Made by a program: the position numbers and the translations under genes
Part shown: piece by piece, positions 1 to 64,000 of the stretch
How the letters are laid out: the number at the start of each line of letters is the position of its first letter
How positions within the stretch are numbered: position 1 is the stretch's first letter
Notes under the pieces: model-generated
What the model saw: only the letters and a program-made list of their open reading frames with translations
What the model was told of the DNA's origin: nothing
The model's database searches: none
Sequence record: MK482689.1
Origin: Escherichia phage vB_EcoM_LMP33
Length of the DNA stretch: 64,000 bases
Reading direction: 5' to 3' (one strand)

Positions 1-1786
1 CAGAGACGACGTTAGTACCTTCTTCACAAATCCACACTGCCCTCATTGGTTCCCCATAGACAGCAGCACCAGACGGTACGTTTACAATACCATATTGTGT
101 CATACGTCCAGTTGAAGTACCAAACACCATTGCACCAGCACTAAGGCGACCATCAGGACGAATCTGGTTCAACCAACCTTTTTCATCATCCTTTGAGTTC
201 TCAATAGTTCTACGTCGGTGCATCAAAGTATAGTATTTAGCAATCTTCTGTCCAAGCTCGCCTTCAATCGTATCATAAGATGATTCAGTAAGTTTTGGTG
301 AAGTACGGATTAAGCAAGGCTCAAGCAAATCTGTGTACTTCTTCACAGACCAGTTATGCTCAATGTACTGGACACCTTCATGTTCAACATAACTCAAGCC
401 ACACCGTTCAACCATCTCCTGCCACTTAGGATGCTTTGTAATCATCTTTTTGTTGTCTTTGAAACGACAAACTTTGACAGGGCGACCATCTGAGTCTTTC
501 TTGTAGTTCCAGTCATCTGGAATCCAACCAACTGATTTCAAGTAGTCTTTAACAACTGCTACCTGAGTCATACGAGAAACTTCGAACTCAATTGGTGTAT
601 ATGGTGCATCAATCAAACCTGTATAGCGACTTGACTCAAGTTCAAAGTGGTTAACAACATGACTGTTGTAGTACTTCACAGTTTTGACTGTTTTTACTGG
701 CTTCCAGTCTTTGCATTTCTTACCAATCTTTGCATTCAACTCATTGCAAATTGCACGAGCATCCTTCATTGCTACAAAGCCTTCCTTGTACTCTTCACCA
801 GTTACAGAGTTGGTTGGTGTATAGCAATTTCTCTTTTCAATGTTAAAAATCTTTGTAGTTGGCTTACCAAATGGCTTGATTTCATATGTCTGCATCTCAC
901 CGTTACGTACCTGCTGACGGTACTTTGTCTTAGGGTACTTGGTAATTCTCTTCAGTCCATCTGCATGACCGAACGATTCAACATACTCATTCCAAGCTTT
1001 TGCAAACTCTTCTCCAGTGACTTTACCTTTAGTCTTAATAGTTGGAGGTAGATGTGGTTCAACCTCTGAAGCAAGCTCATTAGTCAACTTGTCAAGTTCC
1101 TTTACATGGAACTCCATAAGCTCTTTATCAGCTTTCCAGCCATTGATAGCTTGTTGACTCATCCAGAAAGATGTTTCTTTAGCTCGCATGTAGGTTTCAT
1201 AAGTGTCTATGCCACACTTCTTAAGCTTGAGATATTCATTATCAAGTGCCCGTTTAGTTTTGGCGTTAATACGGATATCTTCTACAACACGAGTGAAGAT
1301 TTCTGCATTCCACACACCCCAATGTTCAATCTCTGGTTTACGAACACCAACACGAGCACCCCATGCAGCCAAACCATGAGCACCTTTATAACCCTTTGGA
1401 GTTGGTCTATCCATCCACTGAACACGAGACTGGATAAGAGAATCCTGAAAGAAATTACTCCACGGTTTACACTTTGGATTATCAAAGTTCCATAAATCAG
1501 GTGCAATGTGATTGAAAACCCACCAGTCATAACCGAGGCCGTTATGGATGCAAAGTCGTTTTGCCTTTAACGCAAACTCAACACCTTCACGTAAACCACC
1601 CTTGATGTACTTAGTGTACTTGTGACCGAGGATAGGCTCATCTGTAAAGACCCATACAGGTGGCTCTTCATCGTCAGATTTATAGTCTGCGAAAGCCATT
1701 ACGTGCACTTTAGTGAACTCAAGGAGTAAACCATCAGTTTCTGTATCACCAACTAAATGTAAGTTTTTAAAATCTACGTTTTCCAT
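1..1786 (-). CDS. DNA polymerase, family A (T7 gp5-like), N-terminal exonuclease domain plus start of polymerase domain; partial, continues beyond window start
   Basis: Minus-strand ORF from ATG (plus-strand CAT at 1784-1786) with upstream GAGGGAG RBS and no stop before the window edge. Translation has DTETDG (Exo I), HNGLGYDWWVF (Exo II-like) and segments resembling T7 gp5 (GAHGLAAWGARVG; PDGRLSAGAMVFGTSTGRMT). Confidence 0.85.
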   Translation of the reverse strand, partial: MENVDFKNLHLVGDTETDGLLLEFTKVHVMAFADYKSDDEEPPVWVFTDEPILGHKYTKYIKGGLREGVEFALKAKRLCIHNGLGYDWWVFNHIAPDLWNFDNPKCKPWSNFFQDSLIQSRVQWMDRPTPKGYKGAHGLAAWGARVGVRKPEIEHWGVWNAEIFTRVVEDIRINAKTKRALDNEYLKLKKCGIDTYETYMRAKETSFWMSQQAINGWKADKELMEFHVKELDKLTNELASEVEPHLPPTIKTKGKVTGEEFAKAWNEYVESFGHADGLKRITKYPKTKYRQQVRNGEMQTYEIKPFGKPTTKIFNIEKRNCYTPTNSVTGEEYKEGFVAMKDARAICNELNAKIGKKCKDWKPVKTVKTVKYYNSHVVNHFELESSRYTGLIDAPYTPIEFEVSRMTQVAVVKDYLKSVGWIPDDWNYKKDSDGRPVKVCRFKDNKKMITKHPKWQEMVERCGLSYVEHEGVQYIEHNWSVKKYTDLLEPCLIRTSPKLTESSYDTIEGELGQKIAKYYTLMHRRRTIENSKDDEKGWLNQIRPDGRLSAGAMVFGTSTGRMTQYGIVNVPSGAAVYGEPMRAVWICEEGTNVVS

Positions 1787-1845
1787 TTTTACTCCCTCTA
1801 AAATCATTAACCTCATACATTACTGCAAAAAATTATAAAAAGCAA

Positions 1846-1871
1846 GTTGACAATGTACTTGACAAGGTGTT
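1846..1871. promoter_or_regulatory. conserved 24-bp dual-TTGACA motif (TTGACAATGTACTTGACAAGGTGT), copy 1
   Basis: In the divergent intergenic region between the DNA polymerase gene and the plus-strand cluster; near-identical copy at 47687-47710. Confidence 0.5.
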
Positions 1872-2043
1872 AATCTTTGCGAAGTGGGTTTTTACTTAAA
1901 AGGTTACTTAACAGTTTAACTATACAGATACTTTAAAACTCTTAAAAGATTATTTAATAGCTTTTAAAAAGCTTTAAAGTATAACGTATAGAATACGTTA
2001 AGATAAAAGATTAAAACTTAATAGTTACTTAAAAGAGGCTTAC

Positions 2044-2466
2044 ATGCAGAAAATGTTTGTTCACCCAGACATAGCTGACTTTGTTAGAGCTTTGCAGAAG
2101 TTGGAAGAACTTGACATTGCTGCTCAACGGGAATATGCTCACCATCACAGGAGAATGGTTGATATACAACATGAAATAGAGTTGTCTGAAAACTATGAAG
2201 ATGACTTAAAATGCTCTGTATTTGAGCATATGAAAGATGTTGCTACAGCGAGACGTAAAGCTAAAGACACAGTTGCTTTACTAGATTCTCTTAAAAAGAG
2301 GTTGCAAAGTGGTACAGACCTGTGTAATCTAGCGTCACTGATTAATGATGTTGAAACTTCTTGGGATAGACATTACTATCCACGTTCTGAAAAGACACTT
2401 GACTTTTCTTCATCCGAAAACTTAAAATGTTCTAGAAAGAAACTTAACCAACTGAGAGAGAAATAA
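2044..2466 (+). CDS. hypothetical protein
   Basis: 140-aa ORF, first gene after divergent promoter region; no recognisable motif. Confidence 0.4.
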   Translation: MQKMFVHPDIADFVRALQKLEELDIAAQREYAHHHRRMVDIQHEIELSENYEDDLKCSVFEHMKDVATARRKAKDTVALLDSLKKRLQSGTDLCNLASLINDVETSWDRHYYPRSEKTLDFSSSENLKCSRKKLNQLREK

Positions 2467-2467
2467 T

Positions 2468-3280
2468 ATGAATACTACTGTAGACCAGATGCTTGAAGAA
2501 AAAGGTATTGACGAAGCATTCTTAATCAATGCCGTAGAAAGCATGGCTATGATTCTTCGTGGAAACAACTACACAGAACAGTTTATGCCTGCAAGCTATA
2601 ACCTGCCTAAAGACAAGTCTGATAACGGTGCTTTTGCAGAACAGGTTAATATGATGCTGTGTGACAAAACACTTGCTTTAGCATCTATTGTTGTAGGTGT
2701 TGATGCTCTTGCAGAGTTCATTTTTTATGAGATGCAGAAAAATGACTATATTGCCATGACCTCTGAAGAAAAAGACTCGCTACTGCTCTTAGATAATAAT
2801 GAGCTAGTTGACCTGTTAATTTCGTCAACGAGTGCTGTTATGGCTGCTCTTGAGAAGCGAATGGAAGAGAAGCTGTCACGATATGAAAAGCTTGATTGGG
2901 GTGTAGAGGAATTAAACCCACGAATCAAAGAGATTATCCAGCAAACCAAAGATTCTCTAGAAGAAGCTGTGAAAGATGATTCTGTAGCTGATGTAGAACC
3001 ACTTCAGGTGAAAGTTGCATTGATGATTCCAGCCATCTCTACGATGATGAATATCGTTGCACTAATCCAGCTTTCACAGATGATGGGCACAAGCATTGAG
3101 TTCATTGAGAGTATGACTGGTGGTGTGAGTATGCAAGCAATCAATGATGTTCTGGTGAGCATTGGTGCTTCAATCATTGAAGAGAAGCTGCGCATTAACT
3201 TTGGTGATGATTTTGTGAAGCAAATCTCAGCTATGGCTGAAAAAGAGTATTCACAGACTAATACTGACCAACTGCACTAA
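2468..3280 (+). CDS. hypothetical protein
   Basis: 270-aa ORF tightly coupled to upstream ORF; followed by hairpin plus T-run terminator. Confidence 0.45.
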   Translation: MNTTVDQMLEEKGIDEAFLINAVESMAMILRGNNYTEQFMPASYNLPKDKSDNGAFAEQVNMMLCDKTLALASIVVGVDALAEFIFYEMQKNDYIAMTSEEKDSLLLLDNNELVDLLISSTSAVMAALEKRMEEKLSRYEKLDWGVEELNPRIKEIIQQTKDSLEEAVKDDSVADVEPLQVKVALMIPAISTMMNIVALIQLSQMMGTSIEFIESMTGGVSMQAINDVLVSIGASIIEEKLRINFGDDFVKQISAMAEKEYSQTNTDQLH

Positions 3281-3300
3281 GTCTTTATAAAAACTTACAA

Positions 3301-3323
3301 GCCTCCTTAGTTGGGGGCTTTTT
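3301..3323 (+). terminator. intrinsic terminator (GCCTCC..GGGGGC hairpin + TTTTT)
   Basis: GC hairpin followed by T-run immediately after stop of 2468..3280. Confidence 0.5.
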
Positions 3324-3342
3324 AGTAATTAAGGGAGATAGA

Positions 3343-4086
3343 ATGAGTAATATTATCGCATTTACTGGAAAGGCGCGTTCTGGAAAAGACACCTCATGTT
3401 CTATTGTTAAGAATATTCTAGAAGATGAGTATGGCTACAATGTTGCAGTAATGGCCTATGCAGACAACCTTAAACTCTCTGCATCAAAGATATTTGACTT
3501 GACTTGGAATGACCTGTACGGTGAAACTAAAGAGACTCCACAGGTTTTTGATTTATCATACCCTGAACTGATGTTCAAAGTCACAGAAGCTATGGAGTTT
3601 ACTTTCAGAGGTGAACGTTATCATACGGACTTTAAACTTATGTCAGAGTTAACCGGACGACTGATTATGGAACTAAAGAAGGTTGCTAAACCAACTTTAT
3701 TAACACGTCTGGGGTTTAGTAAAAAGTATAAATTCTCATCAAGACAGGTTCAACAGATTTGGGGTACTGAAGTTATCCGTAAAGTTATGGGTGACAAATT
3801 CTGGGCTAAAGACCTCGAAAAACGAATGGCAAATTTCTTTGACGTTTGCTCACTTAAGAATCAATACGGTGTTGTTTTAATCAGTGACTTAAGGTTTGAC
3901 TCTGAAGCTGAGTGGCTGAGCAGATTTGCACACCAAACTATCGAAGTAAAAAGAGACAATGTGGATAAGGTTTCGTCACATGTTTCAGAAAATGGGATTT
4001 CTACCAAATATGCGCGTGACATTATTCATAATAATGGTACTCTTGCAGACCTTGAGAACAAGCTAAGAGCCATCATTAAAGTTTAA
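3343..4086 (+). CDS. deoxynucleoside monophosphate kinase (T4 gp1-like)
   Basis: N-terminal P-loop FTGKARSGKDT resembling T4 dNMP kinase SGVKRSGKDT; length about 247 aa; sits in the nucleotide-metabolism module. Confidence 0.55.
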   Translation: MSNIIAFTGKARSGKDTSCSIVKNILEDEYGYNVAVMAYADNLKLSASKIFDLTWNDLYGETKETPQVFDLSYPELMFKVTEAMEFTFRGERYHTDFKLMSELTGRLIMELKKVAKPTLLTRLGFSKKYKFSSRQVQQIWGTEVIRKVMGDKFWAKDLEKRMANFFDVCSLKNQYGVVLISDLRFDSEAEWLSRFAHQTIEVKRDNVDKVSSHVSENGISTKYARDIIHNNGTLADLENKLRAIIKV

Positions 4087-4094
4087 AAGAGAGA

Positions 4095-4295
4095 ATGAAG
4101 ATGAGAGTAAAAGACAATTTTAAAGTTATTGACCACCGTTTAGTGGAACTCTCATCTCTTTCCAATGAGGTAATGATTGAACGTCTTAAGAGAGTTGAAT
4201 CAAGAAGGAAAGAGATTGCAGATGAAATTCATGAACTGGACAAGATTGAAAATGGATTGAAGGCAGAACTACAACGAAGAGGTGCTAATGTCTAA
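4095..4295 (+). CDS. hypothetical small protein
   Basis: 66-aa charged ORF overlapping start of primase-helicase. Confidence 0.3.
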   Translation: MKMRVKDNFKVIDHRLVELSSLSNEVMIERLKRVESRRKEIADEIHELDKIENGLKAELQRRGANV

Positions 4296-6273
4296 AGGTC
4301 GTAAATTGAAAGAGGCTGGTCAGTTTGTTGGTCATTGCGCATGTCCACGTTGTGGTTCATCAGATGCTGGTTCAATCTATCATCATGACGATGGTTCTTA
4401 TTCAATGACTTGCTTTAGTTGTAACAAAGGTTTCCCAGAGTGGGATTTTGATAAAGGACAAATCGTGAGCACTTATTCTACTGGTTCAGACAATAAAAAC
4501 CGTACTTTCCGTGGAATGGATTTAGACGATGTGAAAGAAAACCTTGAAGCAATGGACTTAAAGGACAGGAAGATTCCTGCAAAAGTTCTTGAGCGTTTGG
4601 GTATCAAGGTTGACATTGACAGTGATGGTGAAATTGACGCGCATTTCTACCCAACTTACAAACGCAATGAAGATGGCAAGCTAGAGCATGTTGGCTACCG
4701 TGTTCGTCACCGTTACCCAGAAGACCATCCAAAAGAGCACCTACGAGGTAAGTTAAAAGACTTTTCTGGTGGTGTTGGAGACATTAAAGGTGAACTGGCA
4801 ATGTTCGGTTCATGGATTGCTCCAGAAGGTGGTAACCGTCTATTCATCTGGGAAGGTGAGATGGAATGTGCGACAGCAATCTATATGACTTCTCTTGCGA
4901 TTAAGGACAAATCTCGTCGTAAGAATTACTGTCACGTATCTGTTCCATCAGGTGCAAACATCAAGTCTATCAAAGATAACTATCAGTACATTACATCATT
5001 TGATGAGATTTACTTGTGCTTTGATAACGATGAAGCAGGTGCTAAAGCCACTAAAGAGGCTGCTGGTATCCTACCTATTGAGAAGGTTCGTTTATTCCAG
5101 TATCCAGAAGGCGTAAAAGACCTTAACGAGTGGTGGACAAAGTTCTATAAAGAGAAAGATACAGTTCTGGAAGGATTTAAGCAGCGTATCTACAATGCAC
5201 CTCGTTACTGTCCTGCTGGTATCAAGAACTTTGCAGATGGTTTTGAGGCAATGAAGAATCGTGGTCAGATTCCATTGATTCCTTTCCCAGAATCTTTCGG
5301 AGATTTGAACAGGCTGACTTATGGTGGTTACGGTTTAGGTGAGATTACAACTATTGCAGCACCATCTTCAGTAGGTAAGTCAGCTTACACTCGTGAGATG
5401 ATTTACTCAGCTTGGAAAGAAACTGATTATAATATCGGTGTAATTCCTGTAGAAGATACCTATGAAGAGTTGATGGAGATGCTCTGTGCAATCCACCTGA
5501 GCAAGCAGATTTCTGAGATTCCTTATGATGAACGGGATTGGGATGAATTAAAAGGAGCACACGCAGAACTATCTAAAGGCCGTCGTATCCATATCGTTGA
5601 CCATCAAGGGGCAATTGACCAAGATAACCTGCTAGAGTTTGTTGACTATCTTGTTAACAGTTTAGACTGTAAGATTATCATTCTTGACCCTATCACGTTA
5701 GCCCTGTCACGTTCTGATACGGATGAAGAAGAAGTTTTGTCTGAGCTATTGCGTCGTTGCAAACGCTACCAGTATGCGCAGGTAAACGTATGTCACGTTC
5801 GTAAGAGTGCAGGTGGTCAGAAAGCTAACTCTGAAGGTGGAGATATCTCTGAAGAGGATATCAAAGGTTCTGGTGCGTATTTTCAGATTTCTATGAATAA
5901 CATTCTGTTAATGCGTAACAAGGTTGACCCAGACCCAGTTAAGAAAAACTTGACAAAAATCAAGTTAACTAAGTGTCGTCGTCATGGTAAGTCAACTGGT
6001 ATTGCTGGTCATACTTGGTACAATCCAGATACAGGACGTCTCATCAAAGCATCTGGTTGTGGAGTTGACATTGATGGTGCAGCAGAAAACATTCGCCAGC
6101 AGTTTGGTATTGGTGAAGCTGAAGACCATTATGATGACTCTTTGCCACATTATGAGGATGAAGTGTTTGACCGTGAGACTGGTGAAGTCTATACTGAAGA
6201 GCAGCGTCAAAGCTCAACGATTCCACCTGTATTAAGTGAGGATGCAGATGACTGCCCGTTCGAAACTGAGTGA
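4282..6273 (+). CDS. DNA primase-helicase (T7 gp4-like: zinc finger + TOPRIM + DnaB-like helicase)
   Basis: N-terminal CxxC..CxxC zinc ribbon (CACPRCG...CFSCNKG), TOPRIM-like EGEMECATA and FDNDEAG, Walker A GLGEITTIAAPSSVGKSAYT in the helicase domain. Confidence 0.85.
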   Translation: MLMSKGRKLKEAGQFVGHCACPRCGSSDAGSIYHHDDGSYSMTCFSCNKGFPEWDFDKGQIVSTYSTGSDNKNRTFRGMDLDDVKENLEAMDLKDRKIPAKVLERLGIKVDIDSDGEIDAHFYPTYKRNEDGKLEHVGYRVRHRYPEDHPKEHLRGKLKDFSGGVGDIKGELAMFGSWIAPEGGNRLFIWEGEMECATAIYMTSLAIKDKSRRKNYCHVSVPSGANIKSIKDNYQYITSFDEIYLCFDNDEAGAKATKEAAGILPIEKVRLFQYPEGVKDLNEWWTKFYKEKDTVLEGFKQRIYNAPRYCPAGIKNFADGFEAMKNRGQIPLIPFPESFGDLNRLTYGGYGLGEITTIAAPSSVGKSAYTREMIYSAWKETDYNIGVIPVEDTYEELMEMLCAIHLSKQISEIPYDERDWDELKGAHAELSKGRRIHIVDHQGAIDQDNLLEFVDYLVNSLDCKIIILDPITLALSRSDTDEEEVLSELLRRCKRYQYAQVNVCHVRKSAGGQKANSEGGDISEEDIKGSGAYFQISMNNILLMRNKVDPDPVKKNLTKIKLTKCRRHGKSTGIAGHTWYNPDTGRLIKASGCGVDIDGAAENIRQQFGIGEAEDHYDDSLPHYEDEVFDRETGEVYTEEQRQSSTIPPVLSEDADDCPFETE

Positions 6274-6526
6274 TAGCTATAAAAGAGAGGGGTTCACACC
6301 CTTCTTTGAAGAAAAAAGTTTAAATAAATTTCAGGAAGAGTGTTTGACAAAGGTTGATAGGTTCTATAGAATGCTCTACATGAAATGTGATGGAGGTGTT
6401 GAGGTAGAAGAAAAGTTCCATCACAGTATTATCACAGTCACTATTACTATACCTGAACATAATATTGGTTGGCTGTTTGTAATAAAAGAAAATGTGTTTG
6501 AATATCAAGTATATCGGAGAATATCA

Positions 6527-6676
6527 TGAAACACTCTAAAGCATTTGAAAAAGTTTTTGGGGATTCCTTAAAAGCCACTGCTGGAAAACCAGCAAAATAC
6601 TATGAAGAGAAGCGTGTAAGAACTGGAAAAACTGCACGTAAAGCAGCTTCTAAAGATAAGCACAACTTCCAGTAAT
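6527..6676 (+). CDS. hypothetical small basic protein (49 aa)
   Basis: ATG..TAA ORF (MKHSKAFEKVFGDSLKATAGKPAKYYEEKRVRTGKTARKAASKDKHNFQ) in the gap between primase-helicase and SSB; below the 60-aa track cutoff. Confidence 0.2.
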
Positions 6677-6682
6677 TAATAT

Positions 6683-6711
6683 TTGACAATAGAGTATCAA
6701 CAAATTAGAAT
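6683..6711 (+). promoter_or_regulatory. sigma70-like promoter (TTGACA-N17-TAGAAT)
   Basis: TTGACA at 6683-6688, 17-nt spacer, TAGAAT at 6706-6711, upstream of SSB gene. Confidence 0.45.
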
Positions 6712-6747
6712 TGGTACTCTTCATAAATTGAGATAGAGGTTTAAATA

Positions 6748-7605
6748 ATGTCTAAAGTTGTTAAAATGAAAGCTCCGGTAGAGAAGTACAACGGTACTGA
6801 ACGTCAAACTCTGCGTTACCTTCTGAAAGATGTCTGGTTTTATTACCTGAACACTTCACCACGTCCGGGAAAAGGCAAGTCCATTGATAAGAAATTCCCA
6901 GGCAAAGACTGTAACTACAGCGTTTCAATTCTGGCAGAAGATGGTAACAAGCTGTTTAAAGAGTTTACTAAGTCTAAGAAAAACCCAGAAGGTTGGGATA
7001 AAGTTACCACTGAAGCAGTTGATGCAGATGACTTCGAAGAGAAGTTTGGTTGCAAACCACCATTTGAAGCAGACACTTACTACATCTTGAAAGTAAGTCG
7101 TGCAGCAGCTTATAAAGATGGTGCTGTATGGACAGCTAAACAGTCATTCCCTGTAATGCTGATTGAAGAAGTAAATGGTAAGCGTGTAGCTGTTAAGCAG
7201 CCGATGAAGAAAATCAAAGCTCAAGCATCTGACAAACATGAAGATGATAAGAACTATGATGTAATTCATCCAGATATTGCAGTTGGTAACGGTTCTTTTG
7301 GTAGTGTGATTCTTTCTACTCACTTCTACACTTTTGAGAACAATGTCTTGACAAAGCCTATTCAGGAACAGTTTATCATTGATACTCTTGTACCTTACAC
7401 TGGTGGTAACGGTGCTAACGGTGAACCTGAACTGGATGAAGATGAACTGGCTATGCTTGGTCTTGATGGTGTCGAAGATAACGGTGAAATCACTGAAGAA
7501 GACGCAACAGACCATAAATCTTCGAATGATTCTGATGATGGTGACGATGAAGACTTGCCAGACCCAGATGACGAAGAAGATGAAGACTTCGATACAGAAG
7601 ACTAA
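6748..7605 (+). CDS. single-stranded DNA-binding protein (T7 gp2.5-like, acidic C-terminal tail)
   Basis: 285-aa ORF ending in a strongly acidic tail (DDGDDEDLPDPDDEEDEDFDTED) with aromatic residue; located between primase-helicase and exonuclease as in T7-like replication modules. Confidence 0.5.
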   Translation: MSKVVKMKAPVEKYNGTERQTLRYLLKDVWFYYLNTSPRPGKGKSIDKKFPGKDCNYSVSILAEDGNKLFKEFTKSKKNPEGWDKVTTEAVDADDFEEKFGCKPPFEADTYYILKVSRAAAYKDGAVWTAKQSFPVMLIEEVNGKRVAVKQPMKKIKAQASDKHEDDKNYDVIHPDIAVGNGSFGSVILSTHFYTFENNVLTKPIQEQFIIDTLVPYTGGNGANGEPELDEDELAMLGLDGVEDNGEITEEDATDHKSSNDSDDGDDEDLPDPDDEEDEDFDTED

Positions 7606-7623
7606 TCTCTAAAAGTTACTTTA

Positions 7624-7651
7624 AAGCCCTGTACTTAGTATGGGGCTTTTT
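7624..7651 (+). terminator. putative intrinsic terminator
   Basis: AAGCCC..GGGCTT hairpin followed by TTTTT after SSB stop. Confidence 0.4.
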
Positions 7652-7667
7652 CATATGGAGAGCCATA

Positions 7668-8708
7668 ATGGAGAAGTACACATTAACAAAGCTTCCCGAT
7701 TCAGTTACACATGTCTTTATTGACTCTGACAGCATTGCCTATAAAGGTGCTTGTGTAGTTGAGAAAGCAAAGTATAAATACGTTAATAAGCTCACAGCAG
7801 AAGAATCTGAATCATTTGATAATGCAAAAGATGCTGCAAGATGGTTAGCAGACCAGAGAATCCTTGTAGAAGAGCTTGGCCTAGCATTTGATGAAGATGA
7901 ATGGGAAAGACAGACTTGGAAAGAAGCTAAGAGTGAAAAAGAAGCTATCATGGCTACTCAGCAGGTTCTTCAGGAATGGCTTAAGGTTGTTGGTAAAGAA
8001 AGAACTTGGGTAGGTTATTTAACAGAGAAGGGTGTGCATAAACATAAAGATGTGAAAGGTCTTGAGCACCAATATCAAGGTAACCGTAAAGATGCTGTCA
8101 CACCAACACATTTAGTCGCTTGTCGTGAGTATCTTCTGTCAAGACCAGAGTTCAAACTCTTAAAGGGAGGATTCGAAGCCGATTCAATTGTAATTGCTAA
8201 AGCTGAAAAGATGGGTAAGAAGGCTGCTCTCATGAGTATTGACAAAGACCTTCGACAAGCTGAAGGGACTTATTGTATTGATATGACTTATGAAAAGTCA
8301 CCACTAATTTTTATTGCTGATAATAATGTTGGTGATATCTGGGATTGTCCTATCAAATCAAAACCAAAAGCTGCAAAAACAGTTGGTGTAGGTTTTAAAT
8401 TTTTGTGTTATCAGGCTGTTGCTGGAGATAATGCAGACAACTACTTCGGCCTTAAAGGTGCTGGTAAAGTAGCTGTGATGAATGCTTTAGAGGGTAAAGA
8501 GACCTATAAAGAGTGTCTTGATGCTATCTATGAACTCTATGCTAAAAAAGACTCTTACACCTATGTATCATGGGATGGACAGACTGTTACCAAAACACCA
8601 TTAGAGTTAATGGAACAGCATTTCTGGATAGCATATCAAGAGAGAAATCCAAAAGACAATTTCTCTTTCAAGAAATATAATTGGGAGCCGTGTATGAATG
8701 AAGATTAA
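7668..8708 (+). CDS. 5'-3' exonuclease (T7 gp6-like)
   Basis: Segments resembling T7 gene 6 exonuclease (MSIDKDLRQ cf. ISCDKDFKT; YQAVAGDNADNYFGLKGAG cf. FQTIKGDITDGYSGIAGWG). Confidence 0.6.
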   Translation: MEKYTLTKLPDSVTHVFIDSDSIAYKGACVVEKAKYKYVNKLTAEESESFDNAKDAARWLADQRILVEELGLAFDEDEWERQTWKEAKSEKEAIMATQQVLQEWLKVVGKERTWVGYLTEKGVHKHKDVKGLEHQYQGNRKDAVTPTHLVACREYLLSRPEFKLLKGGFEADSIVIAKAEKMGKKAALMSIDKDLRQAEGTYCIDMTYEKSPLIFIADNNVGDIWDCPIKSKPKAAKTVGVGFKFLCYQAVAGDNADNYFGLKGAGKVAVMNALEGKETYKECLDAIYELYAKKDSYTYVSWDGQTVTKTPLELMEQHFWIAYQERNPKDNFSFKKYNWEPCMNED

Positions 8709-9195
8709 AGGATTTGGCAATTGCCCTACCTACGGTCATTGGGTATCTTTATGTGGGGAAGTTGACCCCACTAAACATTTTGGCTTTGTCTATTTAGTGC
8801 ACTGTAAGAAGACTGGACAATATTATATCGGAAAGAAACAGCTTAACAGTGTGACAAAAAGAAAAGTTGCTGGGAAGACTCGGAAGAAGGTAGTCACTAA
8901 GGAGAGTGATTGGATGACTTACGAAACCTCTTCTGAGTATATTAAAAAAGATATTGAAAGCTTTGGAAAAGAATCTTTTGATTTTTACATTATTCAAACC
9001 TACTACACAAAAGGTGGTCTAGTCTATGGTGAAGCAAACCTTCAACATAAATTCGATGTAATGACAAAAAGGATTGACTCGAAGCTCAGGCTCTTCTACA
9101 ATGCCAATATTGCAGCAATTAAGTTTATTACTAAAGAAACTTATGAAGATGCTGAAAAAAGAATCCATAAGGTAATGAAAGCAAACTGTGCTTGA
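8698..9195 (+). CDS. GIY-YIG-like nuclease domain protein (putative)
   Basis: FGFVYLVHCKKTGQYYIGKK resembles the GIY-(x10)-YIG motif; basic stretch downstream. Confidence 0.3.
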   Translation: MKIKGFGNCPTYGHWVSLCGEVDPTKHFGFVYLVHCKKTGQYYIGKKQLNSVTKRKVAGKTRKKVVTKESDWMTYETSSEYIKKDIESFGKESFDFYIIQTYYTKGGLVYGEANLQHKFDVMTKRIDSKLRLFYNANIAAIKFITKETYEDAEKRIHKVMKANCA

Positions 9196-9201
9196 TAACT
9201 A

Positions 9202-9465
9202 TTGAGAGAGAATAAAATGTTTAACAAAAGTAAAGCTGTGAGTCATGTAGCAAAAGTTGACAGCAAGATTGAAGAACTTGAGCGCATTCTTGCAAATGCC
9301 AGAGAGTCAATAATTAAAGAGGTTGAAGCTGTTGAATCTCAAATGCAGCACCTAATGCTTAAACGTCAAGAGCTACGTGAACATCTGGAATATATTGAAA
9401 CACGAGAGCTAAAGGTTAACAGATATTTTAAGGAGTCCAAATGTTTAACTCAAGAGAATCAGTAA
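9202..9465 (+). CDS. hypothetical coiled-coil protein
   Basis: 87-aa charged, helical-looking ORF. Confidence 0.3.
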   Translation: MRENKMFNKSKAVSHVAKVDSKIEELERILANARESIIKEVEAVESQMQHLMLKRQELREHLEYIETRELKVNRYFKESKCLTQENQ

Positions 9466-10196
9466 AAAACTGGAATCTTCGTTGTGGAAACACTCAAAAG
9501 CAACCTTACAGTGATGAGTATTGGGAGTCTTTGAAATCTCAATCTCTATGTATGCTTGAAGAAGCAAAAGAGCTTGTAAAAGCAATTGAAGAGAAAGACC
9601 CCATTGAGACACTGGATGCTCAGGCAGATTTGCAATATGTTCTTGACGGTCTGATTTATCTGTCACAGCATGACCACAATGGCGCTATGGAAGCCGTTTG
9701 CCATAATAATGACCTGAAGTACACAGACGACTATGAAGAAGCTTTAAAACGTCTTGCAGATATTGAGAAGCGTACTGGTCAAGAGTGTATCATCAGAATG
9801 TCAGTAGTTGATGGTAAAGAGTGGTATGCAATTGTTCGCGCAGCCGATGGGAAGGTTATGAAGCAATCTAATCTCCCTAAAGTTCAGCTTGGTGAATACA
9901 TTGTAGAACTTGAAAGCCAAGAACTTTTTGTGGTAGTATCTGACACATGCGTTATCTGCAAAGGTATTGTATGTAGCTTAAAGGATTTGGGTGTAGATGG
10001 TTTTGTAGAAGTTAATCCAATTACCTCTAAAGCAGATAAAGACTTCTGTAAAGAGAATGGACTATGGATTGCAGATATTGTCTACTATGATGGTGAGCAG
10101 TTCCATGTAACCTCATACCCGAAACTGAATTATGATGCTAATAACCTGAAGTGCTGGTTAAAAGGGGTTGGTTATAATGGATTCACAGAACATTAA
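9441..10196 (+). CDS. MazG-like nucleotide pyrophosphohydrolase domain protein (putative)
   Basis: N-terminal EEAKELVKAIEEKDPIETLDAQADLQYVLDGL matches the EExxE..D..E..D helix pattern of MazG/HisE-type NTP pyrophosphohydrolases. Confidence 0.4.
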   Translation: MFNSRESVKNWNLRCGNTQKQPYSDEYWESLKSQSLCMLEEAKELVKAIEEKDPIETLDAQADLQYVLDGLIYLSQHDHNGAMEAVCHNNDLKYTDDYEEALKRLADIEKRTGQECIIRMSVVDGKEWYAIVRAADGKVMKQSNLPKVQLGEYIVELESQELFVVVSDTCVICKGIVCSLKDLGVDGFVEVNPITSKADKDFCKENGLWIADIVYYDGEQFHVTSYPKLNYDANNLKCWLKGVGYNGFTEH

Positions 10197-10500
10197 TAAA
10201 GAAGGTGTGGCTCAGAAGAGCCACTTCTCAAACTACAATATCTCTATGACGGTGTTTATGAATGACCCGTTACTTGAGAAGTATGGTGAGACTCCAGATA
10301 CACTTCTGGATAATGAACAAGTTTTAAAAGCAGTCCTGTACAAATACGGGATTGATATTGAGAAAGAGTATTCTTTTGAAATCTGTCAACACAGGAATAC
10401 TTTTGGTAAAGTTGTAATGGCTCCACTCTTCATGGGTGTAGAAAGAACTGACTATGGTTGGTTATATCTAAAAAGAAACTTGGAGAAATACCGTGTCTAA
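10168..10500 (+). CDS. hypothetical protein
   Basis: 110-aa ORF in operon context. Confidence 0.3.
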   Translation: MVIMDSQNINKEGVAQKSHFSNYNISMTVFMNDPLLEKYGETPDTLLDNEQVLKAVLYKYGIDIEKEYSFEICQHRNTFGKVVMAPLFMGVERTDYGWLYLKRNLEKYRV

Positions 10501-10828
10501 AGCAAAAAAGCTATCTTATGATGACATTATCTCAGGTGCTAAATTAGGTGTTGATAGTATCGGACAAGATGTTAAGCACGGAGACACAGTTATGTACTGT
10601 GACGACAGAAGAGGCAGAAGTGCAATCTTGTTTGGAAGAATTGTTTGCAAGATGCGAGGCAATTACGTTGTTGCAGACATGGATGTGAATGTCACACAAA
10701 AACTTGAAACAATTATGGATGCTAGTACACCGTCATGGTTCCTAAATTGTATGCACGCCTCTTCAGTCACAAAAGTAAGTGATAAGTTTTACGATATGTG
10801 GCAGAATGAGCAAATTTTCAAGATTTAA
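10493..10828 (+). CDS. hypothetical protein
   Basis: 111-aa ORF followed by a strong terminator. Confidence 0.3.
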   Translation: MSKAKKLSYDDIISGAKLGVDSIGQDVKHGDTVMYCDDRRGRSAILFGRIVCKMRGNYVVADMDVNVTQKLETIMDASTPSWFLNCMHASSVTKVSDKFYDMWQNEQIFKI

Positions 10829-10834
10829 ACTAGG

Positions 10835-10857
10835 GAGCCTCTTCGGAGGCTCTTTTC
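10835..10857 (+). terminator. intrinsic terminator (GAGCCTC-TTCG-GAGGCTC + TTTTC)
   Basis: Perfect 7-bp stem with UUCG tetraloop and T-run. Confidence 0.65.
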
Positions 10858-10874
10858 ATCTGTAGGATTCAAAA

Positions 10875-13109
10875 ATGATTAAGACAATTAAAAAATCAAA
10901 CGGTACAGTAGTAAGCTTTGACCCAGAAAGACTGAATAAGTGGGCATCATGGGCAGATAAGCGCGGAATCATCTGGTCAGAAGTCACTATGGAAGCCATG
11001 AAACGTGTCTATGAAGGTTGCACTACAAAAGAGATGCACCAAGCCATGATTGATGTTTGTGTTGATAAACAAACTCAAGAGTACTCAGATATGGCTGGAC
11101 GGCTACTTCTGGGAATTATCTACAAAGAAGCCTTTGGAGGTTTTACTAAGGTTCCTACGCTGGTTACCTTCGTTAAAAATATGGAGAGAGCAGGACTTTG
11201 GGAGAAGATGGACTATTCTCAGGAAGAGCTTGAATACCTGCAAGGGTACATTGTGCACTCAAAAGATATCTCTTATGGTTATGCAGTCCTGAAACAGTTC
11301 AGAGACAAGTATGGTATCCGTGATATTAAAACGGGAAGACTTTTTGAGTCACCACAATTTATGTTTATGGGTATGGCTATGAAAGCCTTTGAGAAGCAAC
11401 CAAAGCACCGTAGACTGCAAGATGTTATCAAGCTGTACACTTACCTATCTGACCTGAAGATTAACGCTCCTACTCCTTACCTGAATGGTTTAAGAGCCAC
11501 TAAATCAGGTTATGCGTCATGCTGTTTGATTAAGGCGAATGATACCGCTGAATCTCTCGGTATTGCTGCAAAGGTTGCTTATGATATGACTACAAAGCAA
11601 GCTGGTATCGGGATGCTGATGGAGACTCGCACTATTGGTGATGGTATCCGTCAAAATACTATTGAACACATGGGTAAGCTACCTTATTACAAGCTTGTAC
11701 GTTCATCTGTAGAGGCAAACAAACAGAAGAGTCGTGGTGGTTCAGCTAACAACTTCTACACTGCTCTAGACCCGCAGATTGAAGATTTACTGCGTTTGAA
11801 GCACCCTACAACGGTTCCTTCTAAACGTATTAATGAGATGGACTACTCATTCGGCACAAACGATTACTTCTGGCAGTGTGTTCAGTATGATACAGATTGG
11901 TTGCTATTCTCTTACAAAGATGCACCAAAACTCTATGACATGTTCTACACAGCATCTGCTGATGAGTTTGCTATGGCAGTTGGTCACGCAGTACATTCAG
12001 GAGTTAAGCACAGACGAGTCAAGGCTCGTGAAATTGCTAAGCTGTTTATTCAACAGCGTTATGCTACAGGTCGTGTGTATCCATTCTTCACTAACAATGC
12101 AAACACACATACACCATTTAAAGAACCATTGAAGATGTCAAATCTTTGTATGGAAATTGTATTGCCAGTGTATGGTTTTGAGAAAGAGACAGACCTTTAC
12201 AGAGACGATGCTGTGAAAGAGGATGGTGAGGTGGCTCTTTGCTTCCTAGCTAGTTTGGTTGCAGGGAGAATTTCAGAAGATGAATACGCTGACGTTGCTT
12301 ATTATGCTCTTGCAATGGTTGACTCCGTTATTGACCTTATGGATTATCCGTATCCGTCGATGCGTAACCATGTTCAGAAGCGTCGTTCTGTTGGGATTGG
12401 CCTTACAAATGTGGCTCATTACCTTGCGAAGAACTATGTGAACTACTCTTCACGAGCAGGTAAAACGAAACTTCATGAACTGGCAGAGATGCACTCTTAC
12501 TATCTGCATGAAGCCTCTCTGAGACTTGCTAAAGAGCGTGGCGTTCCAGAGTACATGAAGTTCACTAAGTATCCTGAAGGCTGGGTTCCTCCAAAGACAG
12601 CTAACAAGAAGATTGATGAAAAGCATGATGCAAAACTACGATATGATTGGGATGACTTAGCACAACGTATCAAAGAAAATGGTGGAATCCGAAACTCTGT
12701 ATTAGAAGCTTACATGCCTAATGAGAGTTCTTCACTAGCAACTAACACGACAAATGGCTTGTACCCAATTCGTGACTTTATTTTAACTAAAAAGTCTGCA
12801 ACTGGTAACGTACTGTTTATTGTTCCAGATTATGAAGAGTTGAAGTATGTTTATGAAATTGCTTGGGATATTGACACCTTTGACATGATTGATTGTTATG
12901 CAATTGTTCAAAAGTTCACTGGTCAAGCTATTTCTTCAGACTTCTATGTTGACTATGCAAAGTCTAAGAAGGTATCATTGGCTCAAGCTCTGAAGTACAT
13001 GATTTATGCCAACTCGGTAGGTATGAAAACCATGTACTACCTTAATAGTCGCATTGGTGTAGGTAAATCTGCACTGCAAGATGCTTATTGCGAGGGTTGT
13101 GGTGTTTAG
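10875..13109 (+). CDS. nrdA: ribonucleoside-diphosphate reductase large subunit (class Ia)
   Basis: 744 aa; N-terminal ATP-cone-like region, C-terminal CEGCGV tail typical of class I alpha subunits; followed by the small subunit. Confidence 0.9.
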   Translation: MIKTIKKSNGTVVSFDPERLNKWASWADKRGIIWSEVTMEAMKRVYEGCTTKEMHQAMIDVCVDKQTQEYSDMAGRLLLGIIYKEAFGGFTKVPTLVTFVKNMERAGLWEKMDYSQEELEYLQGYIVHSKDISYGYAVLKQFRDKYGIRDIKTGRLFESPQFMFMGMAMKAFEKQPKHRRLQDVIKLYTYLSDLKINAPTPYLNGLRATKSGYASCCLIKANDTAESLGIAAKVAYDMTTKQAGIGMLMETRTIGDGIRQNTIEHMGKLPYYKLVRSSVEANKQKSRGGSANNFYTALDPQIEDLLRLKHPTTVPSKRINEMDYSFGTNDYFWQCVQYDTDWLLFSYKDAPKLYDMFYTASADEFAMAVGHAVHSGVKHRRVKAREIAKLFIQQRYATGRVYPFFTNNANTHTPFKEPLKMSNLCMEIVLPVYGFEKETDLYRDDAVKEDGEVALCFLASLVAGRISEDEYADVAYYALAMVDSVIDLMDYPYPSMRNHVQKRRSVGIGLTNVAHYLAKNYVNYSSRAGKTKLHELAEMHSYYLHEASLRLAKERGVPEYMKFTKYPEGWVPPKTANKKIDEKHDAKLRYDWDDLAQRIKENGGIRNSVLEAYMPNESSSLATNTTNGLYPIRDFILTKKSATGNVLFIVPDYEELKYVYEIAWDIDTFDMIDCYAIVQKFTGQAISSDFYVDYAKSKKVSLAQALKYMIYANSVGMKTMYYLNSRIGVGKSALQDAYCEGCGV

Positions 13110-13165
13110 TTTTAACAACTATGGGGGGTCGTAAAAGACCCTCTAAAAATAACTTTGGAGAGACC

Positions 13166-13423
13166 ATGAAAGATTTAATAGAAAAACATGAGCGACCTAT
13201 ATACTTGCTCCATAAGCCTCGGAAAACGATGTACTATGTGAGTAGCACAGACATGATGATAAAACAAAATGATGACTCATGGGTTGCTGGTATCTCTTAC
13301 ATCTCTACAGCAGATGGTAAAATCTACGCAAGACCTTATGAGATGTTTAACAAAGAAAATTGGGAAGTTTTAGACAGAAAACAAGCCTTAGAAATGATAA
13401 AGAAAGGAGAAATCACGCTATGA
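13166..13423 (+). CDS. hypothetical protein
   Basis: ATG at 13166 with GGAGAGA RBS; the track's longer ORF from 13088 overlaps the nrdA end and is less likely. Confidence 0.3.
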   Translation: MKDLIEKHERPIYLLHKPRKTMYYVSSTDMMIKQNDDSWVAGISYISTADGKIYARPYEMFNKENWEVLDRKQALEMIKKGEITL

Positions 13424-14493
13424 TTAACCAGCACCCAATCTTTTTAGGTGGTGAGAGAAAAACTTTTGACTCACTCAATAAGCACTACCCAAAAATCTTT
13501 GAACTTTATAAACAACAAAAAGCACAAGACTGGTCAGAAGATGAGTTCCCTTTTGAACAATCACGTCTTGATTTTGAGAGTGTCCCAGCATCAATGTCAG
13601 GTGTAATGCTTGAGATTCTTAAGTGGCAATGGGAAGCAGATACTCAAGTTGCTAAGAGCTTGGCATTTGCCTTTGCACCCTTTATCTCTGATGACATCTA
13701 TGCAACTGCAATTATGAAGCAGTCTGAGATTGAAAACCTACATGCTCTTACTTACTCAGAGATTGTAAGACAATGTATTAAAAACCCTGAAACAATCTTA
13801 GATGAGATTAACCAGAATGTTGCTGTGCAAGACCGATTAAAAACTGTGAATCGTGTTCTTGAAGAATTACTGGATGAAGGTATAAACTACCGTCTGAGTT
13901 ATGTACGTGATTCACTTCTGGACAAAGACCCTTTGCACTTCCATAAAGTGATTCTGAAAGGGCTGTTTGCAGTGACTGCACTTGAAGGCATATCTTTTAT
14001 GGCATCCTTTGCATGTACTTTTGCACTTGATGCTCAAGATAAATTTCAGGGTATTGCTCAAGCTGTCCAGAAAATTATGCTTGACGAAATCCTTCACACT
14101 AAAATTGATATTGAAGTTTTAAAAGAAACTTTAAGAGATGATGAATGGCAGAAAGCTTTTCAACAAATTCTTCCAGAGATTAAAGTAATCTTAGATGAAG
14201 TAGTTGAAAGTGAAGAGAAATGGTCGTATTATATCTTCTCCGAAGGACGTGCTGTAGTTGGCTTGAATACAAAGCTTCTTCATGAGTGGGTTTACTATAA
14301 TGCTGCCCCACTGTATGATATGTTTGGCATTCCCAGAGATTTTGTAGCTCCTAAAGAACCACCTTTGAAGTACATGATTAAGAAGATGGAAATTGATAAA
14401 GAGCAGAATGCTAATCAGGAGCAACAGAACGGTGCGTACCTGTTGAATACTGTTGTAGATGATTTGAATAGTGGATTTTTAGAGGTTCCTTAA
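13421..14493 (+). CDS. nrdB: ribonucleoside-diphosphate reductase small subunit
   Basis: Start MINQHPIFLGG preceded by AAGGAG RBS; ferritin-like small-subunit sequence; adjacent to nrdA. Confidence 0.85.
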
Positions 14494-14735
14494 TGACTTA
14501 TGTAATTTACTCCAAAACTGGATGCCCTCAGTGTGAGACTGCAAAGAATTTTGCAAAAGCTCGTGGTATTGACCATGTTGTGAGAATGTTAGGGCAGGAC
14601 TATGAACTATCAGACCTGATGGATATTGCACAGATGCCAGTTCGTCAGATGCCATTCATCATGAAAACTGATGGACAAAACCTAAAACCTGTTGGAACGC
14701 TACAGAATTTTATGGCAGAGGTGAATAATGCTTAA
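14493..14735 (+). CDS. glutaredoxin-like protein (NrdH/thioredoxin fold, CPQC)
   Basis: 80 aa with redox motif TGCPQCETAK; translationally coupled to nrdB. Confidence 0.7.
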   Translation: MTYVIYSKTGCPQCETAKNFAKARGIDHVVRMLGQDYELSDLMDIAQMPVRQMPFIMKTDGQNLKPVGTLQNFMAEVNNA

Positions 14736-14934
14736 ACGCCTTTGGGAAGGTCTGGTTGTTGATGCACCAGCCATTGTGATTGGTATGCTTGTTGTTAACC
14801 TATTTACTGATTTTGAACAAGGTTCATTGTTTGGAGCCATGTTACTATGGGTTATCTTTGAAATATTAGAGATACAGTTAGGCATCACTGAAAAACTGAG
14901 AAAACTCGTTTCTAAGTTTTCTAAAAAGATTTAA
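14728..14934 (+). CDS. small membrane protein (hypothetical)
   Basis: 68 aa with two hydrophobic helices. Confidence 0.3.
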   Translation: MLKRLWEGLVVDAPAIVIGMLVVNLFTDFEQGSLFGAMLLWVIFEILEIQLGITEKLRKLVSKFSKKI

Positions 14935-14941
14935 AATGAAA

Positions 14942-14963
14942 GGGTCTCTTCGGAGACCTTTTT
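14942..14963 (+). terminator. intrinsic terminator (GGGTCTC-TTCG-GAGACC + TTTTT)
   Basis: Hairpin with UUCG loop and T-run. Confidence 0.6.
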
Positions 14964-14982
14964 AGCATGTAAAGGGGCAATA

Positions 14983-17127
14983 ATGAACAAAGTACAGATT
15001 ATTAAAAAGAATGGCTCACTTGAAGAACCTGATATCAAAAAAGTTTTAGCAGCAGTCACAAAGTCAGCTAACAGAGTTGGTTATAAAGAGCTTCCACCAG
15101 ATGTTACTCAAGCTCTTGAGTCAGCATTTATGAGGATTCTGGTAAAGTCCACTAAGCAGAATAATTTGCTAATTTCGGTAAATGATATTCACAGTATTGT
15201 TGAGGGTGCTTTGGCAGAAGTCAATCACGAGATTTATGAGTCTTACTCAACATATAGAAATTACCGTAAAGAGGTTGCTCAAAATTGGGATGAACTCTAC
15301 CAGAAGACTAAAGATACACTCTTCTTAGGTGACCGTGAAAATGCTAACTTTGACAGCAGTTTAATTTCTACGAAAGGTTCAATTATCCGTGGTTACCTGA
15401 CTAAAGAAATCTTTAAACAGTATCATCTAACACCAGAGGAACTTGAAGCCATTGAGAAAGGCTTTATCTATATCCATGATTTAAGAGACCTGATTTTTGG
15501 TGGTATTAACTGTTGCCTGTTTGACATTGGTAAAGTACTAAAAGGTGGCTTTGAAATGTCCGGCATTGAGTACTGTGAACCTAAATCTGTACTGTCAGCG
15601 TTGCAGGTTATTGGTGACGTAGTACTTTCAGCAACTGCACAGCAATTTGGTGGTTTTACTTTAGCAGAGATTGATAAGGTACTTGTACCGTATGCTAAGA
15701 AGTCTCTACGCTATCATGCTGAGAAAGCATCATCTTATGGTATTCCTAAAGAGCATTACCACAATTATGTAATGGAGCAGTTACAAATTGAACTGACTCA
15801 AGGTTTTCAGTCACTTGAGATGAAACTAAATACCGTGCCTTGTAGCCGTGGTGATTTTGCATTCACAACTTTGACATTCGGGTTACTTGACTCAGATATG
15901 TCCAATGAAGATAACCGACTGCAATATATGATTGCAAGTACTCTCCTAGATGTTCGTATGAATGGTCAAGGTAAGAGCAAGAAACCTGTTGTATTCCCTA
16001 AACTGGTTTATATTTATGACCAGAAGAGACACAATGAGAATATCTGTCAAGGTCACCTGTACAGTAAAGCTATTGAGTGTTGCTCTAAAGCAATGTATCC
16101 AGATTTCTTAAGTGTATCTGGTCATGGTGCTGTAGCAGAGGCTTTTGAGCGTTCTGGTAAGGTAATTTCACCGATGGGTTGCAGAGCCTTCTTATCTCCG
16201 TATCTTAACGAGAATGGGGAAGAGTTCTACGTTGGTCGTGCTAACATTGGTGCTGTATCTTTGAACTTACCAATGATTTACCAGTATTCTAAAGAGAGTG
16301 GTTTAGATTTCTGGAAAGAGCTTGATAAGTACCTAGAGATGATTCGCAGCTTCCACAAGAAACGCTACGAAATGATTGCTAATATGCCAGCAAGTTCTAA
16401 CCCTCTTGCATTCACACAAGGTGGTCTGTACAAAGGGACTAAGAAACCTACTGACAAGGTTGGTTGGGATATCGTGAAGTCCTTCACAGCTTCTTTTGGG
16501 GTTACTGCTCTTGATGAGCTATCTGTTCTTGCTGAGGGTAAACGACTTCATGAAGTTGGAAGCTATAGTTTTGCATACGATGTTCTGGCGTACATCAACA
16601 TGAAAACTGAAGAGTTTAAAAATGAAGATGGCTTCTTGTATGCAGTATATGGTACTCCAGCAGAGTCATTGTGTGGAACTCAGCTAAAACAGTTCAGAGA
16701 TATGTTTGGTGTTATCAAAGGCGTTTCTGACAAGGAATACTTTACAAACAGTTTCCATATGAATGTTGCAGCAAACATCTCACCATTTGAGAAGCAGGAC
16801 TTAGAAGAACCCTTCTTCCATATCTGTAGAGGCGGTAGAATCCAGTATGTAAGAGTAGCTAACCCAGAAAACTTATCAGCACTTAAGAGCTGTATTACAA
16901 GAGGAATGTTGAAAGGTTTCTATCAGGGACTTAACTTTGACTTAGCAATCTGTGAACATTGTGGTAACAGGCCAAAGGCTGATGTTGAAGAATGTGAAGT
17001 TTGTCACTCACATGATATCTCTGTGATTAACAGGGTGTGTGGGTATCTTGGATGGACTAAGATTAAAGGTGAATCCCGAATGAACGATGCAAAAATCGCT
17101 GAGATTCGTGACAGAGTTTCTATGTAA
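14983..17127 (+). CDS. nrdD: anaerobic ribonucleoside-triphosphate reductase
   Basis: 714 aa; C-terminal zinc ribbon CEHCG...CEVCHSHD and glycyl-radical motif RVCGYLG. Confidence 0.9.
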   Translation: MNKVQIIKKNGSLEEPDIKKVLAAVTKSANRVGYKELPPDVTQALESAFMRILVKSTKQNNLLISVNDIHSIVEGALAEVNHEIYESYSTYRNYRKEVAQNWDELYQKTKDTLFLGDRENANFDSSLISTKGSIIRGYLTKEIFKQYHLTPEELEAIEKGFIYIHDLRDLIFGGINCCLFDIGKVLKGGFEMSGIEYCEPKSVLSALQVIGDVVLSATAQQFGGFTLAEIDKVLVPYAKKSLRYHAEKASSYGIPKEHYHNYVMEQLQIELTQGFQSLEMKLNTVPCSRGDFAFTTLTFGLLDSDMSNEDNRLQYMIASTLLDVRMNGQGKSKKPVVFPKLVYIYDQKRHNENICQGHLYSKAIECCSKAMYPDFLSVSGHGAVAEAFERSGKVISPMGCRAFLSPYLNENGEEFYVGRANIGAVSLNLPMIYQYSKESGLDFWKELDKYLEMIRSFHKKRYEMIANMPASSNPLAFTQGGLYKGTKKPTDKVGWDIVKSFTASFGVTALDELSVLAEGKRLHEVGSYSFAYDVLAYINMKTEEFKNEDGFLYAVYGTPAESLCGTQLKQFRDMFGVIKGVSDKEYFTNSFHMNVAANISPFEKQDLEEPFFHICRGGRIQYVRVANPENLSALKSCITRGMLKGFYQGLNFDLAICEHCGNRPKADVEECEVCHSHDISVINRVCGYLGWTKIKGESRMNDAKIAEIRDRVSM

Positions 17128-17189
17128 AACTTGACATGGTGGTGTGAGTCTTGATAGGCTTACATCACCTTTTTTATTGGATGTTAGAT

Positions 17190-17306
17190 ATGGCAGAGAG
17201 TATTATTGGGTTGTTCATAGGTTCTGTCTTACTAGGGTTCTTTTTAGGACTCTCTTATTGTGAATTGAAAGGTAAGTTAAAATGTTTAAGATATCAAAAG
17301 CGTTGA
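17190..17306 (+). CDS. small hydrophobic peptide (38 aa), hypothetical
   Basis: MAESIIGLFIGSVLLGFFLGLSYCELKGKLKCLRYQKR; single transmembrane helix; between nrdD and nrdG. Confidence 0.2.
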   Translation: MAESIIGLFIGSVLLGFFLGLSYCELKGKLKCLRYQKR

Positions 17307-17482
17307 TATACATACTCCATATTCTAGTCTTCTTCTTTGGGGTTAGTGTTATGGTATGGGGTTTTTCAGACCCACAATGGAGTTTCTCATATCATGGTCA
17401 GATGGATTTATGGTCATGCTTCAAACCATTTTTAGGGTTAGTCATAGCATTCAGTGCATTACCAACTAAGGTGAAATTATGA
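17282..17482 (+). CDS. small membrane protein (hypothetical)
   Basis: 66 aa, two predicted TM helices. Confidence 0.3.
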   Translation: MFKISKALIYILHILVFFFGVSVMVWGFSDPQWSFSYHGQMDLWSCFKPFLGLVIAFSALPTKVKL

Positions 17483-17874
17483 TTAAGTTGAGCCAAAAAC
17501 AGTTAGAGTGGATTAAAGATTATGCCTCAGAGTGTGGCTCTTGTGAAAAGAATCACGTAAGATACTCAACATTCCACACGGTCTTCACATTGTATATCGG
17601 CGACAATGTTCTAAGTGATTCTGTAGAAGATGGTGTAGCATTGCCTAATGAATTGCTTGACAAATTAGCTGTAGTCACTGGAACTTGGTCTGAAGAAGAT
17701 GGTCACGAACTATCTGATGATGTTGTCTTCTACAGTCTTGAAAACATCATGAATCCAGAGTACATTATGCTAATGACTTGCGCACAAGATTGTGTACCAT
17801 TACAAAACTTCATTAAAGAGCACTGTGAAGAATTTATTACTAAACAGGTTCCTTGTCAGGTGGTGTTTGAATGA
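17479..17874 (+). CDS. hypothetical protein (Cys-rich N-terminus)
   Basis: 131-aa ORF, coupled to neighbours. Confidence 0.35.
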   Translation: MIKLSQKQLEWIKDYASECGSCEKNHVRYSTFHTVFTLYIGDNVLSDSVEDGVALPNELLDKLAVVTGTWSEEDGHELSDDVVFYSLENIMNPEYIMLMTCAQDCVPLQNFIKEHCEEFITKQVPCQVVFE

Positions 17875-18170
17875 GTAAAACAATTCGAAGAAAAGGTTTA
17901 AAGAACGTTCATGGACTCTATGAGTGGAGAAATGAGGTACGTAACAGAGAAAATGCTTCAGATGTCTACTTCCATTCTGATATGATGTCCAGAAAAGGTG
18001 GCTCTTATGACTTTACAAGTCAACCTTGTAGGGAGATTAAGAAGGCTACTAAACGTCTTACAAGAACACAAATCAGGCAGCTTTCTAAGACATCCTTCTT
18101 AGATGAAGACTTTGACATTGATAGCAAGTCTCCAAAGAAAGCCGCTAAGAACACTTATATGTATTGGTGA
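17871..18170 (+). CDS. hypothetical basic protein
   Basis: 99-aa ORF. Confidence 0.3.
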   Translation: MSKTIRRKGLKNVHGLYEWRNEVRNRENASDVYFHSDMMSRKGGSYDFTSQPCREIKKATKRLTRTQIRQLSKTSFLDEDFDIDSKSPKKAAKNTYMYW

Positions 18171-18179
18171 GGTAACTAG

Positions 18180-18665
18180 ATGAATTACATGGAGATTCGA
18201 CCATTTGACACAGCTAATGGTGAAGGGGTTCGTGTAAGCCTCTTCGTAGCTGGTTGTAAGCATCACTGCGAAGGCTGCTTTAACAGGGAGTCTTGGAAGT
18301 TTAATGCTGGTAAAGTGTTCACTTATGCAAACCTATATGGAATCATCCAGTTAATGGGTGACGATGCTGTCAGTGGGTTGTCAATACTTGGTGGAGAACC
18401 TCTGGATGATAGAAATATTCAAGAGGTTACCAATATATGTAAACGTATTAAAACTGTTTACCCAGAGAAGTCTATCTGGCTCTGGACAGGTTTTCAGTTA
18501 CACGAAAAAATTCACCTAGATGTAATGAAATATGTTGACGTGGTGATTGATGGTAAGTATGATTCATCTAAACCAACAGTTAAACCGTATCGTGGTTCTG
18601 ATAACCAAAACCTCTGGAGAAAAGAGTATGGGTGGCAAGGTGATTGTCAGTGGCGAGCCGAGTAA
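18180..18665 (+). CDS. nrdG: anaerobic ribonucleotide reductase activating protein (radical SAM)
   Basis: N-terminal FDTANGEGVRVSLFVAGCKHHCEGC (CxxxCxxC-type cluster site) as in NrdG; downstream of nrdD. Confidence 0.8.
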   Translation: MNYMEIRPFDTANGEGVRVSLFVAGCKHHCEGCFNRESWKFNAGKVFTYANLYGIIQLMGDDAVSGLSILGGEPLDDRNIQEVTNICKRIKTVYPEKSIWLWTGFQLHEKIHLDVMKYVDVVIDGKYDSSKPTVKPYRGSDNQNLWRKEYGWQGDCQWRAE

Positions 18666-18790
18666 GTCTCGTCGTAAAGTAGGTTATCGGTAAAGGCCAC
18701 TTTACAATGTTCTACAGAACAAACTTAACCGTTTGGTGTCACTGAAGAAGAACTTAAAATCTTTTGTGAAAAGATTGAGAGAGATATGAA

Positions 18791-19048
18791 ATGGGACTCT
18801 GGAATAGTTTTAAATCAAAAGTAAAAGCAGCACTAGCTTCATTAGGTATGCTCACTGGTGTTGATGTGACTCATCTTATGCAGAACTTTAAGATGGATGA
18901 GAAGCTGGCTAATGAGATTATGAAAAGTATCTATGTAGGCCGTGGCAAAGGTGGTAAGAAACAAGCCCACCGTCCGTCTGGTGCAGCAGCTATTAAACGA
19001 GCAGCTAAGAAAGCTCGTAACCGTAAACGTAATAAGAAGGCTAAATAA
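18791..19048 (+). CDS. hypothetical protein with basic C-terminus
   Basis: 85-aa ORF ending KKARNRKRNKKAK. Confidence 0.3.
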   Translation: MGLWNSFKSKVKAALASLGMLTGVDVTHLMQNFKMDEKLANEIMKSIYVGRGKGGKKQAHRPSGAAAIKRAAKKARNRKRNKKAK

Positions 19049-19050
19049 TC

Positions 19051-19371
19051 ATGAGCAAAGTTTATAACACTCGTAAATTACAGATTTTCGTACTGTGCCA
19101 GTTTATGGCTAAAGAATATAACTTCTACTATTGTGGTACAGGTTTTATTAGCGATGATGATGGCTCATACCTACCATTCAAAGAAGCTGTAAAACTCTTT
19201 AATGAAGAGAAAAGCTCTAAGAAAGATATTGAAAAGGTTAAGCTAACCTACAGCAAGAAAGATAAGAAGATTATCTGCCTAGATAACTTTGTAAAAGTTA
19301 CTGGGGAAGCAAAAGAGTTTATGGATGAGAGTGAGATTTCATTCACAAGCATCTTGAAAGTAGCTCAGTAA
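19051..19371 (+). CDS. hypothetical protein
   Basis: 106-aa ORF followed by terminator. Confidence 0.3.
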   Translation: MSKVYNTRKLQIFVLCQFMAKEYNFYYCGTGFISDDDGSYLPFKEAVKLFNEEKSSKKDIEKVKLTYSKKDKKIICLDNFVKVTGEAKEFMDESEISFTSILKVAQ

Positions 19372-19384
19372 ACAGATACTATAA

Positions 19385-19412
19385 GGGAACTGTAAAGGTT
19401 CCCTTTTATTTT
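19385..19412 (+). terminator. intrinsic terminator (GGGAAC..GTTCCC + T-run)
   Basis: Hairpin plus TTTTATTTT. Confidence 0.55.
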
Positions 19413-19421
19413 GGAGATGAT

Positions 19422-19937
19422 ATGTATCTGTCAAACCTAAAACGTTCTGCTGCAATGTCAGTTCTAAGACTCAGCTTTGATGAGCGTCAAGAGTTTATAG
19501 ACTCCCACAAATATGACCCTTCAAATTCTAATCACATGGTTCTTTGGAATCGTGATAACTTCCGTGAAAGAGCACTTGTCCGTTATTACCCACACTACAC
19601 AATAGATAACCTGTATGAATGGTGTGTTGTGAAGAACACCATTGCAACACTGAACAATCTTTGCAGGTATACGGGTAAGCAAACATTTACATTAGGTCAT
19701 CACAAACCTGTTACAAAAGGTGGTGAACACCACTGTGCAAACTGGTTTATCCAAACTAAAACTGATAACCAGAAGCAAGGAGATAGCCTCCTAAGTATCC
19801 CCAAGATGACCTATGAAGAGCAAGAGAAATATATCAAAAATAATATGCCAGATGTGCTTGACAACAACTATACAGATTTGGCAATATCTCTCCTGTTGAA
19901 GTTCGAGACAGTTTATAGGGCAACTTATAATGGCTAA
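19422..19937 (+). CDS. HNH endonuclease-like protein (putative)
   Basis: GHHKPVTKGGEHHCANWFIQTKTDN resembles the HNH core (HH...GG...N). Confidence 0.35.
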   Translation: MYLSNLKRSAAMSVLRLSFDERQEFIDSHKYDPSNSNHMVLWNRDNFRERALVRYYPHYTIDNLYEWCVVKNTIATLNNLCRYTGKQTFTLGHHKPVTKGGEHHCANWFIQTKTDNQKQGDSLLSIPKMTYEEQEKYIKNNMPDVLDNNYTDLAISLLLKFETVYRATYNG

Positions 19938-20208
19938 AGAAAAGTGGGAGATTTTACCATTAGTCAGTGAAGGAGGTAATGGTTGTGAAATGTACATGAT
20001 ACGTGGTCATGTTCCAGAGCCAATTGCACTTGAGATGGTAAACAACTTTACAGATGGTTCTTACAAAGACTTAGGCGAACCAACTGTCAAGCAACAATGG
20101 GTTAAACCTGTACCAGACAGCACAGGTAACTGTAGTGTACTTTATCACGTTGTAGACCCTGCAAAATGCAAATCTGCAATGGCAGTAACAAACGTAACTT
20201 TTGATTGA
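19930..20208 (+). CDS. hypothetical protein
   Basis: 92-aa ORF. Confidence 0.3.
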   Translation: MAKEKWEILPLVSEGGNGCEMYMIRGHVPEPIALEMVNNFTDGSYKDLGEPTVKQQWVKPVPDSTGNCSVLYHVVDPAKCKSAMAVTNVTFD

Positions 20209-21101
20209 GAGAGAAAACTATGAAAACATCTATCCGTGTTACAGTTCATTCACCAACTAAAGGAACTCATGAAGAAGAGTTTAACATCATCCAATTTCCT
20301 TCTGGTGAGATTGGTGGGCACTTTTCGCCAGAGTTTGTTGATTTCACTGCTTATGCAGCATCATCCATCAACAATGTGATTATGATTGTAAAAGGTTATG
20401 ATAAGGATACATTGTTTGCTGTGGCACTTGCTAAAGAAGCAATTGATGATTTAATTCCTCATGATTATGCTTTAAAGACTGTCATCTTTTACTACTTACC
20501 AAATGCACGTTATGACCGTCACATGTTTAAAGGCGACGCAGCAGCTTTAAAGGTTTTTGCTAAACAGGTAAATGCAATGGGATTTGGTGCAGTCTGTGCA
20601 GTTGACCCTCACAGTTACGTTCCAGATAACCTGTTTAACTGCTTCCAGAGTATTCCTCAAAAGGAGATTGCAGTTCACTACGCAAATGACCCACTGATTG
20701 ATTACTTAGTAGCCCCAGATGCAGGTGCTGCTAAGAAGATTGCAGAGACTGCTAAAGAGGTGGATAAACCATACATCACAATGTCTAAGGTGCGTAACCT
20801 TAAGACTGGTGAAATTACTGGTATGCGAATCCTTGACGATGTTGATTTGACAGATAAAACTGTCATGATTCTGGATGATATTTGTGATGGAGGTCGAACC
20901 TTCATAGAAGCAGCCAAACATCTTCGTGAAGCAGGTGCAAAACGTGTGGAACTCTATGTAACTCATGGTATTTTCTCTAAAGATGTTGAAAACTTGCTTG
21001 ACAATGGTATTGACCATATCTACACTACAAACTCTTTAGGGGAAGCTAAAGACCGTGGCTTAACACATTATAGCCAAGTTACTGTAGCAAACCTTGATTA
21101 A
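20205..21101 (+). CDS. ribose-phosphate pyrophosphokinase-like protein (PRPP synthetase family; possible ADP-ribose pyrophosphokinase)
   Basis: 298 aa with a PRTase-type nucleotide-binding motif VMILDDICDGGRTF; directly upstream of a NAMPT-like gene. Confidence 0.6.
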   Translation: MREKTMKTSIRVTVHSPTKGTHEEEFNIIQFPSGEIGGHFSPEFVDFTAYAASSINNVIMIVKGYDKDTLFAVALAKEAIDDLIPHDYALKTVIFYYLPNARYDRHMFKGDAAALKVFAKQVNAMGFGAVCAVDPHSYVPDNLFNCFQSIPQKEIAVHYANDPLIDYLVAPDAGAAKKIAETAKEVDKPYITMSKVRNLKTGEITGMRILDDVDLTDKTVMILDDICDGGRTFIEAAKHLREAGAKRVELYVTHGIFSKDVENLLDNGIDHIYTTNSLGEAKDRGLTHYSQVTVANLD

Positions 21102-21146
21102 AACTTTATAGGGGCTTCCAAGCCCCATTTTGAGAGAGATTAAAAG

Positions 21147-22928
21147 ATGACTAAATCACTTTATGCAGTACCAGCAGGTTTAAATGCAGATGCTTACAAA
21201 TCTGGTCATGTTTACCAGTATCCTAGCGCAACAGAGTACTTGATGTTCAATCTGACACCACGTAGCGACAAATGGTTTAACAGCCCCTTAGCAATTGACG
21301 GTGTAGTGGCTTTTGGTATTCAACGTTTTGTTAAAGATTACTTGATAGACCACTGGAATGCCACTTTCTTTGAACGTGATAAAAAAGAAGCCATTGATGA
21401 AATCTTAGAAGTCATGAATGGTGTTCTGGGTAAAGATGCTATCGGTCGAGAGCATTGGGAAGCACTTCACGACTTAGGTTATCTACCAGTTGAAGTATAC
21501 GCTGTAGAAGAAGGCACAGTTGTTCCAATGCGTGTCCCGATGATTGTCTTTCAGAACACTGTTTCAGGTTTTCATTGGGTAGCAGGTTATCTGGAAGATG
21601 CTTTCTCTGCTGAAATTTGGAAGGCTTGCACCATTGCAACTATTGCATTGCATTACAAACGCATCTGTAAGAAGTGGGCTGACCTTACTTGTGACAATGA
21701 CTTACATTTACCTTATCAGTGCCATGATTTTGCTATGCGTGGTATGTCCGGCTTTACTGATGACGCATTTAACGCTGTAGGTCACTTAACCAGCTTTAAA
21801 GGGACTGATAGCTTCCCTGCTGTATACACGGCTAAACGAATCTATGGACAGTCCTACCCAATCTCTGATATTGGTAGTTCTGTACCAGCCACTGAGCACT
21901 CTGTAATGTGTGCAAACATTGCTTGGGAAGGTGGTAATGAGTTGATTGAAGAAGAAAGACGCTTTAAAGGTGAGTTACAAACCTTCCGTCGTTTCTTAAC
22001 AGAAACTTACCCAACAGGTATTGCAAGCATTGTTTCAGACACTTATAACTTCTGGAGAACTGTGTCAGAAATTTTACCAGCACTCCGTAAAGAAATTATG
22101 GAACGTGATGGCAAACTGGTAATTCGTCCTGACTCTGGAGACCCTGTACATATTGTCACAGGTTATAAAGCAATCCACTTAGAATGTGCTAAGAAGGCTT
22201 ATTACGAGCACCTAAGCAAGCTGGAAGCCAGTGACACAATGTTGAATGCTGTTCTTAACATGAAGCTTGAAAACATCAACTATGGTATTGCTGGATGGCT
22301 ACTGTCAGAAGGCTACGAAATGGTTGTTGATAGAGAAGACTTTGAAGTTGCTGACACAGTGATGTTGAAGAACGCTTATATGGTTGGCTCTGCAAACGTT
22401 GTAACACGCCCTGTAGCAGAGATTGATGGAGCTATTAAGACCTTGTATAACATCTTTGGAGGAACTATCAACTCTAAAGGTTTTAAGGTACTGGATGAGC
22501 ACATTGGCCTTATCTATGGCGACTCTATCACGTTGGAACGTGCAAACGAAATCCTGAAGCGCCTGTATGAAATGGGTTTTGCAAGCTCTAACGTAGTGTT
22601 TGGCGTAGGCTCTTACACTTACCAGTACATGACTCGTGACACCTTTGCATTTGCTGTCAAAGCAACCCTTGCAAGCATTGGTGGTAAAGAGATTATGCTT
22701 GCAAAAGACCCTAAAACAGATAGTGGTGTTAAGAAGTCTGCTTTTGGTGGTGTAGCACCTATGTGGGATGGTGAAAATCTGAAAGCTGTAGATGGCTATG
22801 GGTTCCAGAGCTTTGCAGATGCACTTGAACATCCAGCTTGTGCTTTACGTCTAGTCTTTAGTGACTCTGAGCAGTTCGGCTACACAACTCTTGGTGATAT
22901 TCGAAATAATATTGACAAGCAGCTTTAA
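21147..22928 (+). CDS. nicotinamide phosphoribosyltransferase-like protein (NadV/NAMPT family)
   Basis: 593 aa; N-terminus NADAYKSGHVYQYP resembles the NAMPT TDSYKxxHxxQYP signature; length fits. Confidence 0.65.
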   Translation: MTKSLYAVPAGLNADAYKSGHVYQYPSATEYLMFNLTPRSDKWFNSPLAIDGVVAFGIQRFVKDYLIDHWNATFFERDKKEAIDEILEVMNGVLGKDAIGREHWEALHDLGYLPVEVYAVEEGTVVPMRVPMIVFQNTVSGFHWVAGYLEDAFSAEIWKACTIATIALHYKRICKKWADLTCDNDLHLPYQCHDFAMRGMSGFTDDAFNAVGHLTSFKGTDSFPAVYTAKRIYGQSYPISDIGSSVPATEHSVMCANIAWEGGNELIEEERRFKGELQTFRRFLTETYPTGIASIVSDTYNFWRTVSEILPALRKEIMERDGKLVIRPDSGDPVHIVTGYKAIHLECAKKAYYEHLSKLEASDTMLNAVLNMKLENINYGIAGWLLSEGYEMVVDREDFEVADTVMLKNAYMVGSANVVTRPVAEIDGAIKTLYNIFGGTINSKGFKVLDEHIGLIYGDSITLERANEILKRLYEMGFASSNVVFGVGSYTYQYMTRDTFAFAVKATLASIGGKEIMLAKDPKTDSGVKKSAFGGVAPMWDGENLKAVDGYGFQSFADALEHPACALRLVFSDSEQFGYTTLGDIRNNIDKQL

Positions 22929-22942
22929 AAGTATATGATAAG

Positions 22943-22965
22943 AGGCTCCTACGGGAGCCTTTTTA
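22943..22965 (+). terminator. intrinsic terminator (AGGCTCC-TACG-GGAGCCT + TTTT)
   Basis: Perfect hairpin and T-run after the NAMPT-like gene. Confidence 0.6.
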
Positions 22966-22981
22966 ATTTCTGGAGAAGATT

Positions 22982-23317
22982 ATGAAAATCAAAGAGATGA
23001 ACATCAACATCGTCTTAGAGGAACGTTGGGAGAACATCAAGAAACCTGAAAATGGTCATAAGTTCCTTAACAAAATTTTAGTAGCAGCTAAAGAAGAACT
23101 GACTGGTAAGATTGCAGCAGCAATCACAATAAAGGTCTGTGTAAAAGGTCTTCCAGACAATCACCAATTTGCACTTGACGAGTTTAAAGAAAGCTTCTAC
23201 AATCCAAATAAACAGATGCTTGAAAGTAACTTTGCAGTATCTACAAGTATCGTCCATGACAGAAGCTTTATCCTTTACAAGAATATGAGAGGTGAGTCAT
23301 GCAAGCATATTGGATAG
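22982..23317 (+). CDS. hypothetical protein
   Basis: 111-aa ORF. Confidence 0.3.
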   Translation: MKIKEMNINIVLEERWENIKKPENGHKFLNKILVAAKEELTGKIAAAITIKVCVKGLPDNHQFALDEFKESFYNPNKQMLESNFAVSTSIVHDRSFILYKNMRGESCKHIG

Positions 23318-23475
23318 AAATTTTACTGTCACTCGGTAGTGTAGCAGTTCTTGTTTATCTTCTTTGTAAGTACTTTGCAGAACACAAGAAGTGTGACTAC
23401 TGTAACGGAGAAGGGTATACAAGAGCAGGTTGTTGCCCTATGTGTGGTGGTTCTGGTAAAATGTTTAATAAGTAA
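23299..23475 (+). CDS. small membrane-anchored protein with DnaJ-type zinc-finger repeats (58 aa)
   Basis: N-terminal hydrophobic helix then two CxxCxGxG repeats (CDYCNGEG, CPMCGGSG); below track cutoff. Confidence 0.3.
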   Translation: MQAYWIEILLSLGSVAVLVYLLCKYFAEHKKCDYCNGEGYTRAGCCPMCGGSGKMFNK

Positions 23476-23503
23476 TTTAACAGTAAACTAAGAGGAAAGT
23501 ATT

Positions 23504-25870
23504 ATGCGCATGGTAAATGACCACGCAGAAGTGATTAAGAGTTCAACTTCTTTAGAGACGTCTCAAGCACAGATTACAATGACACCTGAAATGTTCAGCC
23601 TTTTGAGTTCTGGTGTATATACCTTTAAAGAAAGGGCAGTGATTCGTGAACTGTCATGTAACGCAGTAGATGCTCAGAAAGAAGCTGGAAAAGAGAATAT
23701 CCCGTTCCATGTGCATTTACCTACTCGTTTTGAACCTTACTTTGAAGTCCGTGATTTTGGAACTGGATTGACTCATGATAAAGTTATGAGTTTGTACCTA
23801 AACTACGGGGCTTCTACGAAGAATGACTCTAATGACTACATTGGTGCAATGGGTATCGGCTCAAAATCTCCATTTGCAATTGCTCAGTCATTCACAGTGT
23901 CTAGCTATGTTGACGGTGTTGTTAATAAGTACTCTGTTTATCTTGAGAATGGTATCCCTCAAGTAACTAAGCTTACCACTAACCCAACAAAAGAACCTAA
24001 TGGTTTAGCTGTACGTGTGGCAGTTGCTGACCACCGTATTTCAAAGTTCTTTGAAGAGGCTGGTAATGTATACTCATACTTTGCTGTAAAACCAGAGAGT
24101 AATGTGGAGTATAATGATATATTAGCAGATATGGATGTGATTGCTCGTGAAGAAGGTGTCTATGATGCCATGACTCATAAGCATAGCTGGCGTTCAAGCA
24201 GCAATAGAACAGAGTTTAACGTGGTTATGGGTAATATTGCCTACCCAGTTAATATGGAGGCATTACTTGGTGATGATTTCTTCAAAGTATTACCAGAATT
24301 TTTCCGCAGGAGCGTAGACCTTGTAAACATCTACATGCCTATTGGTTCAGTTGCTATTGCAGCTTCTCGTGAAGCATTGCAGATGAATGACACGACAAAA
24401 AATGTTATCATTGAGGCTACTAAAAAGATAACTGAAGCCATTACAAAGGATGTTATCAAGAAAGTTAATAGCCAACCTACACTCATGGATGCTGCACAGG
24501 CTTATGCTGAGTTACGTTTGAACTCACGAGAGATGTTTAATGCTGTGTGTCCAAAGCTAGAGTGGGGTGGTGTTAAGCTTGATTCTCTGGAAGAAGAATT
24601 ACTAAACATTCGTCGTGGAATTATCTACGCAGAAGACGGCTCAGTCATTTATGAACGTGACGGTAAAGGTAATATTAAGGTTGATAGGAACGGGAACAAT
24701 ATACCTAAAGTAGATTATCTTTATGACCCAGTTGCTTATGTCAAGTTCAACTCTTTAGAGAGTAAGATTCGTGCAACATCGCTTTCCTACACTCAAGAGG
24801 CAAGTATGTTCAATATCTTTGGCGCAATGCGTAAAAGCCAAATTGAACAGTTTTTGTTTGTTATAAATGACCGTCGCAATAAAAATGGTACTGAGAAAAC
24901 TGTAGGACGCAATCAAATCTTGCGTGGTGCATGTCGAGACTATGCCAGTGAGTCTAGTCTGTTTCACAGATACAATGGTATTGTCTTTGTATTCTCGACT
25001 GAAAAAGAGTTAGACGACCTAATCAATCTGCACAAACTTGATAAAAGCTTGTTAAAGATTGTGAAGATGTCTGATAAGGAACACCATTATCAGCGTAAAG
25101 AAGCTGTAAGAGGTGTTGTAAAACTCTGGAAAGCTGTTCCAGCAGAAGGTGTAGCTTCCTATAAAGAGGTTTCAGAGGACTTTGATACAATTGAAGAACC
25201 TCAGCTTTACATTAAGGCAGTTGGTGACACAGTTGATGGCGAATGTTTTTGCTCATCTCCAGAAGATGTAGCTAAGTCAGTTGCTAATGTTACAGGTAAG
25301 ACAGTCTATGTTTTCCGAAAAGCAAATTGGAAAAAGATACCAGAAGACTGGATTGAAGTAGATGAGAAGCTCTTGAACGACAGCTTAACTGATGTTCATT
25401 GGATTAATCATAACAGGTATATGACACGTATCTATATGAATGGTGTCCTCGACCTTACAAGCAGTTGGATTATTGCCAGAAACTTTACGTTCAATAACAG
25501 GAAGATTTCTCGTGGCTATTGTTATTCACGGGATACAAACAAAACTATCTTCTTAGAAGGCAATGAAGATGCTGTAGAGGCAATGTTTGGTAAAATCCAA
25601 TACGTTGCTGCACCGTTTGCATATACTTACACTATTAGTAGGTTGCAAACTTTGAAAGACTGCCTTGACAATGATACAAAGCTGTACAAGAAAATTAAGA
25701 AAGCTGGTGACCGTATGGTCATTAAGGTGACAAACTACCTTTCAAAAAGAAAACAAGAAAACTTCTTGCTTTCTCATTTAGATTGGAATAAAGTGTCACC
25801 CATCGAAGTGAGTAAGTTCTTAGGCTTTGATGTGAAGTGTGTTCCAGAAGGGACTACAATTTACGATTAA
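23504..25870 (+). CDS. rIIA: rIIA-like protein (GHKL/Bergerat-type ATPase N-terminal domain)
   Basis: 788 aa immediately upstream of a clear rIIB homolog; N-terminal region has GHKL-like motifs (ELSCNAVDA; RDFGTGLT; GAMGIGSKS). Confidence 0.6.
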   Translation: MRMVNDHAEVIKSSTSLETSQAQITMTPEMFSLLSSGVYTFKERAVIRELSCNAVDAQKEAGKENIPFHVHLPTRFEPYFEVRDFGTGLTHDKVMSLYLNYGASTKNDSNDYIGAMGIGSKSPFAIAQSFTVSSYVDGVVNKYSVYLENGIPQVTKLTTNPTKEPNGLAVRVAVADHRISKFFEEAGNVYSYFAVKPESNVEYNDILADMDVIAREEGVYDAMTHKHSWRSSSNRTEFNVVMGNIAYPVNMEALLGDDFFKVLPEFFRRSVDLVNIYMPIGSVAIAASREALQMNDTTKNVIIEATKKITEAITKDVIKKVNSQPTLMDAAQAYAELRLNSREMFNAVCPKLEWGGVKLDSLEEELLNIRRGIIYAEDGSVIYERDGKGNIKVDRNGNNIPKVDYLYDPVAYVKFNSLESKIRATSLSYTQEASMFNIFGAMRKSQIEQFLFVINDRRNKNGTEKTVGRNQILRGACRDYASESSLFHRYNGIVFVFSTEKELDDLINLHKLDKSLLKIVKMSDKEHHYQRKEAVRGVVKLWKAVPAEGVASYKEVSEDFDTIEEPQLYIKAVGDTVDGECFCSSPEDVAKSVANVTGKTVYVFRKANWKKIPEDWIEVDEKLLNDSLTDVHWINHNRYMTRIYMNGVLDLTSSWIIARNFTFNNRKISRGYCYSRDTNKTIFLEGNEDAVEAMFGKIQYVAAPFAYTYTISRLQTLKDCLDNDTKLYKKIKKAGDRMVIKVTNYLSKRKQENFLLSHLDWNKVSPIEVSKFLGFDVKCVPEGTTIYD

Positions 25871-25949
25871 AGTGTTTGACAAGGGGCTTCAAAGCCCCTT
25901 AGAATAGCATTACAAAATGATTTATTAACTAACAAGAGAGAGTAATAAG

Positions 25950-27059
25950 ATGACTACTAAAACTAAAGCACAGATTGACGCAGAAATTTACGAACTGGTT
26001 AAAGAAGGTAAGCTGACTAAAACAGCTATCGCACAGAAGTTCAATACTTCAACCCGTTCAGTTGGTCGTGCTGTAGAGCGTCATGAAGCAACCTTAAAAG
26101 GTAAGAAAAAGGCAACTTCTAAGCCAGCTAAGAAGACCCTAAAGCAAGTTGCTAAGTCAGTTAAAAAGAAAACTGGCAAACCAGTTGAAAAGGTTGTTAA
26201 AGAGGCTGTACAGAAAGCTCCAGTAAATAAACTGCATGAAGCTATGCAGAAAGATGACAAGATTGAGTACATGATTACTGGTGACTCTGTAATTATGACT
26301 TACGGTTCAGAGTCTGAAATTGTTGAATCTACTCATCCGAACTATCAAGAGATTGTAGTTCATGTTGTGAAAGGTGAGTTTAAGAAAGCCTTTGAACTGA
26401 TGAACATTCGTAAGTCTATCGAAAACTTCACTCAGGGTGCTATCACAATCAAAGGTGACAAGCTATTCTACGGTGCTGTTGAGATGCGTTCTACTCTGGT
26501 TGACCGTATTCTTCACATGATGAAAACTGGCGATAAAGGTTTTGAACGACTTGTAATGTTCTTCGAAAAACTGATGGAAAACCCATCTAAAGATTCTGTA
26601 GAACAACTTTGGGGATTTGTATCTCACCTTGATGTTGAGATTGATGAAGAAGGCTACATCATTGGTTGGAAGAAAGTCTCTACTCGTGAAGGCAAGCTGG
26701 TTGACTCTCACACCTACAAAGTGCCTAATGATTTGGGTAACATTGTAGAAATGCCACGTTGGATGGTTGATAATAACCGTAACGTAACTTGCTCTCAAGG
26801 TCTTCATGTTGGTGCTTGGGATTATGTTCGTTGCTTCTCAGGTGATACAATCCTGAAGGTTCGCGTACATCCACGAGATGTTGTATCTGTTCCAACTGAT
26901 TACAACGATATGAAGATGCGTTCCTCTCGTTATGAAGTTGCAGCAATCGTTGATAATCAACGTAAAGTGCTGGAAGCATGGGACGGTAAGACTGAAGCTT
27001 TGCATGTCATCGTTGGCACTGCTGGTGAACTCATCTCTCAACGTAAACGTGAAATCTAA
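25950..27059 (+). CDS. rIIB: rIIB-like protein
   Basis: Strong resemblance to T4 rIIB as recalled from memory (GLHVGAWDYVRCFSG...VRVHPRDVVSVPTDYNDMKMRSSRYEV cf. T4 VKVHPRDVVSIPIDYNDAKMRTCQYEV). Confidence 0.7.
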   Translation: MTTKTKAQIDAEIYELVKEGKLTKTAIAQKFNTSTRSVGRAVERHEATLKGKKKATSKPAKKTLKQVAKSVKKKTGKPVEKVVKEAVQKAPVNKLHEAMQKDDKIEYMITGDSVIMTYGSESEIVESTHPNYQEIVVHVVKGEFKKAFELMNIRKSIENFTQGAITIKGDKLFYGAVEMRSTLVDRILHMMKTGDKGFERLVMFFEKLMENPSKDSVEQLWGFVSHLDVEIDEEGYIIGWKKVSTREGKLVDSHTYKVPNDLGNIVEMPRWMVDNNRNVTCSQGLHVGAWDYVRCFSGDTILKVRVHPRDVVSVPTDYNDMKMRSSRYEVAAIVDNQRKVLEAWDGKTEALHVIVGTAGELISQRKREI

Positions 27060-27076
27060 TAAGTAATTTCTTAAAA

Positions 27077-27098
27077 GGCTGCTTCGGCGGCCTTTTTT
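27077..27098 (+). terminator. intrinsic terminator (GGCTGC-TTCG-GCGGCC + TTTTTT)
   Basis: Hairpin with UUCG loop and T-run after rIIB. Confidence 0.6.
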
Positions 27099-27159
27099 AT
27101 TTGTATTTTGTGCAGAGTGCTGTATAATTGTTGTCACGATAAACTAAACAGGAGAACCA

Positions 27160-27708
27160 ATGAAGAAATTGATTCTAGGTTTGTGCTTAATGTTTACAGC
27201 ACACTTATCTTATGCAGTTGACTGCCCAGAGCTATCAATTAGCCAAAAAGTAAACATGTTAAAAGCTTACCAGTATGGTGAGAATAACATGGGTAAAGGT
27301 TGGGGTATCACTCTAGCTGCTATAGCCTTACAAGAGTCAGAGTTAGGTCTGAAGGTAGAGAATAAAAAGACACATGATTATGGTATTTTCCAGAATCACT
27401 TGAAGACTGTTGTAAAGCGTAACAAAATTAGTCCTAATGTGGCTAAAAAGAAACTCTTAAGAGACTTTGACTATGCTGCAAAGGAAACGCACAAAGAACT
27501 TGAATTTTGGACAAAGGTGCATGGTCAGCCAAAGTCAAAGAAAACTTTACAAAAAGTTTTAGCATCATATAATGCTGGGTATTCGTACAGAATCCCTAAA
27601 GCTAAGAAATATTCTCAAGATGTCTATAACAACATGAAAGTTATTGCTCAATGTGAATTTGCAACAAACATTTCTAAGGTAAATCATGAAAAAATTAAGA
27701 AAGTCTGA
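27160..27708 (+). CDS. secreted protein with lytic transglycosylase (SLT)-like motif
   Basis: Signal-peptide-like N-terminus MKKLILGLCLMFTAHLSYA; AIALQESELG...DYGIFQN resembles the SLT catalytic E-S...G-x-x-Q region. Confidence 0.4.
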   Translation: MKKLILGLCLMFTAHLSYAVDCPELSISQKVNMLKAYQYGENNMGKGWGITLAAIALQESELGLKVENKKTHDYGIFQNHLKTVVKRNKISPNVAKKKLLRDFDYAAKETHKELEFWTKVHGQPKSKKTLQKVLASYNAGYSYRIPKAKKYSQDVYNNMKVIAQCEFATNISKVNHEKIKKV

Positions 27709-28381
27709 TGAAGTACTGTGTCATGCTTATGACTTACATCCTCATGAGTTAGGTCTTGATTCCTGTGTATGGACTCCAGAACAGTGTAGGGATTTTGAAG
27801 ATACCGCAAGAGAAGTTGTATGTTCACTCGAAGAGTTCCACACATTAGAGACAATTGTGAATGTTGTAGATAAAGAGACTGGACAAACTATAGGTGTAAG
27901 GCGTGACAGCTTAGTCATAGTCAATAAAGACCTTGTAGAAAAAGGTAACCTTATCTTAGCAGACATTGATGGTGTTCTTACAAATTTTAATCACGAAGAT
28001 TACTCAACGGAATTGATTGATGGGTCATTTTCACAGTACACTAATTTGCTTGACTCTGTAAGAGCAAAACCAACGTATGTTTTCAATATTATTGATGCAA
28101 TTGCTAATCATGCCGCCATTGGACTCTTGACAGCGAGAGGTGAATCTCAGAGAATACCTACTGAGATGTTTTTAAGGCATTACATAGAGCATGATTACAT
28201 GCTTTTTATGCGTGGTTTTGGGACTAACTCTATAAGTGCAGAAAGTTTGAAAGTGAGGATGATTCAGTCTTGCATTCTGCCTTACTTTAATATAGTATGT
28301 TTTATAGAAGACACAGAGAAGAATGTGCAAAAGGTGAACAGAATCCTTCCACACATTAAAACCATGTTAGTTAAACATTGA
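27686..28381 (+). CDS. HAD-superfamily-like hydrolase (putative phosphatase/nucleotidase)
   Basis: LADIDGVLTNF resembles HAD motif I (DxDG[TV]); weaker motif II/IV candidates. Confidence 0.3.
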   Translation: MKKLRKSDEVLCHAYDLHPHELGLDSCVWTPEQCRDFEDTAREVVCSLEEFHTLETIVNVVDKETGQTIGVRRDSLVIVNKDLVEKGNLILADIDGVLTNFNHEDYSTELIDGSFSQYTNLLDSVRAKPTYVFNIIDAIANHAAIGLLTARGESQRIPTEMFLRHYIEHDYMLFMRGFGTNSISAESLKVRMIQSCILPYFNIVCFIEDTEKNVQKVNRILPHIKTMLVKH

Positions 28382-28391
28382 GAGAAAACTT

Positions 28392-28856
28392 ATGAACAAT
28401 ATCATTACGGTAGCACTGGACGATACGGTAAACAAATCCGCAGTAGTTCGTAAAATGATTCAAGGTAACTTTGAAGGTAAAATTTTTCGTGCTGTTAATG
28501 TAAAAGCTGATGGCAGCATTCGTGAATATCGTGCATTGTTGAACGTTAAGAAGCACGTAAAAGGTGTTGGTTCAACGACTGCACACAAAGAAAACCTGAT
28601 GACTATCTATGATATGGGTAAGGCTTCAGAGTTAGGTGCTGAAGGTATCGTTAAAGAAGGTGCTCCGTATCGCTCTTTCAATCTGGAAACTACTCTTATG
28701 CTTTCCTTTACAAGTGGTTCCAAAACAATCACTTATCTCTTTACTGATGCTGCAACGGTATCTGCTATTAAGGATAGCACTGTCAAAGCTGGCGTAGTTG
28801 CTGCTGCAAAAGCTTCTTCGATGGCTGCGAATATCCTTGCTAAAGTCCTCGGTTAA
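28392..28856 (+). CDS. hypothetical protein
   Basis: 154-aa ORF followed by terminator. Confidence 0.35.
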   Translation: MNNIITVALDDTVNKSAVVRKMIQGNFEGKIFRAVNVKADGSIREYRALLNVKKHVKGVGSTTAHKENLMTIYDMGKASELGAEGIVKEGAPYRSFNLETTLMLSFTSGSKTITYLFTDAATVSAIKDSTVKAGVVAAAKASSMAANILAKVLG

Positions 28857-28867
28857 GGTTAAGATAC

Positions 28868-28890
28868 AGGCTCCTTCGGGAGCCTTTTTC
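28868..28890 (+). terminator. intrinsic terminator (AGGCTCC-TTCG-GGAGCCT + TTTTT)
   Basis: Perfect hairpin and T-run. Confidence 0.65.
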
Positions 28891-28908
28891 ATTTCAGGAG
28901 ATTGTTAA

Positions 28909-29256
28909 ATGACATTTAAAGAGTTCTGTCAAGCTACTTTCATAATTGTTTTCTTAGTTGGGGCGGGTGTCTGGGGAGGGTACTCTTACAGAGACTACCA
29001 AGTTGCTGAAACTGAGCTAAACAATCAAAAGCTCATAAGTGTTGCTAAAGATGCTTATCAGGAAGGATTAGTTACACTGAGCGCCAATTACAAAAATGAT
29101 TTGAAAGATGTGCTTGCTAAGAATAAGCACACAAAAGAGGTACTAACATATGAAAAAACTAAGCCAGAGTTTTATAATGTTTGTGTTACTGATAATTATG
29201 TCAGGATGTTCAACGAACAAAGTGAACAGTACATTCAAAAACTCCCAAGTAAGTGA
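28909..29256 (+). CDS. candidate i-spanin (type II inner-membrane protein)
   Basis: 115 aa, single N-terminal TM helix (FIIVFLVGAGVWGGYSY) then charged helical region; its 3' end overlaps a lipoprotein ORF in another frame. Confidence 0.35.
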   Translation: MTFKEFCQATFIIVFLVGAGVWGGYSYRDYQVAETELNNQKLISVAKDAYQEGLVTLSANYKNDLKDVLAKNKHTKEVLTYEKTKPEFYNVCVTDNYVRMFNEQSEQYIQKLPSK

Positions 29257-29419
29257 GAGTGATAAGTACACTCAAGAAGAATCACGGTATATCATCAAAG
29301 GCAACACAGGCAGTGATGTAGCAGCAGCACTTGAGTTCTACCGTGACGGCTTTTACCAGTGTACAATTAAAGCTAATAACCTTATTGACATGATTTTATT
29401 AGGGAATAAGCAGCAATGA
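29150..29419 (+). CDS. candidate o-spanin (outer-membrane lipoprotein), overlapped architecture
   Basis: 89 aa starting MKKLSQSFIMFVLLIIMSGCSTN (signal peptide with lipobox-like MSGC); starts inside the i-spanin candidate in a different frame. Confidence 0.35.
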   Translation: MKKLSQSFIMFVLLIIMSGCSTNKVNSTFKNSQVSESDKYTQEESRYIIKGNTGSDVAAALEFYRDGFYQCTIKANNLIDMILLGNKQQ

Positions 29420-29685
29420 CAGAGAATCAAGACACTTTCTATGTAGAAGGTTACTTACTGTTGCCACGACCAAAAGAAACTTATATGCGAATCGATTTCT
29501 TACCAACCATTATGGATAATGTGATGTGTCATATCTTTATGCAAGGTGTCACAGCACAGCTTAAGCATGTTGGTAAAGATTGCAAAATAAAGGTTGACAC
29601 TCATCCAGAAATCAAAGAGAATCACTACACATGGTTCTTACCAGATTCTAAAGAAATCTTAGCAGTTCTTAAAACGAGGAAGTAA
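29416..29685 (+). CDS. hypothetical protein
   Basis: 89-aa ORF. Confidence 0.3.
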   Translation: MTENQDTFYVEGYLLLPRPKETYMRIDFLPTIMDNVMCHIFMQGVTAQLKHVGKDCKIKVDTHPEIKENHYTWFLPDSKEILAVLKTRK

Positions 29686-29687
29686 CT

Positions 29688-30014
29688 ATGCAGATTAATG
29701 GAAGAGACTTTGTAGCCGTTTACTACGAGAAAGATAAAGAAGTTGGCGTAGCACAAGTAACTTACGGCAATGGTAAGTGGCTATATGGAACAATTGCAGT
29801 GGTCGGAACAAGAAGTGACACAAAAACTTTTAAAGATTGTGTTGACCTTCTTGAAGAATCCATTCAGAATCATTGGTGTCTGATATGGATGACTGACAAC
29901 GAAGTGATAGAACGCTTCAAAAAGATTGATATCAACATTGATAGTATTGAGCATGTTGATTTATATGAGCTAACTGAGAAGGTAAACTATGAAAGTAATA
30001 CTAGCCAGAGATAA
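29688..30014 (+). CDS. hypothetical protein
   Basis: 108-aa ORF. Confidence 0.3.
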   Translation: MQINGRDFVAVYYEKDKEVGVAQVTYGNGKWLYGTIAVVGTRSDTKTFKDCVDLLEESIQNHWCLIWMTDNEVIERFKKIDINIDSIEHVDLYELTEKVNYESNTSQR

Positions 30015-30216
30015 AAAGACACGAAAGCTTATCAGGTCAGCAGTGTTCATTGGACGAAATGAGGTCATCCCATTTACAGCAAATGATGTGATAGCTTACA
30101 GGAAGAACTTAGTATTCACTGACTGCTTACGTGGCTTCATCTCTGAACCATTGGAAGACTTTAAAAGTCGTTGTGGTAAAGGTATCATCATTCAAGAGGC
30201 AATTATTCATGGCTGA
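29989..30216 (+). CDS. hypothetical protein
   Basis: 75-aa ORF. Confidence 0.25.
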   Translation: MKVILARDKKTRKLIRSAVFIGRNEVIPFTANDVIAYRKNLVFTDCLRGFISEPLEDFKSRCGKGIIIQEAIIHG

Positions 30217-30409
30217 CTTCTGTAAAGATTGTTCTATCGAAATGTTCGGACGTGATACAGGTGACTTAAAAGGTCTTATCACTGAAGATGACTTTAAAGC
30301 TGGCTACGCAATGCCAGTAATCTGTGAAGGTTGTGGGTGCATCTGGGTAGACCACGAAGGGCAACGTGTAAAACCTTCAGAAGATAAAGAATCTTGGGAG
30401 AGATGTTAA
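30209..30409 (+). CDS. hypothetical Cys-rich small protein
   Basis: ATG at 30209 (MADFCKDCSIEM...CEGCGC); the track's longer version from 30131 is less likely. Confidence 0.25.
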   Translation: MADFCKDCSIEMFGRDTGDLKGLITEDDFKAGYAMPVICEGCGCIWVDHEGQRVKPSEDKESWERC

Positions 30410-31195
30410 ATGGGTATTGTAAAAATCATCAATGGCGATATCTTTGCAGCATTTGATAAAGGTAAGTTTGACATCATTGGTCACGGTTGCAACTGTATGA
30501 ATTTAATGGGTGCAGGTATCGCTGACAAGATTTCTAAACTTTACCCAAAAGCATATGAGACCGATACAGAAGTTTACCTCTATGCAGGTGGTATAGGTCA
30601 CAAACCCTGTGAAAATCTACTGGGTAATTTCTCTGTAGCACGTTTAGAACAAGGCCGTATAGCTAACCTTTACACTCAGCTTAAGACTGGTAAAGATGCC
30701 CGATACAGTGCTTTAGAGTCATCTTTGAAACAACTTAACAGATACTGTGAAGTCAATCAGTTGAAGAAAGTTGGGTTACCTATGATTGGTGCAGGTATCG
30801 GTGGACTAGACCCTCAAGCCGTCACAGTTATCATTAATCAGGTGATGAAGAGTGTAGATGTGTATCTTTATGTCTACGAAGGAGAGATGTACCACAAGTT
30901 ACGCTCAGGTTGGAAGAACTACTGTGAACCAGAATACTTTGCAGGTGTAGCAGTGTTCACAGATAACGCAGTTACCCTCTTCAGACGAAGAAAAGGTAAG
31001 ATACATCAAAGTAACCCTCCGGTTGAAAAGATGTCTCTAAGTAACGCTCTAGTTACCCACCTGTCGAAGAGCAATCACAGGATTGCAGTAACATTTGGCA
31101 GTGATGCAGATACTTATATCTATGCAAGAACTGATGAGGATATCGAGACAGTTTTCTCTTCACCAGAAGTTACCTTCTTAGACGCAAAGAACTAA
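30410..31195 (+). CDS. macro-domain protein (ADP-ribose binding/processing), putative
   Basis: N-terminus IINGDIFAAFDKGKFDIIGHGCNCMNLMGAGIA matches the macro-domain pattern (GDI...IVN.AN...G.GVA.AI). Confidence 0.45.
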   Translation: MGIVKIINGDIFAAFDKGKFDIIGHGCNCMNLMGAGIADKISKLYPKAYETDTEVYLYAGGIGHKPCENLLGNFSVARLEQGRIANLYTQLKTGKDARYSALESSLKQLNRYCEVNQLKKVGLPMIGAGIGGLDPQAVTVIINQVMKSVDVYLYVYEGEMYHKLRSGWKNYCEPEYFAGVAVFTDNAVTLFRRRKGKIHQSNPPVEKMSLSNALVTHLSKSNHRIAVTFGSDADTYIYARTDEDIETVFSSPEVTFLDAKN

Positions 31196-31264
31196 GAAAC
31201 TCTGTAGGATATTCACAATAGCCTAAGCCTTTCTTATCTGGTAAATTTTTCAGGTAAGGAGGGC

Positions 31265-31448
31265 TTTTTCATTTCAGAATTGTGCAGGTAGAGTTCTGTA
31301 GAGAAATCTGTAGAGAGAATTTTGAACTCCAAAGAGAAAATTCATTTTCAAACTGTGCAGATAATCTCCAAAGAGCTTTTTCATTTTCAAAACGTGCAGA
31401 CCACACTCAGGTCGGGCAAGAAAAATCATTTTAGATTTGTGCAGGTAG
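31265..31448. repeat. four direct repeats (A/T-run)TCATTT(T)CA(A/G)A(A/C)(T/C)(T/G)GTGCAG, plus interleaved TCTGTAGAGA and CTCCAAAGAG duplicates
   Basis: Copies ending in GTGCAG at about 31287, 31360, 31400 and 31446; no credible ORF in the region. Confidence 0.6.
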
Positions 31449-31460
31449 GTTTTTATAGAG

Positions 31461-31503
31461 AGCCAGACCAACCCCTCTCCCCCTCTTACTCCCCCTCTCC
31501 CCA
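31461..31503. other. polypyrimidine C-rich tract (CCCCTCTCCCCCTCTTACTCCCCCTCTCCCC)
   Basis: Unusual C-rich low-complexity run in an AT-rich genome, immediately after the repeat cluster. Confidence 0.5.
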
Positions 31504-31654
31504 AAAGTCAAGAGAAAAATTTGTAGCGGATTGAAAAATAATTCTTGATTTGTGTTCTGTTTTGTGGTAGTTGTGTGCGCCCGTTTCATTACAGTTTTGC
31601 CAAAAATATTTTTAAAATTTTTTCTTGACTCTTTGAACGTGGTTATCTAGTATT

Positions 31655-31716
31655 TGCATCAACGGGGAGGGAATGACCTTCCCCACTAAATAAAGTCCTA
31701 AACTGGAGATTCAAAA
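31655..31716 (+). promoter_or_regulatory. type A leader element (hairpin GGGGAGGG-AATGA-CCTTCCCC + conserved RBS), preceded by TTGACT-N17-TAGTAT
   Basis: Conserved CAACGGGGAGGGAATGACCTTCCCCACTAAATAAAGTCCTAAACTGGAGATTCAAAAATG; one of 7 copies. Confidence 0.55.
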
Positions 31717-32100
31717 ATGGCATATCGTGCACCTAAATTCATCAACAAAGACAACTTTCGCAACGCACTGGAGAAGTCACTTGATGAGAATTTTAAAGGT
31801 AACATTATCGTTGTTCACGCATTCAATTTTAAGTATGATGTAAACGGGAATAGAATCAACCATTACACGGCAACCATGTTAGATGGTACACTTTCAAGTG
31901 AAAAAGCCGTACTAAATGCACTGGCAGGACGTGGAAAGGTATTAGTAAGATGTGATAAGAGACGTTATCAGGGCGGCGCATATGGTTATGATGATGCTGT
32001 TTACCATCTTGAAAATATGGGCTATCAAGTAGAAAAAGCTGGAGCATCACAAATCATCGGCAGCGATGGTTATGTAACTATCTTCAAAATTAACAAATAA
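31717..32100 (+). CDS. hypothetical protein (cassette ORF 1)
   Basis: 127 aa; ATG 7-8 nt after conserved GGAG RBS of a type A leader. Confidence 0.45.
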   Translation: MAYRAPKFINKDNFRNALEKSLDENFKGNIIVVHAFNFKYDVNGNRINHYTATMLDGTLSSEKAVLNALAGRGKVLVRCDKRRYQGGAYGYDDAVYHLENMGYQVEKAGASQIIGSDGYVTIFKINK

Positions 32101-32186
32101 AGTACTTTACAAGGGGCTTATAGTTCGATAAAGTAAGCCCCAGATAAAGAGCTTTACCACTCAATCCTAAATTGGAGAACTTAAAA
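32101..32186 (+). promoter_or_regulatory. type B leader element (hairpin GGGGCTTA..TAAGCCCC + AGATAAAGAGCTTTACCACT + conserved RBS)
   Basis: Begins within the stop region (..AATAAAGTACTTTACA) of the upstream ORF; possible TTTACA-N17-TAAAGT promoter overlapping the hairpin; one of 6 copies. Confidence 0.5.
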
Positions 32187-32480
32187 ATGGCTATTATCAA
32201 AAACGTTGTAATTACTGCAAAGACTCGTGATGACGCTCGCGTTATGGCTAAAAAGTTATGCGGGAAAGTGGTTGACAACGGAAAACAATCTGCTGTAAGG
32301 TGGGGCGTGAAGGTTGATAAACAGTTGAAGTTAAAAAATTCACCGATAAACCTTTTTACATGTGTAAACACTATCGGGAAGACAAATGTATACACGAAAA
32401 AGGCATACATTAGACGCGTAGCATTAACATCCCCCATTCGTACAATGAGAAGTTATGCAAAGCTGAAAATTAACAAATAA
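32187..32480 (+). CDS. hypothetical basic protein (cassette ORF 2)
   Basis: 97 aa from ATG at 32187 (MAIIKN...), the start conserved within the leader repeat; track start at 32172 is a TTG. Confidence 0.45.
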   Translation: MAIIKNVVITAKTRDDARVMAKKLCGKVVDNGKQSAVRWGVKVDKQLKLKNSPINLFTCVNTIGKTNVYTKKAYIRRVALTSPIRTMRSYAKLKINK

Positions 32481-32565
32481 AGTACTTTACAGGGGGCTTA
32501 AAAGCTGATATCTTAAGCCCCAGATAAAGAGCTTTACCACTAAATCCTAAACTGGAGATTCAAAA
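32481..32565 (+). promoter_or_regulatory. type B leader element
   Basis: AGTACTTTACAGGGGGCTTAAAAGCTGATATCTTAAGCCCCAGATAAAGAGCTTTACCACTAAATCCTAAACTGGAGATTCAAAAATG. Confidence 0.5.
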
Positions 32566-33078
32566 ATGAAAACTGTAGACGCTACCTTTGAAGTTGTAAA
32601 AGAAAAATTTTCCATCATTTACGAAGCAGTTAATTGCTTTGAAGCAAGCCATAATCTTGATAATTGGGAATTTACAGATGACCATCAAGGCGGTGTGACG
32701 ATTAAAAATCCTAGCTGTCAGCGTAATGAATTTAAATATGCAATCCCTTTACATTACAGCCTTAAACAGCTTTCAAGTGACTATGCAAAACAAGGCCGGG
32801 AAAACCCATCAAAAGAGGCTTACATCAGCTTACAGAAAGAACTAGAAAGAGATTTAGAGGCTTCAGAATATAACATCGCCGCGAAAGTTGTAGATGCAAA
32901 CGGTAGCACGGTTTTAGAGAGTTTTTATATTGGTTATGCTTTCGATTGGTGCTATCGTGACGGCGATGATTTAGAGGATAGACTAAAAGAAGAGGTGAAC
33001 AACGCAGACGCAGAATCTGAAGTATTAGAACGTTTGGAATCGTTGAAAGACTCAGTGATGAATATCTTTAAGAACTAA
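32566..33078 (+). CDS. hypothetical acidic protein (cassette ORF 3)
   Basis: 170-aa ORF after type B leader. Confidence 0.45.
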   Translation: MKTVDATFEVVKEKFSIIYEAVNCFEASHNLDNWEFTDDHQGGVTIKNPSCQRNEFKYAIPLHYSLKQLSSDYAKQGRENPSKEAYISLQKELERDLEASEYNIAAKVVDANGSTVLESFYIGYAFDWCYRDGDDLEDRLKEEVNNADAESEVLERLESLKDSVMNIFKN

Positions 33079-33170
33079 ATAGATTTCTTTACACGGGGTT
33101 ACCAGACTGATAAGATAGCCCCAGATAAAGAGCTTTATTCAAATCAACCCTTAAACTAGGAGATTCTAAA
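33079..33170 (+). promoter_or_regulatory. type B leader element (divergent variant)
   Basis: ..CACGGGGTTACCAGACTGATAAGATAGCCCCAGATAAAGAGCTTTATTCAAATCAACCCTTAAACTAGGAGATTCTAAAATG. Confidence 0.45.
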
Positions 33171-33467
33171 ATGAAATTATCAAATAAAGTCCGTGAAAAT
33201 TTAAGCAAGTTACTTAATAAAATTGATTTCATTGAAACATCAAGGAATAGTCATGATGTTATGGAATGGTTACACGGAAAAATCAAAGGCCGTCGTGTAG
33301 TGATTTGCTTATGGAACAGTTGCAGGGAGTATAAAAAACCTGTATTGCAAGTCAATATTTATGATGATACTTTTAAAAGTCCTGTAAAGTCTAAAAGCGA
33401 TTTATTAGAATCCTATGAGATAACTGTAAATGGCAAAGTATCACGTAAAGAGGAAACACCATGTTAA
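33171..33467 (+). CDS. hypothetical protein (cassette ORF 4)
   Basis: 98-aa ORF. Confidence 0.4.
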   Translation: MKLSNKVRENLSKLLNKIDFIETSRNSHDVMEWLHGKIKGRRVVICLWNSCREYKKPVLQVNIYDDTFKSPVKSKSDLLESYEITVNGKVSRKEETPC

Positions 33468-33793
33468 TGACTGGTATCACTGCAATCATTGCCATTTTCG
33501 CGCTATATAAGGCATATAAAGCCTATAATCTGGCAAGTAAGGCAATCACACAACAGGTTAATAATAACCTTGTAATGAGCTTTCTAGAGCGTTTAAGTGA
33601 TGAACAATTAAAACGGCTAGAAATGAGCTTTAGATTCAGGGCGAGAACTTATCAAATCAGTGACATTTTCAAAGATAATTTTCAATTAGTCGATGATTAT
33701 AATTCTCTGATAAATGCTTTAAATATTAGTGACTTAAAAGATTATCACGCTGTAATTGTTCAAGAATTGAGCAAACGAAAACAAAACTGTTGA
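33461..33793 (+). CDS. hypothetical membrane protein (cassette ORF 5)
   Basis: 110 aa, N-terminal TM helix (MLMTGITAIIAIFALY); start overlaps the upstream stop; no leader repeat. Confidence 0.4.
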   Translation: MLMTGITAIIAIFALYKAYKAYNLASKAITQQVNNNLVMSFLERLSDEQLKRLEMSFRFRARTYQISDIFKDNFQLVDDYNSLINALNISDLKDYHAVIVQELSKRKQNC

Positions 33794-33882
33794 CACTGAT
33801 TTTTAGATAGATTAAATTACACATCAACGGGGAGGTAATAACCTCCCTACTAAATAAAGTCCTTAAACTAGGAGATTCAAAA
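33785..33882 (+). promoter_or_regulatory. type A leader element with sigma70-like promoter (TTGACA-N17-TAAATT) + hairpin + RBS
   Basis: TTGACA 33790-33795, TAAATT 33813-33818, hairpin GGGGAGGTAATAACCTCCC, then conserved TAAACTAGGAGATTCAAAAATG. Confidence 0.6.
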
Positions 33883-34155
33883 ATGTATACTACTAACAAC
33901 GGTCGTACTTTAAATGTCACTCTACGTCACTATGTTGATGGTGTAATGTGCTTTGATGATTTACAAGCTGAGCAACACATCTTAGATTGGCAAGTAGCAG
34001 GACTCCAAAAAACTGCTACCGGATACGGGAAAAAGATTCCAACTAGCTGGAAAGTACACTATGAAGGCCGTTTGCGCAGAATTTATCAAGATGTGCAAAG
34101 CAATAGCGCATCGAGTTACATTATAGTAAAAGGCAAAAAACTGCATTTAATGTAA
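33883..34155 (+). CDS. hypothetical protein (cassette ORF 6)
   Basis: 90-aa ORF. Confidence 0.4.
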   Translation: MYTTNNGRTLNVTLRHYVDGVMCFDDLQAEQHILDWQVAGLQKTATGYGKKIPTSWKVHYEGRLRRIYQDVQSNSASSYIIVKGKKLHLM

Positions 34156-34241
34156 AGTACTTTACAAGGGGCTTATAGTTCGATAAAGTAAGCCCCAGAT
34201 AAAGAGCTTTACCACTAAATCCTAAATTGGAGAACTTAAAA
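34156..34241 (+). promoter_or_regulatory. type B leader element
   Basis: Near-identical to the copy at 32101-32186. Confidence 0.5.
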
Positions 34242-34646
34242 ATGGCTATTAATAACCGTGAATTATCAATTTTAAAAGCACGTTTGACCGTTAACCGGAT
34301 TAATGTTATCACGTCATCAGCACCAGATGAAACACTGCAAAACATTATTGGGAAGATTCAAAGTGTTATCTTAGACGTTGAAAGCGTAAAAAATTCATTG
34401 GCTGACGTTGCAGCAGGTATCACACTAGACGGTGCGCAATATGAAATGTCCGACATGTTAGGCAAATCTAAGGTAATGAATAAAGAGTTAGATTTGAAAA
34501 TGTTCCGATTTGCTGTTAAAGTGTGGCTATCTGTCGAGTATGATGCTAACTTTGCAATCGCTGACTTTTTCGCCACTTGGTTGCAGCGTAATTTGACTAA
34601 TCATGACTTCCGCGATATCTGTGATGCAATTTATGCAGAACTCTAA
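34242..34646 (+). CDS. hypothetical protein (cassette ORF 7)
   Basis: ATG at 34242 (MAINNREL...); track start at 34227 is a TTG. Confidence 0.45.
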   Translation: MAINNRELSILKARLTVNRINVITSSAPDETLQNIIGKIQSVILDVESVKNSLADVAAGITLDGAQYEMSDMLGKSKVMNKELDLKMFRFAVKVWLSVEYDANFAIADFFATWLQRNLTNHDFRDICDAIYAEL

Positions 34647-34655
34647 AAAATTTTG

Positions 34656-34747
34656 TTGACACTGGTTTTTAGATAGATTAAATTACACATCAACGGGGAG
34701 GGAATGACCTTCCCCACTAAATAAAGTCCTAAACTGGAGATTCAAAA
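34656..34747 (+). promoter_or_regulatory. type A leader element with sigma70-like promoter (TTGACA-N17-TAAATT)
   Basis: TTGACACTGGTTTTTAGATAGATTAAATTACACATCAACGGGGAGGGAATGACCTTCCCC... Confidence 0.6.
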
Positions 34748-34951
34748 ATGGCTATTATTAATGGTTTAACCATTGAAACTACACACATCAAAGATATCAA
34801 AGTTGGTGATATAGTCCTTTCCCACGGCGTAGAAAAAACTGTCACTGCAAAGGATATCAAAGAGGATTCTTTCATGGGTAGGACTCTCTTCGGTGATTCT
34901 TATTGCTTAGGCTATCTTGCAGTTTTAAAAGTTGTCAAAAATAACAAATAA
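34748..34951 (+). CDS. hypothetical small protein (cassette ORF 8)
   Basis: 67 aa (MAIINGLTIE...). Confidence 0.4.
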   Translation: MAIINGLTIETTHIKDIKVGDIVLSHGVEKTVTAKDIKEDSFMGRTLFGDSYCLGYLAVLKVVKNNK

Positions 34952-35037
34952 AGTACTTTACAAGGGGCTTAAAAGTTGATAACTTAAGCCTCAGATAAAG
35001 AGCTTTACCACTAAATCCTAAACTGGAGATTCTAAAA
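34952..35037 (+). promoter_or_regulatory. type B leader element
   Basis: AGTACTTTACAAGGGGCTTAAAAGTTGATAACTTAAGCCTCAGATAAAGAGCTTTACCACTAAATCC... Confidence 0.5.
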
Positions 35038-35286
35038 ATGATGAACTACTTTAACATTCCCGATACCTGTAGATTATTGACACAAGAAGAAAATTTGGGT
35101 AAACCTTTCATTTACCACATGCCAGATAACACGGCAAAAACTTATAGTTACAATGTTAACCGTTTCACCGCATACGCTGCAAAGAACGGCTATAGGTTGG
35201 TTACTCAAAAAGTGATGCTGGTTACAATCGCTGACGAGGTTCCTACGGTTGCAGTTAAACTAATTTTCTCAAAGAAAGTTAAATAA
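35038..35286 (+). CDS. hypothetical protein (cassette ORF 9)
   Basis: 82-aa ORF. Confidence 0.4.
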   Translation: MMNYFNIPDTCRLLTQEENLGKPFIYHMPDNTAKTYSYNVNRFTAYAAKNGYRLVTQKVMLVTIADEVPTVAVKLIFSKKVK

Positions 35287-35373
35287 AGTACTTTACAAGG
35301 GGCTTATAGTTCGATAAAGTAAGCCCCAGATAAAGAGCTTTACCACTAAATCCTTAAACTAGGAGATTCAAAA
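35287..35373 (+). promoter_or_regulatory. type B leader element
   Basis: Near-identical to 32101-32186 and 34156-34241. Confidence 0.5.
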
Positions 35374-35916
35374 ATGAAATGCTATCACGGAACTACTCAA
35401 GAAAATTTCCTCAACCTGATTAATAACGGTGATAAACCATCAGGCGCATGGAATTGTTCGGATATGGACGGCAATTTTTACGTGTATCCAGAAAATAAAA
35501 TCTATGGCGACGATGAGGAAGAAATAGCATCAGAGGGCATTCAGCAAGCTCTAGGCAATGCCACTATCACCGCAGCTTTTCAGATGAAGACTCAAAATAT
35601 TGTTATCTTAGAACTCGATATTCCAGAGGATGAGCTAAATGATGATTATTCTTGTGATAATATGTCGAGTGTAGCAAGTTTTACAGAGTACTTTGATGTA
35701 AATTGGATTAAAAAGGTCTATACAACAGAGTTTAATGCGATGTTTTCGCCTTTTTGTCTTCCTTCATTGGATAACCCAAATTTAAACTATCTTGACGAGT
35801 CTCTGGAGCTTCTTGCTAAAAGTGTACAACAGTCGGACAGTATTCATGTTTTTTGTGACATCATGGATACACTGACAGGAAACATTGCAGAAGAGGATTT
35901 AAAGAGCTTTTTCTAA
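35374..35916 (+). CDS. hypothetical acidic protein (cassette ORF 10)
   Basis: 180-aa ORF. Confidence 0.45.
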   Translation: MKCYHGTTQENFLNLINNGDKPSGAWNCSDMDGNFYVYPENKIYGDDEEEIASEGIQQALGNATITAAFQMKTQNIVILELDIPEDELNDDYSCDNMSSVASFTEYFDVNWIKKVYTTEFNAMFSPFCLPSLDNPNLNYLDESLELLAKSVQQSDSIHVFCDIMDTLTGNIAEEDLKSFF

Positions 35917-35982
35917 AAACCTATGCAATCACCTTATAAACACTAATCAGCCCCTTGTAGGGGCTTTTAGAGGGCTTAAATC

Positions 35983-36216
35983 ATGCTTACAACCGTTTAT
36001 CTCATCCTCTCAATTTGTAATGGCCATTCATGTGACTTTAAAGGGCTTGAAGAGTTTACAGGAAGTAAAGAAAATGCTATTCAAGTTTGCCAGATAGCAA
36101 GGAAAGACTATCCCGCTAGTGATGATATACAATGTTACTTTAAGACAGAAGATGACGACGGAATCTATTTCGACAGTGTTGACGGTCAGTATGAAATTAT
36201 CATTGAAAAAGACTAG
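35983..36216 (+). CDS. hypothetical small protein (cassette ORF 11)
   Basis: 77 aa; preceded by a different hairpin (AGCCCCTTGTAGGGGCT), not a type A/B leader. Confidence 0.35.
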   Translation: MLTTVYLILSICNGHSCDFKGLEEFTGSKENAIQVCQIARKDYPASDDIQCYFKTEDDDGIYFDSVDGQYEIIIEKD

Positions 36217-36229
36217 ACAAGCCTGATAA

Positions 36230-36308
36230 AAATCTGTAAATTGTCAATCAACGGGGAGGGAATGACCTTCCCCACTAAATAAAGTCCTTAAACTAGGAGA
36301 TTCAAAAA
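36230..36308 (+). promoter_or_regulatory. type A leader element
   Basis: CTGTAAATTGTCAATCAACGGGGAGGGAATGACCTTCCCCACTAAATAAAGTCCTTAAACTAGGAGATTCAAAAAATG. Confidence 0.55.
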
Positions 36309-36650
36309 ATGGCTTATGTAACCGTAATTACCGATAAAGCTGGCGCATCTTGGTCAACTCAGGTTAGTGATAAGATGTCACCTATGCAGTGCCTAAAATA
36401 CTTTGAACAGTGGAACAAAGGCGAGGACACAAGCCCCTTTCAAGTGATGCAGATTATCCATGTAGACAACGAAGGGAATAAAACGACGCTGAATAGTGAG
36501 TACTATGCAAGCCGTTTTGAAACGAGAAGTAAAACAATGAAACTTTTACGTGAATCCGGTTATGCCCATATCGCCGCGTTAATCTGGGATGACCTGCTAA
36601 AAAGTCAGCGTATCAGCTATGTAAAACCTGAAAAAATATTCATCAGTTAA
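36309..36650 (+). CDS. hypothetical protein (cassette ORF 12)
   Basis: 113-aa ORF. Confidence 0.45.
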   Translation: MAYVTVITDKAGASWSTQVSDKMSPMQCLKYFEQWNKGEDTSPFQVMQIIHVDNEGNKTTLNSEYYASRFETRSKTMKLLRESGYAHIAALIWDDLLKSQRISYVKPEKIFIS

Positions 36651-36805
36651 TCAATAACTTACAAAAAAACTTTTAAAAAAGTGTTGACAATACCCATTGA
36701 CATTGGTAACTTTGTTCGAGGGGGTTATCTAAAAGGGATTCACTTAAAAGATTCTTTATAGATAAGCTCAAAAAATTACTTGCAATCAACTATCAAAACA
36801 AGTAA

Positions 36806-36870
36806 ATTACTAATCAACGGGAAGGCAATAACCTCCCCACTAAATAAAGTCCTAAACTGGAGATTCTAAA
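36806..36870 (+). promoter_or_regulatory. type A leader element (variant hairpin GGGAAGGCAATAACCTCCCC)
   Basis: Preceded at 36685-36710 by tandem TTGACA boxes (TTGACAATACCCATTGACA). Confidence 0.5.
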
Positions 36871-37401
36871 ATGAACAAATTTCAAGCTATCAACTTCATT
36901 CGTTCAAATGCTGTAATGTCTAAGCCTGTAAAAGATACATACGAATTCCGTTGTAATGGGGTACATTTCGCAACAATCACCAAATCAGAAAACGGGGCTT
37001 ATTACGTTCATCGTCGTAATGTTTCAACCGTTGTAGTCTCTCACTTTATGCAAGCTGTAGCGGAATTATTACCGTTATTCTTAGAGATTTACTTAGATGA
37101 GTGTAAAAACGTTCACAACCACGTTAAAAGCCTTTTAAACGGTTATAAAATGGCTTATGAACGCTCTATCAAGTCCTTAAACAAGTTTTACAATGCACCT
37201 GCAAATACTGTTTCAATGGCTTATGATGTAAACGGTGAGTTAGTTAGTCTCTTTAAAGTGGAAGAAATTAAGCTGTATAATTTACGTCCTAGTGGTTACT
37301 CTAAGACTCTTGGTGAAGGTTTATCCTTTAATATCAAGAACTTAGAAAAAACTTTAAAAGACATTGAAAAAGATATTGACGAGACAATCAAAAGTCTGTA
37401 A
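36871..37401 (+). CDS. hypothetical protein (cassette ORF 13)
   Basis: 176-aa ORF. Confidence 0.45.
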   Translation: MNKFQAINFIRSNAVMSKPVKDTYEFRCNGVHFATITKSENGAYYVHRRNVSTVVVSHFMQAVAELLPLFLEIYLDECKNVHNHVKSLLNGYKMAYERSIKSLNKFYNAPANTVSMAYDVNGELVSLFKVEEIKLYNLRPSGYSKTLGEGLSFNIKNLEKTLKDIEKDIDETIKSL

Positions 37402-37467
37402 ATTGTCAATCAACGGGGAGGGAATGACCTTCCCCACTAAATAAAATCCTAAACTGGAGTTATCAAG
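37400..37467 (+). promoter_or_regulatory. type A leader element
   Basis: CTGTAAATTGTCAATCAACGGGGAGGGAATGACCTTCCCCACTAAATAAAATCCTAAACTGGAG... Confidence 0.55.
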
Positions 37468-37731
37468 ATGGAAAACGTAGAATTAACCACACTTTTACAA
37501 ATTGCAACCGACAAAGAAGATGTAGCATTATTTCACCGTATCGAAAGTGATTTGTTCAATGGTGAAATCATCAAAGAATCTTACGAAGTTGTCGGATTCA
37601 AAGATGGTAAAGCGTTTGGCTTTTTTGACCTCGATAAAGGCAACGCTGTTACAAAGTATGATGTTGTATCTTGTGAGATTCTTACAAAATACAACGAAAA
37701 AAGGCTTGCAACATACGCCAATATGCAGTAA
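37468..37731 (+). CDS. hypothetical protein (cassette ORF 14)
   Basis: 87-aa ORF. Confidence 0.4.
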   Translation: MENVELTTLLQIATDKEDVALFHRIESDLFNGEIIKESYEVVGFKDGKAFGFFDLDKGNAVTKYDVVSCEILTKYNEKRLATYANMQ

Positions 37732-37797
37732 ATTACTAATCAACGGGGGATGACCTCCCCCCCACTAAGTAAAGTCCTAAACTGGAGAATCTAAATT
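37731..37797 (+). promoter_or_regulatory. type A leader element (variant hairpin GGGGGATGACCTCCCCC)
   Basis: TAAATTACTAATCAACGGGGGATGACCTCCCCCCCACTAAGTAAAGTCCTAAACTGGAGAATCTAAATTATG. Confidence 0.5.
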
Positions 37798-38046
37798 ATG
37801 TCAACTATCCGCGTAACTGTTAATGCTTATGGCTGCCACGAACTTGATGCAAAATTCGATATCGGTGGAACAGATAACACCTTTGACCTTATCAAAATGC
37901 TGATTCAGCAGGTGCTACCAGATTATAACCCTACCGATGACTTTTGGAAGGACGCTGTAAAAGAAGCCATAAACGAGGAATATCACTACCACTACTGGGG
38001 AGAAAAAATCGTCTCCCTATACTACAGCAAACAAGGTTACAACTAA
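37798..38046 (+). CDS. hypothetical protein (cassette ORF 15)
   Basis: 82-aa ORF; last gene before the long noncoding region. Confidence 0.4.
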   Translation: MSTIRVTVNAYGCHELDAKFDIGGTDNTFDLIKMLIQQVLPDYNPTDDFWKDAVKEAINEEYHYHYWGEKIVSLYYSKQGYN

Positions 38047-39694
38047 TCGACGCAACGGGGCTAAATAGCCCCAGATACCTGAAAAGCTCCTTCTCATAGG
38101 GGCTTTTTTACGTCTATGTAATAGCCTCTATACAACCCTTTCCCTTTCCTTCCTAGAATCTATCCCACTAATTCGATAGAATCTATCTCATACCTTAAAA
38201 AGCAATAACTCTATAGTCTACTCTATAACCTTTTATCAAATCAACTTAAATAAAAGCCAATAACCCCAGAAAGGGGATGGCCCATTTAAATGCTCTATAA
38301 AGCTCTATAACAGCCTTATCAACCTAACTTAAGGGATTGCATTAACCAACCTTAAAAAGCTCTTTACAGGGCTTTATAGAGGCTTAAAAGAATCTTATAA
38401 GGTTATAAGCTTTATTATCTCGTTAGCTATCTTGTGAATATCTAAAAAGGGCTTGTTAGTGTCTTAAAAGTATGTTATAGGGGCTATAAAGTTACTTTGA
38501 AGTTGCTTAAAAGTTACGTAAATGCTAGCCCCCTTAACATTTTCTTAACAATTTCTTAACAATCCCTACATAGTTATGCTTGTTAGCAACTTGTTAGCCC
38601 CTTGTTAAATCTCTGTTAAGACAACGTAAAAGCCTTGTAAGAACCTTTGACATAGCCTTTAAAGCCCCTGTAAAGCCTTATAAAGAGGTATCTGTACAGT
38701 TGGGGTGTAATTACTAGGAAGAGGCTTAAAAGAGCTTATAAAGAGCTATAGAGAGCTTTTAAGAGGTATGTTTAGAGAATCACTAAGAGGGAAAGGGAAC
38801 GATAAGAAAAGAGTAGTGACCATGTTAATAGCTTGTTAAAAAGATTAAACACTTGTTAGAAACTTGTTAATTATCTTAACAAAATAACTCTTAAAAATTA
38901 ACTTGTTAGCTCTTGTTAGTCATCTGTTAAGATTCTGTAAAGCCTATGTATCAACTGTTAAGAACTTGTTACAACCTTGTTAGTTCTGTTAAGAATCTGT
39001 TAAGACCTCTGAAGAGATGTTAAGAACTTGAGAGAGTTGTTAAGGAATTGTTAATGATATTTAAAATTTTGCAAAGTACTTGTAAGGGAGTTGTTAAGGG
39101 CTACCAAGCAGATATACATCTTCTACAGATATTTTTCAGTTCCTTCAAAGACCCTAAAAAATGACTTGATAGTCCTATTTTATAAAAATTTTAAGATTCT
39201 GAATAATTACCTATACAGCCTTTCTAAAATACAGGTAATAACAGGCTTATAAGATACCTTGTTAGTACCGTGTTAGACCTTGTGAGATAAGGTCTGTGAA
39301 GATATTCCTGTTAAGTTTGTTAAAACAGTCTATATAGAGGCTTAGTAATACCTAGTGAACACCTATAGAGAGTGTCATAGCTAACCTAGAGATTAAGAGG
39401 TGTATAGGAGCTTCTAAGAGGGTATAGAGAGGTGGTTAAGGTGATTGTATAGGTTGTTAAGAAGGCTTGTTAGAGGGCTTGTTAGAAGGGTTATACAGAG
39501 GGCTATTAAGACCACTAGATAGATACTAAGATACTATATAGTACTATATAACTATATATAGAGAGTAAGCTTAAGAAGGTTGTTAAGAAGGGTAGATATT
39601 TTGTTCACATATGATGGTGACCCAGAGGTTGGGACAACCGATAAAATTTTATAAAAATTAAAAAGCCCCCAATTAAGGAGGCTCTTAAGATATT
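38047..39694. repeat. about 1.65-kb ORF-free region dense in short degenerate repeats ((C)TTGTTA(G/A), CTGTTAAG, TATAAAG, CTTAAAAG; tandem TTCTTAACAA x2 near 38543-38564)
   Basis: No ORF of 60 aa or more on either strand; dozens of TTGTTA(A/G)-type motifs; lies between convergent plus and minus gene clusters. Confidence 0.7.
39661..39686 (-). terminator. intrinsic terminator for minus-strand cluster
   Basis: On minus strand: AGCCTCC..GGGGGCT hairpin + TTTT just downstream of the stop at 39695. Confidence 0.45.
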
Positions 39695-40288
39695 TTAAAT
39701 CAGTGTTTCCAGAACTGTCTTCAGTGATGACTTGGTTGTCTGATAAAAATGAGTAAATCCATTGTTGTTATCGAATACCTGCATCATGATATCATCTCCC
39801 TTGATTGGGTACACTCGGATATCATAGTGAAAACCATTAAAGACACAAGAACCACTACAGAATGCTCTAAAGTCATCCACTGAGATATACTCTTCGTGAC
39901 CTGTGATTTTTATACAAACACCTTTACTCGGTCTCTTAGGGTTGATATCTTCCATCACAGACATACTCTGTCCACCAAGAGATACCATAGTGACCACTTT
40001 ACGGTTCTTCTGTCTAAAGTACATCTTAACTTTCTGCAAAGTATCTTCATAGAACGGATAAGACCTTTCTACAAAGATTCCTTCAAGCGGCTCTTTACCA
40101 TTTTCAACTTCTCTGTTATGCCGTACTGCAAAGATAATTTGTTCGAACCAGTCAAGATTTTCTTCGGAGAGTGCTTCCCGAATATCACTCCAGTCAAGGA
40201 CTAGATAGTTACCTTCAACTTCTTTTAAGTTATCTTTTCCCATAGTTATCACACCATTATCGTAAAACTTGGTAAGCTGGAACTGCAA
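39695..40288 (-). CDS. hypothetical protein
   Basis: 197-aa ORF, last gene of minus-strand cluster. Confidence 0.45.
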   Translation of the reverse strand: MQFQLTKFYDNGVITMGKDNLKEVEGNYLVLDWSDIREALSEENLDWFEQIIFAVRHNREVENGKEPLEGIFVERSYPFYEDTLQKVKMYFRQKNRKVVTMVSLGGQSMSVMEDINPKRPSKGVCIKITGHEEYISVDDFRAFCSGSCVFNGFHYDIRVYPIKGDDIMMQVFDNNNGFTHFYQTTKSSLKTVLETLI

Positions 40289-40721
40289 ACTTGTTGCCGT
40301 TGTTCTTAATGAGGTCTTCTTCTGTTACTAAGAATGTAATCCCACATAAGTGTGTGTAGTGGCTATCATACTCAAATATTTTAAGTAAGTATTTACCATC
40401 GTGATAAACAGATTCTACTACACCTTTTGCAACAATCTTTCCAGTCTTGAAGTCTTTAAGACGGTATACATTACCAACTTTGGGGACTGTTTTCACTTCA
40501 GGTTCTTTTAGCTTCTCACCAACTTCTACATCACCTAGTAAGTGAGAACTCTCAAACGCTACATATTGCATATAAGCTTCTGAGCATTCCCAGATAAAAC
40601 AATGTACAAGAACCTTAGCAGCATGTCTTGAGCAATTCAGCTTATCACAAATTTCTTTGTACATTTCATCTTTAGTTGAGTTGTCAAGCATTGCTTTTCG
40701 AACTGTTTCTTTAATTTTCAT
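40257..40721 (-). CDS. hypothetical protein
   Basis: 154-aa ORF. Confidence 0.4.
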   Translation of the reverse strand: MKIKETVRKAMLDNSTKDEMYKEICDKLNCSRHAAKVLVHCFIWECSEAYMQYVAFESSHLLGDVEVGEKLKEPEVKTVPKVGNVYRLKDFKTGKIVAKGVVESVYHDGKYLLKIFEYDSHYTHLCGITFLVTEEDLIKNNGNKFAVPAYQVLR

Positions 40722-41139
40722 AAGCTCTCCGAATAACCCTATTAAGCATCTCTAAAGTCAGCTTTCCAGATTCTAAATGTGGCATAACAAGCTTTAAAGC
40801 TTTTTCAACATCATGCACAACATCTATTATACCTTCTGCATAGGCTTCTACAAGGATATCTTTTACATTTTGTGATTTACCTTTTTGTGGTATCACTAGA
40901 CGCATATCAAACTCATTTGCTTGAGGATGGTTCTTACCACGCCAGAGACCGTCCTTATCAAAGCTTATAAAGTTATCCTCATTAAAATTAATACCACAAG
41001 CAACAAACTTATCTAGCACTATGCAGTTGAGAGGGTAATCATCATTTGCATCATTCATTCCGAGAAACTTAACAGTAGAGATATATCTCTGTGTCTTTGC
41101 ATCTACAACGTCAAGTTCTTTACCTATGTACTCTTTCAT
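40711..41139 (-). CDS. hypothetical protein
   Basis: 142-aa ORF. Confidence 0.4.
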   Translation of the reverse strand: MKEYIGKELDVVDAKTQRYISTVKFLGMNDANDDYPLNCIVLDKFVACGINFNEDNFISFDKDGLWRGKNHPQANEFDMRLVIPQKGKSQNVKDILVEAYAEGIIDVVHDVEKALKLVMPHLESGKLTLEMLNRVIRRAYEN

Positions 41140-41142
41140 CTC

Positions 41143-41415
41143 TTAAATCCTATCAATTTGAAATTCTTCAGGCAACTCAGCCACCACTTTTAAATAGTAA
41201 GCATCAGAGATTGTATGCTTTGTCTCATAGCTACCATTCTTAATCCAGTTATAGTTTTCTGGTATTCCATCATCATTACAAAAACCTGAGTACATAATTG
41301 CTCTGTGGATTATATTTTTATTAGAGTATGCAACATCTACAATATAGTATGTTTTTTCTTTCCAACCACCTTCAGGCTTACAGATACCTGAGATACCCTC
41401 TAATTCTGGTGTCAT
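41143..41415 (-). CDS. hypothetical protein
   Basis: 90-aa ORF. Confidence 0.35.
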   Translation of the reverse strand: MTPELEGISGICKPEGGWKEKTYYIVDVAYSNKNIIHRAIMYSGFCNDDGIPENYNWIKNGSYETKHTISDAYYLKVVAELPEEFQIDRI

Positions 41416-41468
41416 TTCGCTACCTTTTAAGTTTCTACAAAGGGGCTATCAAATAACCCCTCAAGCTA

Positions 41469-41693
41469 CTACTCAGACTTTTCAGTCTTTTTATCGGATT
41501 TCTTACTAGTCTTCTTCTCAGCTTTCTGCTCAGGTTCCTTCTCAGAAGTTGCCTTGATAACCATATCAAGAAGCTCTGATAAGTCACTCTTCAGCAAAGT
41601 AACAGGCTGCTCATTGTAGAAGTTTTTGTCAAGATAAACTTTGAACTCTTCAATAGAAGGAAATCCAAAAATTGGTACAGGTGTCTTAATCAT
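41469..41693 (-). CDS. hypothetical protein with lysine-rich C-terminus
   Basis: 74-aa ORF ending EQKAEKKTSKKSDKKTEKSE. Confidence 0.35.
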   Translation of the reverse strand: MIKTPVPIFGFPSIEEFKVYLDKNFYNEQPVTLLKSDLSELLDMVIKATSEKEPEQKAEKKTSKKSDKKTEKSE

Positions 41694-41769
41694 TACTTAG
41701 TTTCTCCATAGGCATCTTTCAAGATTGCCTTGTTAATCATTTCAGCGATTGCAAAACGAACACATACAG

Positions 41770-42273
41770 CTATAATTGTAGGTTGCATTCTTTACTTACC
41801 TCTTCAAGTTTAACCTCAGAGTCCTTAAGTCGTTTCTTATGAACTCTGAATCTTAGTAGTGAGATGATGATACCAGCTAAAGGAACAGCATACAAGTACC
41901 AAACATCATATACCTTTGCAGTAATCTGTGTGATAGTCAAGTCTTGAGCTATGTAGCTGATTGCTGATACGGCTAGTAATGTTGCTAAGAAAAAAACCAG
42001 TATCATAGCAATATTCAGACAACCTCTAGCATGGTATTCATGCTTAATGCACTTATTCTTCTCTTCAACAACACTGTTGTAGTCATTTGTAAAGTCTCTG
42101 TAGAAAGCTTTCAAGTATTCTTGAGTGTAGCCCTCAAAGCAACCTGTACCGTACCAATAATCACCACCAAAGTGTGCTATGATACCGGTATCCCCATTTG
42201 GTTTGGTTACTCTCAAAGAGGTGTGATGACGAGTATCCTGATAATCTATCTTATATCTTTCTTCGTAAATCAT
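41770..42273 (-). CDS. membrane protein, two TM helices (hypothetical; holin candidate not excluded)
   Basis: 167 aa with hydrophobic segments LNIAMILVFFLATLLAVSAISYI and LYAVPLAGIIISLL. Confidence 0.35.
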   Translation of the reverse strand: MIYEERYKIDYQDTRHHTSLRVTKPNGDTGIIAHFGGDYWYGTGCFEGYTQEYLKAFYRDFTNDYNSVVEEKNKCIKHEYHARGCLNIAMILVFFLATLLAVSAISYIAQDLTITQITAKVYDVWYLYAVPLAGIIISLLRFRVHKKRLKDSEVKLEEVSKECNLQL

Positions 42274-42503
42274 TTTCCAATCCCTCTCAATCGTTTATTC
42301 CACTCAAGGTCAACAAGTCTTTGCAGGACTCTCCCTCTAGGTGTTACGCCTTTTAAATCTGCATCGTAGCAACGGTAAAAGTCACCTTCAGCGTGTTTAC
42401 CATAGCACTTTCTTATATTCTGACTTCTACGATATTGCTCTAACAGGGACAGTTTGTAGTAATCTTCAACTGTAGTTAGTTTTTTCATTCTTTCACCACG
42501 CAT
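42270..42503 (-). CDS. hypothetical basic protein
   Basis: 77-aa ORF. Confidence 0.3.
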   Translation of the reverse strand: MRGERMKKLTTVEDYYKLSLLEQYRRSQNIRKCYGKHAEGDFYRCYDADLKGVTPRGRVLQRLVDLEWNKRLRGIGK

Positions 42504-42571
42504 CTTCTTGAGAAACTAAAAAGGGAACTACCTCTCGATAGCTCCCATCATAGTTAACATTGTATATTCGG

Positions 42572-43153
42572 TCAAGAGTATTTTTTAGGCAGTAATGCGC
42601 TACGTTTGTTACTCTCTTCACTCAATAGTGCGATAAAATCGTCACCTTTGCCTTTCCACGGGCTGAATGAAGGGATATGTTCACGAATAGCTTCAATAAC
42701 CGTCTTAAGTGCTGTATTCTTCATCCACCAACCAGAATCTGCTGATGCTACAACATAGTACCCGCCATCATCAGTAAGGATTGGCTCTGAGATACACGGT
42801 GAAATCAGAGTGGTTATAATTGAACCATTGTTCATGTAGTATGTACGCTTAATAACCTTTTCAAGAAGCTTGTGAAGGTCACCAAACAGTGTTACAAGCT
42901 CTTTATGGTCAATGTCTTTTTCAAGATTGGCTCGATACTTCAAAAGTGCAGCATCAACTTCTCTATCATTAAACTTGAAGTACTGGACTTCCTCAACAAG
43001 ACAAACACTGATGTTGTTGACATTCATAGTCAACTTACAGACTTTTGCAGGAGAATTGATACTTGGTTGAAAAAGTGCAATACACCCTTCGATGTTTCCA
43101 AAATGTTGTACTAAGGTCACTTGTGGAGTGATACTCTGTTGCTCTTCGGACAT
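42572..43153 (-). CDS. hypothetical protein
   Basis: 193-aa ORF. Confidence 0.4.
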   Translation of the reverse strand: MSEEQQSITPQVTLVQHFGNIEGCIALFQPSINSPAKVCKLTMNVNNISVCLVEEVQYFKFNDREVDAALLKYRANLEKDIDHKELVTLFGDLHKLLEKVIKRTYYMNNGSIITTLISPCISEPILTDDGGYYVVASADSGWWMKNTALKTVIEAIREHIPSFSPWKGKGDDFIALLSEESNKRSALLPKKYS

Positions 43154-43497
43154 TACAGTTTCCTCATTAAATACTTTTTAAGTTGTGTGTTAGGTTTCTC
43201 AAAAACTTCTACAGAAGATATCTTGACAGACTCACCACGCATACCAGTATGTTTGAATATGTAGTACTCTAACATCCCTATATACTTTGCTGGTAAGTCA
43301 TATTTTACATACACCGTCACAGAATCTTCAAACTCAACAACCTTTGTACCATCTTTGTAGTTAAACTCTTTAGGATGGTTGTAGTTGTCTATGTCATACA
43401 TTAAAAAGAGTCTTTTCCGTTGCATATCAAGCTTGTTTGTTAAAGACTCTTTGATATCTGAGAAGTTTTTGTACACTGTGACATGGAGCTTACTCAT
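43153..43497 (-). CDS. hypothetical protein
   Basis: 114-aa ORF. Confidence 0.35.
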   Translation of the reverse strand: MSKLHVTVYKNFSDIKESLTNKLDMQRKRLFLMYDIDNYNHPKEFNYKDGTKVVEFEDSVTVYVKYDLPAKYIGMLEYYIFKHTGMRGESVKISSVEVFEKPNTQLKKYLMRKL

Positions 43498-43783
43498 CGT
43501 TAAACTCTCTGACGAAGAAATAGTTGACTTTGTTATTACCTACCATAAGGTCAAAGCAGGTATTTTCAAAAGGTTTGTTATAGGCATCATATGAAACGTA
43601 TGTATCAGCTACTTGCTTAGTGCTTAACTTCTTACTTGATGGGTTTAAGAGGCCACCATACAGCTTCTTGATAGCCTCTTCTACAACAGACCAGATAATT
43701 TCGTCAGTAATTTCTTCGTACAGGTCAAGTTCACGCTCTAGTGAGAAGTCACAAATAGGGAAAACAACCTGTACTTTACTCAT
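43490..43783 (-). CDS. hypothetical protein
   Basis: 97-aa ORF. Confidence 0.35.
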   Translation of the reverse strand: MSKVQVVFPICDFSLERELDLYEEITDEIIWSVVEEAIKKLYGGLLNPSSKKLSTKQVADTYVSYDAYNKPFENTCFDLMVGNNKVNYFFVREFNDE

Positions 43784-44172
43784 TAACGAATAACCTGTGA
43801 GACTTGAATTGCTTCAGTTACAGACAAATCACCAACTTTCTCTTCTTTGATAAAAGTGAATGTGAGTTCAACAGGCTCTTGCTCTTCTTGCTCAACTGGA
43901 ATGCCATTAAGCTCATCTCGGATTGATTGAGTTGTCCAGTCTTCTCCACCATCTGGATAATGGATGGCGTAAAGAGGAAACTCCATGTCATACCAGCCAA
44001 ATACAGGGCAACCATCTGCATCATCTCGCATTCTGCGAAGGGTGCTACCTGAGCCTGTAAAGCGAAGACTAATATTTCCATTACACTCAAAAATCACTGC
44101 GTCAGCAAGTCCAGCATCTTCTCGACCATCATGGCCAAAGGTGTCAACTTTTACTTGAATCTCTTTATTCAT
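43783..44172 (-). CDS. hypothetical protein
   Basis: 129-aa ORF. Confidence 0.35.
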   Translation of the reverse strand: MNKEIQVKVDTFGHDGREDAGLADAVIFECNGNISLRFTGSGSTLRRMRDDADGCPVFGWYDMEFPLYAIHYPDGGEDWTTQSIRDELNGIPVEQEEQEPVELTFTFIKEEKVGDLSVTEAIQVSQVIR

Positions 44173-44563
44173 AAAAACCTCTCTCTGCTTGTTCTATTTT
44201 TGCTCTTAAAGCTTCGCAATGTTGTAAATGATAGTTAGCTTCTTGTTCATGTGTTGCTAACTGCCTTTCCAGAACAGTTTTATAATAACTTGCGAGTTGC
44301 TCTTTTGTCAATGGGTGCTCTGAAATAATATCAAGTCCACTTTCACCAAGAGGGTTGAATTGTCCATGTTCGTTGACATTGTAAGTCTCAAACTTAAACA
44401 GGCCATTGTTCACAGACTCAATAGGTGACAGCTCAACAAGCTCTACAGTAAACCGTGTATATACCTTGTCACCTCTTGAAACCACATTGTTCCCGACAAT
44501 GCGTACAAGCGAGCCATTACGAGTGTACTTAAAAGTTCCAAAGTCACTAGCCCAAAGTTTCAT
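44165..44563 (-). CDS. hypothetical protein
   Basis: 132-aa ORF. Confidence 0.35.
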   Translation of the reverse strand: MKLWASDFGTFKYTRNGSLVRIVGNNVVSRGDKVYTRFTVELVELSPIESVNNGLFKFETYNVNEHGQFNPLGESGLDIISEHPLTKEQLASYYKTVLERQLATHEQEANYHLQHCEALRAKIEQAERGFYE

Positions 44564-44582
44564 AGCTTTCTCCTTAGAAAAT

Positions 44583-44604
44583 AAAAAAGGCTCCCGAAGG
44601 AGCC
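44583..44604 (-). terminator. intrinsic terminator (GGCTCC-TTCG-GGAGCC + TTTTTT on minus strand)
   Basis: Perfect hairpin with UUCG loop downstream of the lysozyme gene. Confidence 0.55.
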
Positions 44605-44614
44605 TATGAAGATA

Positions 44615-45079
44615 TTACTTTGGGTATACACTGTCAAGATAAATGTCAGCTTCCATTCTACGTCTGTTTTTCAGACCGTTTGAAGTGACCTTCTTACCTT
44701 TGACTGTAACCTTGTTCCACCACTGCATAGCTTCTGCACAACCTACCTTATTACCAGCATTGTGGCGCTTGATAAATGTGGAATCCTGCATAGCTGTGAT
44801 ACCGATGTTGTATGTTTCACTTACAAGTGCATCGAACTCATTCTGAGTAGTTGGAACCTTGATAGCTTTGTTCACTGCTGCAACAAACTTCTCAACATCC
44901 GCGAGAAGATACTGTTCAGCTTGTTCAGCAGTAATTTTCATACCCATCTTAACAGGTTTTCCGTCAATACGGATTGTCCCATACCCGATTGTTGGGATTC
45001 CGGCAGAATCTTCGTAAGCCTCTAACTCCAGACCTTCGAAGAACTTAATAGCATCTAAACCTTTTCTTGAGAGTTGCAT
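44615..45079 (-). CDS. endolysin, lysozyme (glycoside hydrolase family 24-like)
   Basis: 154 aa; N-terminus GLDAIKFFEGLELEAYEDSAGIPTIGYGT is the T4/lambda-type lysozyme catalytic region. Confidence 0.75.
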   Translation of the reverse strand: MQLSRKGLDAIKFFEGLELEAYEDSAGIPTIGYGTIRIDGKPVKMGMKITAEQAEQYLLADVEKFVAAVNKAIKVPTTQNEFDALVSETYNIGITAMQDSTFIKRHNAGNKVGCAEAMQWWNKVTVKGKKVTSNGLKNRRRMEADIYLDSVYPK

Positions 45080-46212
45080 TACGCCTCCCCTGCTGGGTTA
45101 ACTGTAACTGTTGCTGCATTGGATGTTACAGAGCCACCTGCACCAGTAACTACACAGGTGTAGCTTCCTGCATCAGCAGCGGTTGCACCTTCTTTGGTGT
45201 AAGTTGCAGTAGTTGCATCGAGGATGTCTTCCTCACCTTTCTTCCATTGGTAACCTGTCGCACCTGTTGCCACAACATTCAGCGTTAAGGTCTCACCTTC
45301 AGTGATTTCTTGATTGGTTGGCTGTTGAGTGATAACTGGTAAAGCTTTCACAGTAACGGTTGCAGGGTTAGAAGTGACAGAACCACCTGCACCTGTTACA
45401 ACGCAAGTGTATGAACCTGCATCTGCTGGCAGAGCACCAGACTTACTATAGGTTGCATCTGTAGCCGAAGGAATGTCAGAGCCATCTTTCTTCCACTGAT
45501 AACCTGTTGCACCTGTTGCAGTCACTTCCAAGTTGATGTTTCCACCCTCATTGACGGTCTGGCTAGAAGGTTGTTGTGTAATCACAGGCAGTGTGTTGAC
45601 AGTAACTGTTGCCGCATCTGAGGTAACGCTTGTCCCAGCCTCTCCAGATACAACACAAGTGTATGAACCGGCATCAGAAGGTTCTACAGACTGTTTTGTG
45701 TAGGTTGCAGATGTGGCGCTAGTGATATCCTCACCATCCTTTTTCCATTGATATCCAGTGGCATTAGTTGCAATAACGCTTAGGGTAAGTGTACCACCTT
45801 CATTTACTGTTTGATTGGTTGGTTGCTGAGTGATTGATGGTGGCTTGATAGCGCCCTTCAACTTAGCATTCAACATTGAGAATGGTTTAACTCTTGCCAG
45901 CCATTCACAATAAACTGTATCAACGTCTTTACCATTGATAATTGCATATTGTAAGTCCATGAAGAAGTCAGAAGTTCTCATTTGAGCACCAACACTGTAA
46001 AGCAACTCATCACTAAATGGAACTTTGTAGTCTGGTTTATAGTCAAACTTCTCAACTTCTGCAATATCAGCTTCAGGCCAATACGAGCTATAGGTAAGTG
46101 GTAAAATAGCCTCTTGATATGTTCTAAAATCATATCTCTTACCAGCCTTTACGTTTGCAATGAAGCCCTTCACAAACTCTTTGAAGTCTGGGTAAGTCTT
46201 TGCTTTAATCAT
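45079..46212 (-). CDS. protein with N-terminal domain plus three tandem Ig-like domains
   Basis: Three repeats of about 85 aa (ITQQP..Q.VNEGG...ATGYQWKKDG...AGSYTCVVTGAGGSVTS..ATVTV), immunoglobulin-like; N-terminal 120 aa paralogous to the adjacent 123-aa protein. Confidence 0.55.
   Translation of the reverse strand: MIKAKTYPDFKEFVKGFIANVKAGKRYDFRTYQEAILPLTYSSYWPEADIAEVEKFDYKPDYKVPFSDELLYSVGAQMRTSDFFMDLQYAIINGKDVDTVYCEWLARVKPFSMLNAKLKGAIKPPSITQQPTNQTVNEGGTLTLSVIATNATGYQWKKDGEDITSATSATYTKQSVEPSDAGSYTCVVSGEAGTSVTSDAATVTVNTLPVITQQPSSQTVNEGGNINLEVTATGATGYQWKKDGSDIPSATDATYSKSGALPADAGSYTCVVTGAGGSVTSNPATVTVKALPVITQQPTNQEITEGETLTLNVVATGATGYQWKKGEEDILDATTATYTKEGATAADAGSYTCVVTGAGGSVTSNAATVTVNPAGEA
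45100..45850. repeat. three tandem DNA repeats of about 250 bp encoding the Ig-like domains
   Basis: Nucleotide-level repetition underlying the three Ig-like units. Confidence 0.55.
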
Positions 46213-46580
46213 TTCTTTTCAGCCTCTAAATGTGCGTTTAGTCTAAAATAACCTTTGTGATTCGGAGATACATCACCAACGACAATACCTTTAACCTTAT
46301 AGCCTTTACCAATTACATACTGGATATCCATAAGGAATCTTCCAAGACCAACAATATGGAACATTGGGTATAATAGATTCTCAGAGTCTGGAATATTGAT
46401 TTCAGGTTTGTAGGTACGCTGTTCGCTTGTTGGTGTAATATCTTCTTCAGGCCATTTACTGAGTCTCCATGTCAAAGGTGTTGGGATAACATCATTAAGG
46501 TTGTACCTTTCACCATTTTGCACGGAATTGATATAGGATTGTAGGAAGCAATAAAAGTCTTTTGCACTCTTAGCTTTCAT
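46209..46580 (-). CDS. hypothetical protein, paralog of N-terminal domain of the Ig-like protein
   Basis: Shared motifs with the downstream protein N-terminus (DF..F...I..V..G.RY; Y.W.....L...E....YKP...P.S..LLY; MD(L/I)QY(A/V)I..GK.V). Confidence 0.4.
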   Translation of the reverse strand: MKAKSAKDFYCFLQSYINSVQNGERYNLNDVIPTPLTWRLSKWPEEDITPTSEQRTYKPEINIPDSENLLYPMFHIVGLGRFLMDIQYVIGKGYKVKGIVVGDVSPNHKGYFRLNAHLEAEKK

Positions 46581-46627
46581 TAAATATCCTTATAAATAGT
46601 TAAAGGGGCATAAGCCCCTATTCACAC

Positions 46628-47218
46628 TTAAGCTTTGGTCTTAAGTAGGTTCTTAAGTTTTTTAAGATTCATACTCTCATCAAACTTAAAACCAAATCCA
46701 TTGACATAATCAATGAACTCGGATTTCTTACTGAGTGACAATGCGTAACTCATATCAAAGTTCTTACTTGTTTCTGCGTCTGGACTAGAGTTCACATCAA
46801 ATGAAATTTCCGTAGGCTCTTGCTTACTTTTTCTCATATTATCAACCAACAAACATGTATAGTTTGCTGGATAGAAATTTACACTACCATCAACGTAGCT
46901 GTACTTATTATTATGGATAAGGTTGGAAAATACCTTAAGGAATGTTTCTGAGTCGTGGCAAACAAGTTTGAATTGGCTGCTCTCTCCAAGCGCAACTAAT
47001 GAATACGGACTTTCACTATCAAAGTCATAATTTGGATTCGATGCCGTTACTGTTACACGCATCAAGTTATTAGCAATAGTCTTCTGTTTAAAAGAATTTT
47101 GAACATAGTGAAGACCTCTACCACACTGATTGACTAGCTCTTTAAGTAGGTCATTTGCATATGGTGAATTAATTGATACAGAGCCATCACTATTGTAATT
47201 AAAACTTACTGTTAACAT
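46628..47218 (-). CDS. hypothetical protein
   Basis: 196-aa ORF. Confidence 0.4.
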   Translation of the reverse strand: MLTVSFNYNSDGSVSINSPYANDLLKELVNQCGRGLHYVQNSFKQKTIANNLMRVTVTASNPNYDFDSESPYSLVALGESSQFKLVCHDSETFLKVFSNLIHNNKYSYVDGSVNFYPANYTCLLVDNMRKSKQEPTEISFDVNSSPDAETSKNFDMSYALSLSKKSEFIDYVNGFGFKFDESMNLKKLKNLLKTKA

Positions 47219-47445
47219 TTTTCAGTTCTCCTGCGATTTATAATTTTGCTGCAATAGAGAAACGAAGTAAACTCACTGGAAGAAACCATTAAGTGTTGTT
47301 CACTAGATTGAGCCATTGCCCTGAAATACATTCCAGTCAAAGCATCGTAGTGACTATTCTTTCCAATTGAGGTTATATAGCCATGACTCTTTGCAGTTTT
47401 ATATAAATCTATAATATCTGCGATTTCTAATTGGGAACTACACAT
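47212..47445 (-). CDS. hypothetical protein
   Basis: 77-aa ORF. Confidence 0.3.
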   Translation of the reverse strand: MCSSQLEIADIIDLYKTAKSHGYITSIGKNSHYDALTGMYFRAMAQSSEQHLMVSSSEFTSFLYCSKIINRRRTEKC

Positions 47446-47609
47446 AGATAATCCTCTTGTCTTCTGTAATTTTGAAAGAACAGGTACAGACCAATTTCAG
47501 AGGATGAATAGTAGAGTAACTCTACCCTTTTTGATTCCTTACAGTGATTGGTATTTTTACCTTTCTTCGGGTTGTTTGATTTTCTCATTAAGTCTCCTTT
47601 GTAGAACAA
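47427..47609 (-). CDS. hypothetical small basic protein
   Basis: 60-aa ORF, first gene of minus-strand cluster. Confidence 0.3.
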   Translation of the reverse strand: MFYKGDLMRKSNNPKKGKNTNHCKESKRVELLYYSSSEIGLYLFFQNYRRQEDYLCVVPN

Positions 47610-47686
47610 GGCAGACCTACAGCTTAAGTAAGATGGTACAGTAATCCATACAACAAGTCAAGAACTATTGCAAGTTAAAAAAGTTG

Positions 47687-47710
47687 TTGACAAAGTACTT
47701 GACAAGGTGT
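47687..47710. promoter_or_regulatory. conserved 24-bp dual-TTGACA motif (TTGACAAAGTACTTGACAAGGTGT), copy 2
   Basis: In the divergent intergenic region between the minus-strand cluster start and 47837; 23/24 identity with copy 1. Confidence 0.5.
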
Positions 47711-47836
47711 AGGCTTATAAATACTTAGAAGATAACTTAAAAGGTTCCTCTAAAAAGGCTATTTAAACAGATATCTTTCTGGATATCTATCTTTTATCTT
47801 AAAAGCCTTTTAAGAGGTCTTATAAGAGGCATACCA

Positions 47837-54036: not shown

Positions 54037-54771
54037 ATGAAAGAGATGACAGAACAAGGTAAGGAGATTTTTAATCTCTTAAAAACCGGTAAAGGGTTTT
54101 CTAACCCACTTATTACTGGTGCAGCAGTTCTCGGTGGAACCGTAGCTGCCTCTACATCACTTGTAAGCTCTATTAGCTCTGTAACAGACCCTACAATGAA
54201 GGAGAAACTTGTTGCTGCTGGACTTACAACAGTCCTTCTAAACAGCTTTACAACAAGCCTTACAAGCACTACAGCAACTACTAAAACTCTGACAGACTAC
54301 GGTCAAAAGTCTATTGATGAGTTTTCATCACGTATGCAGGTAGCAAAGGGGTATTCCAATGTTATGGGTGCAGCAGGAGAACAAGTTGGTTGTACACCAT
54401 TCAGTGGTATCATGGGTGTTGCTACAGAGTATGGTCAAAAAGCTATTGACATGATGAACAGTACACTAGATAGTGTTAATGGTGTGTTAAGTGACTTACA
54501 AGATGCTATTGATAAGGGTCTTGATACTGTTTCTGATTTAGCTAATCAGGCTGTTAGTAAGATTAATGAAGGTATTTCAAAGATTACAGCTTATGCAGAT
54601 GAAGTTGTGCAGATGATTGAAGAAGAAGCTTCCCTTATTGCAGAGTACCTTAAAACGAATATCAATGGGTTCTTAGCAGGTATCTTACCAGACTGGTTTG
54701 ATGATGCCTGTAAAACTGGTGTGATTGACACTATTGCAACACCAGAAATGAAGAGCGCATTACAGAAATAA
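54037..54771 (+). CDS. hypothetical Ser/Thr-rich protein
   Basis: Start placed at ATG 54037 (MKEMTEQG..., after AAAGG) because the track start at 53974 overlaps tRNA-Phe; about 244 aa. Confidence 0.4.
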   Translation: MKEMTEQGKEIFNLLKTGKGFSNPLITGAAVLGGTVAASTSLVSSISSVTDPTMKEKLVAAGLTTVLLNSFTTSLTSTTATTKTLTDYGQKSIDEFSSRMQVAKGYSNVMGAAGEQVGCTPFSGIMGVATEYGQKAIDMMNSTLDSVNGVLSDLQDAIDKGLDTVSDLANQAVSKINEGISKITAYADEVVQMIEEEASLIAEYLKTNINGFLAGILPDWFDDACKTGVIDTIATPEMKSALQK

Positions 54772-54773
54772 AT

Positions 54774-54866
54774 GGAAGATTAACCCTAAAAGGTAAGGGA
54801 GCAGTTTGCTAAACTGCCAGTAGCTGAGAAATCGGTGTACCAGTTCAAGTCTGGTATCTTCCTCCA
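54774..54866 (+). tRNA. tRNA-Ser (anticodon GCU), long variable arm
   Basis: Acceptor GGAAGAT/ATCTTCC, anticodon arm GCAGT-TTGCTAA-ACTGC, long variable arm, T-arm ACCAG-TTCAAGT-CTGGT, CCA. Confidence 0.6.
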
Positions 54867-54870
54867 ATTT

Positions 54871-54946
54871 GAATCCGTGACAGAAATGGCTATGTGCCTG
54901 TCTGCAAAACAGGTTTATAAGGGTTCGAGTCCCTTCGGATTCTCCA
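54871..54946 (+). tRNA. tRNA-Cys (anticodon GCA)
   Basis: Acceptor GAATCCG/CGGATTC, anticodon arm CCTGT-CTGCAAA-ACAGG, T-arm AAGGG-TTCGAGT-CCCTT, CCA. Confidence 0.65.
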
Positions 54947-55168
54947 AGTTATTTTACTCTCTCTCAATTAAAATAATAATAATGCCCTGCTATAAGTATT
55001 CTTCCTTTCGCTACCGAAGAGTATTTTTAGACAGGGCTTTTTTACAGAGTTATACTTTATAAGAAGACTTATACAGTATGTCTCTGACGTACATTGTGGT
55101 TTCTCCTTGACGGTCTCTGTACCGTCTTTTTTAAGGGGAAACATGGTTAACTATTTGGAGAAAACATA

Positions 55169-55369
55169 ATGAGCGAGACCGTTTATAAAGAACTTTATGA
55201 AGCTAATAAGAAGCTAGAATTTATGCAGAACACTATCATGGCAATTGCAGACAGATTATCTGTAGCAACAGGTATTGATATTAAAGAAGCATCTATGGAT
55301 GCACTTCTTGATGCTGTTGATGCAAAGTTCGAAGTTAAGAAAGAAGAGACTGCTACAGACTCTGAATAA
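55169..55369 (+). CDS. hypothetical small protein (possible small terminase subunit by position)
   Basis: 66-aa acidic helical ORF directly upstream of the large terminase; positional inference only. Confidence 0.25.
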   Translation: MSETVYKELYEANKKLEFMQNTIMAIADRLSVATGIDIKEASMDALLDAVDAKFEVKKEETATDSE

Positions 55370-55375
55370 TTCTAT

Positions 55376-56992
55376 TTGCGGAGGTGCTTAATGGACTTAA
55401 ATGCTGTTAAGCAGAAGCGAGTGGAAGATGTTAGGAAAGTCCTAGCTGGAGAGTTGGGGCTTTCTGATGAAGTAAAAGAAATTATCAAATCATTCGGTAA
55501 AGACCCCTCTAAATTCCTTCCAACTCAAATTCTGACTTTATTAAGATACACACCAGACCAAGTTAGACTTATCTTCAAATTGATGACTGATAAGAACTAT
55601 GTAGCCCCTCAGCCGGGTTCTCAAGAGGTCTTTTTAAATACTAATGCTGACTTGGTTCTCTATGGTGGTGCTGCGGGTGCTGGTAAGACTGCTGCATTGT
55701 TAATGGACTCTTTAAGGTTTATTGACGACCCTAATTATAACGCTGTATATTTCCGTCGAAATACAACACAGTTACAAGGTGGTTTGTGGCCTGCTGCAAA
55801 GAAACTATTTGGTAAGTTTGGTGGGGTTCCTCACGAGCAGAAGATGACTATCACATTCCCTTCTGGGGCAACTATCAAGTTTACCTATCTAGAACTTGAA
55901 AAGCACGCTGAAGGTCATCAGGGTATTGAATACTCAGCTATTTACTTTGACGAAGGTACACACTTCTCTGCTTCACAGATTTCATACCTACAAACCCGTC
56001 TACGTTCTGGTGCTGAAGGTGATTCATACATGAAGATTTCCATGAACCCAGACAGAGACCACTTTATTTACGATTGGGTAGAGCCATTCTTAGATGAAGA
56101 AGGCTATCCAGACCCTGAAAAATGTGGTCGTATTCGTTGGTATGTAATGAACGATGGTGTGATGGTTTCTGATTGGGAGAGAGACAAGATTCTTGAAATG
56201 TTCCCTCTTGAGATTCCTCAAACATACACCTTTATCTCTGGTACGATTGATGATAACCCAATCCTTGACTTCTTAGAGCCTAAGTACCGTGGTAAGTTGG
56301 AAAACAACACCCCTGTAAACGTTGCAAGACTTCGTTTCGGTAACTGGAAGGCTCGTGCAGAAGGTTCAAACTATTGGCAAAGGCAATGGTGTGAGATTGT
56401 TGATTCACTCCCAGAAGATGTATTTGATGTTAGAGCATGGGACTTAGCAGCAACTTTACCATCTGAGATTAACCCTAATCCAGACTGGACAGCAGGTGTT
56501 AAGATGGGTAAATCTAAAAAAGACGGTTGCTATTATATCATTGATGTAGTAAGATTTAGAGATAGACCCTCTGGAGTCGAAACACAAATTAATTTGACTG
56601 CTGAAAGTGACGGTAAGCGAACTGGTATTTTTATCCCTCAAGACCCAGGCGCTGCTGGTAAATCCTACGCAACATCCCTCATCAGGAAACTTGCCGAGAA
56701 AGGTTATCGAGCAAGAGCCAAACCAACAAATAAAGATAAAGTTACCCGCTTTGCGGGATTTTCTGCTGCTTCTGAAGCTGGACTTGTAAAAGTCTTGAGA
56801 GGTAGTTGGAATGAAGCTTACTTTCAAGAACTTGAAGGTTTTTGTGGTGACGGCAAAACTAAAGATGACCAAGTGGATGCTACCAGTGATGCTTTCAACA
56901 GTCTTAACGAAGTTAAATTATTCAAGCCACCATCAATGGGTGCTCACACAGACTTAGTGAGAGGAAACCCATATGAGGGGCTTAGACGTTGA
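55376..56992 (+). CDS. terminase large subunit
   Basis: Walker A LVLYGGAAGAGKTAALL; Walker B-like AIYFDEGTH; C-terminal nuclease-like acidic motifs; size and position before portal. Confidence 0.8.
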   Translation: MRRCLMDLNAVKQKRVEDVRKVLAGELGLSDEVKEIIKSFGKDPSKFLPTQILTLLRYTPDQVRLIFKLMTDKNYVAPQPGSQEVFLNTNADLVLYGGAAGAGKTAALLMDSLRFIDDPNYNAVYFRRNTTQLQGGLWPAAKKLFGKFGGVPHEQKMTITFPSGATIKFTYLELEKHAEGHQGIEYSAIYFDEGTHFSASQISYLQTRLRSGAEGDSYMKISMNPDRDHFIYDWVEPFLDEEGYPDPEKCGRIRWYVMNDGVMVSDWERDKILEMFPLEIPQTYTFISGTIDDNPILDFLEPKYRGKLENNTPVNVARLRFGNWKARAEGSNYWQRQWCEIVDSLPEDVFDVRAWDLAATLPSEINPNPDWTAGVKMGKSKKDGCYYIIDVVRFRDRPSGVETQINLTAESDGKRTGIFIPQDPGAAGKSYATSLIRKLAEKGYRARAKPTNKDKVTRFAGFSAASEAGLVKVLRGSWNEAYFQELEGFCGDGKTKDDQVDATSDAFNSLNEVKLFKPPSMGAHTDLVRGNPYEGLRR

Positions 56993-56999
56993 TAGCTAG

Positions 57000-58475
57000 G
57001 TGAGAAGAATGGCAGATATTACAGAAACACAAGAAAGCTTACCACCATTTAGAATGGGTGAAGTAGGTTCTTTGGGTCTGAAGGTTAAGAATGGAAGAAT
57101 CTATGAAGAACCTCGTCAGGCACTAAGGTTCCCTGAAAGTATTAAAACTTTCCAATTAATGATGCGTGACCCTGCTGTAGCAGCATCTGTAAATATTATT
57201 AAGATGTTTGTCAGAAAAGTCAACTGGAGATTCGTACCTCCAAAGGGAAAAGAGCAAGACCCTAAAATGCTTGAAAGAGCAGACTTCTTTAATTCTTTAA
57301 TGGATGACATGGAGCATGATTGGGCAGATTTTATTAACTCTGTAATGTCATTCTGCACTTATGGGTTCTGTGTTAACGAAAAGGTTTATAAGAAACGTCA
57401 GGGTAAAAAAGGAAAGTACCAGTCAAAATTTGATGATGGTCTAATTGGATGGGCTAAATTACCAATCAGAAACCAATCAACACTTGATAAGTGGTATTTT
57501 GACGAAGACTTTAGAAAAGTTACTGGTGTCAGACAGAATCTGAGAAATGTTTCACATATTGCTGGAGCAATTAATCTTGGAGAAAGACCACTAACAAGAA
57601 AACTTCCACGAGCTAAATTCATGCTGTTTAAGTATGATGATGAATATGGAAACCCAGAAGGTCGTTCACCATTACTTAATGCTTATGTACCGTGGAAGTA
57701 TAAAGTCCAGATTGAAGAGTACGAAGCTGTTGGTGTTTCAAGAGACTTGGTAGGTATGCCAAAGATTGGTTTGCCACCAGATTATCTGGATGAAAATGCA
57801 GAACCTGAAAAGAAAGCTTTCGTACAATACTGCAAAACTGTTGTTAATGATATGATTGCTAATGATAGAGCAGGTTTAATCTGGCCTAGATATATCGACC
57901 CAGATACTAAAGAGGATATTTTCGAGTTCTCATTAGTTTCTAGACAGGGTGCTAAAGCATACGATACAGGTTCTATTATTGACAGATATTCCAAGCAGAT
58001 TATGATGGCATTTATGTCAGATGTTCTTGCTATGGGTCAGTCAAAATACGGTTCATTCTCTCTTGCAGATTCTAAGACGAGTTTACTAGCAATGTCAGTA
58101 GATATTCTGCTGAAGCAAATTAAGAACGTAATTAACCGTGACTTAGTTGCACAGACTTATGCTCTTAATATGTGGGATGATGAAGAACATGTGCAAATCA
58201 CATATGATGATATCGAAACTCCAGACCTTGAAGCAATTGGTTCTTATATTCAGAAGACTGTTGCAGTAGGTGCTTTGGAAGTTGACAAAGAGCTATCTAA
58301 CAAACTTAGAGAGCATATTGGTCTCCCTCCTGCTGATGAGTCTCAGCCAGTATCTGAAAAGCTTTCTCCAAATAGCCAAAGCCGCTCAGGAGATGGTTAT
58401 AAGACCGCTGGGGAAGGCACTGCAAAGACACCTTCAGCGAAAGACCCAAGCACAGCAAATAAGGCAAATAAATAA
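57000..58475 (+). CDS. portal protein (putative)
   Basis: 491-aa ORF directly after the large terminase and before the protease/scaffold; assigned by synteny and size. Confidence 0.55.
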   Translation: MRRMADITETQESLPPFRMGEVGSLGLKVKNGRIYEEPRQALRFPESIKTFQLMMRDPAVAASVNIIKMFVRKVNWRFVPPKGKEQDPKMLERADFFNSLMDDMEHDWADFINSVMSFCTYGFCVNEKVYKKRQGKKGKYQSKFDDGLIGWAKLPIRNQSTLDKWYFDEDFRKVTGVRQNLRNVSHIAGAINLGERPLTRKLPRAKFMLFKYDDEYGNPEGRSPLLNAYVPWKYKVQIEEYEAVGVSRDLVGMPKIGLPPDYLDENAEPEKKAFVQYCKTVVNDMIANDRAGLIWPRYIDPDTKEDIFEFSLVSRQGAKAYDTGSIIDRYSKQIMMAFMSDVLAMGQSKYGSFSLADSKTSLLAMSVDILLKQIKNVINRDLVAQTYALNMWDDEEHVQITYDDIETPDLEAIGSYIQKTVAVGALEVDKELSNKLREHIGLPPADESQPVSEKLSPNSQSRSGDGYKTAGEGTAKTPSAKDPSTANKANK

Positions 58476-58975
58476 TGGCTGAAGTTATCTCTATTTCAAA
58501 TGCTACACGAGTGCATTCGTATAGAGGTGTTCTTATTATCACTGACAAATTATCTGTAGGGGCTGGCTCAAGGGTCAGCCTTTCAGGTTATGTAAGTGAT
58601 GGTGGAACCTCTGACGTTTTCACTATTTGTAGGTTACTTGATGCTCCAATGAGTGGAAAACCGTTTATTTCAGGAAATTGTAGTGAAATTGTTAAAATTC
58701 CATTTGACAGTTCATGCCTTTTGGGTGTAAAGTTATATAACTGCGAGAATAAACGTATCAATGTTAATAGCATTGAAGCCGCTTTCATTACCCTCGACAC
58801 TGCATTTCAATCTCCAATGACAGTTAATAAAGAAACAAACAGACTTGAATACATTTTTTCACAAAATGATTACAAAGTACTTGTCAAAGGTAAAGTATAT
58901 GATATGATTGTAAATGTGGTAGATGAATCTGGTAACCATTCAACAGTCCTTAAACAAAAAGTAAGGTTTAATTAA
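58475..58975 (+). CDS. hypothetical protein (head module)
   Basis: 166-aa ORF. Confidence 0.35.
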   Translation: MAEVISISNATRVHSYRGVLIITDKLSVGAGSRVSLSGYVSDGGTSDVFTICRLLDAPMSGKPFISGNCSEIVKIPFDSSCLLGVKLYNCENKRINVNSIEAAFITLDTAFQSPMTVNKETNRLEYIFSQNDYKVLVKGKVYDMIVNVVDESGNHSTVLKQKVRFN

Positions 58976-59307
58976 TGGGAACATTAACTATTGATGGTAA
59001 GAATAAAATCCTCGCCACGCTAACCCCAACGACTATTATTTTACACAATGTAGACCCAACGGCAGACCCTACAGCAAATAAGGTTACTCAGCCAGTGGCT
59101 ATTTATTTTTCTGAACCGGATAATGGCTTAATTGCCTCAGAAGATACAGTTAATATTACTGTTCCAGCTTCTGCAACGGTCTCACACTATAGCTTGTGGG
59201 ATGCTAACGATAAATGCGTGGCAACTGGTGCTCTTAGCAAACCTCAATTCTTCGCTGAAGAAGGTATCTATGTTATCTCTTCAGTCTCTGTAGATTTAAA
59301 CAAATAG
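58975..59307 (+). CDS. hypothetical protein (head module)
   Basis: 110-aa ORF. Confidence 0.35.
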   Translation: MGTLTIDGKNKILATLTPTTIILHNVDPTADPTANKVTQPVAIYFSEPDNGLIASEDTVNITVPASATVSHYSLWDANDKCVATGALSKPQFFAEEGIYVISSVSVDLNK

Positions 59308-59318
59308 GGTGAGTAAAA

Positions 59319-60665
59319 ATGAGTTCGAATATCTTCAGACTTGCTGATAGATTATTCAACCAACCTTTACTAGCCACTGAATCATTAGCTCACTCAGCAG
59401 CAACTTATGTGAATAACAGATTGCTGGGTGATGTCCAAGCAGCAGTAAACTTTGATAAACCCAAAGGTGAAGCAAGAAGTCTTTTAAAAGTGAAAGATGA
59501 CATTGCTATTATCCCTATTATGGGTGGTTTAACCCATCGTATGACATTCATTGATGCAATGTGTACAGGTGGATTAAGCTCTTATGAAGGTTTGCGTAGA
59601 GGCTTTGACGAAGCTTTAGCAGATGAGTCAATTAAGACTATCGTTCTGCATATTGATTCTGGTGGTGGTGAAGCTTCAGGTTGCTTTGAATTAGCACGTC
59701 ACATCATGGCTTCAAGAGGCCAAAAGAAAATTATTGCTTATGTAGATGAGTTCGCTTGTTCCGCTGCATATGCTCTTGCATCTTCTGCTGAAGAAATTAT
59801 TGCATCACCAGATGCAGATGTTGGTTCTATCGGTGTAATCATGGTTCATCAGGAATTAACTAAGGCATTTGAAAAGAATGGCGTAACAATTAACGTCATT
59901 AAAGCTGGTGAATTTAAAGGGATGGGTTCACCATTCCAAGCACTCTCAGAAGAAAGCAAAGAAAGACTTCAAAAGAGAATTAATGATACCTACGCAACCT
60001 TTACAGGTTTTGTAGCCGAATCTCGTAATCTCTCTGAAGAAGCTGTAAAGAATACTGAGGCGAATGTTTATTCTGCTCAGGAAGCTCTTGAACTTGGTTT
60101 AATTAACTCAATCATGTCTCAAGATGATTTCTTAAATTACTTACAAGGTTCTGAAGAGGCTCCTGTAAGTTTAAACGTTAACAATTCAGGTGAAGAAATG
60201 ACTGAACAAGAAAAGCAAGAACTAGAAGCTTTGCGTCTTCAGGTTGCTCAAATGAAAGCTAAAGAACAGGAAGCTGCTTTGTCAGATTTGACTAATAAGA
60301 TTTCTGCTTCTGCTGAAGCTTTTGGATTTGATGCAAAAGAAGCTGCAACGACTATTTTAGGTGCTGGTCTTGATAACCCTCTGAGTGTTCTGTTTATGAA
60401 TGCTATGGAAGGTGCTAACCAGAAACTTAATGAAACTATCGCGTCCCATGCTTCTGCAATGGAAGAAAAAGAATCAGAAATTACCAAGCTGAAAGAAACT
60501 GCTGGTGCTGTCCTTGAACATTCTAATGCTATGGAAGAAATGGGTAATGACGGCGAAGCTGATTTGGTTGAAGAAGAAAAAGAACCAGCTAAGAATGCTT
60601 CCGAAGACACCGCTGAACAACGCAAACTGGCTCTCCAGAATGCTCTCAAATCTCTTATCAAATAA
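59319..60665 (+). CDS. prohead protease (S49/SppA-ClpP-like) fused to scaffold-like coiled-coil C-terminus
   Basis: IAIIPIMGGL...TIVLHIDSGGGEASG...VDEFACSAAYALASSAEEI...GSIGVIM resembles S49 head-maturation proteases; C-terminal 150 aa is Ala/Glu-rich coiled coil. Confidence 0.6.
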   Translation: MSSNIFRLADRLFNQPLLATESLAHSAATYVNNRLLGDVQAAVNFDKPKGEARSLLKVKDDIAIIPIMGGLTHRMTFIDAMCTGGLSSYEGLRRGFDEALADESIKTIVLHIDSGGGEASGCFELARHIMASRGQKKIIAYVDEFACSAAYALASSAEEIIASPDADVGSIGVIMVHQELTKAFEKNGVTINVIKAGEFKGMGSPFQALSEESKERLQKRINDTYATFTGFVAESRNLSEEAVKNTEANVYSAQEALELGLINSIMSQDDFLNYLQGSEEAPVSLNVNNSGEEMTEQEKQELEALRLQVAQMKAKEQEAALSDLTNKISASAEAFGFDAKEAATTILGAGLDNPLSVLFMNAMEGANQKLNETIASHASAMEEKESEITKLKETAGAVLEHSNAMEEMGNDGEADLVEEEKEPAKNASEDTAEQRKLALQNALKSLIK

Positions 60666-60676
60666 GGAACACAATA

Positions 60677-61054
60677 ATGGCATATCAAGGTTTTACTAAG
60701 TTAGGTAACAGAGAACCTCTGAATGATATCATTCTTTGGGAACAGATTACCCCAACAGGTCACTCTCGTAAAGAGTACACTCCAGTTGCTTCAACAGAAT
60801 ACCGTGTAGGTGAAGTTCTGAAAGCAGACGGTACTAAAGTTGCAGCAGGGGAAGAAGCTCAGGCTGACTCTGTGTGTATCGTTAACTTCTACGCAGACTC
60901 ACAACTGTCTTATCATGGTCAGTTGAAAGTGGTAGGCATCTACCGTGATGCAGAACTGAAAGACATGCTTACTCTTGAAGCAAGTGTTAATGCTGAGAGT
61001 GTTAAGGCAGCTCTGGCTGCTAAAGGTATTGATTTCGTACCAACTGGCCTGTAA
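60677..61054 (+). CDS. head decoration protein (lambda gpD-like), putative
   Basis: 125-aa ORF between protease/scaffold and major capsid gene; size and position as for gpD-type decoration proteins. Confidence 0.35.
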   Translation: MAYQGFTKLGNREPLNDIILWEQITPTGHSRKEYTPVASTEYRVGEVLKADGTKVAAGEEAQADSVCIVNFYADSQLSYHGQLKVVGIYRDAELKDMLTLEASVNAESVKAALAAKGIDFVPTGL

Positions 61055-61087
61055 TAACAATAATAAGACATTCTGGAGAATTTTACA

Positions 61088-62197
61088 ATGTTGACTAATT
61101 CTGAAAAAAGCAGATTTTTCCTTGCTGACCTGACTGGTGAAGTCCAGTCTATCCCAAATACTTATGGGTATATTTCCAACTTAGGTCTGTTCCGTTCAGC
61201 ACCAATTACCCAAACTACTTTCCTTATGGACTTGACTGATTGGGATGTTAGTTTGCTTGATGCGGTAGACCGTGATAGCCGTAAAGCAGAGACTAGCGCA
61301 CCTGAGCGTGTTCGTCAAATCAGCTTCCCAATGATGTACTTCAAAGAAGTTGAAAGCATTACTCCTGATGAGATTCAGGGTGTACGTCAGCCAGGCACTG
61401 CAAACGAACTGACTACTGAAGCTGTAGTACGTGCTAAGAAGCTGATGAAGATTCGTACCAAGTTCGATATTACTCGTGAGTTCTTGTTTATGCAAGCTCT
61501 GAAGGGTAAAGTTGTTGATGCTCGTGGTACTCTGTATGCTGACCTGTACAAGCAGTTCGACGTTGAGAAGAAGACTGTTTACTTCGACCTTGACAACCCT
61601 AATGCTGACATTGACGCTTCTATTGAAGAACTGCGTATGCACATGGAAGACGAAGCTAAGACTGGCACTGTAATCAACGGTGAAGAAATTCACGTAGTTG
61701 TTGACCGTGTATTCTTCAGCAAACTGACCAAGCATCCTAAGATTCGTGACGCTTATCTTGCACAGCAGACTCCACTGGCTTGGCAACAGATTACTGGTTC
61801 TCTGAGAACTGGTGGTACTGACGGCGTTCAGGCTCATATGAACACCTTCTACTACGGTGGTGTTAAGTTTGTCCAGTACAACGGTAAGTTCAAAGACAAG
61901 CGTGGTAAAGTTCACACTCTGGTTAGCATTGATGGTGTTACTCAGGATGGAACTGTAGGTGTAGGACATGCTTTCCCTAACGTTTCTATGCTGGGTGAAG
62001 CAAACAACATCTTCGAAGTGGCATATGGCCCATGTCCTAAGATGGGTTATGCGAATACACTTGGTCAGGAACTATACGTATTCGAATACGAAAAAGACCG
62101 TGACGAAGGTATCGACTTTGAAGCTCACTCTTACATGCTGCCATACTGTACTCGTCCTCAGTTGCTGGTAGATGTTCGTTCTGACGCTAAAGACTAA
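61088..62197 (+). CDS. major capsid protein
   Basis: 369-aa ORF after protease/scaffold and decoration gene; strong RBS; canonical head-module order. Confidence 0.6.
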   Translation: MLTNSEKSRFFLADLTGEVQSIPNTYGYISNLGLFRSAPITQTTFLMDLTDWDVSLLDAVDRDSRKAETSAPERVRQISFPMMYFKEVESITPDEIQGVRQPGTANELTTEAVVRAKKLMKIRTKFDITREFLFMQALKGKVVDARGTLYADLYKQFDVEKKTVYFDLDNPNADIDASIEELRMHMEDEAKTGTVINGEEIHVVVDRVFFSKLTKHPKIRDAYLAQQTPLAWQQITGSLRTGGTDGVQAHMNTFYYGGVKFVQYNGKFKDKRGKVHTLVSIDGVTQDGTVGVGHAFPNVSMLGEANNIFEVAYGPCPKMGYANTLGQELYVFEYEKDRDEGIDFEAHSYMLPYCTRPQLLVDVRSDAKD

Positions 62198-62218
62198 TAT
62201 TCTTAAGGAGGGTTATGA

Positions 62219-62668
62219 ATGTGTTATACAGGCGACCCAGCCAATAACCCTCTTGATAGAGTAAGAATCCTCTGCACAGACACCAATAATGACGAAATTC
62301 TTATTGAACAGTCTGTGCTAGAGTGGTTCTACCTAGAATCTGGAAAGGATGAAAAGAAAGCAGCCATCAAAGCTCTTAAATATTTACTCTTTCAAGTAGC
62401 CAAGATGGGAGATGAGAAAGTTGGTGGTGTTTACTTACGTAACTCTTCCAGATTCAAATCTCTGAAAGCTGTTTATGACGACCTTGTTAAAAGCTCTGTT
62501 TCAGGACTACCCTATGCAGGTGGTATTAATCAGTGTGATATTGACATGCGTCGTCATAATCCTTGCTCTGTCAAGAAATACACAGAATATGGTGATGCTG
62601 CCAGATACGAAGGCAGAGATTACTGCAACCGTGTTAATGGCGTATTTATTATCGAGCGAGATGAATAA
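62219..62668 (+). CDS. hypothetical protein (head completion/connector region)
   Basis: 149-aa ORF after the capsid gene. Confidence 0.35.
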   Translation: MCYTGDPANNPLDRVRILCTDTNNDEILIEQSVLEWFYLESGKDEKKAAIKALKYLLFQVAKMGDEKVGGVYLRNSSRFKSLKAVYDDLVKSSVSGLPYAGGINQCDIDMRRHNPCSVKKYTEYGDAARYEGRDYCNRVNGVFIIERDE

Positions 62669-63150
62669 TGGTTAAAAGGGTTATTCACCCCGCTAGAGCA
62701 AAATTAGTCGGGGCTATGAAGAACTTGCAAACGGCTAATGCTCAAGTTGGGTATTTTCAAGAACAAGGTCAACATAGCTCTGGTTTTTCTTATCCTGCTT
62801 TAATGTATTTACAAGAAGTTATTGGGGTTCCTTCAGCTTCTGGTAAAGTATATCGTAGGTTGTTTGAAATCACTATGATGCTAAACAAACAGACCTTGTT
62901 AGAGCAGACTAAGAAGAATCTATATAAGCAACTTAGCAGTCTCAACACAGACCCTTCAAATACCTTAGAAGCATTTGCAAAGAATACTCAAAAGGCAATT
63001 AAAAGGGGTTTTGGTAATTCTGCTATCCTCCCTCCTAACGCACCTTCCACAGTCAAGAAAAAAGGCTTTAACGCACCTCTTGTTGAGACAGGTGACTTAA
63101 GAGATAACCTTGCTTATAAAATTTCTACTAAGAAGGGTATTAAAAAATGA
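62668..63150 (+). CDS. hypothetical protein (head-tail joining region)
   Basis: 160-aa ORF, overlapping start/stop. Confidence 0.35.
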   Translation: MVKRVIHPARAKLVGAMKNLQTANAQVGYFQEQGQHSSGFSYPALMYLQEVIGVPSASGKVYRRLFEITMMLNKQTLLEQTKKNLYKQLSSLNTDPSNTLEAFAKNTQKAIKRGFGNSAILPPNAPSTVKKKGFNAPLVETGDLRDNLAYKISTKKGIKK

Positions 63151-63548
63151 GACTCTTAAACAGACACAGCTTTGTAGTAAAGCGTAAAGTCTCTGAAGAC
63201 GGTTATTATAATGATGATGGTGATTGGGTAGCTTCACAAGATATTGTAGAGGTTAACTGCAAAGGTAATATCCAGCCATATATCAAAGGTTCTGTAAAGA
63301 ATGGTACACAGATTGCTTTACCGGAAGGTATTAGGCTTACCGATACAAGAATCCTGTATACCACATATAAGCTTAGAACTTCAGATGATGTAGAGTGGAA
63401 TGAGTCTGATATTGTTATGATTGATGGTCATGAGTATGAAGTATTTATGACTATGGATTGGTCACAGCAATTAGCCCATACATCCCATTATGAATATATC
63501 ATTATTAGAAGGGATAAAATGAATGCAGTTAGAAACAGCAGAACTTGA
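63147..63548 (+). CDS. hypothetical protein (head-tail joining region)
   Basis: 133-aa ORF. Confidence 0.35.
   Translation: MRLLNRHSFVVKRKVSEDGYYNDDGDWVASQDIVEVNCKGNIQPYIKGSVKNGTQIALPEGIRLTDTRILYTTYKLRTSDDVEWNESDIVMIDGHEYEVFMTMDWSQQLAHTSHYEYIIIRRDKMNAVRNSRT

Positions 63549-64000: not shown

Follow-up and report, generated by a model that had tools for sequence, protein, structure and literature searches.

Replication genes at the left end of the window

The DNA analysed (the window) was a 64-kb stretch of the genome of Escherichia phage vB_EcoM_LMP33 (MK482689.1). Its first 27059 positions carried genes for a T7-like replisome, for aerobic and anaerobic ribonucleotide reductases (RNR) and for other enzymes of nucleotide metabolism, together with homologues of rIIA and rIIB. 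The DNA polymerase gene lies on the minus strand; all the other features described below lie on the plus strand.

The polymerase gene (1-1816) was cut by the start of the window, which retained its N-terminal 605 codons, and belonged to family A according to the annotation of the phage vB_EcoM_LMP25 and to phrog_17 (E 1.2e-68). The catalytic C-terminal third falls outside the window and was read from the LMP25 protein. This full-length protein showed a Pol A catalytic domain (PF00476, 57.8 bits vs. a cut-off of 34.3) and a 3'-5' exonuclease domain, and its best PDB match was T7 gp5 (E 1e-10). In BLASTP against T7 gp5 (E 2e-13) the exonuclease and polymerase blocks both aligned, as did the exonuclease motif DTETDG.

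The gene at 4288-6273 encoded a bifunctional primase/helicase of the T7 gp4 type, combining in one polypeptide an N-terminal Cys4 zinc motif, a TOPRIM domain (PF13155, Toprim_2) and a DnaB-type helicase domain (PF03796, DnaB_C). It was 28% identical to T7 gp4A over nearly the full length (BLASTP, E 4e-45), matched the T7 gp4 structure 6n7i over residues 149-592 (E 1.6e-40), and its zinc motif (CPRC...CFSC) aligned with that of T7. The protein ended in an acidic tail (...DDCPFETE*).

A putative 5'-3' exonuclease of the T7 gp6/FEN type was encoded at 7668-8708 (phrog_107, E 1.2e-63). Its identity to T7 gp6 was 21% over 221 aa (BLASTP, E 4e-6), and the Pfam domains 5_3_exonuc_N (E 0.1) and 5_3_exonuc (E 0.03) were found in the correct order, both below their cut-offs. 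An ORF of 285 codons (6748-7605), located between the helicase and exonuclease genes, is considered separately below.

Nucleotide metabolism, accessory genes and rII homologues

Both RNR classes were present. The class Ia enzyme was represented by NrdA, the large subunit (10875-13109; PF02867, E 7.3e-91; PF00317), with 100% amino-acid identity to Felix O1, and by the small subunit NrdB (13420-14493; PF00268, E 1.9e-34), followed by a glutaredoxin with a CPQC motif (14493-14735; PF00462, E 4.4e-7). The class III anaerobic enzyme, NrdD (14983-17127; PF13597, E 4.9e-114), carried ATP-cone and glycyl-radical domains with RVCGY at residue 684. Its radical-SAM activase NrdG (18180-18665; PF13353, E 1.6e-42) carried the CxxxCxxC motif as CKHHCEGC.

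Three ORFs occupied the interval between nrdD and nrdG, besides a dubious one of 39 aa: a 66-aa predicted membrane protein (17282-17482; Kyte-Doolittle 2.53; phrog_11929, “membrane protein”), a 131-aa acidic, Cys-rich, soluble-looking protein lacking any hydrophobic segment (17479-17874; phrog_4382) and a 99-aa basic, soluble-looking protein weakly similar to DUF5499 (17871-18170; phrog_1774; PF17603, E 2.7e-4, below the cut-off). Small membrane ORFs had been described here in a first-pass annotation of this DNA; by hydropathy this description holds for the 66-aa ORF, the only clearly hydrophobic one, but not for the others. The spacer differs among relatives, and only 14 aa of the 99-aa ORF are retained in Felix O1. 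A further hydrophobic ORF of 68 aa lay in the interval between the glutaredoxin gene and nrdD (14728-14934; maximum 19-residue Kyte-Doolittle value 2.12) and is labelled “hypothetical membrane protein” in Felix O1.

Other genes putatively involved in nucleotide and cofactor metabolism encoded a deoxynucleotide monophosphate (dNMP) kinase (3343-4086; PF21448, E 6.9e-21), a MazG-like nucleotide pyrophosphohydrolase (9441-10196; PF01503, E 6.7e-6, and RefSeq annotation), the ribose-phosphate pyrophosphokinase Prs (20220-21101; PF00156, PF14572) and the nicotinamide phosphoribosyltransferase NadV (21147-22928; PF04095, E 6.8e-35). The protein encoded at 8698-9195 resembled SegE-type GIY-YIG endonucleases (PF19835, E 4.9e-28); it is called “NAD synthetase” in several records, a name which appears to be a propagated error. 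Upstream of the kinase gene were a 140-aa conserved hypothetical protein (2044-2466; phrog_4039), 100% identical in Felix O1 at the amino-acid level, and a 270-aa protein (2468-3280; phrog_4251), for which no Pfam match was obtained and which sits inside the replication module under the database label “minor tail protein”, a label only.

The last two genes of the block adjoin (23504-27059). The rIIA homologue (23504-25870; phrog_612, E 6.8e-190) matched T4 rIIA at 31% identity, within its N-terminal 300 aa only (E 9e-37), and the rIIB homologue (25950-27059; phrog_609, E 2.2e-89) was 37% identical to T4 rIIB (E 2e-60). The rII proteins are made early and occur widely among virulent phages; in T4 they counter prophage-encoded exclusion.

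The replisome, rII, RNR, glutaredoxin and dNMP kinase genes named in the first-pass annotation were all present, with significant support. The large tRNA set that it had also listed was an array of 25 genes (ARAGORN) located outside this block, at 49871-54946, and collinear with the tRNA array of Felix O1.

Placement in Felixounavirus and origin of the gene combination

In nucleotide searches, positions 1-25000 of the window were 100% identical to vB_EcoM_LMP25 (MK482688), whose record places it in the genus Felixounavirus of the Ounavirinae, and also to LMP34. At least 80% of the same segment was covered by 208 phage records, nearly all of them Felixounavirus. For the 1-27059 block, alignment with Felix O1, the type species of the genus, gave a nucleotide coverage of 98.9% at 93.8% identity, and 35 of the 36 ORFs were collinear with 83-100% amino-acid identity. 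Gene content and order were shared, the tRNA array and the terminase-capsid block being collinear too, and in the Felix O1 annotation genes of the block are even named “4A” and “6”. The tail sheath gene is located past the end of the window.

The ICTV genus criterion is a nucleotide similarity of at least 70%, calculated as aligned fraction multiplied by identity. By local blastn, 95% of the entire 64-kb window aligned to Felix O1 at 94% identity, which corresponds to a similarity of about 89% over 64 kb of the ~88-kb genome. Nothing met in these sequence comparisons contradicted an assignment to Felixounavirus. The gene order was also kept in relatives from Kolesnikvirus and Suspvirus, that is, in three genera of the Ounavirinae in all.

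The first-pass annotation had regarded the block as an unusual mosaic, a view that does not survive the 100% identity to a classified Felixounavirus and the gene-for-gene collinearity with Felix O1. The genome belongs within a thoroughly described genus whose members carry these genes, which is the outcome that the annotation itself had named as refuting its view. In the Felix O1 genome paper (Whichard et al. 2010, PMC3185647), a DNA polymerase and a primase/helicase of T7/SP6-like type are already described for a genome that also encodes both an aerobic and an anaerobic RNR, dNMP kinase, Prs, NadV, rIIA/rIIB and 22 tRNAs. The combination is thus known since 2010 and is found in hundreds of genomes.

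Amino-acid identities of only 21-37% to T7 and T4 point to ancient divergence, even though these two phages provide the best characterised homologues (T7 for the replisome proteins, T4 for rIIA and rIIB), as would be expected of a recent hybrid specific to this phage, in which a T7-like replication cassette had entered a T4- or T5-like genome by recombination, or vice versa. Such a hybrid is also at odds with the identical arrangement in more than 200 genomes and the three Ounavirinae genera, and with the distribution of the supposed marker genes: homologues of rIIB were retrieved from 2910 phage records (71-595 kb) and gp4-type primase/helicases from 2878, many of them 80-235 kb myoviruses. 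Because these homologues are spread over so many records, including unrelated phage groups, neither rIIB nor the gp4-type enzyme is confined to phages of the T4 or T7 type. Base composition was uniform (GC 0.377-0.408, with positive GC skew across 2-30 kb), leaving no compositional boundary. On the conservation in Felix O1 and its relatives and on this uniformity we rejected a recent mosaic, which is very improbable.

Conservation and composition likewise led us to reject a chimeric assembly of contigs from two phages. The gene order is identical in independent isolates sequenced by many laboratories, and every putative junction is spanned by an unbroken alignment of 8-11 kb with Felix O1; all that speaks for such an artefact is that the best-known homologues are of mixed “flavour”, and we consider its probability negligible. 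The 1-27059 block is, judging from sequence comparison, almost certainly a conserved block of Felixounavirus genes for DNA replication and nucleotide metabolism, in a combination ancestral to the group. Seen over long evolutionary time, the module does unite replisome genes of T7-like type with genes that were originally known from T4. Since this is a canonical Felix O1-like gene set described again, the discovery value is small and the practical value lies in annotation.

A putative gp2.5-family single-stranded DNA-binding protein

The 285-aa ORF at 6748-7605 is labelled hypothetical in six public records. Searches that began from this single sequence gave no match to the Pfam models PF21265 and PF10991, even at E 10, no phmmer match in PDB and no BLASTP similarity to gp2.5. 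A family profile built on it retrieved about 60 proteins of 200-245 aa; PF21265 (SBB_T7) was detected in 6, and PF10991 in 5, of the 55 aligned sequences that were scanned. Compared with T7 gp2.5 by hhalign, the deeper alignment (A2) gave a probability of 95.2% (E 2.7e-8), vs. only 22% for the shallow alignment A1 alone.

A first AF2 model was built on 10 aligned sequences; its quality was poor (pLDDT 51), it returned only noise in Foldseek and it was discarded. The second reached pLDDT 86 (core >90) with the 55-sequence alignment, which already included members of the gp2.5 family. The top nine Foldseek matches of this second model in PDB were all of the gp2.5 family (4klk, 5odj/k/l, 1je5, 4jg2), with probabilities of 0.97-1.0 and modest TM-scores (0.39-0.53), and the next matches fell below 0.1; among the viral matches, those with names were SSBs.

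An acidic tail with a terminal or near-terminal aromatic residue is a hallmark of SSBs. The 285-aa protein ended in ...DEEDEDFDTED*, with F281 invariant among 10 homologues, and in nearly all distant family members the C terminus was likewise acidic, with F or W in the last position or close to it (...DDIPF, ...DDW). These tails, the profile family, the hhalign and fold matches to gp2.5 and the position of the gene between helicase and exonuclease make it unlikely that the ORF encodes a DNA mimic, a host-takeover factor or some other acidic protein unrelated to SSBs, despite what such a reading has in its favour, namely the missing direct similarity to gp2.5 in Pfam, PDB and BLASTP, the “hypothetical” labels and the poor first model. 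From profile and model together we infer that the 285-aa ORF is a ssDNA-binding protein of the gp2.5/Enc34 (DUF2815) family. The first-pass annotation had called a gp2.5-like SSB, correctly on this profile and fold evidence, though the gene is unannotated. Felix O1 is not named in the main text of a survey of remote Gp2.5 homologues (PMC2896510). A “hypothetical protein” conserved in the Ounavirinae can now be labelled as a gp2.5-family SSB.

Matching tails of the helicase and the putative SSB

The C-terminal tails of the helicase and the candidate SSB resembled each other: both were acidic and contained a conserved Phe, which is also the case in T7. The ends of the helicase and SSB tails were CPFETE and EDFDTED in Felixounavirus, CPFETD and EDFDTED in Suspvirus, and IPFRTE and VPFKTE in Kolesnikvirus. 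The gp4-type helicase and the gp2.5-type SSB of the Ounavirinae thus seem to share matching “F-x-T-E” tails that change together between genera. It is quite possible, if tentative, that the two proteins compete for one docking site on the polymerase in a T7-like manner, here in an 88-kb myovirus and with a tail motif unlike the terminal Phe of T7. By analogy with T7, both tails would probably dock on the polymerase. The matching tails offer a testable hypothesis on replisome coupling for a phage group that is used therapeutically.

Proposed working of the module

The identities of the genes, their homology and their conservation across the genus come from the comparisons above; the activities and physiological roles suggested here, like the tail docking, are those expected from the protein families. 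A minimal T7-style replisome, formed by the family A polymerase, the gp4-type hexameric primase-helicase, the gp2.5-type SSB and the gp6/FEN-type exonuclease, would copy the ~88-kb genome, the 5'-3' exonuclease presumably acting in primer removal and recombination. Deoxynucleotides would be supplied by the aerobic class Ia RNR (NrdAB with glutaredoxin) and by the anaerobic class III RNR (NrdD with its activase NrdG), and the possession of both classes may allow replication under oxic and anoxic gut conditions. The dNMP kinase and MazG may back up the dNTP supply, while Prs would provide PRPP and NadV would serve NAD+ salvage.

Comparison with known systems

Phages of this group are 88-kb myoviruses which use the host RNA polymerase. 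The T7 replisome has its counterparts in the window phage in the family A polymerase (704 aa in T7 gp5 vs. 909 aa), the primase-helicase with zinc-finger, TOPRIM and RecA-type domains, the putative SSB with its predicted gp2.5 fold and the putative FEN-type exonuclease. However, the identities are only 21-28% and the gene order differs from that of T7. The acidic C-terminal tails of helicase and SSB contain Phe in both phages, but Phe is the last residue in T7, whereas in the window phage it is followed by x-T-E(D).

The T4 replisome is of a different type, and no homologues of gp43, gp41, gp61 or gp32 were seen among the annotated genes. The likeness to T4 lies elsewhere: the NrdAB and NrdDG proteins are homologous and of the same RNR classes (nrdD and nrdB having no introns in the window, in contrast to T4), the dNMP kinase is homologous to T4 gp1, and rIIA can be aligned with its T4 counterpart over the N-terminal GHKL-like part but not over the C-terminal two-thirds.

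The closest well-known system is Felix O1, in which ORF96-131 together with ORF1-2 reproduce the order and content of 1-27059, and which shares the tRNA array and a GC content of 39% with the window phage. The differences are few: three insertions of HNH endonuclease genes in Felix O1 (ORF106, ORF122 and ORF128) are missing from the window phage, which has the additional DUF5499-like ORF ahead of nrdG, and about 5% of the window could not be aligned to Felix O1, chiefly between 31.7 and 37.7 kb and between 40.7 and 41.4 kb, where small early genes lie. LMP25 is closer still, with the same sequence as the window phage across the 25 kb tested.

Placement of the phage and its gene set

When positions 1-25000 were compared by megablast with 50,697 phage records, 278 records matched, and in 208 of them the match covered 80% or more of the query. 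The two best matches were Escherichia phages vB_EcoM_LMP25 (MK482688) and vB_EcoM_LMP34 (100% identity over all 25 kb), and nearly all the others were Felixounavirus phages of Escherichia, Salmonella and Shigella; the LMP25 record is classified as Caudoviricetes, Ounavirinae, Felixounavirus. Relative to the LMP25 record, the window is reverse-complemented and crosses the ends of that record, which carry a 127-bp terminal repeat (window about 40717-40843); it therefore derives from a version that was permuted differently or circularised. The 689 nt beside the repeat (40723-41411) had no counterpart in Felix O1, and the GC skew switched sign near 40 kb, at the site where gene orientation flips.

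The first-pass annotation had presented the block 1-27059 as a noteworthy mosaic of T7-like replication genes and features of T4- or T5-type phages. The gene set and order of the Felix O1 reference genome were, however, those of this block: 35 of its 36 ORFs were collinear in Felix O1 (83-100% amino-acid identity, local tblastn), the sole ORF without a counterpart being a 99-aa ORF before nrdG, and 98.9% of the block aligned at 93.8% nucleotide identity. In the case of the whole 64-kb window, 95% aligned at 94% identity, a similarity of about 89% from aligned fraction and identity, which, under the ICTV thresholds, places the phage in the genus of Felix O1 and in a different species. In the region of small early genes at 31726-37726, several segments 190-820 nt long (e.g. 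35380-36201) failed to align to Felix O1; these are strain-variable accessory ORFs.

The combination was published in 2010 for Felix O1 (PMC3185647): the polymerase and primase/helicase resembled those of T7/SP6-like podoviruses most closely, and the genes listed with them were both reductases (aerobic and anaerobic), Prs, NadV, dNMP kinase, a 5'-exonuclease, rIIA/rIIB and 22 tRNAs. Exactly this gene set is thus already known, from a well-populated genus, Felixounavirus, and the reading as a noteworthy mosaic does not stand. The supposed marker genes also extend beyond T4- and T7-type phages: rIIB homologues were found in 2910 records (genomes of 71-595 kb) and gp4-type primase/helicases in 2878, many of them 80-235 kb myoviruses. 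A recent recombinant and an assembly artefact were both rejected, since base composition was uniform over the block and identities to T7 and T4 proteins were only 21-37%; the gene combination is ancient.

Replication genes

The existing LMP25 and RefSeq typing phage 1 annotations, together with domain searches, supported each gene named in the first-pass annotation; only one of these genes, for a gp2.5-like single-stranded DNA-binding protein (SSB), had no public annotation behind it. The T7-type DNA polymerase lies on the minus strand at 1-1816, where only the N-terminal 605 codons fall within the window (phrog_17, E 1.2e-68). The full-length LMP25 protein (909 aa) matched PF00476 above threshold, its best solved-structure match was T7 gp5 (E 1e-10), and its exonuclease and polymerase blocks both aligned with gp5 (22% identity, E 2e-13). 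The primase/helicase (4288-6273), with Toprim and DnaB_C domains, is clearly gp4-type: it aligned nearly full length with T7 gp4A, including the Cys4 zinc motif (28% identity, E 4e-45), and matched solved gp4 structures (E 1.6e-40). The exonuclease (7668-8708; phrog_107) matched T7 gp6 (E 4e-6) and fell below the Pfam FEN thresholds. The order dNMP kinase, primase/helicase, 285-aa ORF, exonuclease, GIY-YIG gene was also kept in Kolesnikvirus and Suspvirus.

Between the polymerase and dNMP kinase genes, a 270-aa ORF (2468-3280) carries the label “minor tail protein” (phrog_4251), which looks doubtful because it had no Pfam support. The 165-aa protein at 8698-9195 matched the SegE GIY-YIG endonuclease domain (PF19835, E 4.9e-28); its counterpart is annotated as “NAD synthetase” in the Felix O1 RefSeq, typing phage 1, REP7 and a Kolesnikvirus, probably a propagated misannotation. 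An HNH endonuclease gene directly downstream of the polymerase gene in LMP25 (positions 1564-2076 of that record, just outside the window start) was also present in Felix O1 and missing from typing phage 1; it is one more mobile element inserted among the replication genes.

A candidate gp2.5-type SSB

Six records, those of LMP25, typing phage 1, Felix O1, REP7, warpig and a Kolesnikvirus, annotate the 285-aa ORF at 6748-7605, between the helicase and exonuclease genes, as a “hypothetical protein”. It showed no BLASTP similarity to T7 gp2.5 and no PDB sequence or Pfam match. AlphaFold modelling on the basis of ten close homologues at first gave a poor result (pLDDT 51), and a fold search with that model returned noise. 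When 1.84 billion representative proteins were searched with a profile of these ten homologues, 64 matched, most of 200-245 aa. The alignment was then enlarged to 55 sequences by adding 51 profile matches to the window protein and three close homologues; 6 of the 55 matched PF21265 (SSB of phage T7) and 5 matched PF10991 (Enc34 ssDNA-binding protein), and almost all the distant relatives had an acidic tail in which a Phe or Trp stood at or close to the end. Profile-profile comparison of this alignment with T7 gp2.5 gave 95.2% probability (E 2.7e-8). A second AlphaFold model from the same alignment reached pLDDT 86 (core >90); its nine top PDB fold matches were all of the gp2.5 family (4klk, 5odj/k/l, 1je5, 4jg2; probability 0.97-1.0), the subsequent ones fell below 0.1, and the named matches among viral models were ssDNA-binding or helix-destabilising proteins. 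The ORF is therefore very probably a gp2.5-type SSB, short of certainty because TM-scores were modest (0.39-0.53) and the input alignment already included gp2.5-family members.

Nucleotide metabolism, rII genes and tRNAs

Domain searches bore out dNMP kinase, NrdA, NrdB, glutaredoxin (CPQC motif), NrdD (ATP-cone, glycyl-radical motif RVCGY) and NrdG (CxxxCxxC motif), and the rII genes matched those of T4: rIIB with E 2e-60, and rIIA with E 9e-37, a match limited to its N-terminal 300 residues. The large tRNA set is real (25 genes by ARAGORN, 24 by Rfam) but sits at 49871-54946, well outside the block 1-27059. A weak extra tRNA-like Rfam match (51605-51683, 31.7 bits) was not called by ARAGORN, the ARAGORN tRNA-Met (50126-50202) and tRNA-Tyr (50433-50520) were under the Rfam threshold, and GenBank marks the Tyr and His tRNA genes as pseudo.

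As for the “small membrane ORFs” reported between nrdD and nrdG, the description suited one, a strongly hydrophobic 66-aa ORF (17282-17482) labelled as membrane protein by PHROG; of the others, the 131-aa ORF was acidic and Cys-rich, the 99-aa ORF basic and weakly DUF5499-like, and the annotated 39-aa ORF doubtful. This spacer (17128-18179) differed from one Felixounavirus to another: in warpig, nrdD is immediately followed by a homing-endonuclease ORF; REP7 has a different 112-aa ORF at this place; and Felix O1 is without the DUF5499-like ORF and carries additional HNH genes in the vicinity. In REP7, nrdD was also interrupted by an approximately 316-nt group I intron (L010, the REP7 record, 16043-16424; Rfam RF00028, 53.6 bits) at a site corresponding to window about 16179/16180, near which the exon sequence was more diverged; the window carries the intron-less allele. 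The small spacer ORFs most plausibly reflect what happens to occupy a mobile/accessory-gene hotspot in this phage, rather than forming a functional component of the reductase operon.

Proposed mechanism and comparison with T7

Judging from the named families, whose identity and conservation are documented here, a T7-style minimal replisome (family A polymerase, hexameric primase-helicase, gp2.5-type SSB and FEN-type exonuclease) would copy the genome. Class Ia NrdAB with glutaredoxin would supply dNTPs with oxygen and class III NrdDG without it, dNMP kinase and MazG would shape the nucleotide pool, and Prs and NadV would provide PRPP and NAD+. RIIA and RIIB would be early proteins; in T4 they protect from prophage-mediated exclusion.

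The primase/helicase and SSB tails were alike, both acidic and with a conserved Phe in an F-x-T-E motif, and changed in parallel between genera (Ounavirinae relatives compared at L012 2483-5356 and L013 4226-7541): helicase ...DDCPFETE and SSB ...EDFDTED in this window (Felixounavirus), ...CPFETD and ...EDFDTED in Suspvirus, and ...DDDIPFRTE and ...DDDVPFKTE in Kolesnikvirus. The SSB annotation and this shared motif add only modestly to the known picture. In T7, the tails of gp4 (...NDTDF) and gp2.5 (...DGDF) bind the polymerase; the helicase and SSB tails of the window echo them, and their likeness to each other supports the T7 analogy.

Follow-up and report, generated by a model that had tools for sequence, protein, structure and literature searches.

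The window analyzed here (64,000 nt of Escherichia phage vB_EcoM_LMP33, MK482689.1) belongs to a Felix O1-like coliphage of the genus Felixounavirus, and contains two 24-mers that differ at one base: TTGACAATGTACTTGACAAGGTGT at positions 1847-1870 and TTGACAAAGTACTTGACAAGGTGT at 47687-47710. The pair had been reported in a first-pass annotation of the sequence, and a search of the window bears it out (2 matches, vs. 0 in 100 shuffles); the second copy lies exactly where it had been placed, and the first (given as 1846-1869) is displaced by one position. Each 24-mer carries the hexamer TTGACA twice, and the general pattern TTGACA-N4-9-TTGACA occurs three times in the window (0.18 expected). The third instance (site 3), which had also been listed, does exist, at 36684-36702 rather than 36685-36703, and its hexamers are repeated with a period of 13 bp, not the 12 bp of the 24-mers. 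Beyond these three window sites, TTGACA-N4-9-TTGACA is absent from the 88-kb genome; thus, a genome-wide search recovers the dual TTGACA at three sites only, and the motif is also kept in relatives.

Sites 1 and 2 (the two 24-mers) occupy divergent intergenic regions, in agreement with the first-pass annotation, because minus- and plus-strand ORF starts flank each of them: site 1 is located between the start of the DNA polymerase gene (minus strand, ATG at 1786) and a plus-strand ORF starting at 2044, and site 2 between a minus-strand ORF starting at 47588 and a plus-strand ORF at 47837. These regions are equivalent to those of Felix O1 genes 96/97 and 40/41, respectively. Site 3 is not divergent, being located in a plus-strand cluster between an ORF ending at 36650 and one starting at 36871. 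The dual motif serves the plus strand only. The predicted promoter at site 1 heads a replication/nucleotide-metabolism operon (2044 onward); that at site 2 heads an operon (47837 onward) comprising the ORF41-42 homologues, tRNAs, and structural genes; and that at site 3 heads a small operon of early type (36871 onward). These positions make the three promoters natural control points. Close to site 2, a scan identified a minus-strand promoter-like site (47633-47661; TTGACT, 17 bp, TACCAT) that is invariant in all relatives and would serve the leftward cluster. The operon behind site 1 crosses many terminator-like hairpins. An Rfam search of the whole window returned tRNAs only.

All elements described below are on the plus strand. 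At site 1, an UP-element-like A-tract (1827-1846; aaaaaattataaaaagcaag), of which AAAAAGCAAG is invariant in relatives and the part farther upstream varies, is followed by the first TTGACA (1847-1852), taken as the -35 and likewise invariant in relatives. The second TTGACA (1859-1864) lies in the spacer, 12 bp after the first, and is invariant in 10/10 distinct sequences; bases 1854-1857, between the hexamers, vary. An extended -10 (1868-1876; TGT + TAATCT) is located 18 bp after the first hexamer, and relatives have TGT or TGG with TAATCT or TAGTCT, such that TGnTAnnnT is kept and the remaining positions vary. The start is predicted near 1882-1884, and the predicted 5′ leader (1877-2043) is AT-rich, with seven CTNNNNAG octamers and the palindrome AACGTATAGAATACGTT (1983-1999); relatives whose overall identity is only ~80% have nearly the same leader.

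Site 2 has an A-tract (aaaaaagttg; 47677-47686), a first TTGACA taken as the -35 (47687-47692), and a second TTGACA in the spacer (47699-47704) that is invariant in 9/9 distinct sequences, among which the bases between the hexamers read AAGTAC, AAGGAC, AATGAC, TTCCTC, or AGCCTC. Its -10 (47708-47715; TG + TAGGCT), 17 bp after the first hexamer, reads TAGGCT, TAGCCT, or TAAGTT among relatives; no base separates the TG from the -10, and in Felix O1 the TG is replaced by TA. Here the start is predicted near 47721-47723, and the predicted 5′ leader (47716-47836), nearly invariant in relatives, contains six CTNNNNAG octamers, an inverted repeat (47769-47788), and the palindrome CTTAAAAGCCTTTTAAG (47798-47814). 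At site 3, an A/T tract (36663-36683; aaaaaaacttttaaaaaagtg) resembling a full UP element precedes the first TTGACA (36684-36689), which is taken as the -35 and kept in relatives. The second TTGACA (36697-36702), 13 bp after the first, is invariant in 14/14 distinct sequences, with four of the seven bases between the hexamers varying. The extended -10 (36704-36712; TGG + TAACTT) is 17 bp after the first hexamer and appears in relatives as TGG or TGA with TAACTT, TAATGT, or TAGATT; the start is predicted near 36718-36720.

Two of the three sites have been annotated as promoters in related phages. The first TTGACA of site 2 is the -35 of the predicted promoter P41 of Felix O1, which was read as TTGACA-N15-TATAGG, no other such sequence being seen in the 96-97 region (Whichard, 2010; PMC3185647). 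In the GenBank record of phage AYO145A (KR014248), site 1 is annotated as a promoter with the first hexamer as its -35 (TTGACA-N18-TAATCT). Both of these predictions concern the same loci as ours and were made by similarity to TTGACA-N15-18-TATAAT; neither the P41 paper nor the KR014248 record mentions the second hexamer, the third site, or the conservation. A literature search for the motif strings found nothing, and the conserved doubling of TTGACA is not described in the literature found.

The three sites share one layout: an A-tract, a TTGACA -35, a spacer of 17-18 bp, and a weak, TG-preceded -10 of the form TAnnnT. No departure from TTGACA is seen in the first hexamer, either at the three sites or in any relative. 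For conservation, we considered 73 distinct sequences in four site families (Felix-type sites 1-3 and a clade of T4-like phages, described below), of which 72 have TAnnnT 16-18 bp past the first hexamer (33/33 Felix-type, 39/40 T4-like). The positions kept are the TG and, within the -10, the T, A, and T; the others vary, including the n of TGn at sites 1 (TGT/TGG) and 3 (TGG/TGA), which is the pattern expected of an extended -10. Because TAATCT, TAGGCT, and TAACTT each match TATAAT at only 3/6 positions, a standard consensus scan misses all three sites. The sequence AAAAAG-N3-TTGACA is enriched in the window (13 found vs. 1.5 expected) and is also present at other, single-hexamer promoter-like sites; the three dual sites are a sub-class of this commoner type of predicted promoter in the phage. 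The suggestion in the first-pass annotation of a class-specific promoter gains support from this layout, with the A-tract, consensus -35, and TG-preceded -10 at 17-18 bp present in 33/33 distinct sequences from relatives. Its further claim that conservation extends past the -35 stands for the second TTGACA and the -10 region, and fails for the 24-mer as a whole: what is constant in relatives is both hexamers, the C preceding the second hexamer, and the downstream TG..TA...T, and the 23/24 identity of the two 24-mers overstates conservation, given that the bases between the hexamers vary. In the Kolesnikvirus Rouille, the positions of sites 1 and 2 carry single-hexamer promoters with better -10s (TACATT, TAGAAT), and one dual site is located elsewhere. 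A literature search for transcription start site or RNA-seq data on Felixounavirus returned none.

The second hexamer is invariant in 33/33 distinct Felix-type sequences, in which flanking bases vary; it lies 12-13 bp after the first hexamer in Felix-type sites, and always 4-6 bp upstream of the -10. A pair of perfect, co-oriented -35 hexamers could mark overlapping sigma-70 promoters with start sites 12 bp apart, but TAnnnT occurs 15-19 bp past the second hexamer in 0/73 distinct sequences across the four site families; with no -10 at promoter distance from the second hexamer, the sites are not tandem promoters, a reading to which we attach almost no probability.

Uncultured T4-like phages of an unrelated clade, sampled through gp55 and not via the motif, also conserve the dual layout, in their case upstream of gp55; here the second hexamer is TTGACA in 46/51 distinct sequences, and the predicted promoter points antisense into the upstream gene, with no operon downstream. 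IMG/VR singletons outside the Felix-type and T4-like clades (L121, L135, L152, L164) are possibly chance occurrences, and were left out of the evidence. A scan of bacterial genomes gave 17 matches to the dual layout in 185,579 species, approximately the chance level among promoters that already have an A-tract and a -35; as such, the bacterial scan is uninformative on function, and the rarity of the layout in bacteria indicates that it is not a general bacterial design.

On the strength of sequence pattern and conservation, we consider it fairly probable that each copy of the motif forms the core of a rightward sigma-70 promoter, in which the second TTGACA is an auxiliary element read by polymerase. 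By this scheme, host sigma-70 RNA polymerase would read each copy as a plus-strand promoter core, and the second TTGACA, at roughly -23 to -18, is an extra spacer element kept by selection. Its most likely reader would be sigma region 4, i.e., the polymerase itself, because the hexamer is an exact -35 consensus, has the same orientation as the -35, and recurs in unrelated phages of other hosts. The second hexamer may thereby provide polymerase with an auxiliary docking site and so increase its capture or occupancy where the -10 is weak. To our knowledge, RNA polymerase has not been described to contact a TTGACA placed at -23 to -18, which counts against this scheme, as do the weak -10s, the abutting TG of site 2, the antisense direction of the T4-like promoter, and the rarity of the layout in bacterial genomes.

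The first-pass annotation had also raised the possibility of a shared regulator-binding site. By this account, the two TTGACA copies would constitute an operator that a phage or host regulator binds head-to-tail across the -35 and spacer, shutting off or timing the three promoters. Transcription timing in Felix O1-type phages is an acknowledged open question (Whichard, 2010; PMC3185647), and the RT-PCR data for Felix O1 place the downstream genes at 25 min rather than 5 min, with ORF41, 42, 97, and 98 being maximal at 25 min and not early (PMC3185647). This late maximum fits poorly with a simple strong early promoter, and is consistent with an operator. So are a direct repeat with a fixed period per site and free bases between its halves, which is typical of a two-subunit binding site; the confinement of the dual motif to just three of the many promoter-like sites of the phage; and the long, highly conserved, palindrome-containing leader at each dual site. 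The phage moreover encodes a candidate reader, the 99-aa XRE-type helix-turn-helix protein QBQ76364.1, although the gene for this protein is not within the window and Rouille, despite its dual site, has no homologue; a Pfam search of the 85 ORFs of unknown function found no DNA-binding domain besides this one. XRE proteins usually bind inverted repeats, which counts against QBQ76364.1 as the reader. Against an operator in general, both repeats are the exact sigma-70 -35 consensus, and the period is 11, 12, or 13 across sites and clades, whereas the distance from the first hexamer to the -10 is held at about 17-18 bp; the gap behind the second hexamer shifts to compensate for changes in period, thus preserving the spacing relevant to polymerase and not that of the repeat. 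Furthermore, the T4-like phages with the same layout share no evident regulator with the window phage, and the occurrence of this layout in unrelated phages favors reading by RNA polymerase over a phage-specific regulator. We view an operator as unlikely, if still deserving of consideration.

Individual regulator sites were also compared. Judged by eye, none of the host factor sites CRP, FNR, LexA, Fis, IHF, and Pho box fits. An OmpR/PhoB-type box, in which direct repeats of 10-11 bp replace the -35, was rejected given the Felix-type period of 12 or 13 and a repeat that is itself the -35 consensus.

A different class of explanation places the hexamers outside transcription initiation, as replication-origin repeats, primase sites, packaging signals, or the neutral relic of a 12-bp duplication. 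Site 1 does lie next to the genes for DNA polymerase and primase, a conserved AT-rich stretch comes after it, and the minus strand reads TTGTC twice; however, there are just two repeats per site, each of the three sites has the complete promoter layout, and the packaging-type repeats and genome terminus are located at 38100-39600, away from the dual sites. A neutral relic would not stay invariant amid varying neighbors in two unrelated phage lineages. We regard explanations of this kind as very improbable. Replication-origin iterons (at least three copies of a 17-22 bp repeat by an AT-rich region) do not match two 6-bp repeats per site. Minus-strand promoters using the reverse complement TTGTCA were likewise rejected: at site 1 there is no -10 at a usable distance, a TATAAT 10 bp away not being conserved, and at site 2 TTGTCA-N18-AATAGT with a TG is possible, but the leftward cluster already has the invariant TTGACT-17-TACCAT. 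By eye, the key bases of sigma-54, sigma-32, sigma-28, sigma-E, and T4 gp55 (TATAAATA) promoters are absent, and relatives do not share the TATAAATA at 47716-47723.

The constant position of the second hexamer, always 4-6 bp upstream of the -10, would also suit a polymerase remodelled by the phage, for which the second TTGACA would be an alternative -35 paired with the -10 at this short distance, as in lambda Q-engaged complexes. In those complexes, the TTGACT bound by sigma region 4 is -35-like and a single base away from a -10-like element, and the Q-binding element sits between the -35 and -10, the same stretch that the second hexamer occupies here. The crossing of terminator-like hairpins by the site 1 operon is compatible with such remodelling, the means by which Felix O1 reads through terminators being unknown (PMC3185647). 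Conversely, the Pfam search of the 85 ORFs detected no Q-, AsiA-, or MotA-like protein (a Q-like protein of a novel type being conceivable), the 73 sequences have no conserved -10-like pause element (TAnnnT) 12 bp downstream, and the antisense T4-like promoter has no operon behind it. No RNA polymerase and no recognized polymerase modifier is encoded by Felix O1-type phages. We judge a remodelled polymerase with an alternative -35 to be distinctly improbable. A broader conjecture, to which we assign somewhat more weight and which we still think quite unlikely, is that the second TTGACA is an unrecognized promoter element at about -23 to -18, read non-canonically either by a -35-mimicking protein or by a polymerase, remodelled or escaping, through its sigma region 4, and that unrelated lytic phages (Ounavirinae and aquatic myoviruses of the T4-like kind) acquired it independently for the control of a small number of key promoters.

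Textbook descriptions of promoters do not include a second consensus -35 hexamer within the spacer, and this one recurs in unrelated T4-like phages. If the second hexamer only tunes promoter strength, it would be a small addition to promoter rules, possibly useful for strong synthetic promoters; if it were true that a modified polymerase or new factor reads it, the hexamer would offer a way into the regulation of this phage group.

Among known systems, the activator sites of lambda CII and P22 C1 are TTGC-N6-TTGC direct repeats around the -35 of PRE, and are similar to the dual sites in that a phage promoter carries direct repeats containing TTG in its -35 region. Yet the CII repeats are tetranucleotides with a 10-bp period that straddle a poor -35, in contrast to hexamers with a period of 12-13 bp and a perfect -35 here; with no CII-family Pfam match in the 85 ORFs, a site of this type was rejected. 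Lambda PR' is comparable to the dual sites in two respects: its spacer holds a functional element, and sigma region 4 reads a second -35-like hexamer whose spacing is non-canonical. In PR', however, the two hexamers are 26 bp apart, and the downstream one acts together with a -10-like pause element; neither a pause element nor a Q-like protein was found here. UP-element/extended -10 sigma-70 promoters, such as rrnB P1 and the strong early promoters of T5 and T7, share the A-tract, TTGACA, 17-18 bp spacer, TGn (as at sites 1 and 3), and TAnnnT, although the -10 here is weak (3/6 matches). These known promoters have no second consensus -35 in the spacer, whereas the extra hexamer of the dual sites varies no more than the -35 does; the three sites appear to be otherwise ordinary promoters with one unexplained conserved element.

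The first 6 kb of the window are 100% identical to vB_EcoM_LMP25 (MK482688.1) and LMP34, both Felixounavirus (Felix O1 group); relative to the LMP25 record, the window is given as the reverse complement. Its left end lies inside the DNA polymerase gene, followed by replication and nucleotide-metabolism genes and numerous small early-type ORFs; further right are a non-coding stretch, a leftward cluster with the lysin, and then tRNA and structural genes. The 24-bp dual-TTGACA motif that the first-pass annotation reported at two distant loci is real (0 copies expected by chance), with TTGACAAAGTACTTGACAAGGTGT found at 47687-47710 (site 2) and TTGACAATGTACTTGACAAGGTGT at 1847-1870 (site 1), one base to the right of where it had been placed. 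The third tandem site proposed there is likewise present, with its position corrected to 36684-36702 (site 3) and a period, the distance between hexamer starts, of 13 bp. TTGACA pairs with a 4-9 nt gap occur three times in the window vs. 0.18 expected, and the other 24 kb of the genome contain no further dual-TTGACA copy. Sites 1 and 2 occupy divergent intergenic regions, as had been described. Site 1 is flanked by the start of the minus-strand DNA polymerase gene (1786) and the plus-strand ORF 2044, and site 2 by a minus-strand ORF that starts at 47588 and the plus-strand ORF 47837; in Felix O1 these correspond to the divergent regions of genes 96/97 and 40/41, respectively. Site 3 is within a plus-strand cluster. 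The dual sites occupy the longest intergenic regions of the phage. A possible fourth, degenerate member, TTGAAA-N6-TTGACA-N6-TTGACC-N5-TACACT, is present at 20986-21026 in coding DNA upstream of the nicotinamide phosphoribosyltransferase gene, with 17 bp between the middle hexamer and TACACT.

The three sites share a common order: an A-tract (AAAAAG and another 3-4 nt), the first TTGACA, a variable stretch of 6-7 bases, the second TTGACA, a gap of 1-3 bases, TG, and a -10 hexamer (TAATCT, TAGGCT, and TAACTT), with 18, 17, and 17 bp from the first (upstream) hexamer to TAnnnT at sites 1, 2, and 3. This is the predicted layout of a sigma-70 promoter, with a consensus -35 and what we take, from consensus sequences, to be an UP-like A-tract and a weak, TG-extended -10; all three would be sigma-70-type promoter cores firing rightward. 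A consensus promoter scan did not call sites 1-3, because their -10 fits at only 3/6 positions. AAAAAG-N3-TTGACA is a general promoter type in this phage (13 observed vs. 1.5 expected in the window), and its other members have a single hexamer and better -10s (e.g., TAAATT, TAATAT, TATAGT, and TATACT); the dual sites form a sub-class, and their -10s are the weakest of this type. On the minus strand at site 2 there are also two leftward promoter-like sequences: TTGACT-17-TACCAT (47661-47633), invariant among relatives, and TTGTCA-18-AATAGT with TG (47693-47664), whose TTGTCA -35 is the motif's first TTGACAA read on the opposite strand.

Relatives were gathered via neighbouring proteins rather than via the motif, and include Felixounavirus, SUSP-like, and Moogle-like phages; in the more distant of these (SUSP-like and Moogle-like), anchor proteins have 85-93% identity for sites 1 and 2, and about 50% for site 3. 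Every relative retains both hexamers intact at constant spacing, with the inter-hexamer bases at site 1 varying (ATGTAC, ATGCAC, ATGCGC, ATACAC, ATTCAC, AATAAC, AATCAC, and AAGCAC). On the 3' side, the TG is constant, as are the three fixed bases of the TAnnnT -10, and the remaining positions change, giving TGT/TGG with TAATCT/TAGTCT at site 1, and TGG/TGA with TAACTT/TAATGT/TAGATT at site 3. TAnnnT is found 16-18 bp from the first hexamer in 33/33 distinct sequences, and 15-19 bp from the second (downstream) hexamer in 0/33; therefore, the role of -35 falls to the first hexamer, and the second is ruled out as the -35 of another promoter. The Kolesnikvirus Rouille (Erwinia phage) has single-hexamer promoters with better -10s at the positions of sites 1 and 2 (TTGACA-17-TACATT and TTGACA-16-TAGAAT), and one dual site, TTGACAttctacTTGACAggggcTAAAGT, at another place in its genome.

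An IMG/VR pattern scan for AAAAAG-N3-TTGACA-N6-TTGACA recovered at least 120 stretches; among the matches listed, the majority are non-Felix-like, read ...AAAAAGTTGTTGACAAAGGGCTTGACA-tgtgt-TAAAGT..., and neighbour T4-like gp46, gp47, gp55, UvsW, and UvsY. The gp55 of this clade has 57-62% identity to that of cyanophages, a pelagiphage, and Methylophilales phage Melnitz. The clade was sampled anew via gp55 alone, so as not to select on the motif: the first TTGACA is present in 51 distinct upstream sequences, with an exact second TTGACA in 46/51 and a period of 12 bp in 44 and 11 bp in 7. The 11-bp period goes with a gap of 6, not 5, before the -10, and thus the first hexamer is still 17 bp from TAnAGT. 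Cultured relatives have looser forms of the dual layout. Kept in both the Felix-type and the gp55-sampled sequences, the doubled hexamer is maintained by selection in two phage groups with different hosts and no evident common regulator. The T4-like dual promoter is directed away from gp55, antisense into the upstream gene. In a large clade of uncultured T4-like phages (IMG/VR L209-L288; e.g., L146, 5952-6025), a strong sigma-70-type doubled-TTGACA promoter lies directly upstream of the late sigma gene gp55 and runs antisense into uvsW and the ~120-aa gene before gp55; such a promoter might time gp55 expression via transcriptional interference.

The predicted leaders after sites 1 and 2 are AT-rich, 120-170 nt long, and nearly unchanged even in more distant relatives. 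Leader 1 (1877-2043) and leader 2 (47716-47836) contain CTNNNNAG octamers at 4-5 per 100 nt vs. a window average of 1.0. A palindrome in leader 1 (1983-1999) has ACGTAT...ATACGT arms that become ATGTAT...ATACAT in Moogle-like phages; the two arms have thus changed in a compensatory way, which is suggestive of a hairpin in the RNA or of a site bound by a dimer. Dense short repeats of the form CTNNNNAG also fill 1.5 kb of non-coding DNA at 38100-39600 (CTTGTTAG x10, CTGTTAAG x6, and CTTAAAAG x4; 56 in total vs. about 15 at the window average), many with 10-11 bp phasing. This region is retained in 256 relatives, mostly at 80-90% identity, below that of coding DNA, and is probably the genome-terminus and packaging region, because several related records start within it (near 38528) or carry a DTR or repeat_region annotation at this place. 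In Rouille (L084/L085), the sole dual-TTGACA promoter, at 78101, fires into the counterpart of this region, 1.4 kb of non-coding DNA (78078-79545) filled with TTCTAAG/TTCTAAA repeats. A second, phage-specific promoter or control motif may be represented by TTTTCATTTTCA-N4-5-TGTGCAG, which occurs as four tandem copies spaced about 55 bp apart in a 521-bp non-coding stretch (31196-31716); similar T-rich tracts with GTGCAG or TGCAG follow a terminator at about 27100 (27100-27140) and lie on the minus strand just upstream of the DNA polymerase start (1820-1846). Between small early-type ORFs at 32101-37797 are repeated cassettes of about 86 bp, of two types: TTTACA-N17-TAAAGT with a GGGGCTTA...TAAGCCCC hairpin across the -10, a type that includes the 57-bp direct repeat recorded in Felix O1 (Whichard et al., 2010; PMC3185647), and ATCAACGGGGAGG...CCTCCCC followed by ACTAAATAAAGTCCTAAACTGGAG and ATG.

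The pattern of conservation points to the second TTGACA as a selected element inside the spacer. We loosely favor a reading in which it would be recognized by sigma region 4, and hence by polymerase itself, serving as an auxiliary docking site that could increase capture or occupancy at promoters with a weak -10. This is suggested because the second hexamer matches the -35 consensus exactly and in the same orientation, is often preceded by C, as consensus -35 hexamers are, recurs among unrelated phages, and moves by 1-2 bases with polymerase spacing retained. Much of the same evidence also fits a regulator that uses the repeats as its operator, or a phage-modified polymerase that uses the second hexamer as an alternative -35. 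When 85 ORFs lacking a functional assignment, 67 within the window and 18 beyond it, were scanned against Pfam, none matched the sigma, anti-sigma, AsiA, MotA, Q, or CII families; the sole DNA-binding match is a 99-aa XRE-family HTH protein, QBQ76364.1 (HTH_3, E = 5e-10), encoded outside the window (MK482688.1 47251-47550; L002 2251-2547), for which no homologue was found in Rouille. This protein is a candidate reader, and the leader palindromes are a likelier target for it than the direct repeats. RT-PCR timed ORF41, 42, 97, and 98 of Felix O1 at 25 min (Whichard et al., 2010), which is easier to reconcile with some form of regulation than with an early promoter that is simply strong. A scan of bacterial genomes for the dual layout gave 17 matches in 185,579 species, roughly chance level among promoters that already have an A-tract and -35; the design is thus uncommon in bacteria, which is all that the scan shows.

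Site 2 corresponds to a promoter predicted in Felix O1, "P41, TTGACA(N15)TATAGG, 21515-21541," where the sequence is TTGACAAAGCACTTGACAAGGTATAGGCT; the 40-41 and 96-97 regions were said to hold no other such sequence, and temporal regulation and read-through of numerous terminators were not understood (Whichard et al., 2010). Site 1 is annotated as a promoter, TTGACA-N18-TAATCT, in the AYO145A GenBank record. The second hexamer is absent from both annotations, and our literature search found neither a paper describing it nor TSS or RNA-seq data for Felixounavirus. The doubled-TTGACA motif is non-random, and its initial reading as a class-specific promoter was right in substance, given the promoter layout and its conservation in all 33 distinct sequences. 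Sites 1 and 2 were already known as predicted promoters, and so are not a new kind of thing; what is new, and testable, is that the -35 is doubled, that the doubling is conserved, and that it recurs in T4-like phages.

Follow-up and report, generated by a model that had tools for sequence, protein, structure and literature searches.

A probable two-gene NARP1 operon of Felixounavirus in Escherichia phage vB_EcoM_LMP33

Two adjacent genes in the window, the whole 64,000-nucleotide stretch of Escherichia phage vB_EcoM_LMP33 (MK482689.1) analyzed here, very probably constitute the NARP1 operon (NAD+ reconstitution pathway 1) of a Felixounavirus, in its plain form with two genes. The operon is regarded as plain because no gene for a Macro phosphatase or a RyR domain was found attached to it. 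In the window itself, the two genes were observed to be intact, orthologous to and syntenic with those of phage Bas63, and conserved at the residue level. The chemistry and the anti-defence phenotype would be those described in the literature for the orthologues. On alignment, every published catalytic or specificity residue that could be mapped is retained, with the exception of one adenine-contact residue of Adps. NARP1 is already known and the operon matches the one in which it was discovered; the finding is real but ordinary.

Both open reading frames were intact and located on the plus strand, at 20205..21101 (298 aa from a TTG) and 21147..22928 (593 aa), with a spacer of 45 nt between them. 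A sequence-only reading had described adjacent Prs-like and NAMPT-like genes at 20205-22928, and the two co-directional frames were found there together with the motifs it had quoted, VMILDDICDGGRTF at 20862-20903 and DAYKSGHVYQYP at 21189-21224. Translation of the first gene almost certainly begins at ATG 20220, for a protein of 293 aa. This start is preferred over TTG 20205 because the TTG shares nucleotides with the TGA that terminates the preceding ORF, because the purine-rich TTGAGAGAGA lies 5-12 nt upstream of the ATG, and because the GenBank records of LMP34 and Bas63 annotate a gene of 882 nt. ATG 21147 is preceded by the same TTGAGAGAGA motif. Over 20000-23000 the window was 100% identical to two Escherichia phages of Felixounavirus, LMP34 and LMP25. 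It belongs to this genus, and its gene order NrdD-NrdG-...-adps-namat-...-rIIA-rIIB agrees with that of Bas63. The first protein matched PF00156 (1.2e-11), PF14572 (4.5e-10), TIGR01251 (7.7e-36) and phrog_619 (4.7e-97), and the second matched PF04095 (6.8e-35), NF006629 (1.4e-140) and phrog_448 (3.6e-202), assignments far above chance in both cases. A terminator-like hairpin with a T-run was found by terminator scan at 22940..22963 (+), 12 nt past the stop codon of namat, and is likely the 3' end of the transcription unit.

The closest known system is the pair bas63_0079/bas63_0080 of Bas63 (JohannRWettstein), a phage of the same genus with the same gene order, protein lengths (293 and 593 aa) and flanking genes (10.1101/2024.02.11.579819). 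The two pairs are syntenic, and NARP1 was discovered in Bas63. Bas63 differs in its Adps N-terminal allele and in one additional small gene, 0081, that follows namat and is absent in the window.

The first gene (20220..21101, +) was assigned as adps, encoding a putative ADP-ribose diphosphokinase (ADPR-PP synthetase) which, by analogy with its homologues, would pyrophosphorylate ADPR. The protein was identical to Bas63 gp79 at 230 of 293 positions (78%), compared with 23% identity to E. coli Prs. An Adps HMM, made without Felixounavirus sequences, gave 196 bits for the window protein and 113 for E. coli Prs. All Prs equivalog models of NCBIfam failed, the best being NF002095 with 103.6 bits where 296 are required and the others scoring lower, while the broad Prs subfamily model TIGR01251 was just passed (123.6 bits against 113). 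Bas63 Adps is among the seeds of the published Adps tree, and 97% of the Adps clade lies directly beside a Namat gene (10.1101/2024.02.11.579819). A neighbour-joining tree of 8 Adps and one E. coli Prs had long branches and gave no clean Adps clade, and the protein was assigned instead from its HMM scores, its signature residues and its identity to the Bas63 protein. The best PDB matches, in a copy of the database that holds no solved Adps structures, were ordinary Prs with at most 69 bits.

The signature residues were mapped by alignment to the structurally solved Adps of Vibrio phage ICP1 (PMC13586617), which is 31% identical to the window protein and shares with it the catalytic Lys, the acceptor Asp, the DDICDG loop, the Phe lid and the loss of the Prs C-terminal module. 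The catalytic beta-hairpin KVRNLKTGEI (20787..20816, +) contains K190, the counterpart of Lys185, which is essential in ICP1 Adps; the hairpin pattern K-x-R-[DN]-x-x-T-G-x-I was present in 8/8 aligned phage Adps, compared with KRRP-RANVSQ in E. coli Prs. Acceptor aspartates and the donor (PP) loop were located in DDICDGGRTF (20874..20903, +), which reads DDICDGAASF in ICP1 (CDGAAS against CDGGRT) and DDMIDTGGTL in E. coli Prs. In total, F26, R97, H131, D167, K190, D219, D220, D223 and F228 of the window protein correspond to ICP1 F18, R87, H121, D161, K185, D212, D213, D216 and F221. F228 is a lid residue, and the second lid residue of ICP1, F223, is replaced by Glu. Of the aromatic contacts to adenine in ICP1, F18 is kept as F26 and the stacking residue F92 is replaced by Met102 in both the window protein and Bas63 gp79, the latter being functional in vivo (10.1101/2024.02.11.579819). 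Judged from alignment only, the alpha11-alpha12 module at the Prs C-terminus (filament and regulation) is absent, the window protein being about 20-25 residues shorter at this end than E. coli Prs. Adps of SPbetaL1, ICP1 and DyoEdafos pyrophosphorylated ADPR and not ribose-5-phosphate in vitro (10.1101/2024.02.11.579819; PMC13586617). The in-vitro chemistry was established on these homologues, which are only 29-31% identical to the window protein, and not on purified Bas63 Adps.

The second gene (21147..22928, +; 593 aa) was assigned as namat, encoding a putative nicotinamide ADP-ribose transferase, and its product was identical to Bas63 gp80 at 585 of 593 positions (99%). It scored 596 bits with a Namat HMM and 241 bits with a Nampt HMM, and a neighbour-joining tree divided Namat from stand-alone Nampt. 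A phmmer search of the PDB gave 431 bits for SPbetaL1 Namat, 352 for HdNadV, 180 for Xcc Nampt and 143 for human NAMPT. AF2 prediction from the single sequence was unusable (pLDDT 32.8); an alignment of 36 sequences raised the pLDDT to 93.2, and the top Foldseek matches of the resulting model were 9W5X and 9W5W, both SPbetaL1 Namat, with a target-normalised TM-score of 0.95. Entries 9KE8 and 9KEO are H. ducreyi NadV according to their Foldseek labels, and a literature search on their origin gave nothing relevant.

Judged by motif and alignment, the published Namat-specific adenine clamp is present in the second protein. The selectivity-clamp loop (SCL), PRSDKWFNSPLAID, was aligned at 21258..21299 (+) and has Lys42 followed by Trp43. 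By the SCL rule, Arg, Lys or Tyr occupies position 3, and with Lys or Tyr there, stacking on the adenine falls to the residue at position 4; the window SCL, PRSDKWF, follows this rule with Lys42-Trp43 and is the same as in Bas63 Namat. The selectivity-clamp helix (SCH), GSYTYQYMTRD (aa 488-498; 22608..22640, +), was located by motif and has the aromatic residues Y490 and Y494 at positions 3 and 7. The SCH motif was common to seven Namats adjoining an Adps, and at the same site three stand-alone phage Nampts had GGGLLQ, Xcc Nampt had GGALLQ and H. ducreyi NadV had GAQTYQR.

A Nampt-like catalytic core is present in the same protein, with Y17, F195, D221, H251, R327 and D329 equivalent to Y15, F189, D215, H245, R306 and D308 of SPbetaL1 Namat. 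The Tyr and Phe form the nicotinamide sandwich, the His is catalytic, and the Arg and Asp act on the ribose. H251 lies in PATEH (21885..21899, +), in an invariant alignment column, and R327 and D329 were aligned within RPDSGD (22125..22142, +); in SPbetaL1 the last two residues are ribose-binding and essential to catalysis. Equivalents of SPbetaL1 D13, R192, G360, D361, G390, S391, T398, R399 and D400 were all kept as well. The NARP1 of this Bacillus phage (9W5W/9W5X) was the best PDB match by both sequence and fold, and it shares gene order, Namat catalytic core and SCH/SCL clamp logic with the window, the two Namats being only 45% and the two Adps only 29% identical. Its SCL uses Arg40 directly, whereas the window uses Lys42-Trp43, and its Adps PP loop is DDLSSFGGTF in place of DDICDGGRTF. 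SPbetaL1 Namat prefers ADPR-PP to PRPP and yields NAD+ directly (10.1101/2024.02.11.579819). A preference of the window Namat for ADPR-PP over PRPP may be expected from its 99% identity to Bas63 gp80 together with the in-vivo data on Bas63.

In the proposed mechanism, a host NADase defence of the SIR2, TIR or SEFIR type would split NAD+ into ADP-ribose and nicotinamide. Adps would then produce ADPR-pyrophosphate and AMP, and Namat would exchange the pyrophosphate of ADPR-PP for nicotinamide, giving NAD+ directly by a route that would need neither NMN nor host NadR or PncC. Reversal of NAD+ depletion would allow the abortive-infection defences SIR2-HerA, DSR1/2, type I Thoeris and SEFIR to be overcome. 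Experimentally, Bas63 without genes 79-80 becomes sensitive to SIR2-HerA, ADPR-PP was seen only when both operon and defence system were present, and the effect was independent of host pncC or nadR (10.1101/2024.02.11.579819). In a separate knockout screen, deletion of g79 or g80 of Bas63 resulted in a 10^4-10^6 drop in plating on Sir2-HerA.

Namat homologues convert PRPP into NMN in vitro if ADPR-PP is absent (10.1101/2024.02.11.579819), and a dual use of the pair could be considered, in which NARP1 is accompanied by conversion of host PRPP into NMN when ADPR-PP is lacking, with a basal boost of NAD+ even without an NADase defence. In agreement with such a dual use, the Bas63 genes g79 and g80 also give an advantage against retron Ec86 and hhe, two defences not known to be NADases. 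It is nevertheless unlikely, since ADPR-PP is preferred by Namat when both substrates are present and NARP1 phages gave no excess NAD+ in defence-free cells (10.1101/2024.02.11.579819).

The N-terminal half of the window Adps is a deeply diverged recombinant allele. DNA comparison with Bas63 revealed a mosaic segment over the N-terminal domain at 20151..20750 (+), in which the DNA identity was 65-79%, compared with 91-99% in the flanks; over the first 60 residues Adps was about 50% identical to the Bas63 allele. In Namat, a well-folded insert of about 85 aa (residues ~343-427; 22173..22427, +) is specific to Ounavirinae and absent from SPbetaL1 Namat and Nampt. The insert was predicted by AF2 to be a compact alpha/beta sub-domain, with pLDDT 92-96 throughout, and a Pfam scan of the insert alone gave only a sub-threshold match to DUF4528. 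Neither the allele nor the insert was found to be discussed in the NARP1 literature examined. It is quite improbable that the two features add a role beyond textbook NARP1, such as regulation, transient coupling of Adps and Namat, escape from a host NARP1 inhibitor or a wider acceptor range.

For the allele by itself, an acceptor range or regulation altered relative to the Bas63 allele, for instance use of another ADPR derivative or evasion of a host factor, is also very improbable. The diverged segment does sit in an otherwise near-identical backbone, and in ICP1 Adps residues of the N-terminal domain touch the adenine of ADPR and build the hexamer core (PMC13586617). However, the mapped ligand-contact residues F26, R97, M102 and H131 were the same in both alleles, and the dN/dS of about 0.1 in the mosaic segment, where pS was 0.72 (saturated), indicates purifying and not diversifying selection. 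The window-type allele is also the commoner one in Felixounaviruses, occurring in 154 phage records compared with 91 for the Bas63 type.

Public annotations would suggest canonical salvage, in which a true PRPP synthetase and a true Nampt (NadV) make NMN from ribose-5-phosphate, ATP and nicotinamide, and host NadR/PncC completes the synthesis of NAD+. The genes are named ribose-phosphate pyrophosphokinase and nicotinamide (or nicotinate) phosphoribosyltransferase in LMP34, Bas63 and the majority of the remaining Felixounavirus hits, the Pfam and NCBIfam matches are Prs and NAPRTase/Nampt models, and the PRPP-to-NMN activity is retained by Namat in vitro. Canonical salvage is nonetheless highly improbable. 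Bas63 still overcomes SIR2-HerA in a host without pncC and nadR, a Prs assay of SPbetaL1 Adps yielded no product while ADPR-PP was seen in vivo, and Namat given both substrates forms NAD+ only (10.1101/2024.02.11.579819). No Nmnat or cytidylyltransferase-like domain was found by hmmscan in the four genes on each side of the pair. The Namat clamp is present in the window proteins, as are the features of Adps, and the scores with Prs equivalog models fall below the cut-offs. PRPP/NMN salvage and NARP1-type reconstitution of NAD+ had been put forward as two alternatives that could not be separated by eye. The tools separated them in favour of NARP1, through synteny with Bas63 79-80 (78% and 99% identity), the clamp, the Adps features and the failed equivalog models; clustering of both proteins with canonical Prs and NadV was not found. 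NARP3, consisting of PnuC and a NadR-like protein, was rejected, as the proteins differ.

Among other known systems, NARP2 (Nampt and Nmnat of Vibrio phage KVP40) and stand-alone phage NadV share the Nampt fold and the goal of restoring NAD+. NARP2 differs in being PRPP-based, in proceeding via NMN and in requiring Nmnat, and these Nampts have GGGLLQ instead of an aromatic clamp and no adjacent Adps, while the window has the aromatic clamp and lacks an Nmnat gene within four genes of the pair. The core Adps and Namat are also shared with NARP1-AP, which adds the Macro-domain phosphatase Adpp, and with NARP1 accompanied by the RyR-domain glycosidase RyDEP. At the sensitivity of hmmscan, neither Macro (PF14519, PF01661, PF20016) nor RyR (PF02026) domains were detected in four genes on each side of the window pair (Pfam E <= 0.1; PHROGs); the source paper on extended NARP1 used HHpred, which is more sensitive. 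Because these domains were not detected, the window phage is predicted to be sensitive to aRES-type NAD+ cleavage, which gives ADPR-1''-phosphate. Comparable bacterial systems are the 'prs-nadV' operons linked to NrtR (Rodionov et al. 2008, PMC2330246) and bacterial NARP1 (PMC12774641). The nearest cellular homologues, with 46-48% identity, were found in Klebsiella, Cronobacter, Kosakonia and others, and have the SCH motif and a preceding Adps-like gene. They differ in being chromosomal, beside a divergent NrtR regulator, and in holding only 12-21 residues at the site of the insert, and they probably serve a housekeeping or regulatory role.

The discovery value is small: the pathway dates from a 2024 description in a phage of this genus, and structures for the two enzyme families appeared in 2025-2026. 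For re-annotation of Felixounavirus records, a simple rule is provided by the aromatic clamp of the SCH, Lys-Trp in the SCL, the hairpin of Adps and its DDICDG loop. Resistance to SIR2-HerA, DSR, type I Thoeris and SEFIR is a predicted host-range trait of therapeutic Felixounaviruses, which should stay sensitive to aRES because the operon is without the Adpp phosphatase. By orthology to Bas63, the pair would lie within a run of anti-defence genes, with gp77 acting against retron Ec67 and rIIA/rIIB against Qat.

Folding of the adps-namat spacer gave a short G+C hairpin, GGGGCTTCCAAGCCCC, followed by ATTTTG (21111..21126, +), with a centroid energy of -11.5 kcal/mol and z = -2.1. This hairpin may act in weak attenuation or in stabilising the RNA; it was rejected as an intrinsic terminator, as it has four U residues only and fails the terminator-scan criteria. 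In relatives, the spacer is occupied by an HNH endonuclease gene.

The sequence-only reading had placed a Prs-like gene directly upstream of a Nampt-like gene, and the open reading frame list confirms two co-directional frames, one at 20205-21101 (298 aa if read from a TTG) and the other at 21147-22928 (593 aa). Both sequence motifs quoted for them were recovered, VMILDDICDGGRTF at 20862-20903 and DAYKSGHVYQYP at 21189-21224. The start codon of the first gene, adps, is most probably the ATG at 20220, giving a protein of 293 aa, because the TTG at 20205 overlaps the TGA stop codon of the preceding frame, because the purine-rich TTGAGAGAGA is located just upstream, as it is before ATG 21147 of the second gene, namat, and because the GenBank records of the identical phage LMP34 and of Bas63 annotate an 882-nt gene. 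TTGAGAGAGA is found 5-12 nt before both start codons (window 20205-20222 and 21127-21149) and is probably a ribosome-binding context common to adps and namat. Family assignment was unambiguous for both proteins. The first matched Pfam PF00156 and PF14572, TIGR01251 and phrog_619 (4.7e-97), and the second matched PF04095, PF18127, NF006629 (1.4e-140) and phrog_448 (3.6e-202).

Two pathways had been proposed for the pair: salvage by a canonical Prs and NadV, in which NMN is made from nicotinamide and PRPP, and NAD+ reconstitution pathway 1 (NARP1), in which Adps makes ADPR-PP from ADP-ribose and Namat adds nicotinamide to give NAD+. The NARP1 alternative was found to be correct on the basis of synteny and identity with Bas63, the Namat clamp, the Adps residues and the HMM scores, and canonical salvage has a very low probability. 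This phage genus is already known to carry the system, and the published work on it covers genetics, metabolomics, biochemistry and structures. NARP1 was discovered by deletion of genes 79-80 of the Felixounavirus Bas63 (10.1101/2024.02.11.579819), which encode its Adps (gp79) and Namat (gp80). Without these genes Bas63 no longer overcomes SIR2-HerA, and the drop in NAD+ is more severe (10.1101/2024.02.11.579819). The phenotype persisted when the host lacked pncC and nadR, and NMN is therefore not the product. ADPR-pyrophosphate was seen only when the operon and the defence system were present together. ADPR is pyrophosphorylated by the gp79 homologue from SPbetaL1, which the preprint judged not to be a Prs; in the preprint, the legend of Fig 2D gives ribose-5-phosphate or ADPR with ATP, while the main text gives 'PRPP and ATP' with no product. 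The gp80 homologue converts ADPR-PP and nicotinamide into NAD+, which was the sole product even when PRPP was offered as well. Type I Thoeris, DSR1, DSR2 and SEFIR are likewise neutralised by co-expressed NARP1, whereas type II Thoeris is not, and the pathway is present in 4.3% of phage genomes. In a separate Bas63 knockout screen, deletion of g79 or g80 gave 10^4-10^6 lower plating on Sir2-HerA, with a milder effect of the same knockouts on retron Ec86 and on hhe.

Across 20000-23000 the sequence showed 100% identity with Escherichia phages vB_EcoM_LMP34 and LMP25, and 92-99% with over 200 Felixounavirus genomes, wV8, FelixO1, VpaE1 and the KhF phages among them. The neighbourhood is typical of Felixounavirus, with NrdD and NrdG upstream, then small unknown frames, and rIIA and rIIB downstream. 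Comparison with Bas63 (JohannRWettstein, MZ501086) showed an identical gene order. Identity to the window protein was 585/593 residues for Namat (bas63_0080) and 230/293 (78%), free of gaps, for Adps (bas63_0079), and flanking proteins were 83-100% identical. Bas63 differs by an additional 345-nt gene, bas63_0081 (L004:25509-25853 in the Bas63 locus), directly 3' of namat, which is absent from the window (about 22979). Another variable patch was observed at 18650-18950.

According to the 2026 structural paper, Namat is defined by a two-part selectivity clamp, in which a loop (SCL) gives a further stacking residue to those of a helix (SCH). The helix motif of the window Namat is GSYTYQYMTRD, with the aromatics Y490 and Y494. 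Its loop is PRSDKWF, where Lys42 is followed by Trp43; this is exactly the Bas63 case, in which Lys is present and the fourth residue does the stacking. The core residues Y17, F195, D221, H251, R327 and D329 were kept in the alignment, as were G458, D459, G488, S489, T496, R497 and D498. The aromatic motif was present in all seven aligned proteins encoded beside an Adps (those of the window, Bas63, SPbetaL1, Staphylococcus phage K, a mycobacteriophage, Pseudomonas K5 and Klebsiella May). GGGLLQ takes its place in three stand-alone phage Nampts (a KVP40-like Vibrio phage, KP15 and Xanthomonas RTH11), and Xcc Nampt has GGALLQ and no aromatic clamp. The closest solved Nampt, H. ducreyi NadV (HdNadV), has GAQTYQR, without either clamp aromatic. 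Felixounavirus sequences were left out of the Namat HMM, against which the window protein scored 596 bits; its score against a Nampt HMM was 241 bits. A phmmer search of the PDB gave 431 bits for SPbetaL1 Namat (9W5W, 9W5X), 352 for HdNadV, 180 for Xcc Nampt and 143 for human NAMPT. The AlphaFold2 model (36-sequence alignment; pLDDT 93.2, pTM 0.92) had 9W5X and 9W5W as its top structure matches, with a target-normalised TM-score of 0.95. HdNadV (PDB 9KE8, 9KEO), the second-best solved match, is overall nearer to Namat than to Xcc or human Nampt, and may represent an intermediate form linking Namat with Nampt.

The functional residues of Adps are known from the September 2026 structures of ICP1 Adps (PMC13586617). 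F26, R97, H131, D167 and K190 of the window protein aligned with ICP1 F18, R87, H121, D161 and K185, and D219, D220, D223 and F228 with D212, D213, D216 and F221. The donor (PP) loop reads DDICDGGRTF in the window and DDICDGAASF in ICP1, compared to DDMIDTGGTL in E. coli Prs. KVRNLKTGEI forms the catalytic hairpin, and all eight phage Adps aligned fit the pattern K-x-R-[DN]-x-x-T-G-x-I, whereas E. coli Prs has KRRP-RANVSQ. In the alignment, the window Adps also stops short of the alpha11-alpha12 module of Prs. It differs from ICP1 Adps at two residues, with Met102 for F92 and Glu230 for F223; both are also present in Bas63 gp79, which is active in vivo. Against an Adps HMM containing no Felixounavirus members, the window protein scored 196 bits and E. 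coli Prs 113. None of the NCBIfam Prs equivalog models was reached, by a wide margin, and the protein was barely above the cut-off of the broad TIGR01251 subfamily model. A small neighbour-joining tree of the eight Adps and a single E. coli Prs resolved no Adps clade, and the putative clade placement of the window protein rests on the published tree seeded with Bas63 Adps.

Extended forms of NARP1 are known. NARP1-AP includes a Macro-domain ADPR-1''-phosphate phosphatase and counters aRES, and in another form a RyR-domain glycosidase allows cADPR signals to feed the pathway. Searches of Pfam and PHROGs with the four genes on each side of the pair detected no Macro, RyR, Nmnat or Nudix domain; the pair is therefore a plain two-gene NARP1, predicted to be without action against aRES. 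NARP3 (PnuC and a NadR-like protein) was considered and is unrelated to the pair. A sequence scan identified a terminator-like hairpin upstream of adps at 19383-19405 and a strong one at 22940-22963, 12 nt past the namat stop codon, and we infer that these bound the transcription unit. A short G+C hairpin at 21111-21126, in the 45-nt spacer between the genes (21102-21146), is followed by just four U residues. VpaE1- and FelixO1-type relatives carry a free-standing 492-nt HNH homing endonuclease gene in this spacer (L015:1506-1997 in one such relative), whereas the window spacer is empty.

Orthology with Bas63 places the pair within a series of genes whose anti-defence role has experimental support. 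The gp77 orthologue (19422-19937) is 89.5% identical to Bas63 gp77, which counters retron Ec67 (PhageMaP preprint); it matched an HNH-like PHROG, but is GIY-YIG according to that preprint. The rIIA (23504-25870) and rIIB (25950-27059) orthologues are 97% and 83% identical to those of Bas63, which counter qatABCD (PhageMaP preprint).

What is new is limited to side features that the NARP1 literature found does not cover: a mosaic in adps, an insert in Namat and NrtR-linked homologues. At 20151-20750, the 5' two-thirds of adps encoding the N-terminal domain, DNA identity to Bas63 fell to 65-79%, compared to 91-99% in both flanks. Synonymous sites in this segment were saturated relative to Bas63 (pS 0.72), with a dN/dS of about 0.1. 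This fits an old allele that was moved by recombination and held under purifying selection. Felixounaviruses have two allele classes, the commoner window type (154 records) and the Bas63/FelixO1 type (91), with identical ligand-contact residues. The insert, of about 85 residues at about 343-427 of Namat (window 22173-22427), is missing from SPbetaL1 Namat and from Nampts. It was predicted by AlphaFold2 as a compact alpha/beta sub-domain of helix and strand (pLDDT 92-96), and tblastn found it solely in 253 phage records, nearly all from Felixounavirus and related enterobacterial phages. The insertion site is a hot spot of length variation, where family members have between 12 and 95 residues.

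The nearest cellular homologues are chromosomal (46-48% identity; Klebsiella michiganensis, Cronobacter, Kosakonia and others) and possess the Namat motif. In the K. michiganensis chromosome (L017:2211-5491), a divergent NrtR gene (Nudix and winged-helix) is followed by an Adps-like gene, whose product shares 48% identity with the window Adps across 190 aa, and by a Namat-like gene that encodes the motif GVGSFTYQYNTRD. The palindromes TGTGTCTTAGAGACA and TGTGTCTTAGGGACACA are both located in the promoter shared by the NrtR and Adps-like genes. NrtR represses transcription in an ADPR-responsive manner, as ADP-ribose frees it from prs-nadV operators, and the dedicated 'prs' paralogue puzzled the authors in 2008 (PMC2330246). 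By analogy, the NrtR-linked operons look like an ADPR-induced bacterial NARP1, which would serve ADPR recycling. No connection between NrtR and NARP1 was found in the literature searched for both terms together; ADPR-regulated transcription is alluded to in the NARP1 preprint (10.1101/2024.02.11.579819). In the ICP1 isolate MW794178 (L006:4221-5672), the tblastn match to Namat begins about 130 nt before the CDS as annotated, and the long namat frame is open only from 4293, which points to a frameshift, a sequencing error or an incorrectly called start.

What the first reader, a model, noticed from the sequence alone, without database searches (positions are those of the whole stretch)
23299..23475. 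58-aa membrane-anchored mini-protein with two DnaJ-type CxxCxGxG zinc-finger repeats
The track missed it because it is under 60 aa. A TM helix followed by tandem CxxCxGxG motifs resembles the zinc-finger subdomain of DnaJ, hinting at a small chaperone-mimicking or metal-binding effector sitting just upstream of rIIA.
Basis: seen in the sequence. Interest (0 to 1): 0.3.

Follow-up and report, generated by a model that had tools for sequence, protein, structure and literature searches.

The report
Membrane-anchored zinc-knuckle phage mini-protein
This is a real, conserved but uncharacterised 58-residue gene of a FelixO1-like coliphage, encoding one membrane helix plus a tiny four-cysteine zinc knuckle of the DnaJ/Anti-TRAP type; it is already annotated in public phage genomes, and nothing shows that it mimics a chaperone.

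Summary
The ORF at 23299-23475 (+) exists as described: a 58-aa protein with a strong SD, one TM helix and two CxxCxGxG motifs, 28 nt upstream of rIIA.

**It is a real gene**
- The motif occurs only twice in the 64-kb window, both times in this ORF.
- Only this reading frame is open in all 24 distinct homologues, and median dN/dS is 0.14.
- C32, C35, C46, C49 and the motif glycines are invariant down to 40% identity.

**It is not new as a gene**
- The window is a Felixounavirus, 100% identical to phage LMP34.
- The ORF is annotated in GenBank and belongs to PHROG 3931 (function unknown).

**The family is wider than that PHROG**
- It sits before rIIA in four Ounavirinae genera.
- It sits after the glutaredoxin gene nrdH in T4-like Krischvirus (RB49p046).

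**"DnaJ-type" holds only at motif level**
- All curated cut-offs fail.
- There is no J domain and only two of DnaJ's four repeats.
- Two repeats with a 10-residue spacer imply one Cys4 zinc site, as in Bacillus Anti-TRAP, the best fold match.
- The closest match in architecture is plant FIP.

**Best reading:** an N-out/C-in inner-membrane tether presenting a zinc-knuckle protein-binding module. The partner is unknown. A chaperone-mimic role is unsupported.

The parts
23299..23475 (+). CDS of the 58-aa mini-protein, stop codon included; member of PHROG 3931
   Evidence: PHROG 3931 E=1.8e-33 over the full length. Annotated as QBQ76120.1 in MK482690. dN/dS 0.14. Only open frame in all homologues.
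23289..23295 (+). Shine-Dalgarno sequence GAGGTGA, 3 nt before the ATG
   Evidence: Sequence read. A GGAG-type element at the same distance is conserved in Moogle- and Suspvirus loci.
23311..23367 (+). Codons 5-23, the transmembrane helix (WIEILLSLGSVAVLVYLLC) with conserved E7, S11 and G13
   Evidence: Kyte-Doolittle 2.16-2.32. AF2 helix at residues 4-28. Invariant Y4, W5, E7, L10, S11, G13, L22.
23392..23415 (+). Motif 1: C32-x2-C35-x-G37-x-G39 (Zn ligands C32 and C35)
   Evidence: Invariant in all homologues, including Kolesnikvirus gp117 and RB49p046.
23434..23457 (+). Motif 2: C46-x2-C49-x-G51-x-G53 (Zn ligands C46 and C49). C45 in front of it is replaceable (Pro in P0012).
   Evidence: There are 10 residues between C35 and C46 (11 in Mooglevirus and P0014), the same as Anti-TRAP and DnaJ repeats 3-4.
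22982..23317 (+). Upstream 111-aa ORF (PHROG 4262, unknown function). Its last 19 nt overlap the start of the mini-gene, which suggests translational coupling.
   Evidence: PHROG 4262 E=1.7e-68. The 19-nt overlap is conserved in Felixouna-, Moogle- and Suspvirus. The AF2 model is beta-alpha-beta-alpha-beta-beta with pLDDT 69, and gives only weak IF3-C-like fold matches.
22912..22939 (+). Sigma-70-like promoter candidate (TTGACA-16-TATGAT, 11/12) at the head of the 111-aa/mini-gene unit
   Evidence: A TTGACA-N16-TATNAT element is conserved right after the Nampt-like gene in all genera examined. Consensus match only; not shown to be functional.
22940..22963 (+). Terminator-like hairpin (10 bp, T-run) closing the NARP1 genes
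   Evidence: A terminator is annotated at the equivalent place in phiEa21-4.
23504..25870 (+). rIIA, 28 nt downstream; no convincing separate promoter in this window
   Evidence: PHROG 612 E=7e-190. Annotation. Spacer analysis.
25950..27059 (+). rIIB, followed by a terminator-like hairpin at 27073-27096
   Evidence: PHROG 609 E=2e-89. Terminator.
20220..22928 (+). Upstream neighbours: Prs-like (20220-21101) and Nampt-like (21147-22928) genes, i.e. the NARP1 (Adps+Namat) counter-defence operon of Felixounavirus
   Evidence: Pfam PF14572/PF00156 and PF04095. Annotation. NARP1 was shown experimentally in Felixounavirus Bas63 genes 79-80 (bioRxiv 10.1101/2024.02.11.579819; Bas63 genus from PMC8594841).

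Best explanation
The ORF is a genuine phage gene. It probably belongs to the early or metabolic module, is transcribed from a sigma-70-like promoter just after the NARP1 genes, and is translationally coupled to the preceding 111-aa ORF.

Its product is a bitopic inner-membrane protein. A 4-5-residue N-terminus faces the periplasm. One TM helix (about residues 5-23) carries conserved polar positions E7, S11 and G13. A 35-residue C-terminal tail lies in the cytoplasm.

In that tail C32, C35, C46 and C49 bind one Zn2+. This folds the two CxxCxGxG motifs into a single zinc knuckle of the kind seen in Anti-TRAP and in each zinc centre of the DnaJ Cys-rich domain. The knuckle is held within 6-9 residues of the membrane surface.

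It most likely acts as a protein-protein interaction module that binds, recruits or sequesters a partner at the cytoplasmic face of the inner membrane, as an adaptor or inhibitor. It is not likely to be an enzyme or an autonomous chaperone. The partner is unknown. Candidates are rIIA/rIIB, the coupled 111-aa protein, or a host membrane-associated factor such as FtsH, by analogy with plant FIP.

Shown here: the gene is real, it is under purifying selection, it has this architecture, and the ligand residues are conserved. Inferred: Zn binding, N-out/C-in topology, timing of expression and a binding function.
For: **Real gene under selection**
-.

**Conservation**
- Present in 257 Ounavirinae records, the same number that carry an rIIA at 60% identity or more.
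- Also present in 36 Kolesnikvirus records and about 60 Krischvirus records.

**Homology across lineages**
- hhalign of the Ounavirinae profile against RB49p046+P0114: 97.9% probability over 50 columns, TM segment included.
- hhalign against phiEa21-4 gp117: 96.5% probability.

**Invariant features across all lineages**
- Four Cys and four Gly are invariant.
- Cys2-to-Cys3 spacing is fixed at 10-11 residues.

**Zn-knuckle assignment**
- Profile against PDB sequences: DnaJ Cys-rich domain E=1.8e-7 and Anti-TRAP E=0.03, the latter ungapped over the 23 residues shown.
- The AF2 model's best PDB fold matches are three Anti-TRAP structures, rmsd 1.0-1.6 A over 23-27 residues, probability up to 0.95.

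**Topology**
- No Lys or Arg lies N-terminal of the TM segment in any of 8 diverse members.
- Lys/Arg follow the TM directly in 7 of 8, which fits the positive-inside rule (established knowledge).

**TM is more than an anchor**
- The TM half is as constrained as the Zn half, with pN/pS 0.35 against 0.36.

**Binding-module precedents**
- Anti-TRAP binds TRAP.
- FIP, which is a TM segment plus two CxxCxGxG motifs, binds FtsH5 (PMC5915565).

**Signals**
- Promoter-like site, SD and gene overlap are conserved.
Against: - No expression, metal-binding or topology data exist.
- AF2 confidence is only moderate (pLDDT 72).
- Foldseek E-values are not significant for so small a domain (0.2-2).
- The linker after the TM is net acidic in Moogle-, Susp- and P0014-type members, and P0014 has no Lys/Arg there. 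The C-in topology is therefore not secure.
- CxxCxGxG repeats also occur in proteins with signal peptides or lipoboxes, so an extracytoplasmic location is possible.
- The partner is entirely unknown.
- The upstream coupled gene differs between lineages: PHROG 4262, gp116, or NrdH/thioredoxin.
- Occasional frameshifted copies exist. These could be sequencing errors or a sign that the gene is dispensable.
Confidence: 0.55

Rival explanations
1. rII accessory subunit. The mini-protein works specifically with the membrane-associated rIIA/rIIB proteins, for example by anchoring or regulating them at the inner membrane, as part of the anti-exclusion and membrane-integrity function of rII.
For: - It lies immediately upstream of rIIA in four Ounavirinae genera.
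- It shows 1:1 co-occurrence with rIIA at 60% identity or more, 257 records against 257.
- In this window the spacer is only 28 nt with no convincing separate promoter.
Against: - The Krischvirus homologue RB49p046 lies about 28 kb from rIIA, beside nrdH. The small genes next to rIIA in RB49 and T4 are unrelated.
- The Ounavirinae phage LPML1, with a 45%-identical rIIA, has an unrelated soluble 52-aa ORF in the slot.
- In Moogle- and Suspviruses rIIA is separated by 58-67 nt holding its own promoter-like element and a hairpin.
- Most of the 2,920 phage records with an rIIA match lack any detectable mini-protein homologue.
Confidence: 0.15
2. Thiol-disulfide (redox) element. The cysteines cycle between dithiol and disulfide, like the oxidoreductase activity reported for the DnaJ zinc finger and for plant LQY1/CYO1-type proteins. 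The mini-protein would serve as a membrane-bound partner or substrate of a phage redoxin.
For: - In about 60 Krischvirus genomes the homologue overlaps the 3' end of the glutaredoxin gene nrdH.
- The related P0114 overlaps a thioredoxin-domain gene.
- In Ounavirinae the gene lies at the end of the RNR and nucleotide-metabolism module.
- An extra conserved Cys, C45, is adjacent to a ligand.
Against: - In Ounavirinae the coupled upstream gene is not a redoxin. hhalign against NrdH gives 0.3% probability, and it has no CxxC.
- The strict CxxCxGxG glycines and the fixed spacing are hallmarks of structural Zn sites.
- C45 is not invariant (P0012, gp117, P0114 and P0137).
Confidence: 0.12
3. DnaJ mimic. 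The zinc knuckle imitates the DnaJ zinc centre to hijack or block DnaK/DnaJ, or to hold unfolded clients at the membrane.
For: - Motif-level and profile-level similarity to the DnaJ Cys-rich domain.
- Some GenBank records label the gene 'heat shock protein' or 'dnaJ: chaperone protein'. These labels are motif-based and not experimental.
Against: - No J domain, G/F region or C-terminal client-binding domains.
- Only half of the four-repeat, two-zinc Cys-rich domain is present.
- All curated DnaJ thresholds fail by a wide margin.
- The fold match is better to Anti-TRAP than to DnaJ: rmsd 1.0-1.6 A against 3.6 A.
- No contextual link to chaperone genes.
Confidence: 0.07
4. Periplasm-facing (N-in/C-out) cysteine-rich domain acting in lysis control or superinfection exclusion. 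It could be the 'missing' holin or antiholin of FelixO1-like phages, or an Imm/Sp-like exclusion factor.
For: - It is a small single-TM protein.
- FelixO1-type phages lack an identified holin next to the lysin (PMC4837284).
- The linker is acidic in several members.
- Secreted CxxCxGxG-repeat proteins exist.
- It sits next to rII 'lysis inhibition' genes.
Against: - The N-terminus has no positive n-region, and Lys/Arg follow the TM in 7 of 8 members.
- It is located in the metabolic/early module behind a sigma-70-like promoter, not in a late lysis cassette.
- Krischviruses, which have a T4-type holin (established knowledge), also keep a homologue.
- There is no match to any holin, antiholin or spanin family.
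Confidence: 0.07
5. Spurious or non-functional ORF, or a mere leader for translational coupling into rIIA.
For: - It is very short.
- A few frameshifted copies exist in databases.
Against: - dN/dS is 0.14.
- The ligand residues are invariant down to 28-47% identity.
- Only this frame is open.
- The SD is conserved.
- It is conserved in three distinct genomic contexts.
Confidence: 0.02

Closest known systems
PHROG 3931 / Felix O1 'hypothetical membrane protein' Felix01p243 (NP_945023)
   Same: It is the same protein family. The full-length match has E=1.8e-33, with 91-100% identity across Felixounavirus and the same position between the 111-aa ORF and rIIA.
   Different: Nothing differs. This is membership. 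The family has no assigned function.
Erwinia phage phiEa21-4 gp117 (Kolesnikvirus) and Escherichia phage RB49 p046 (Krischvirus, T4-like)
   Same: - They are 52-54 aa, with a short acidic N-terminus, one TM helix and basic residues right after it.
- Both have C-x2-C-x-G-x-G, a 10-residue spacer, then C-x2-C-x-G-x-G.
- hhalign probabilities are 96.5% and 97.9%.
- gp117 also sits directly upstream of rIIA.
   Different: - They fall outside PHROG 3931 at ordinary search sensitivity. tblastn from the window protein at E<=0.01 did not reach them, and gp117 as query at E<=0.1 did not reach the window's family.
- RB49p046 is coupled to nrdH (glutaredoxin), not to rIIA.
- The upstream partner genes are unrelated to one another.
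Anti-TRAP (RtpA) of Bacillus subtilis and B. licheniformis (PDB 2bx9, 3lcz, 3ld0)
   Same: - A protein of about 53 aa whose two adjacent CxxC motifs, with the same 10-residue spacer, bind a single Zn.
- It is the best structural match to the model, at rmsd 1.0-1.6 A.
- The profile hit has E=0.03.
- It functions purely as a protein-binding inhibitor (established knowledge).
   Different: - Anti-TRAP is soluble and has a C-terminal helix that drives trimer and dodecamer assembly. The phage protein has an N-terminal TM helix instead.
- The NCBIfam RtpA score is 11 bits against a cut-off of 65.
- There is no TRAP in enterobacteria (my own knowledge; not checked here).
DnaJ/Hsp40 cysteine-rich domain (Pfam PF00684; PDB 1exk)
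   Same: - The CxxCxGxG motif itself.
- The profile match to 1exk has E=1.8e-7. The ungapped alignment is to repeats 3-4, which have the same 10-residue spacing.
   Different: - DnaJ has four repeats that form two interleaved Zn centres, 1+4 and 2+3 (established knowledge, Martinez-Yamout et al. 2000). The phage protein has two repeats, so it can form one centre.
- It has no J domain, G/F region or C-terminal domains.
- It scores below the Pfam and NCBIfam cut-offs.
- It is membrane-anchored.
Plant FIP (FtsH5-Interacting Protein, At5g02160) and other J-domain-less DnaJ-like zinc-finger membrane proteins (LQY1, BSD2-type)
   Same: - FIP has the identical domain logic: one hydrophobic membrane anchor followed by a C4 zinc finger made of two CxxCxGxG repeats, with no J domain.
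- FIP acts by binding a membrane protease, FtsH5 (PMC5915565).
   Different: - FIP is eukaryotic, located in the thylakoid, longer, and carries a transit peptide.
- Sequence homology beyond the motif was not tested, because no FIP sequence was at hand.
- BSD2 was only a very weak fold hit (E=9.6).

Membership tests
PHROG 3931 (phage protein family, unknown function) | Full-length match to the family HMM | tested here: met
   E=1.8e-33, 115 bits, residues 1-58 against profile positions 1-59 of 59.
DnaJ/Hsp40 (type I J-domain proteins) | J domain with an HPD motif | tested here: not met
   No J-domain hit in Pfam or NCBIfam. The 58 residues are fully accounted for by the TM helix and the Zn motifs.
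DnaJ/Hsp40 (type I J-domain proteins) | Cys-rich domain with four CxxCxGxG repeats (two Zn centres) scoring above the Pfam PF00684 gathering threshold | tested here: not met
   Only two repeats. PF00684 scores 17.1 bits against a cut-off of 32.7, matching only profile positions 33-65 of 65. TIGR02349 scores 17.3 against 377.
DnaJ-type zinc knuckle (motif/fold level, not family membership) | CxxCxGxG pairs with conserved Cys and Gly and significant profile similarity to solved Cys-rich domains | tested here: met
   1exk E=1.8e-7 and 2ctt E=1.3e-6. The Cys and Gly are invariant in all lineages.
Anti-TRAP (RtpA) | NCBIfam NF058604 equivalog score at or above the cut-off | tested here: not met
   11 bits against a cut-off of 65.
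Anti-TRAP (RtpA) | Single Zn site from two adjacent CxxC motifs with a 10-residue spacer, and the same knuckle fold | tested here: inconclusive
   The spacing is identical. The top three Foldseek PDB hits are Anti-TRAP at rmsd 1.0-1.6 A, but with E=0.2-1.5 and model pLDDT 72. Zn stoichiometry cannot be tested here.
Anti-TRAP (RtpA) | Soluble protein with a C-terminal helix forming trimers and dodecamers that bind TRAP | tested here: not met
   The phage protein ends 5 residues after motif 2 and instead has an N-terminal TM helix.
FIP-like membrane-anchored, J-less DnaJ-type zinc-finger proteins (plants) | Architecture: one membrane anchor, a C-terminal C4 finger made of two CxxCxGxG, and no J domain | tested here: met
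   Architecture, compared with the description in PMC5915565. This is analogy only.
FIP-like membrane-anchored, J-less DnaJ-type zinc-finger proteins (plants) | Sequence homology to FIP and binding to FtsH | not tested
Interaction needs an experiment.
Holins / antiholins | Match to a holin or antiholin family, location in a late lysis cassette, and a highly charged C-terminal domain | tested here: not met
   No holin family hit in Pfam, PHROGs or NCBIfam. The gene lies in the RNR/NAD/rII module. A homologue is kept in T4-like Krischvirus, apart from the lysis genes.
Known anti-phage defence proteins (PADLOC) | Match to any PADLOC model | tested here: not met
   No hit for the mini-protein or for its 111-aa neighbour.

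The most novel reading that the evidence does not exclude
The 52-60-aa 'TM helix plus single zinc knuckle' proteins of Ounavirinae and Krischvirus, together with look-alikes in other phage contigs, would form a widespread and so far unrecognised class of phage host-takeover or counter-defence factors. They would dock onto a host inner-membrane protein through both the conserved polar TM face and the membrane-proximal zinc knuckle. The target could be FtsH, as plant FIP does, or the membrane effector of an abortive-infection system. In Felixounaviruses this protein would then be a third counter-defence element wedged between NARP1 and rIIA/rIIB.
Probability: 0.15. Interest if true: 0.6.

Novelty: new member of a known kind. 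Interest (0 to 1): 0.3.

Why it matters
On its own this is an ordinary result. A small, already annotated hypothetical phage gene is confirmed as real, and its motif is assigned more precisely: one Cys4 zinc knuckle of the Anti-TRAP type on a membrane tether, not a DnaJ fragment.

Three points make it worth a modest follow-up.
- The gene is strictly conserved in two major groups of coliphages used in therapy and biocontrol.
- It sits between two experimentally supported counter-defence modules, NARP1 and rII.
- It is small enough for quick genetics. Cas13a deletion has already been established in the Felixounavirus Bas63.

The analysis also corrects misleading database labels ('heat shock protein', 'dnaJ chaperone'). 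It links PHROG 3931 to Kolesnikvirus gp117 and RB49p046, which ordinary searches keep apart.

Tried and rejected
- **T4 rIIA.1 and RB49's rIIA-adjacent small ORFs as counterparts.** They are soluble, have no Cys motifs and are unrelated.
- **The 111-aa partner as a redoxin or as a homologue of phiEa21-4 gp116.** hhalign probabilities were 0.3% and 1.3%. Its fold search gave only weak IF3-C-like matches, and the PDB sequence search gave one spurious lysozyme hit.
- **PADLOC.** No hits.
- **Rfam on 22700-23700.** Nothing near any gathering score.
- **Alternative reading frames, including the 46-aa +1-frame ORF and the 41-aa antisense ORF.** They are closed in homologues.
- **IMG/VR loci L028-L031.** These are zinc-finger-only matches inside larger proteins. 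L029, for example, is a 524-aa portal-like protein. They are not homologues.
- **The word-indexed protein search.** It was too insensitive and returned only 7-13 proteins. The exhaustive HMM search of 1.84 billion representatives found four full-length relatives at E<=3e-19 (P0010, P0008, P0002, P0014), two weak full-length look-alikes at E of 2-4e-5 (P0114, P0137), two frameshifted or partial copies (P0004, P0005), and otherwise multi-repeat CxxCxGxG proteins.
- **Distant look-alike P0137.** Its context was uninformative, with no PHROG hits.
- **Literature.** No paper combines Felixounavirus with DnaJ or heat shock protein. 'Felix O1' plus 'zinc finger' returned one irrelevant paper, and one search was mis-specified and wasted. 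Only genome tables list the gene as 'hypothetical membrane protein'.
- **The holin idea.** Considered and rejected on context and on conservation in Krischvirus.
Full report
**1. The observation**

The window carries an ATG-initiated ORF at 23299-23475 on the + strand. It encodes MQAYWIEILLSLGSVAVLVYLLCKYFAEHKKCDYCNGEGYTRAGCCPMCGGSGKMFNK.

- A 7-nt Shine-Dalgarno match (GAGGTGA) ends 3 nt before the ATG.
- Residues 5-23 form a hydrophobic segment, with Kyte-Doolittle means of 2.16 over 19 residues and 2.32 over 17. AlphaFold2 models residues 4-28 as a helix.
- Two CxxCxGxG motifs follow, at C32-G39 and C46-G53.
- rIIA starts 28 nt downstream, and rIIB follows it.

**2. More than chance, and really coding**

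- The degenerate DNA pattern for CxxCxGxG matches only twice in the 64 kb on both strands. Both matches are in this ORF, in frame and 42 nt apart, against an expectation of 0.25.
- Across 24 distinct homologous DNA sequences, only the annotated frame is free of stop codons. The other five frames average 1.9-5.3 stops.
- Variable sites by codon position are 33/24/49, and median pairwise dN/dS is 0.14. The TM half and the Zn half are equally constrained, with pN/pS 0.35 and 0.36.
- No Rfam family reaches its gathering threshold in the region.

**3. Where the window comes from, and whether the gene is new**

The region is 100% identical to Escherichia phage vB_EcoM_LMP34 (Ounavirinae, Felixounavirus), and 254 phage records match it.

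The ORF is annotated there as hypothetical protein QBQ76120.1. Other records call it 'putative membrane protein' or 'heat shock protein'. A published genome table lists it as 'hypothetical membrane protein Felix01p243' (PMC4837284). It matches PHROG 3931 (unknown function) over its full length at E=1.8e-33. It was therefore missed only by a 60-aa ORF threshold, not by the field.

**4. Conservation and synteny**

tblastn finds the protein in 257 phage records, all FelixO1-like: Felixounavirus, Mooglevirus and Suspvirus. That equals the number of records carrying an rIIA at 60% identity or more to the window's.

Down to 40-47% identity the following are invariant: C32, C35, C46, C49, G37, G39, G51, G53 and P47, plus Y4, W5, E7, L10, S11, G13 and L22 in the N-terminal half. 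C45 can be Pro, and C23 can be Ala.

The gene order is conserved: Prs-like, Nampt-like, an optional 71-aa gene, the 111-aa ORF (PHROG 4262), the mini-gene, rIIA, rIIB. The 19-nt overlap between the 111-aa ORF and the mini-gene is also conserved. So are a GGAG-type SD and a TTGACA-N16-TATNAT promoter-like element just after the Nampt-like gene.

An exhaustive HMM search of 1.84 billion representative proteins found:
- four full-length relatives at E<=3e-19, all of this phage type;
- two weak full-length look-alikes, P0114 and P0137, at E of about 2-4e-5;
- two frameshifted or partial copies, P0004 and P0005.

Everything else matched only on the CxxCxGxG repeats.

**5. The family is wider than it first appears**

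A fold search against predicted viral structures pointed to small proteins of Erwinia phage phiEa21-4 (gp117) and of the T4-like phage RB49.

*phiEa21-4 gp117.* This Kolesnikvirus protein is 54 aa, with a TM helix, 'AAKYR', then C-x2-C-x-G-x-G, a 10-residue spacer and C-x2-C-x-G-x-G. It lies at the genome end directly upstream of rIIA, after nadV, a terminator, gp115 and gp116. It is present in 36 Kolesnikvirus records, several of them labelled 'dnaJ: chaperone protein'.

*RB49p046.* This 52-aa protein has the same design. It is conserved in about 60 Krischvirus genomes, where it overlaps the 3' end of the glutaredoxin gene nrdH. Used as a tblastn query it retrieves about 197 Felixounavirus mini-genes at roughly 42% identity over residues 3-48.

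*Profile-profile comparison.* The Ounavirinae alignment against RB49p046+P0114 gives 97.9% probability over 50 columns, TM segment included. Against gp117 it gives 96.5%. P0114 likewise overlaps a thioredoxin-domain gene.

*Where the rIIA link fails.* The unclassified Ounavirinae phage LPML1, with a 45%-identical rIIA, has an unrelated soluble 52-aa ORF in the slot. T4 rIIA.1 and the small genes next to RB49's rIIA are also unrelated.

The mini-protein is therefore the constant element while its neighbours change. The link to rIIA is real within Ounavirinae but not general.

**6. What the zinc motif is**

Single-sequence scans give only sub-threshold hits:
- Pfam DnaJ_CXXCXGXG, 17.1 bits against a cut-off of 32.7;
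- DUF5351, 18.6 against 27;
- NCBIfam DnaJ, 17 against 377;
- NCBIfam RtpA, 11 against 65.

A family profile searched against PDB sequences finds the DnaJ Cys-rich domain (1exk E=1.8e-7; DNAJA3 2ctt E=1.3e-6) and Anti-TRAP (2bx9 E=0.03).

The spacer between the second and third Cys is 10 residues, or 11 in Mooglevirus and P0014. Anti-TRAP and DnaJ repeats 3-4 have the same spacing.

In DnaJ the four repeats form two interleaved zinc centres, 1+4 and 2+3 (established knowledge from the 1EXK structure). Sequence-adjacent repeats do not share a metal there. A protein with only two repeats can make one Cys4 site, which is exactly what Anti-TRAP does.

Consistent with this, the three best PDB fold matches of the AF2 model (pLDDT 72) are Anti-TRAP structures, at rmsd 1.0-1.6 A over 23-27 residues. 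They rank ahead of DnaJ at 3.6 A. E-values are not significant for so small a domain.

The accurate description is 'one DnaJ/Anti-TRAP-type zinc knuckle', not 'the zinc-finger subdomain of DnaJ'.

**7. Topology (inferred)**

In eight diverse members no Lys or Arg precedes the TM segment, and five of them have an acidic residue in the short N-terminal flank. Lys/Arg follow the TM directly in seven of eight. By the positive-inside rule this favours N-out/C-in. That places the Cys4 site in the reducing cytoplasm, 6-9 residues from the membrane surface in most members (2-10 across all eight), which suits Zn binding.

Two caveats apply. The linker is net acidic in Moogle-, Susp- and P0014-type members. 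Signal-peptide-bearing CxxCxGxG repeat proteins also exist.

**8. Context**

In LMP34 the gene ends a long module on one strand: nrdA, nrdB, nrdD, nrdG, then Prs-like, Nampt-like, the 111-aa ORF, the mini-gene, rIIA and rIIB.

The Prs-like and Nampt-like genes have the expected Pfam domains (PF14572/PF00156 and PF04095). They correspond to genes 79-80 of the Felixounavirus Bas63. Those genes were shown experimentally to be the NARP1 NAD+-reconstitution counter-defence operon (bioRxiv 10.1101/2024.02.11.579819; genus from PMC8594841).

The mini-gene therefore lies between two counter-defence or anti-exclusion modules. This is suggestive but is only guilt by association.

The 111-aa partner has no family beyond PHROG 4262. 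Its moderate-confidence beta-alpha-beta-alpha-beta-beta model gives only weak IF3-C-like fold matches.

**9. Mechanism**

The best-supported reading (confidence about 0.55) is a bitopic N-out/C-in inner-membrane protein whose cytoplasmic tail binds one Zn through C32, C35, C46 and C49. It presents a small protein-binding knuckle at the membrane surface. The TM helix is as conserved as the knuckle and carries invariant polar positions, so it probably also contacts a membrane partner.

Two precedents use this kind of knuckle as a pure binding module. Anti-TRAP binds TRAP. Plant FIP has the same TM plus 2xCxxCxGxG layout without a J domain and binds the membrane protease FtsH5 (PMC5915565).

The partner here is unknown. 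The rivals are:
- an rII-specific accessory role (0.15);
- a thiol-disulfide role suggested by the nrdH/thioredoxin coupling in Krischvirus and P0114 (0.12);
- DnaJ/DnaK mimicry (0.07);
- a periplasmic lysis or exclusion role (0.07);
- a spurious ORF (0.02).

**10. Verdict**

The gene is real and conserved, and it carries a DnaJ-type zinc motif on a membrane anchor next to rIIA. It is already annotated, it is not a DnaJ family member, and it is better compared with Anti-TRAP (fold) and FIP (architecture). It has no evidence for chaperone mimicry.

Novelty: a new, uncharacterised phage member of a known kind of module. Interest is modest (0.3). The main added value is the link between PHROG 3931, Kolesnikvirus gp117 and Krischvirus RB49p046, together with a concrete and cheap experimental path.

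Noticed in passing
window 20220-22928: The 'ribose-phosphate pyrophosphokinase' and 'nicotinamide phosphoribosyltransferase' genes just upstream correspond to the NARP1 (Adps+Namat) NAD+-reconstitution counter-defence operon. NARP1 was demonstrated in the Felixounavirus Bas63, so the GenBank product names are probably functionally wrong.
   Followed up: partly
P0165; corresponds to window ~20220-20400 fused to ~23150-23317: A 116-aa database protein joins the N-terminus of the Prs/Adps-like protein to the C-terminal half of the 111-aa ORF. This implies a variant genome in which most of NARP1 is deleted.
   Followed up: no
window 23351-23491 (+1 frame); P0003, P0005-P0007, P0004: A few database entries are frameshifted versions of the mini-gene. 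Some are 63-aa products ending in the +1 frame, and one is a 41-aa product that starts in it. All are singletons, against clusters of 262, 52 and 25 intact members. One Erwinia phage (vEam_PM_6) also matches only residues 31-54 of gp117. These are either sequencing errors or occasional loss.
   Followed up: partly
L029 2778-4352: A 524-aa portal-like phage protein carries an embedded CKECKGTG-x8-CPHCNGTG zinc-knuckle pair. The same two-motif module is inserted in a structural protein.
   Followed up: no
GU169904 (Staphylococcus phage SA1), MG065664 (Campylobacter phage A132), OK283618 (Listeria phage LPML1): Records labelled with Gram-positive or Campylobacter hosts carry FelixO1-like (Ounavirinae) DNA, including this mini-gene at 91% identity in SA1. 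Contamination or host mislabelling is likely.
   Followed up: no
L005 594-1085 (Citrobacter phage Moogle); L004/L005 2972-3194; L032 1197-1412: The module is plastic. An HNH homing endonuclease is inserted between the Prs-like and Nampt-like genes in Moogle. An optional 71-aa gene lies between the Nampt-like gene and the 111-aa ORF, and its L032 copy carries Pfam DUF7279.
   Followed up: no
L004-L007, L022, L027, L032: 58-67-nt spacer between the mini-gene and rIIA; window 23476-23503: In Moogle- and Suspviruses the spacer before rIIA contains a TTGACA element plus an inverted repeat, which may be rIIA's own promoter or operator. The window's spacer is only 28 nt and lacks it.
   Followed up: partly
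P0036, P0038, P0096, P0148: Bacterial or metagenomic proteins with a signal peptide or lipobox followed by many CxxCxGxG repeats. This shows the motif is also used outside the cytoplasm.
   Followed up: no
window 22982-23317: The 111-aa partner (PHROG 4262) is more conserved than the mini-protein, at 59-66% against 47-59% identity across genera. Its model is a beta-alpha-beta-alpha-beta-beta fold with weak IF3 C-terminal-domain resemblance (TM about 0.45). Its invariant C107-K108 is forced by the overlapping ATG-CAA of the mini-gene.
   Followed up: partly
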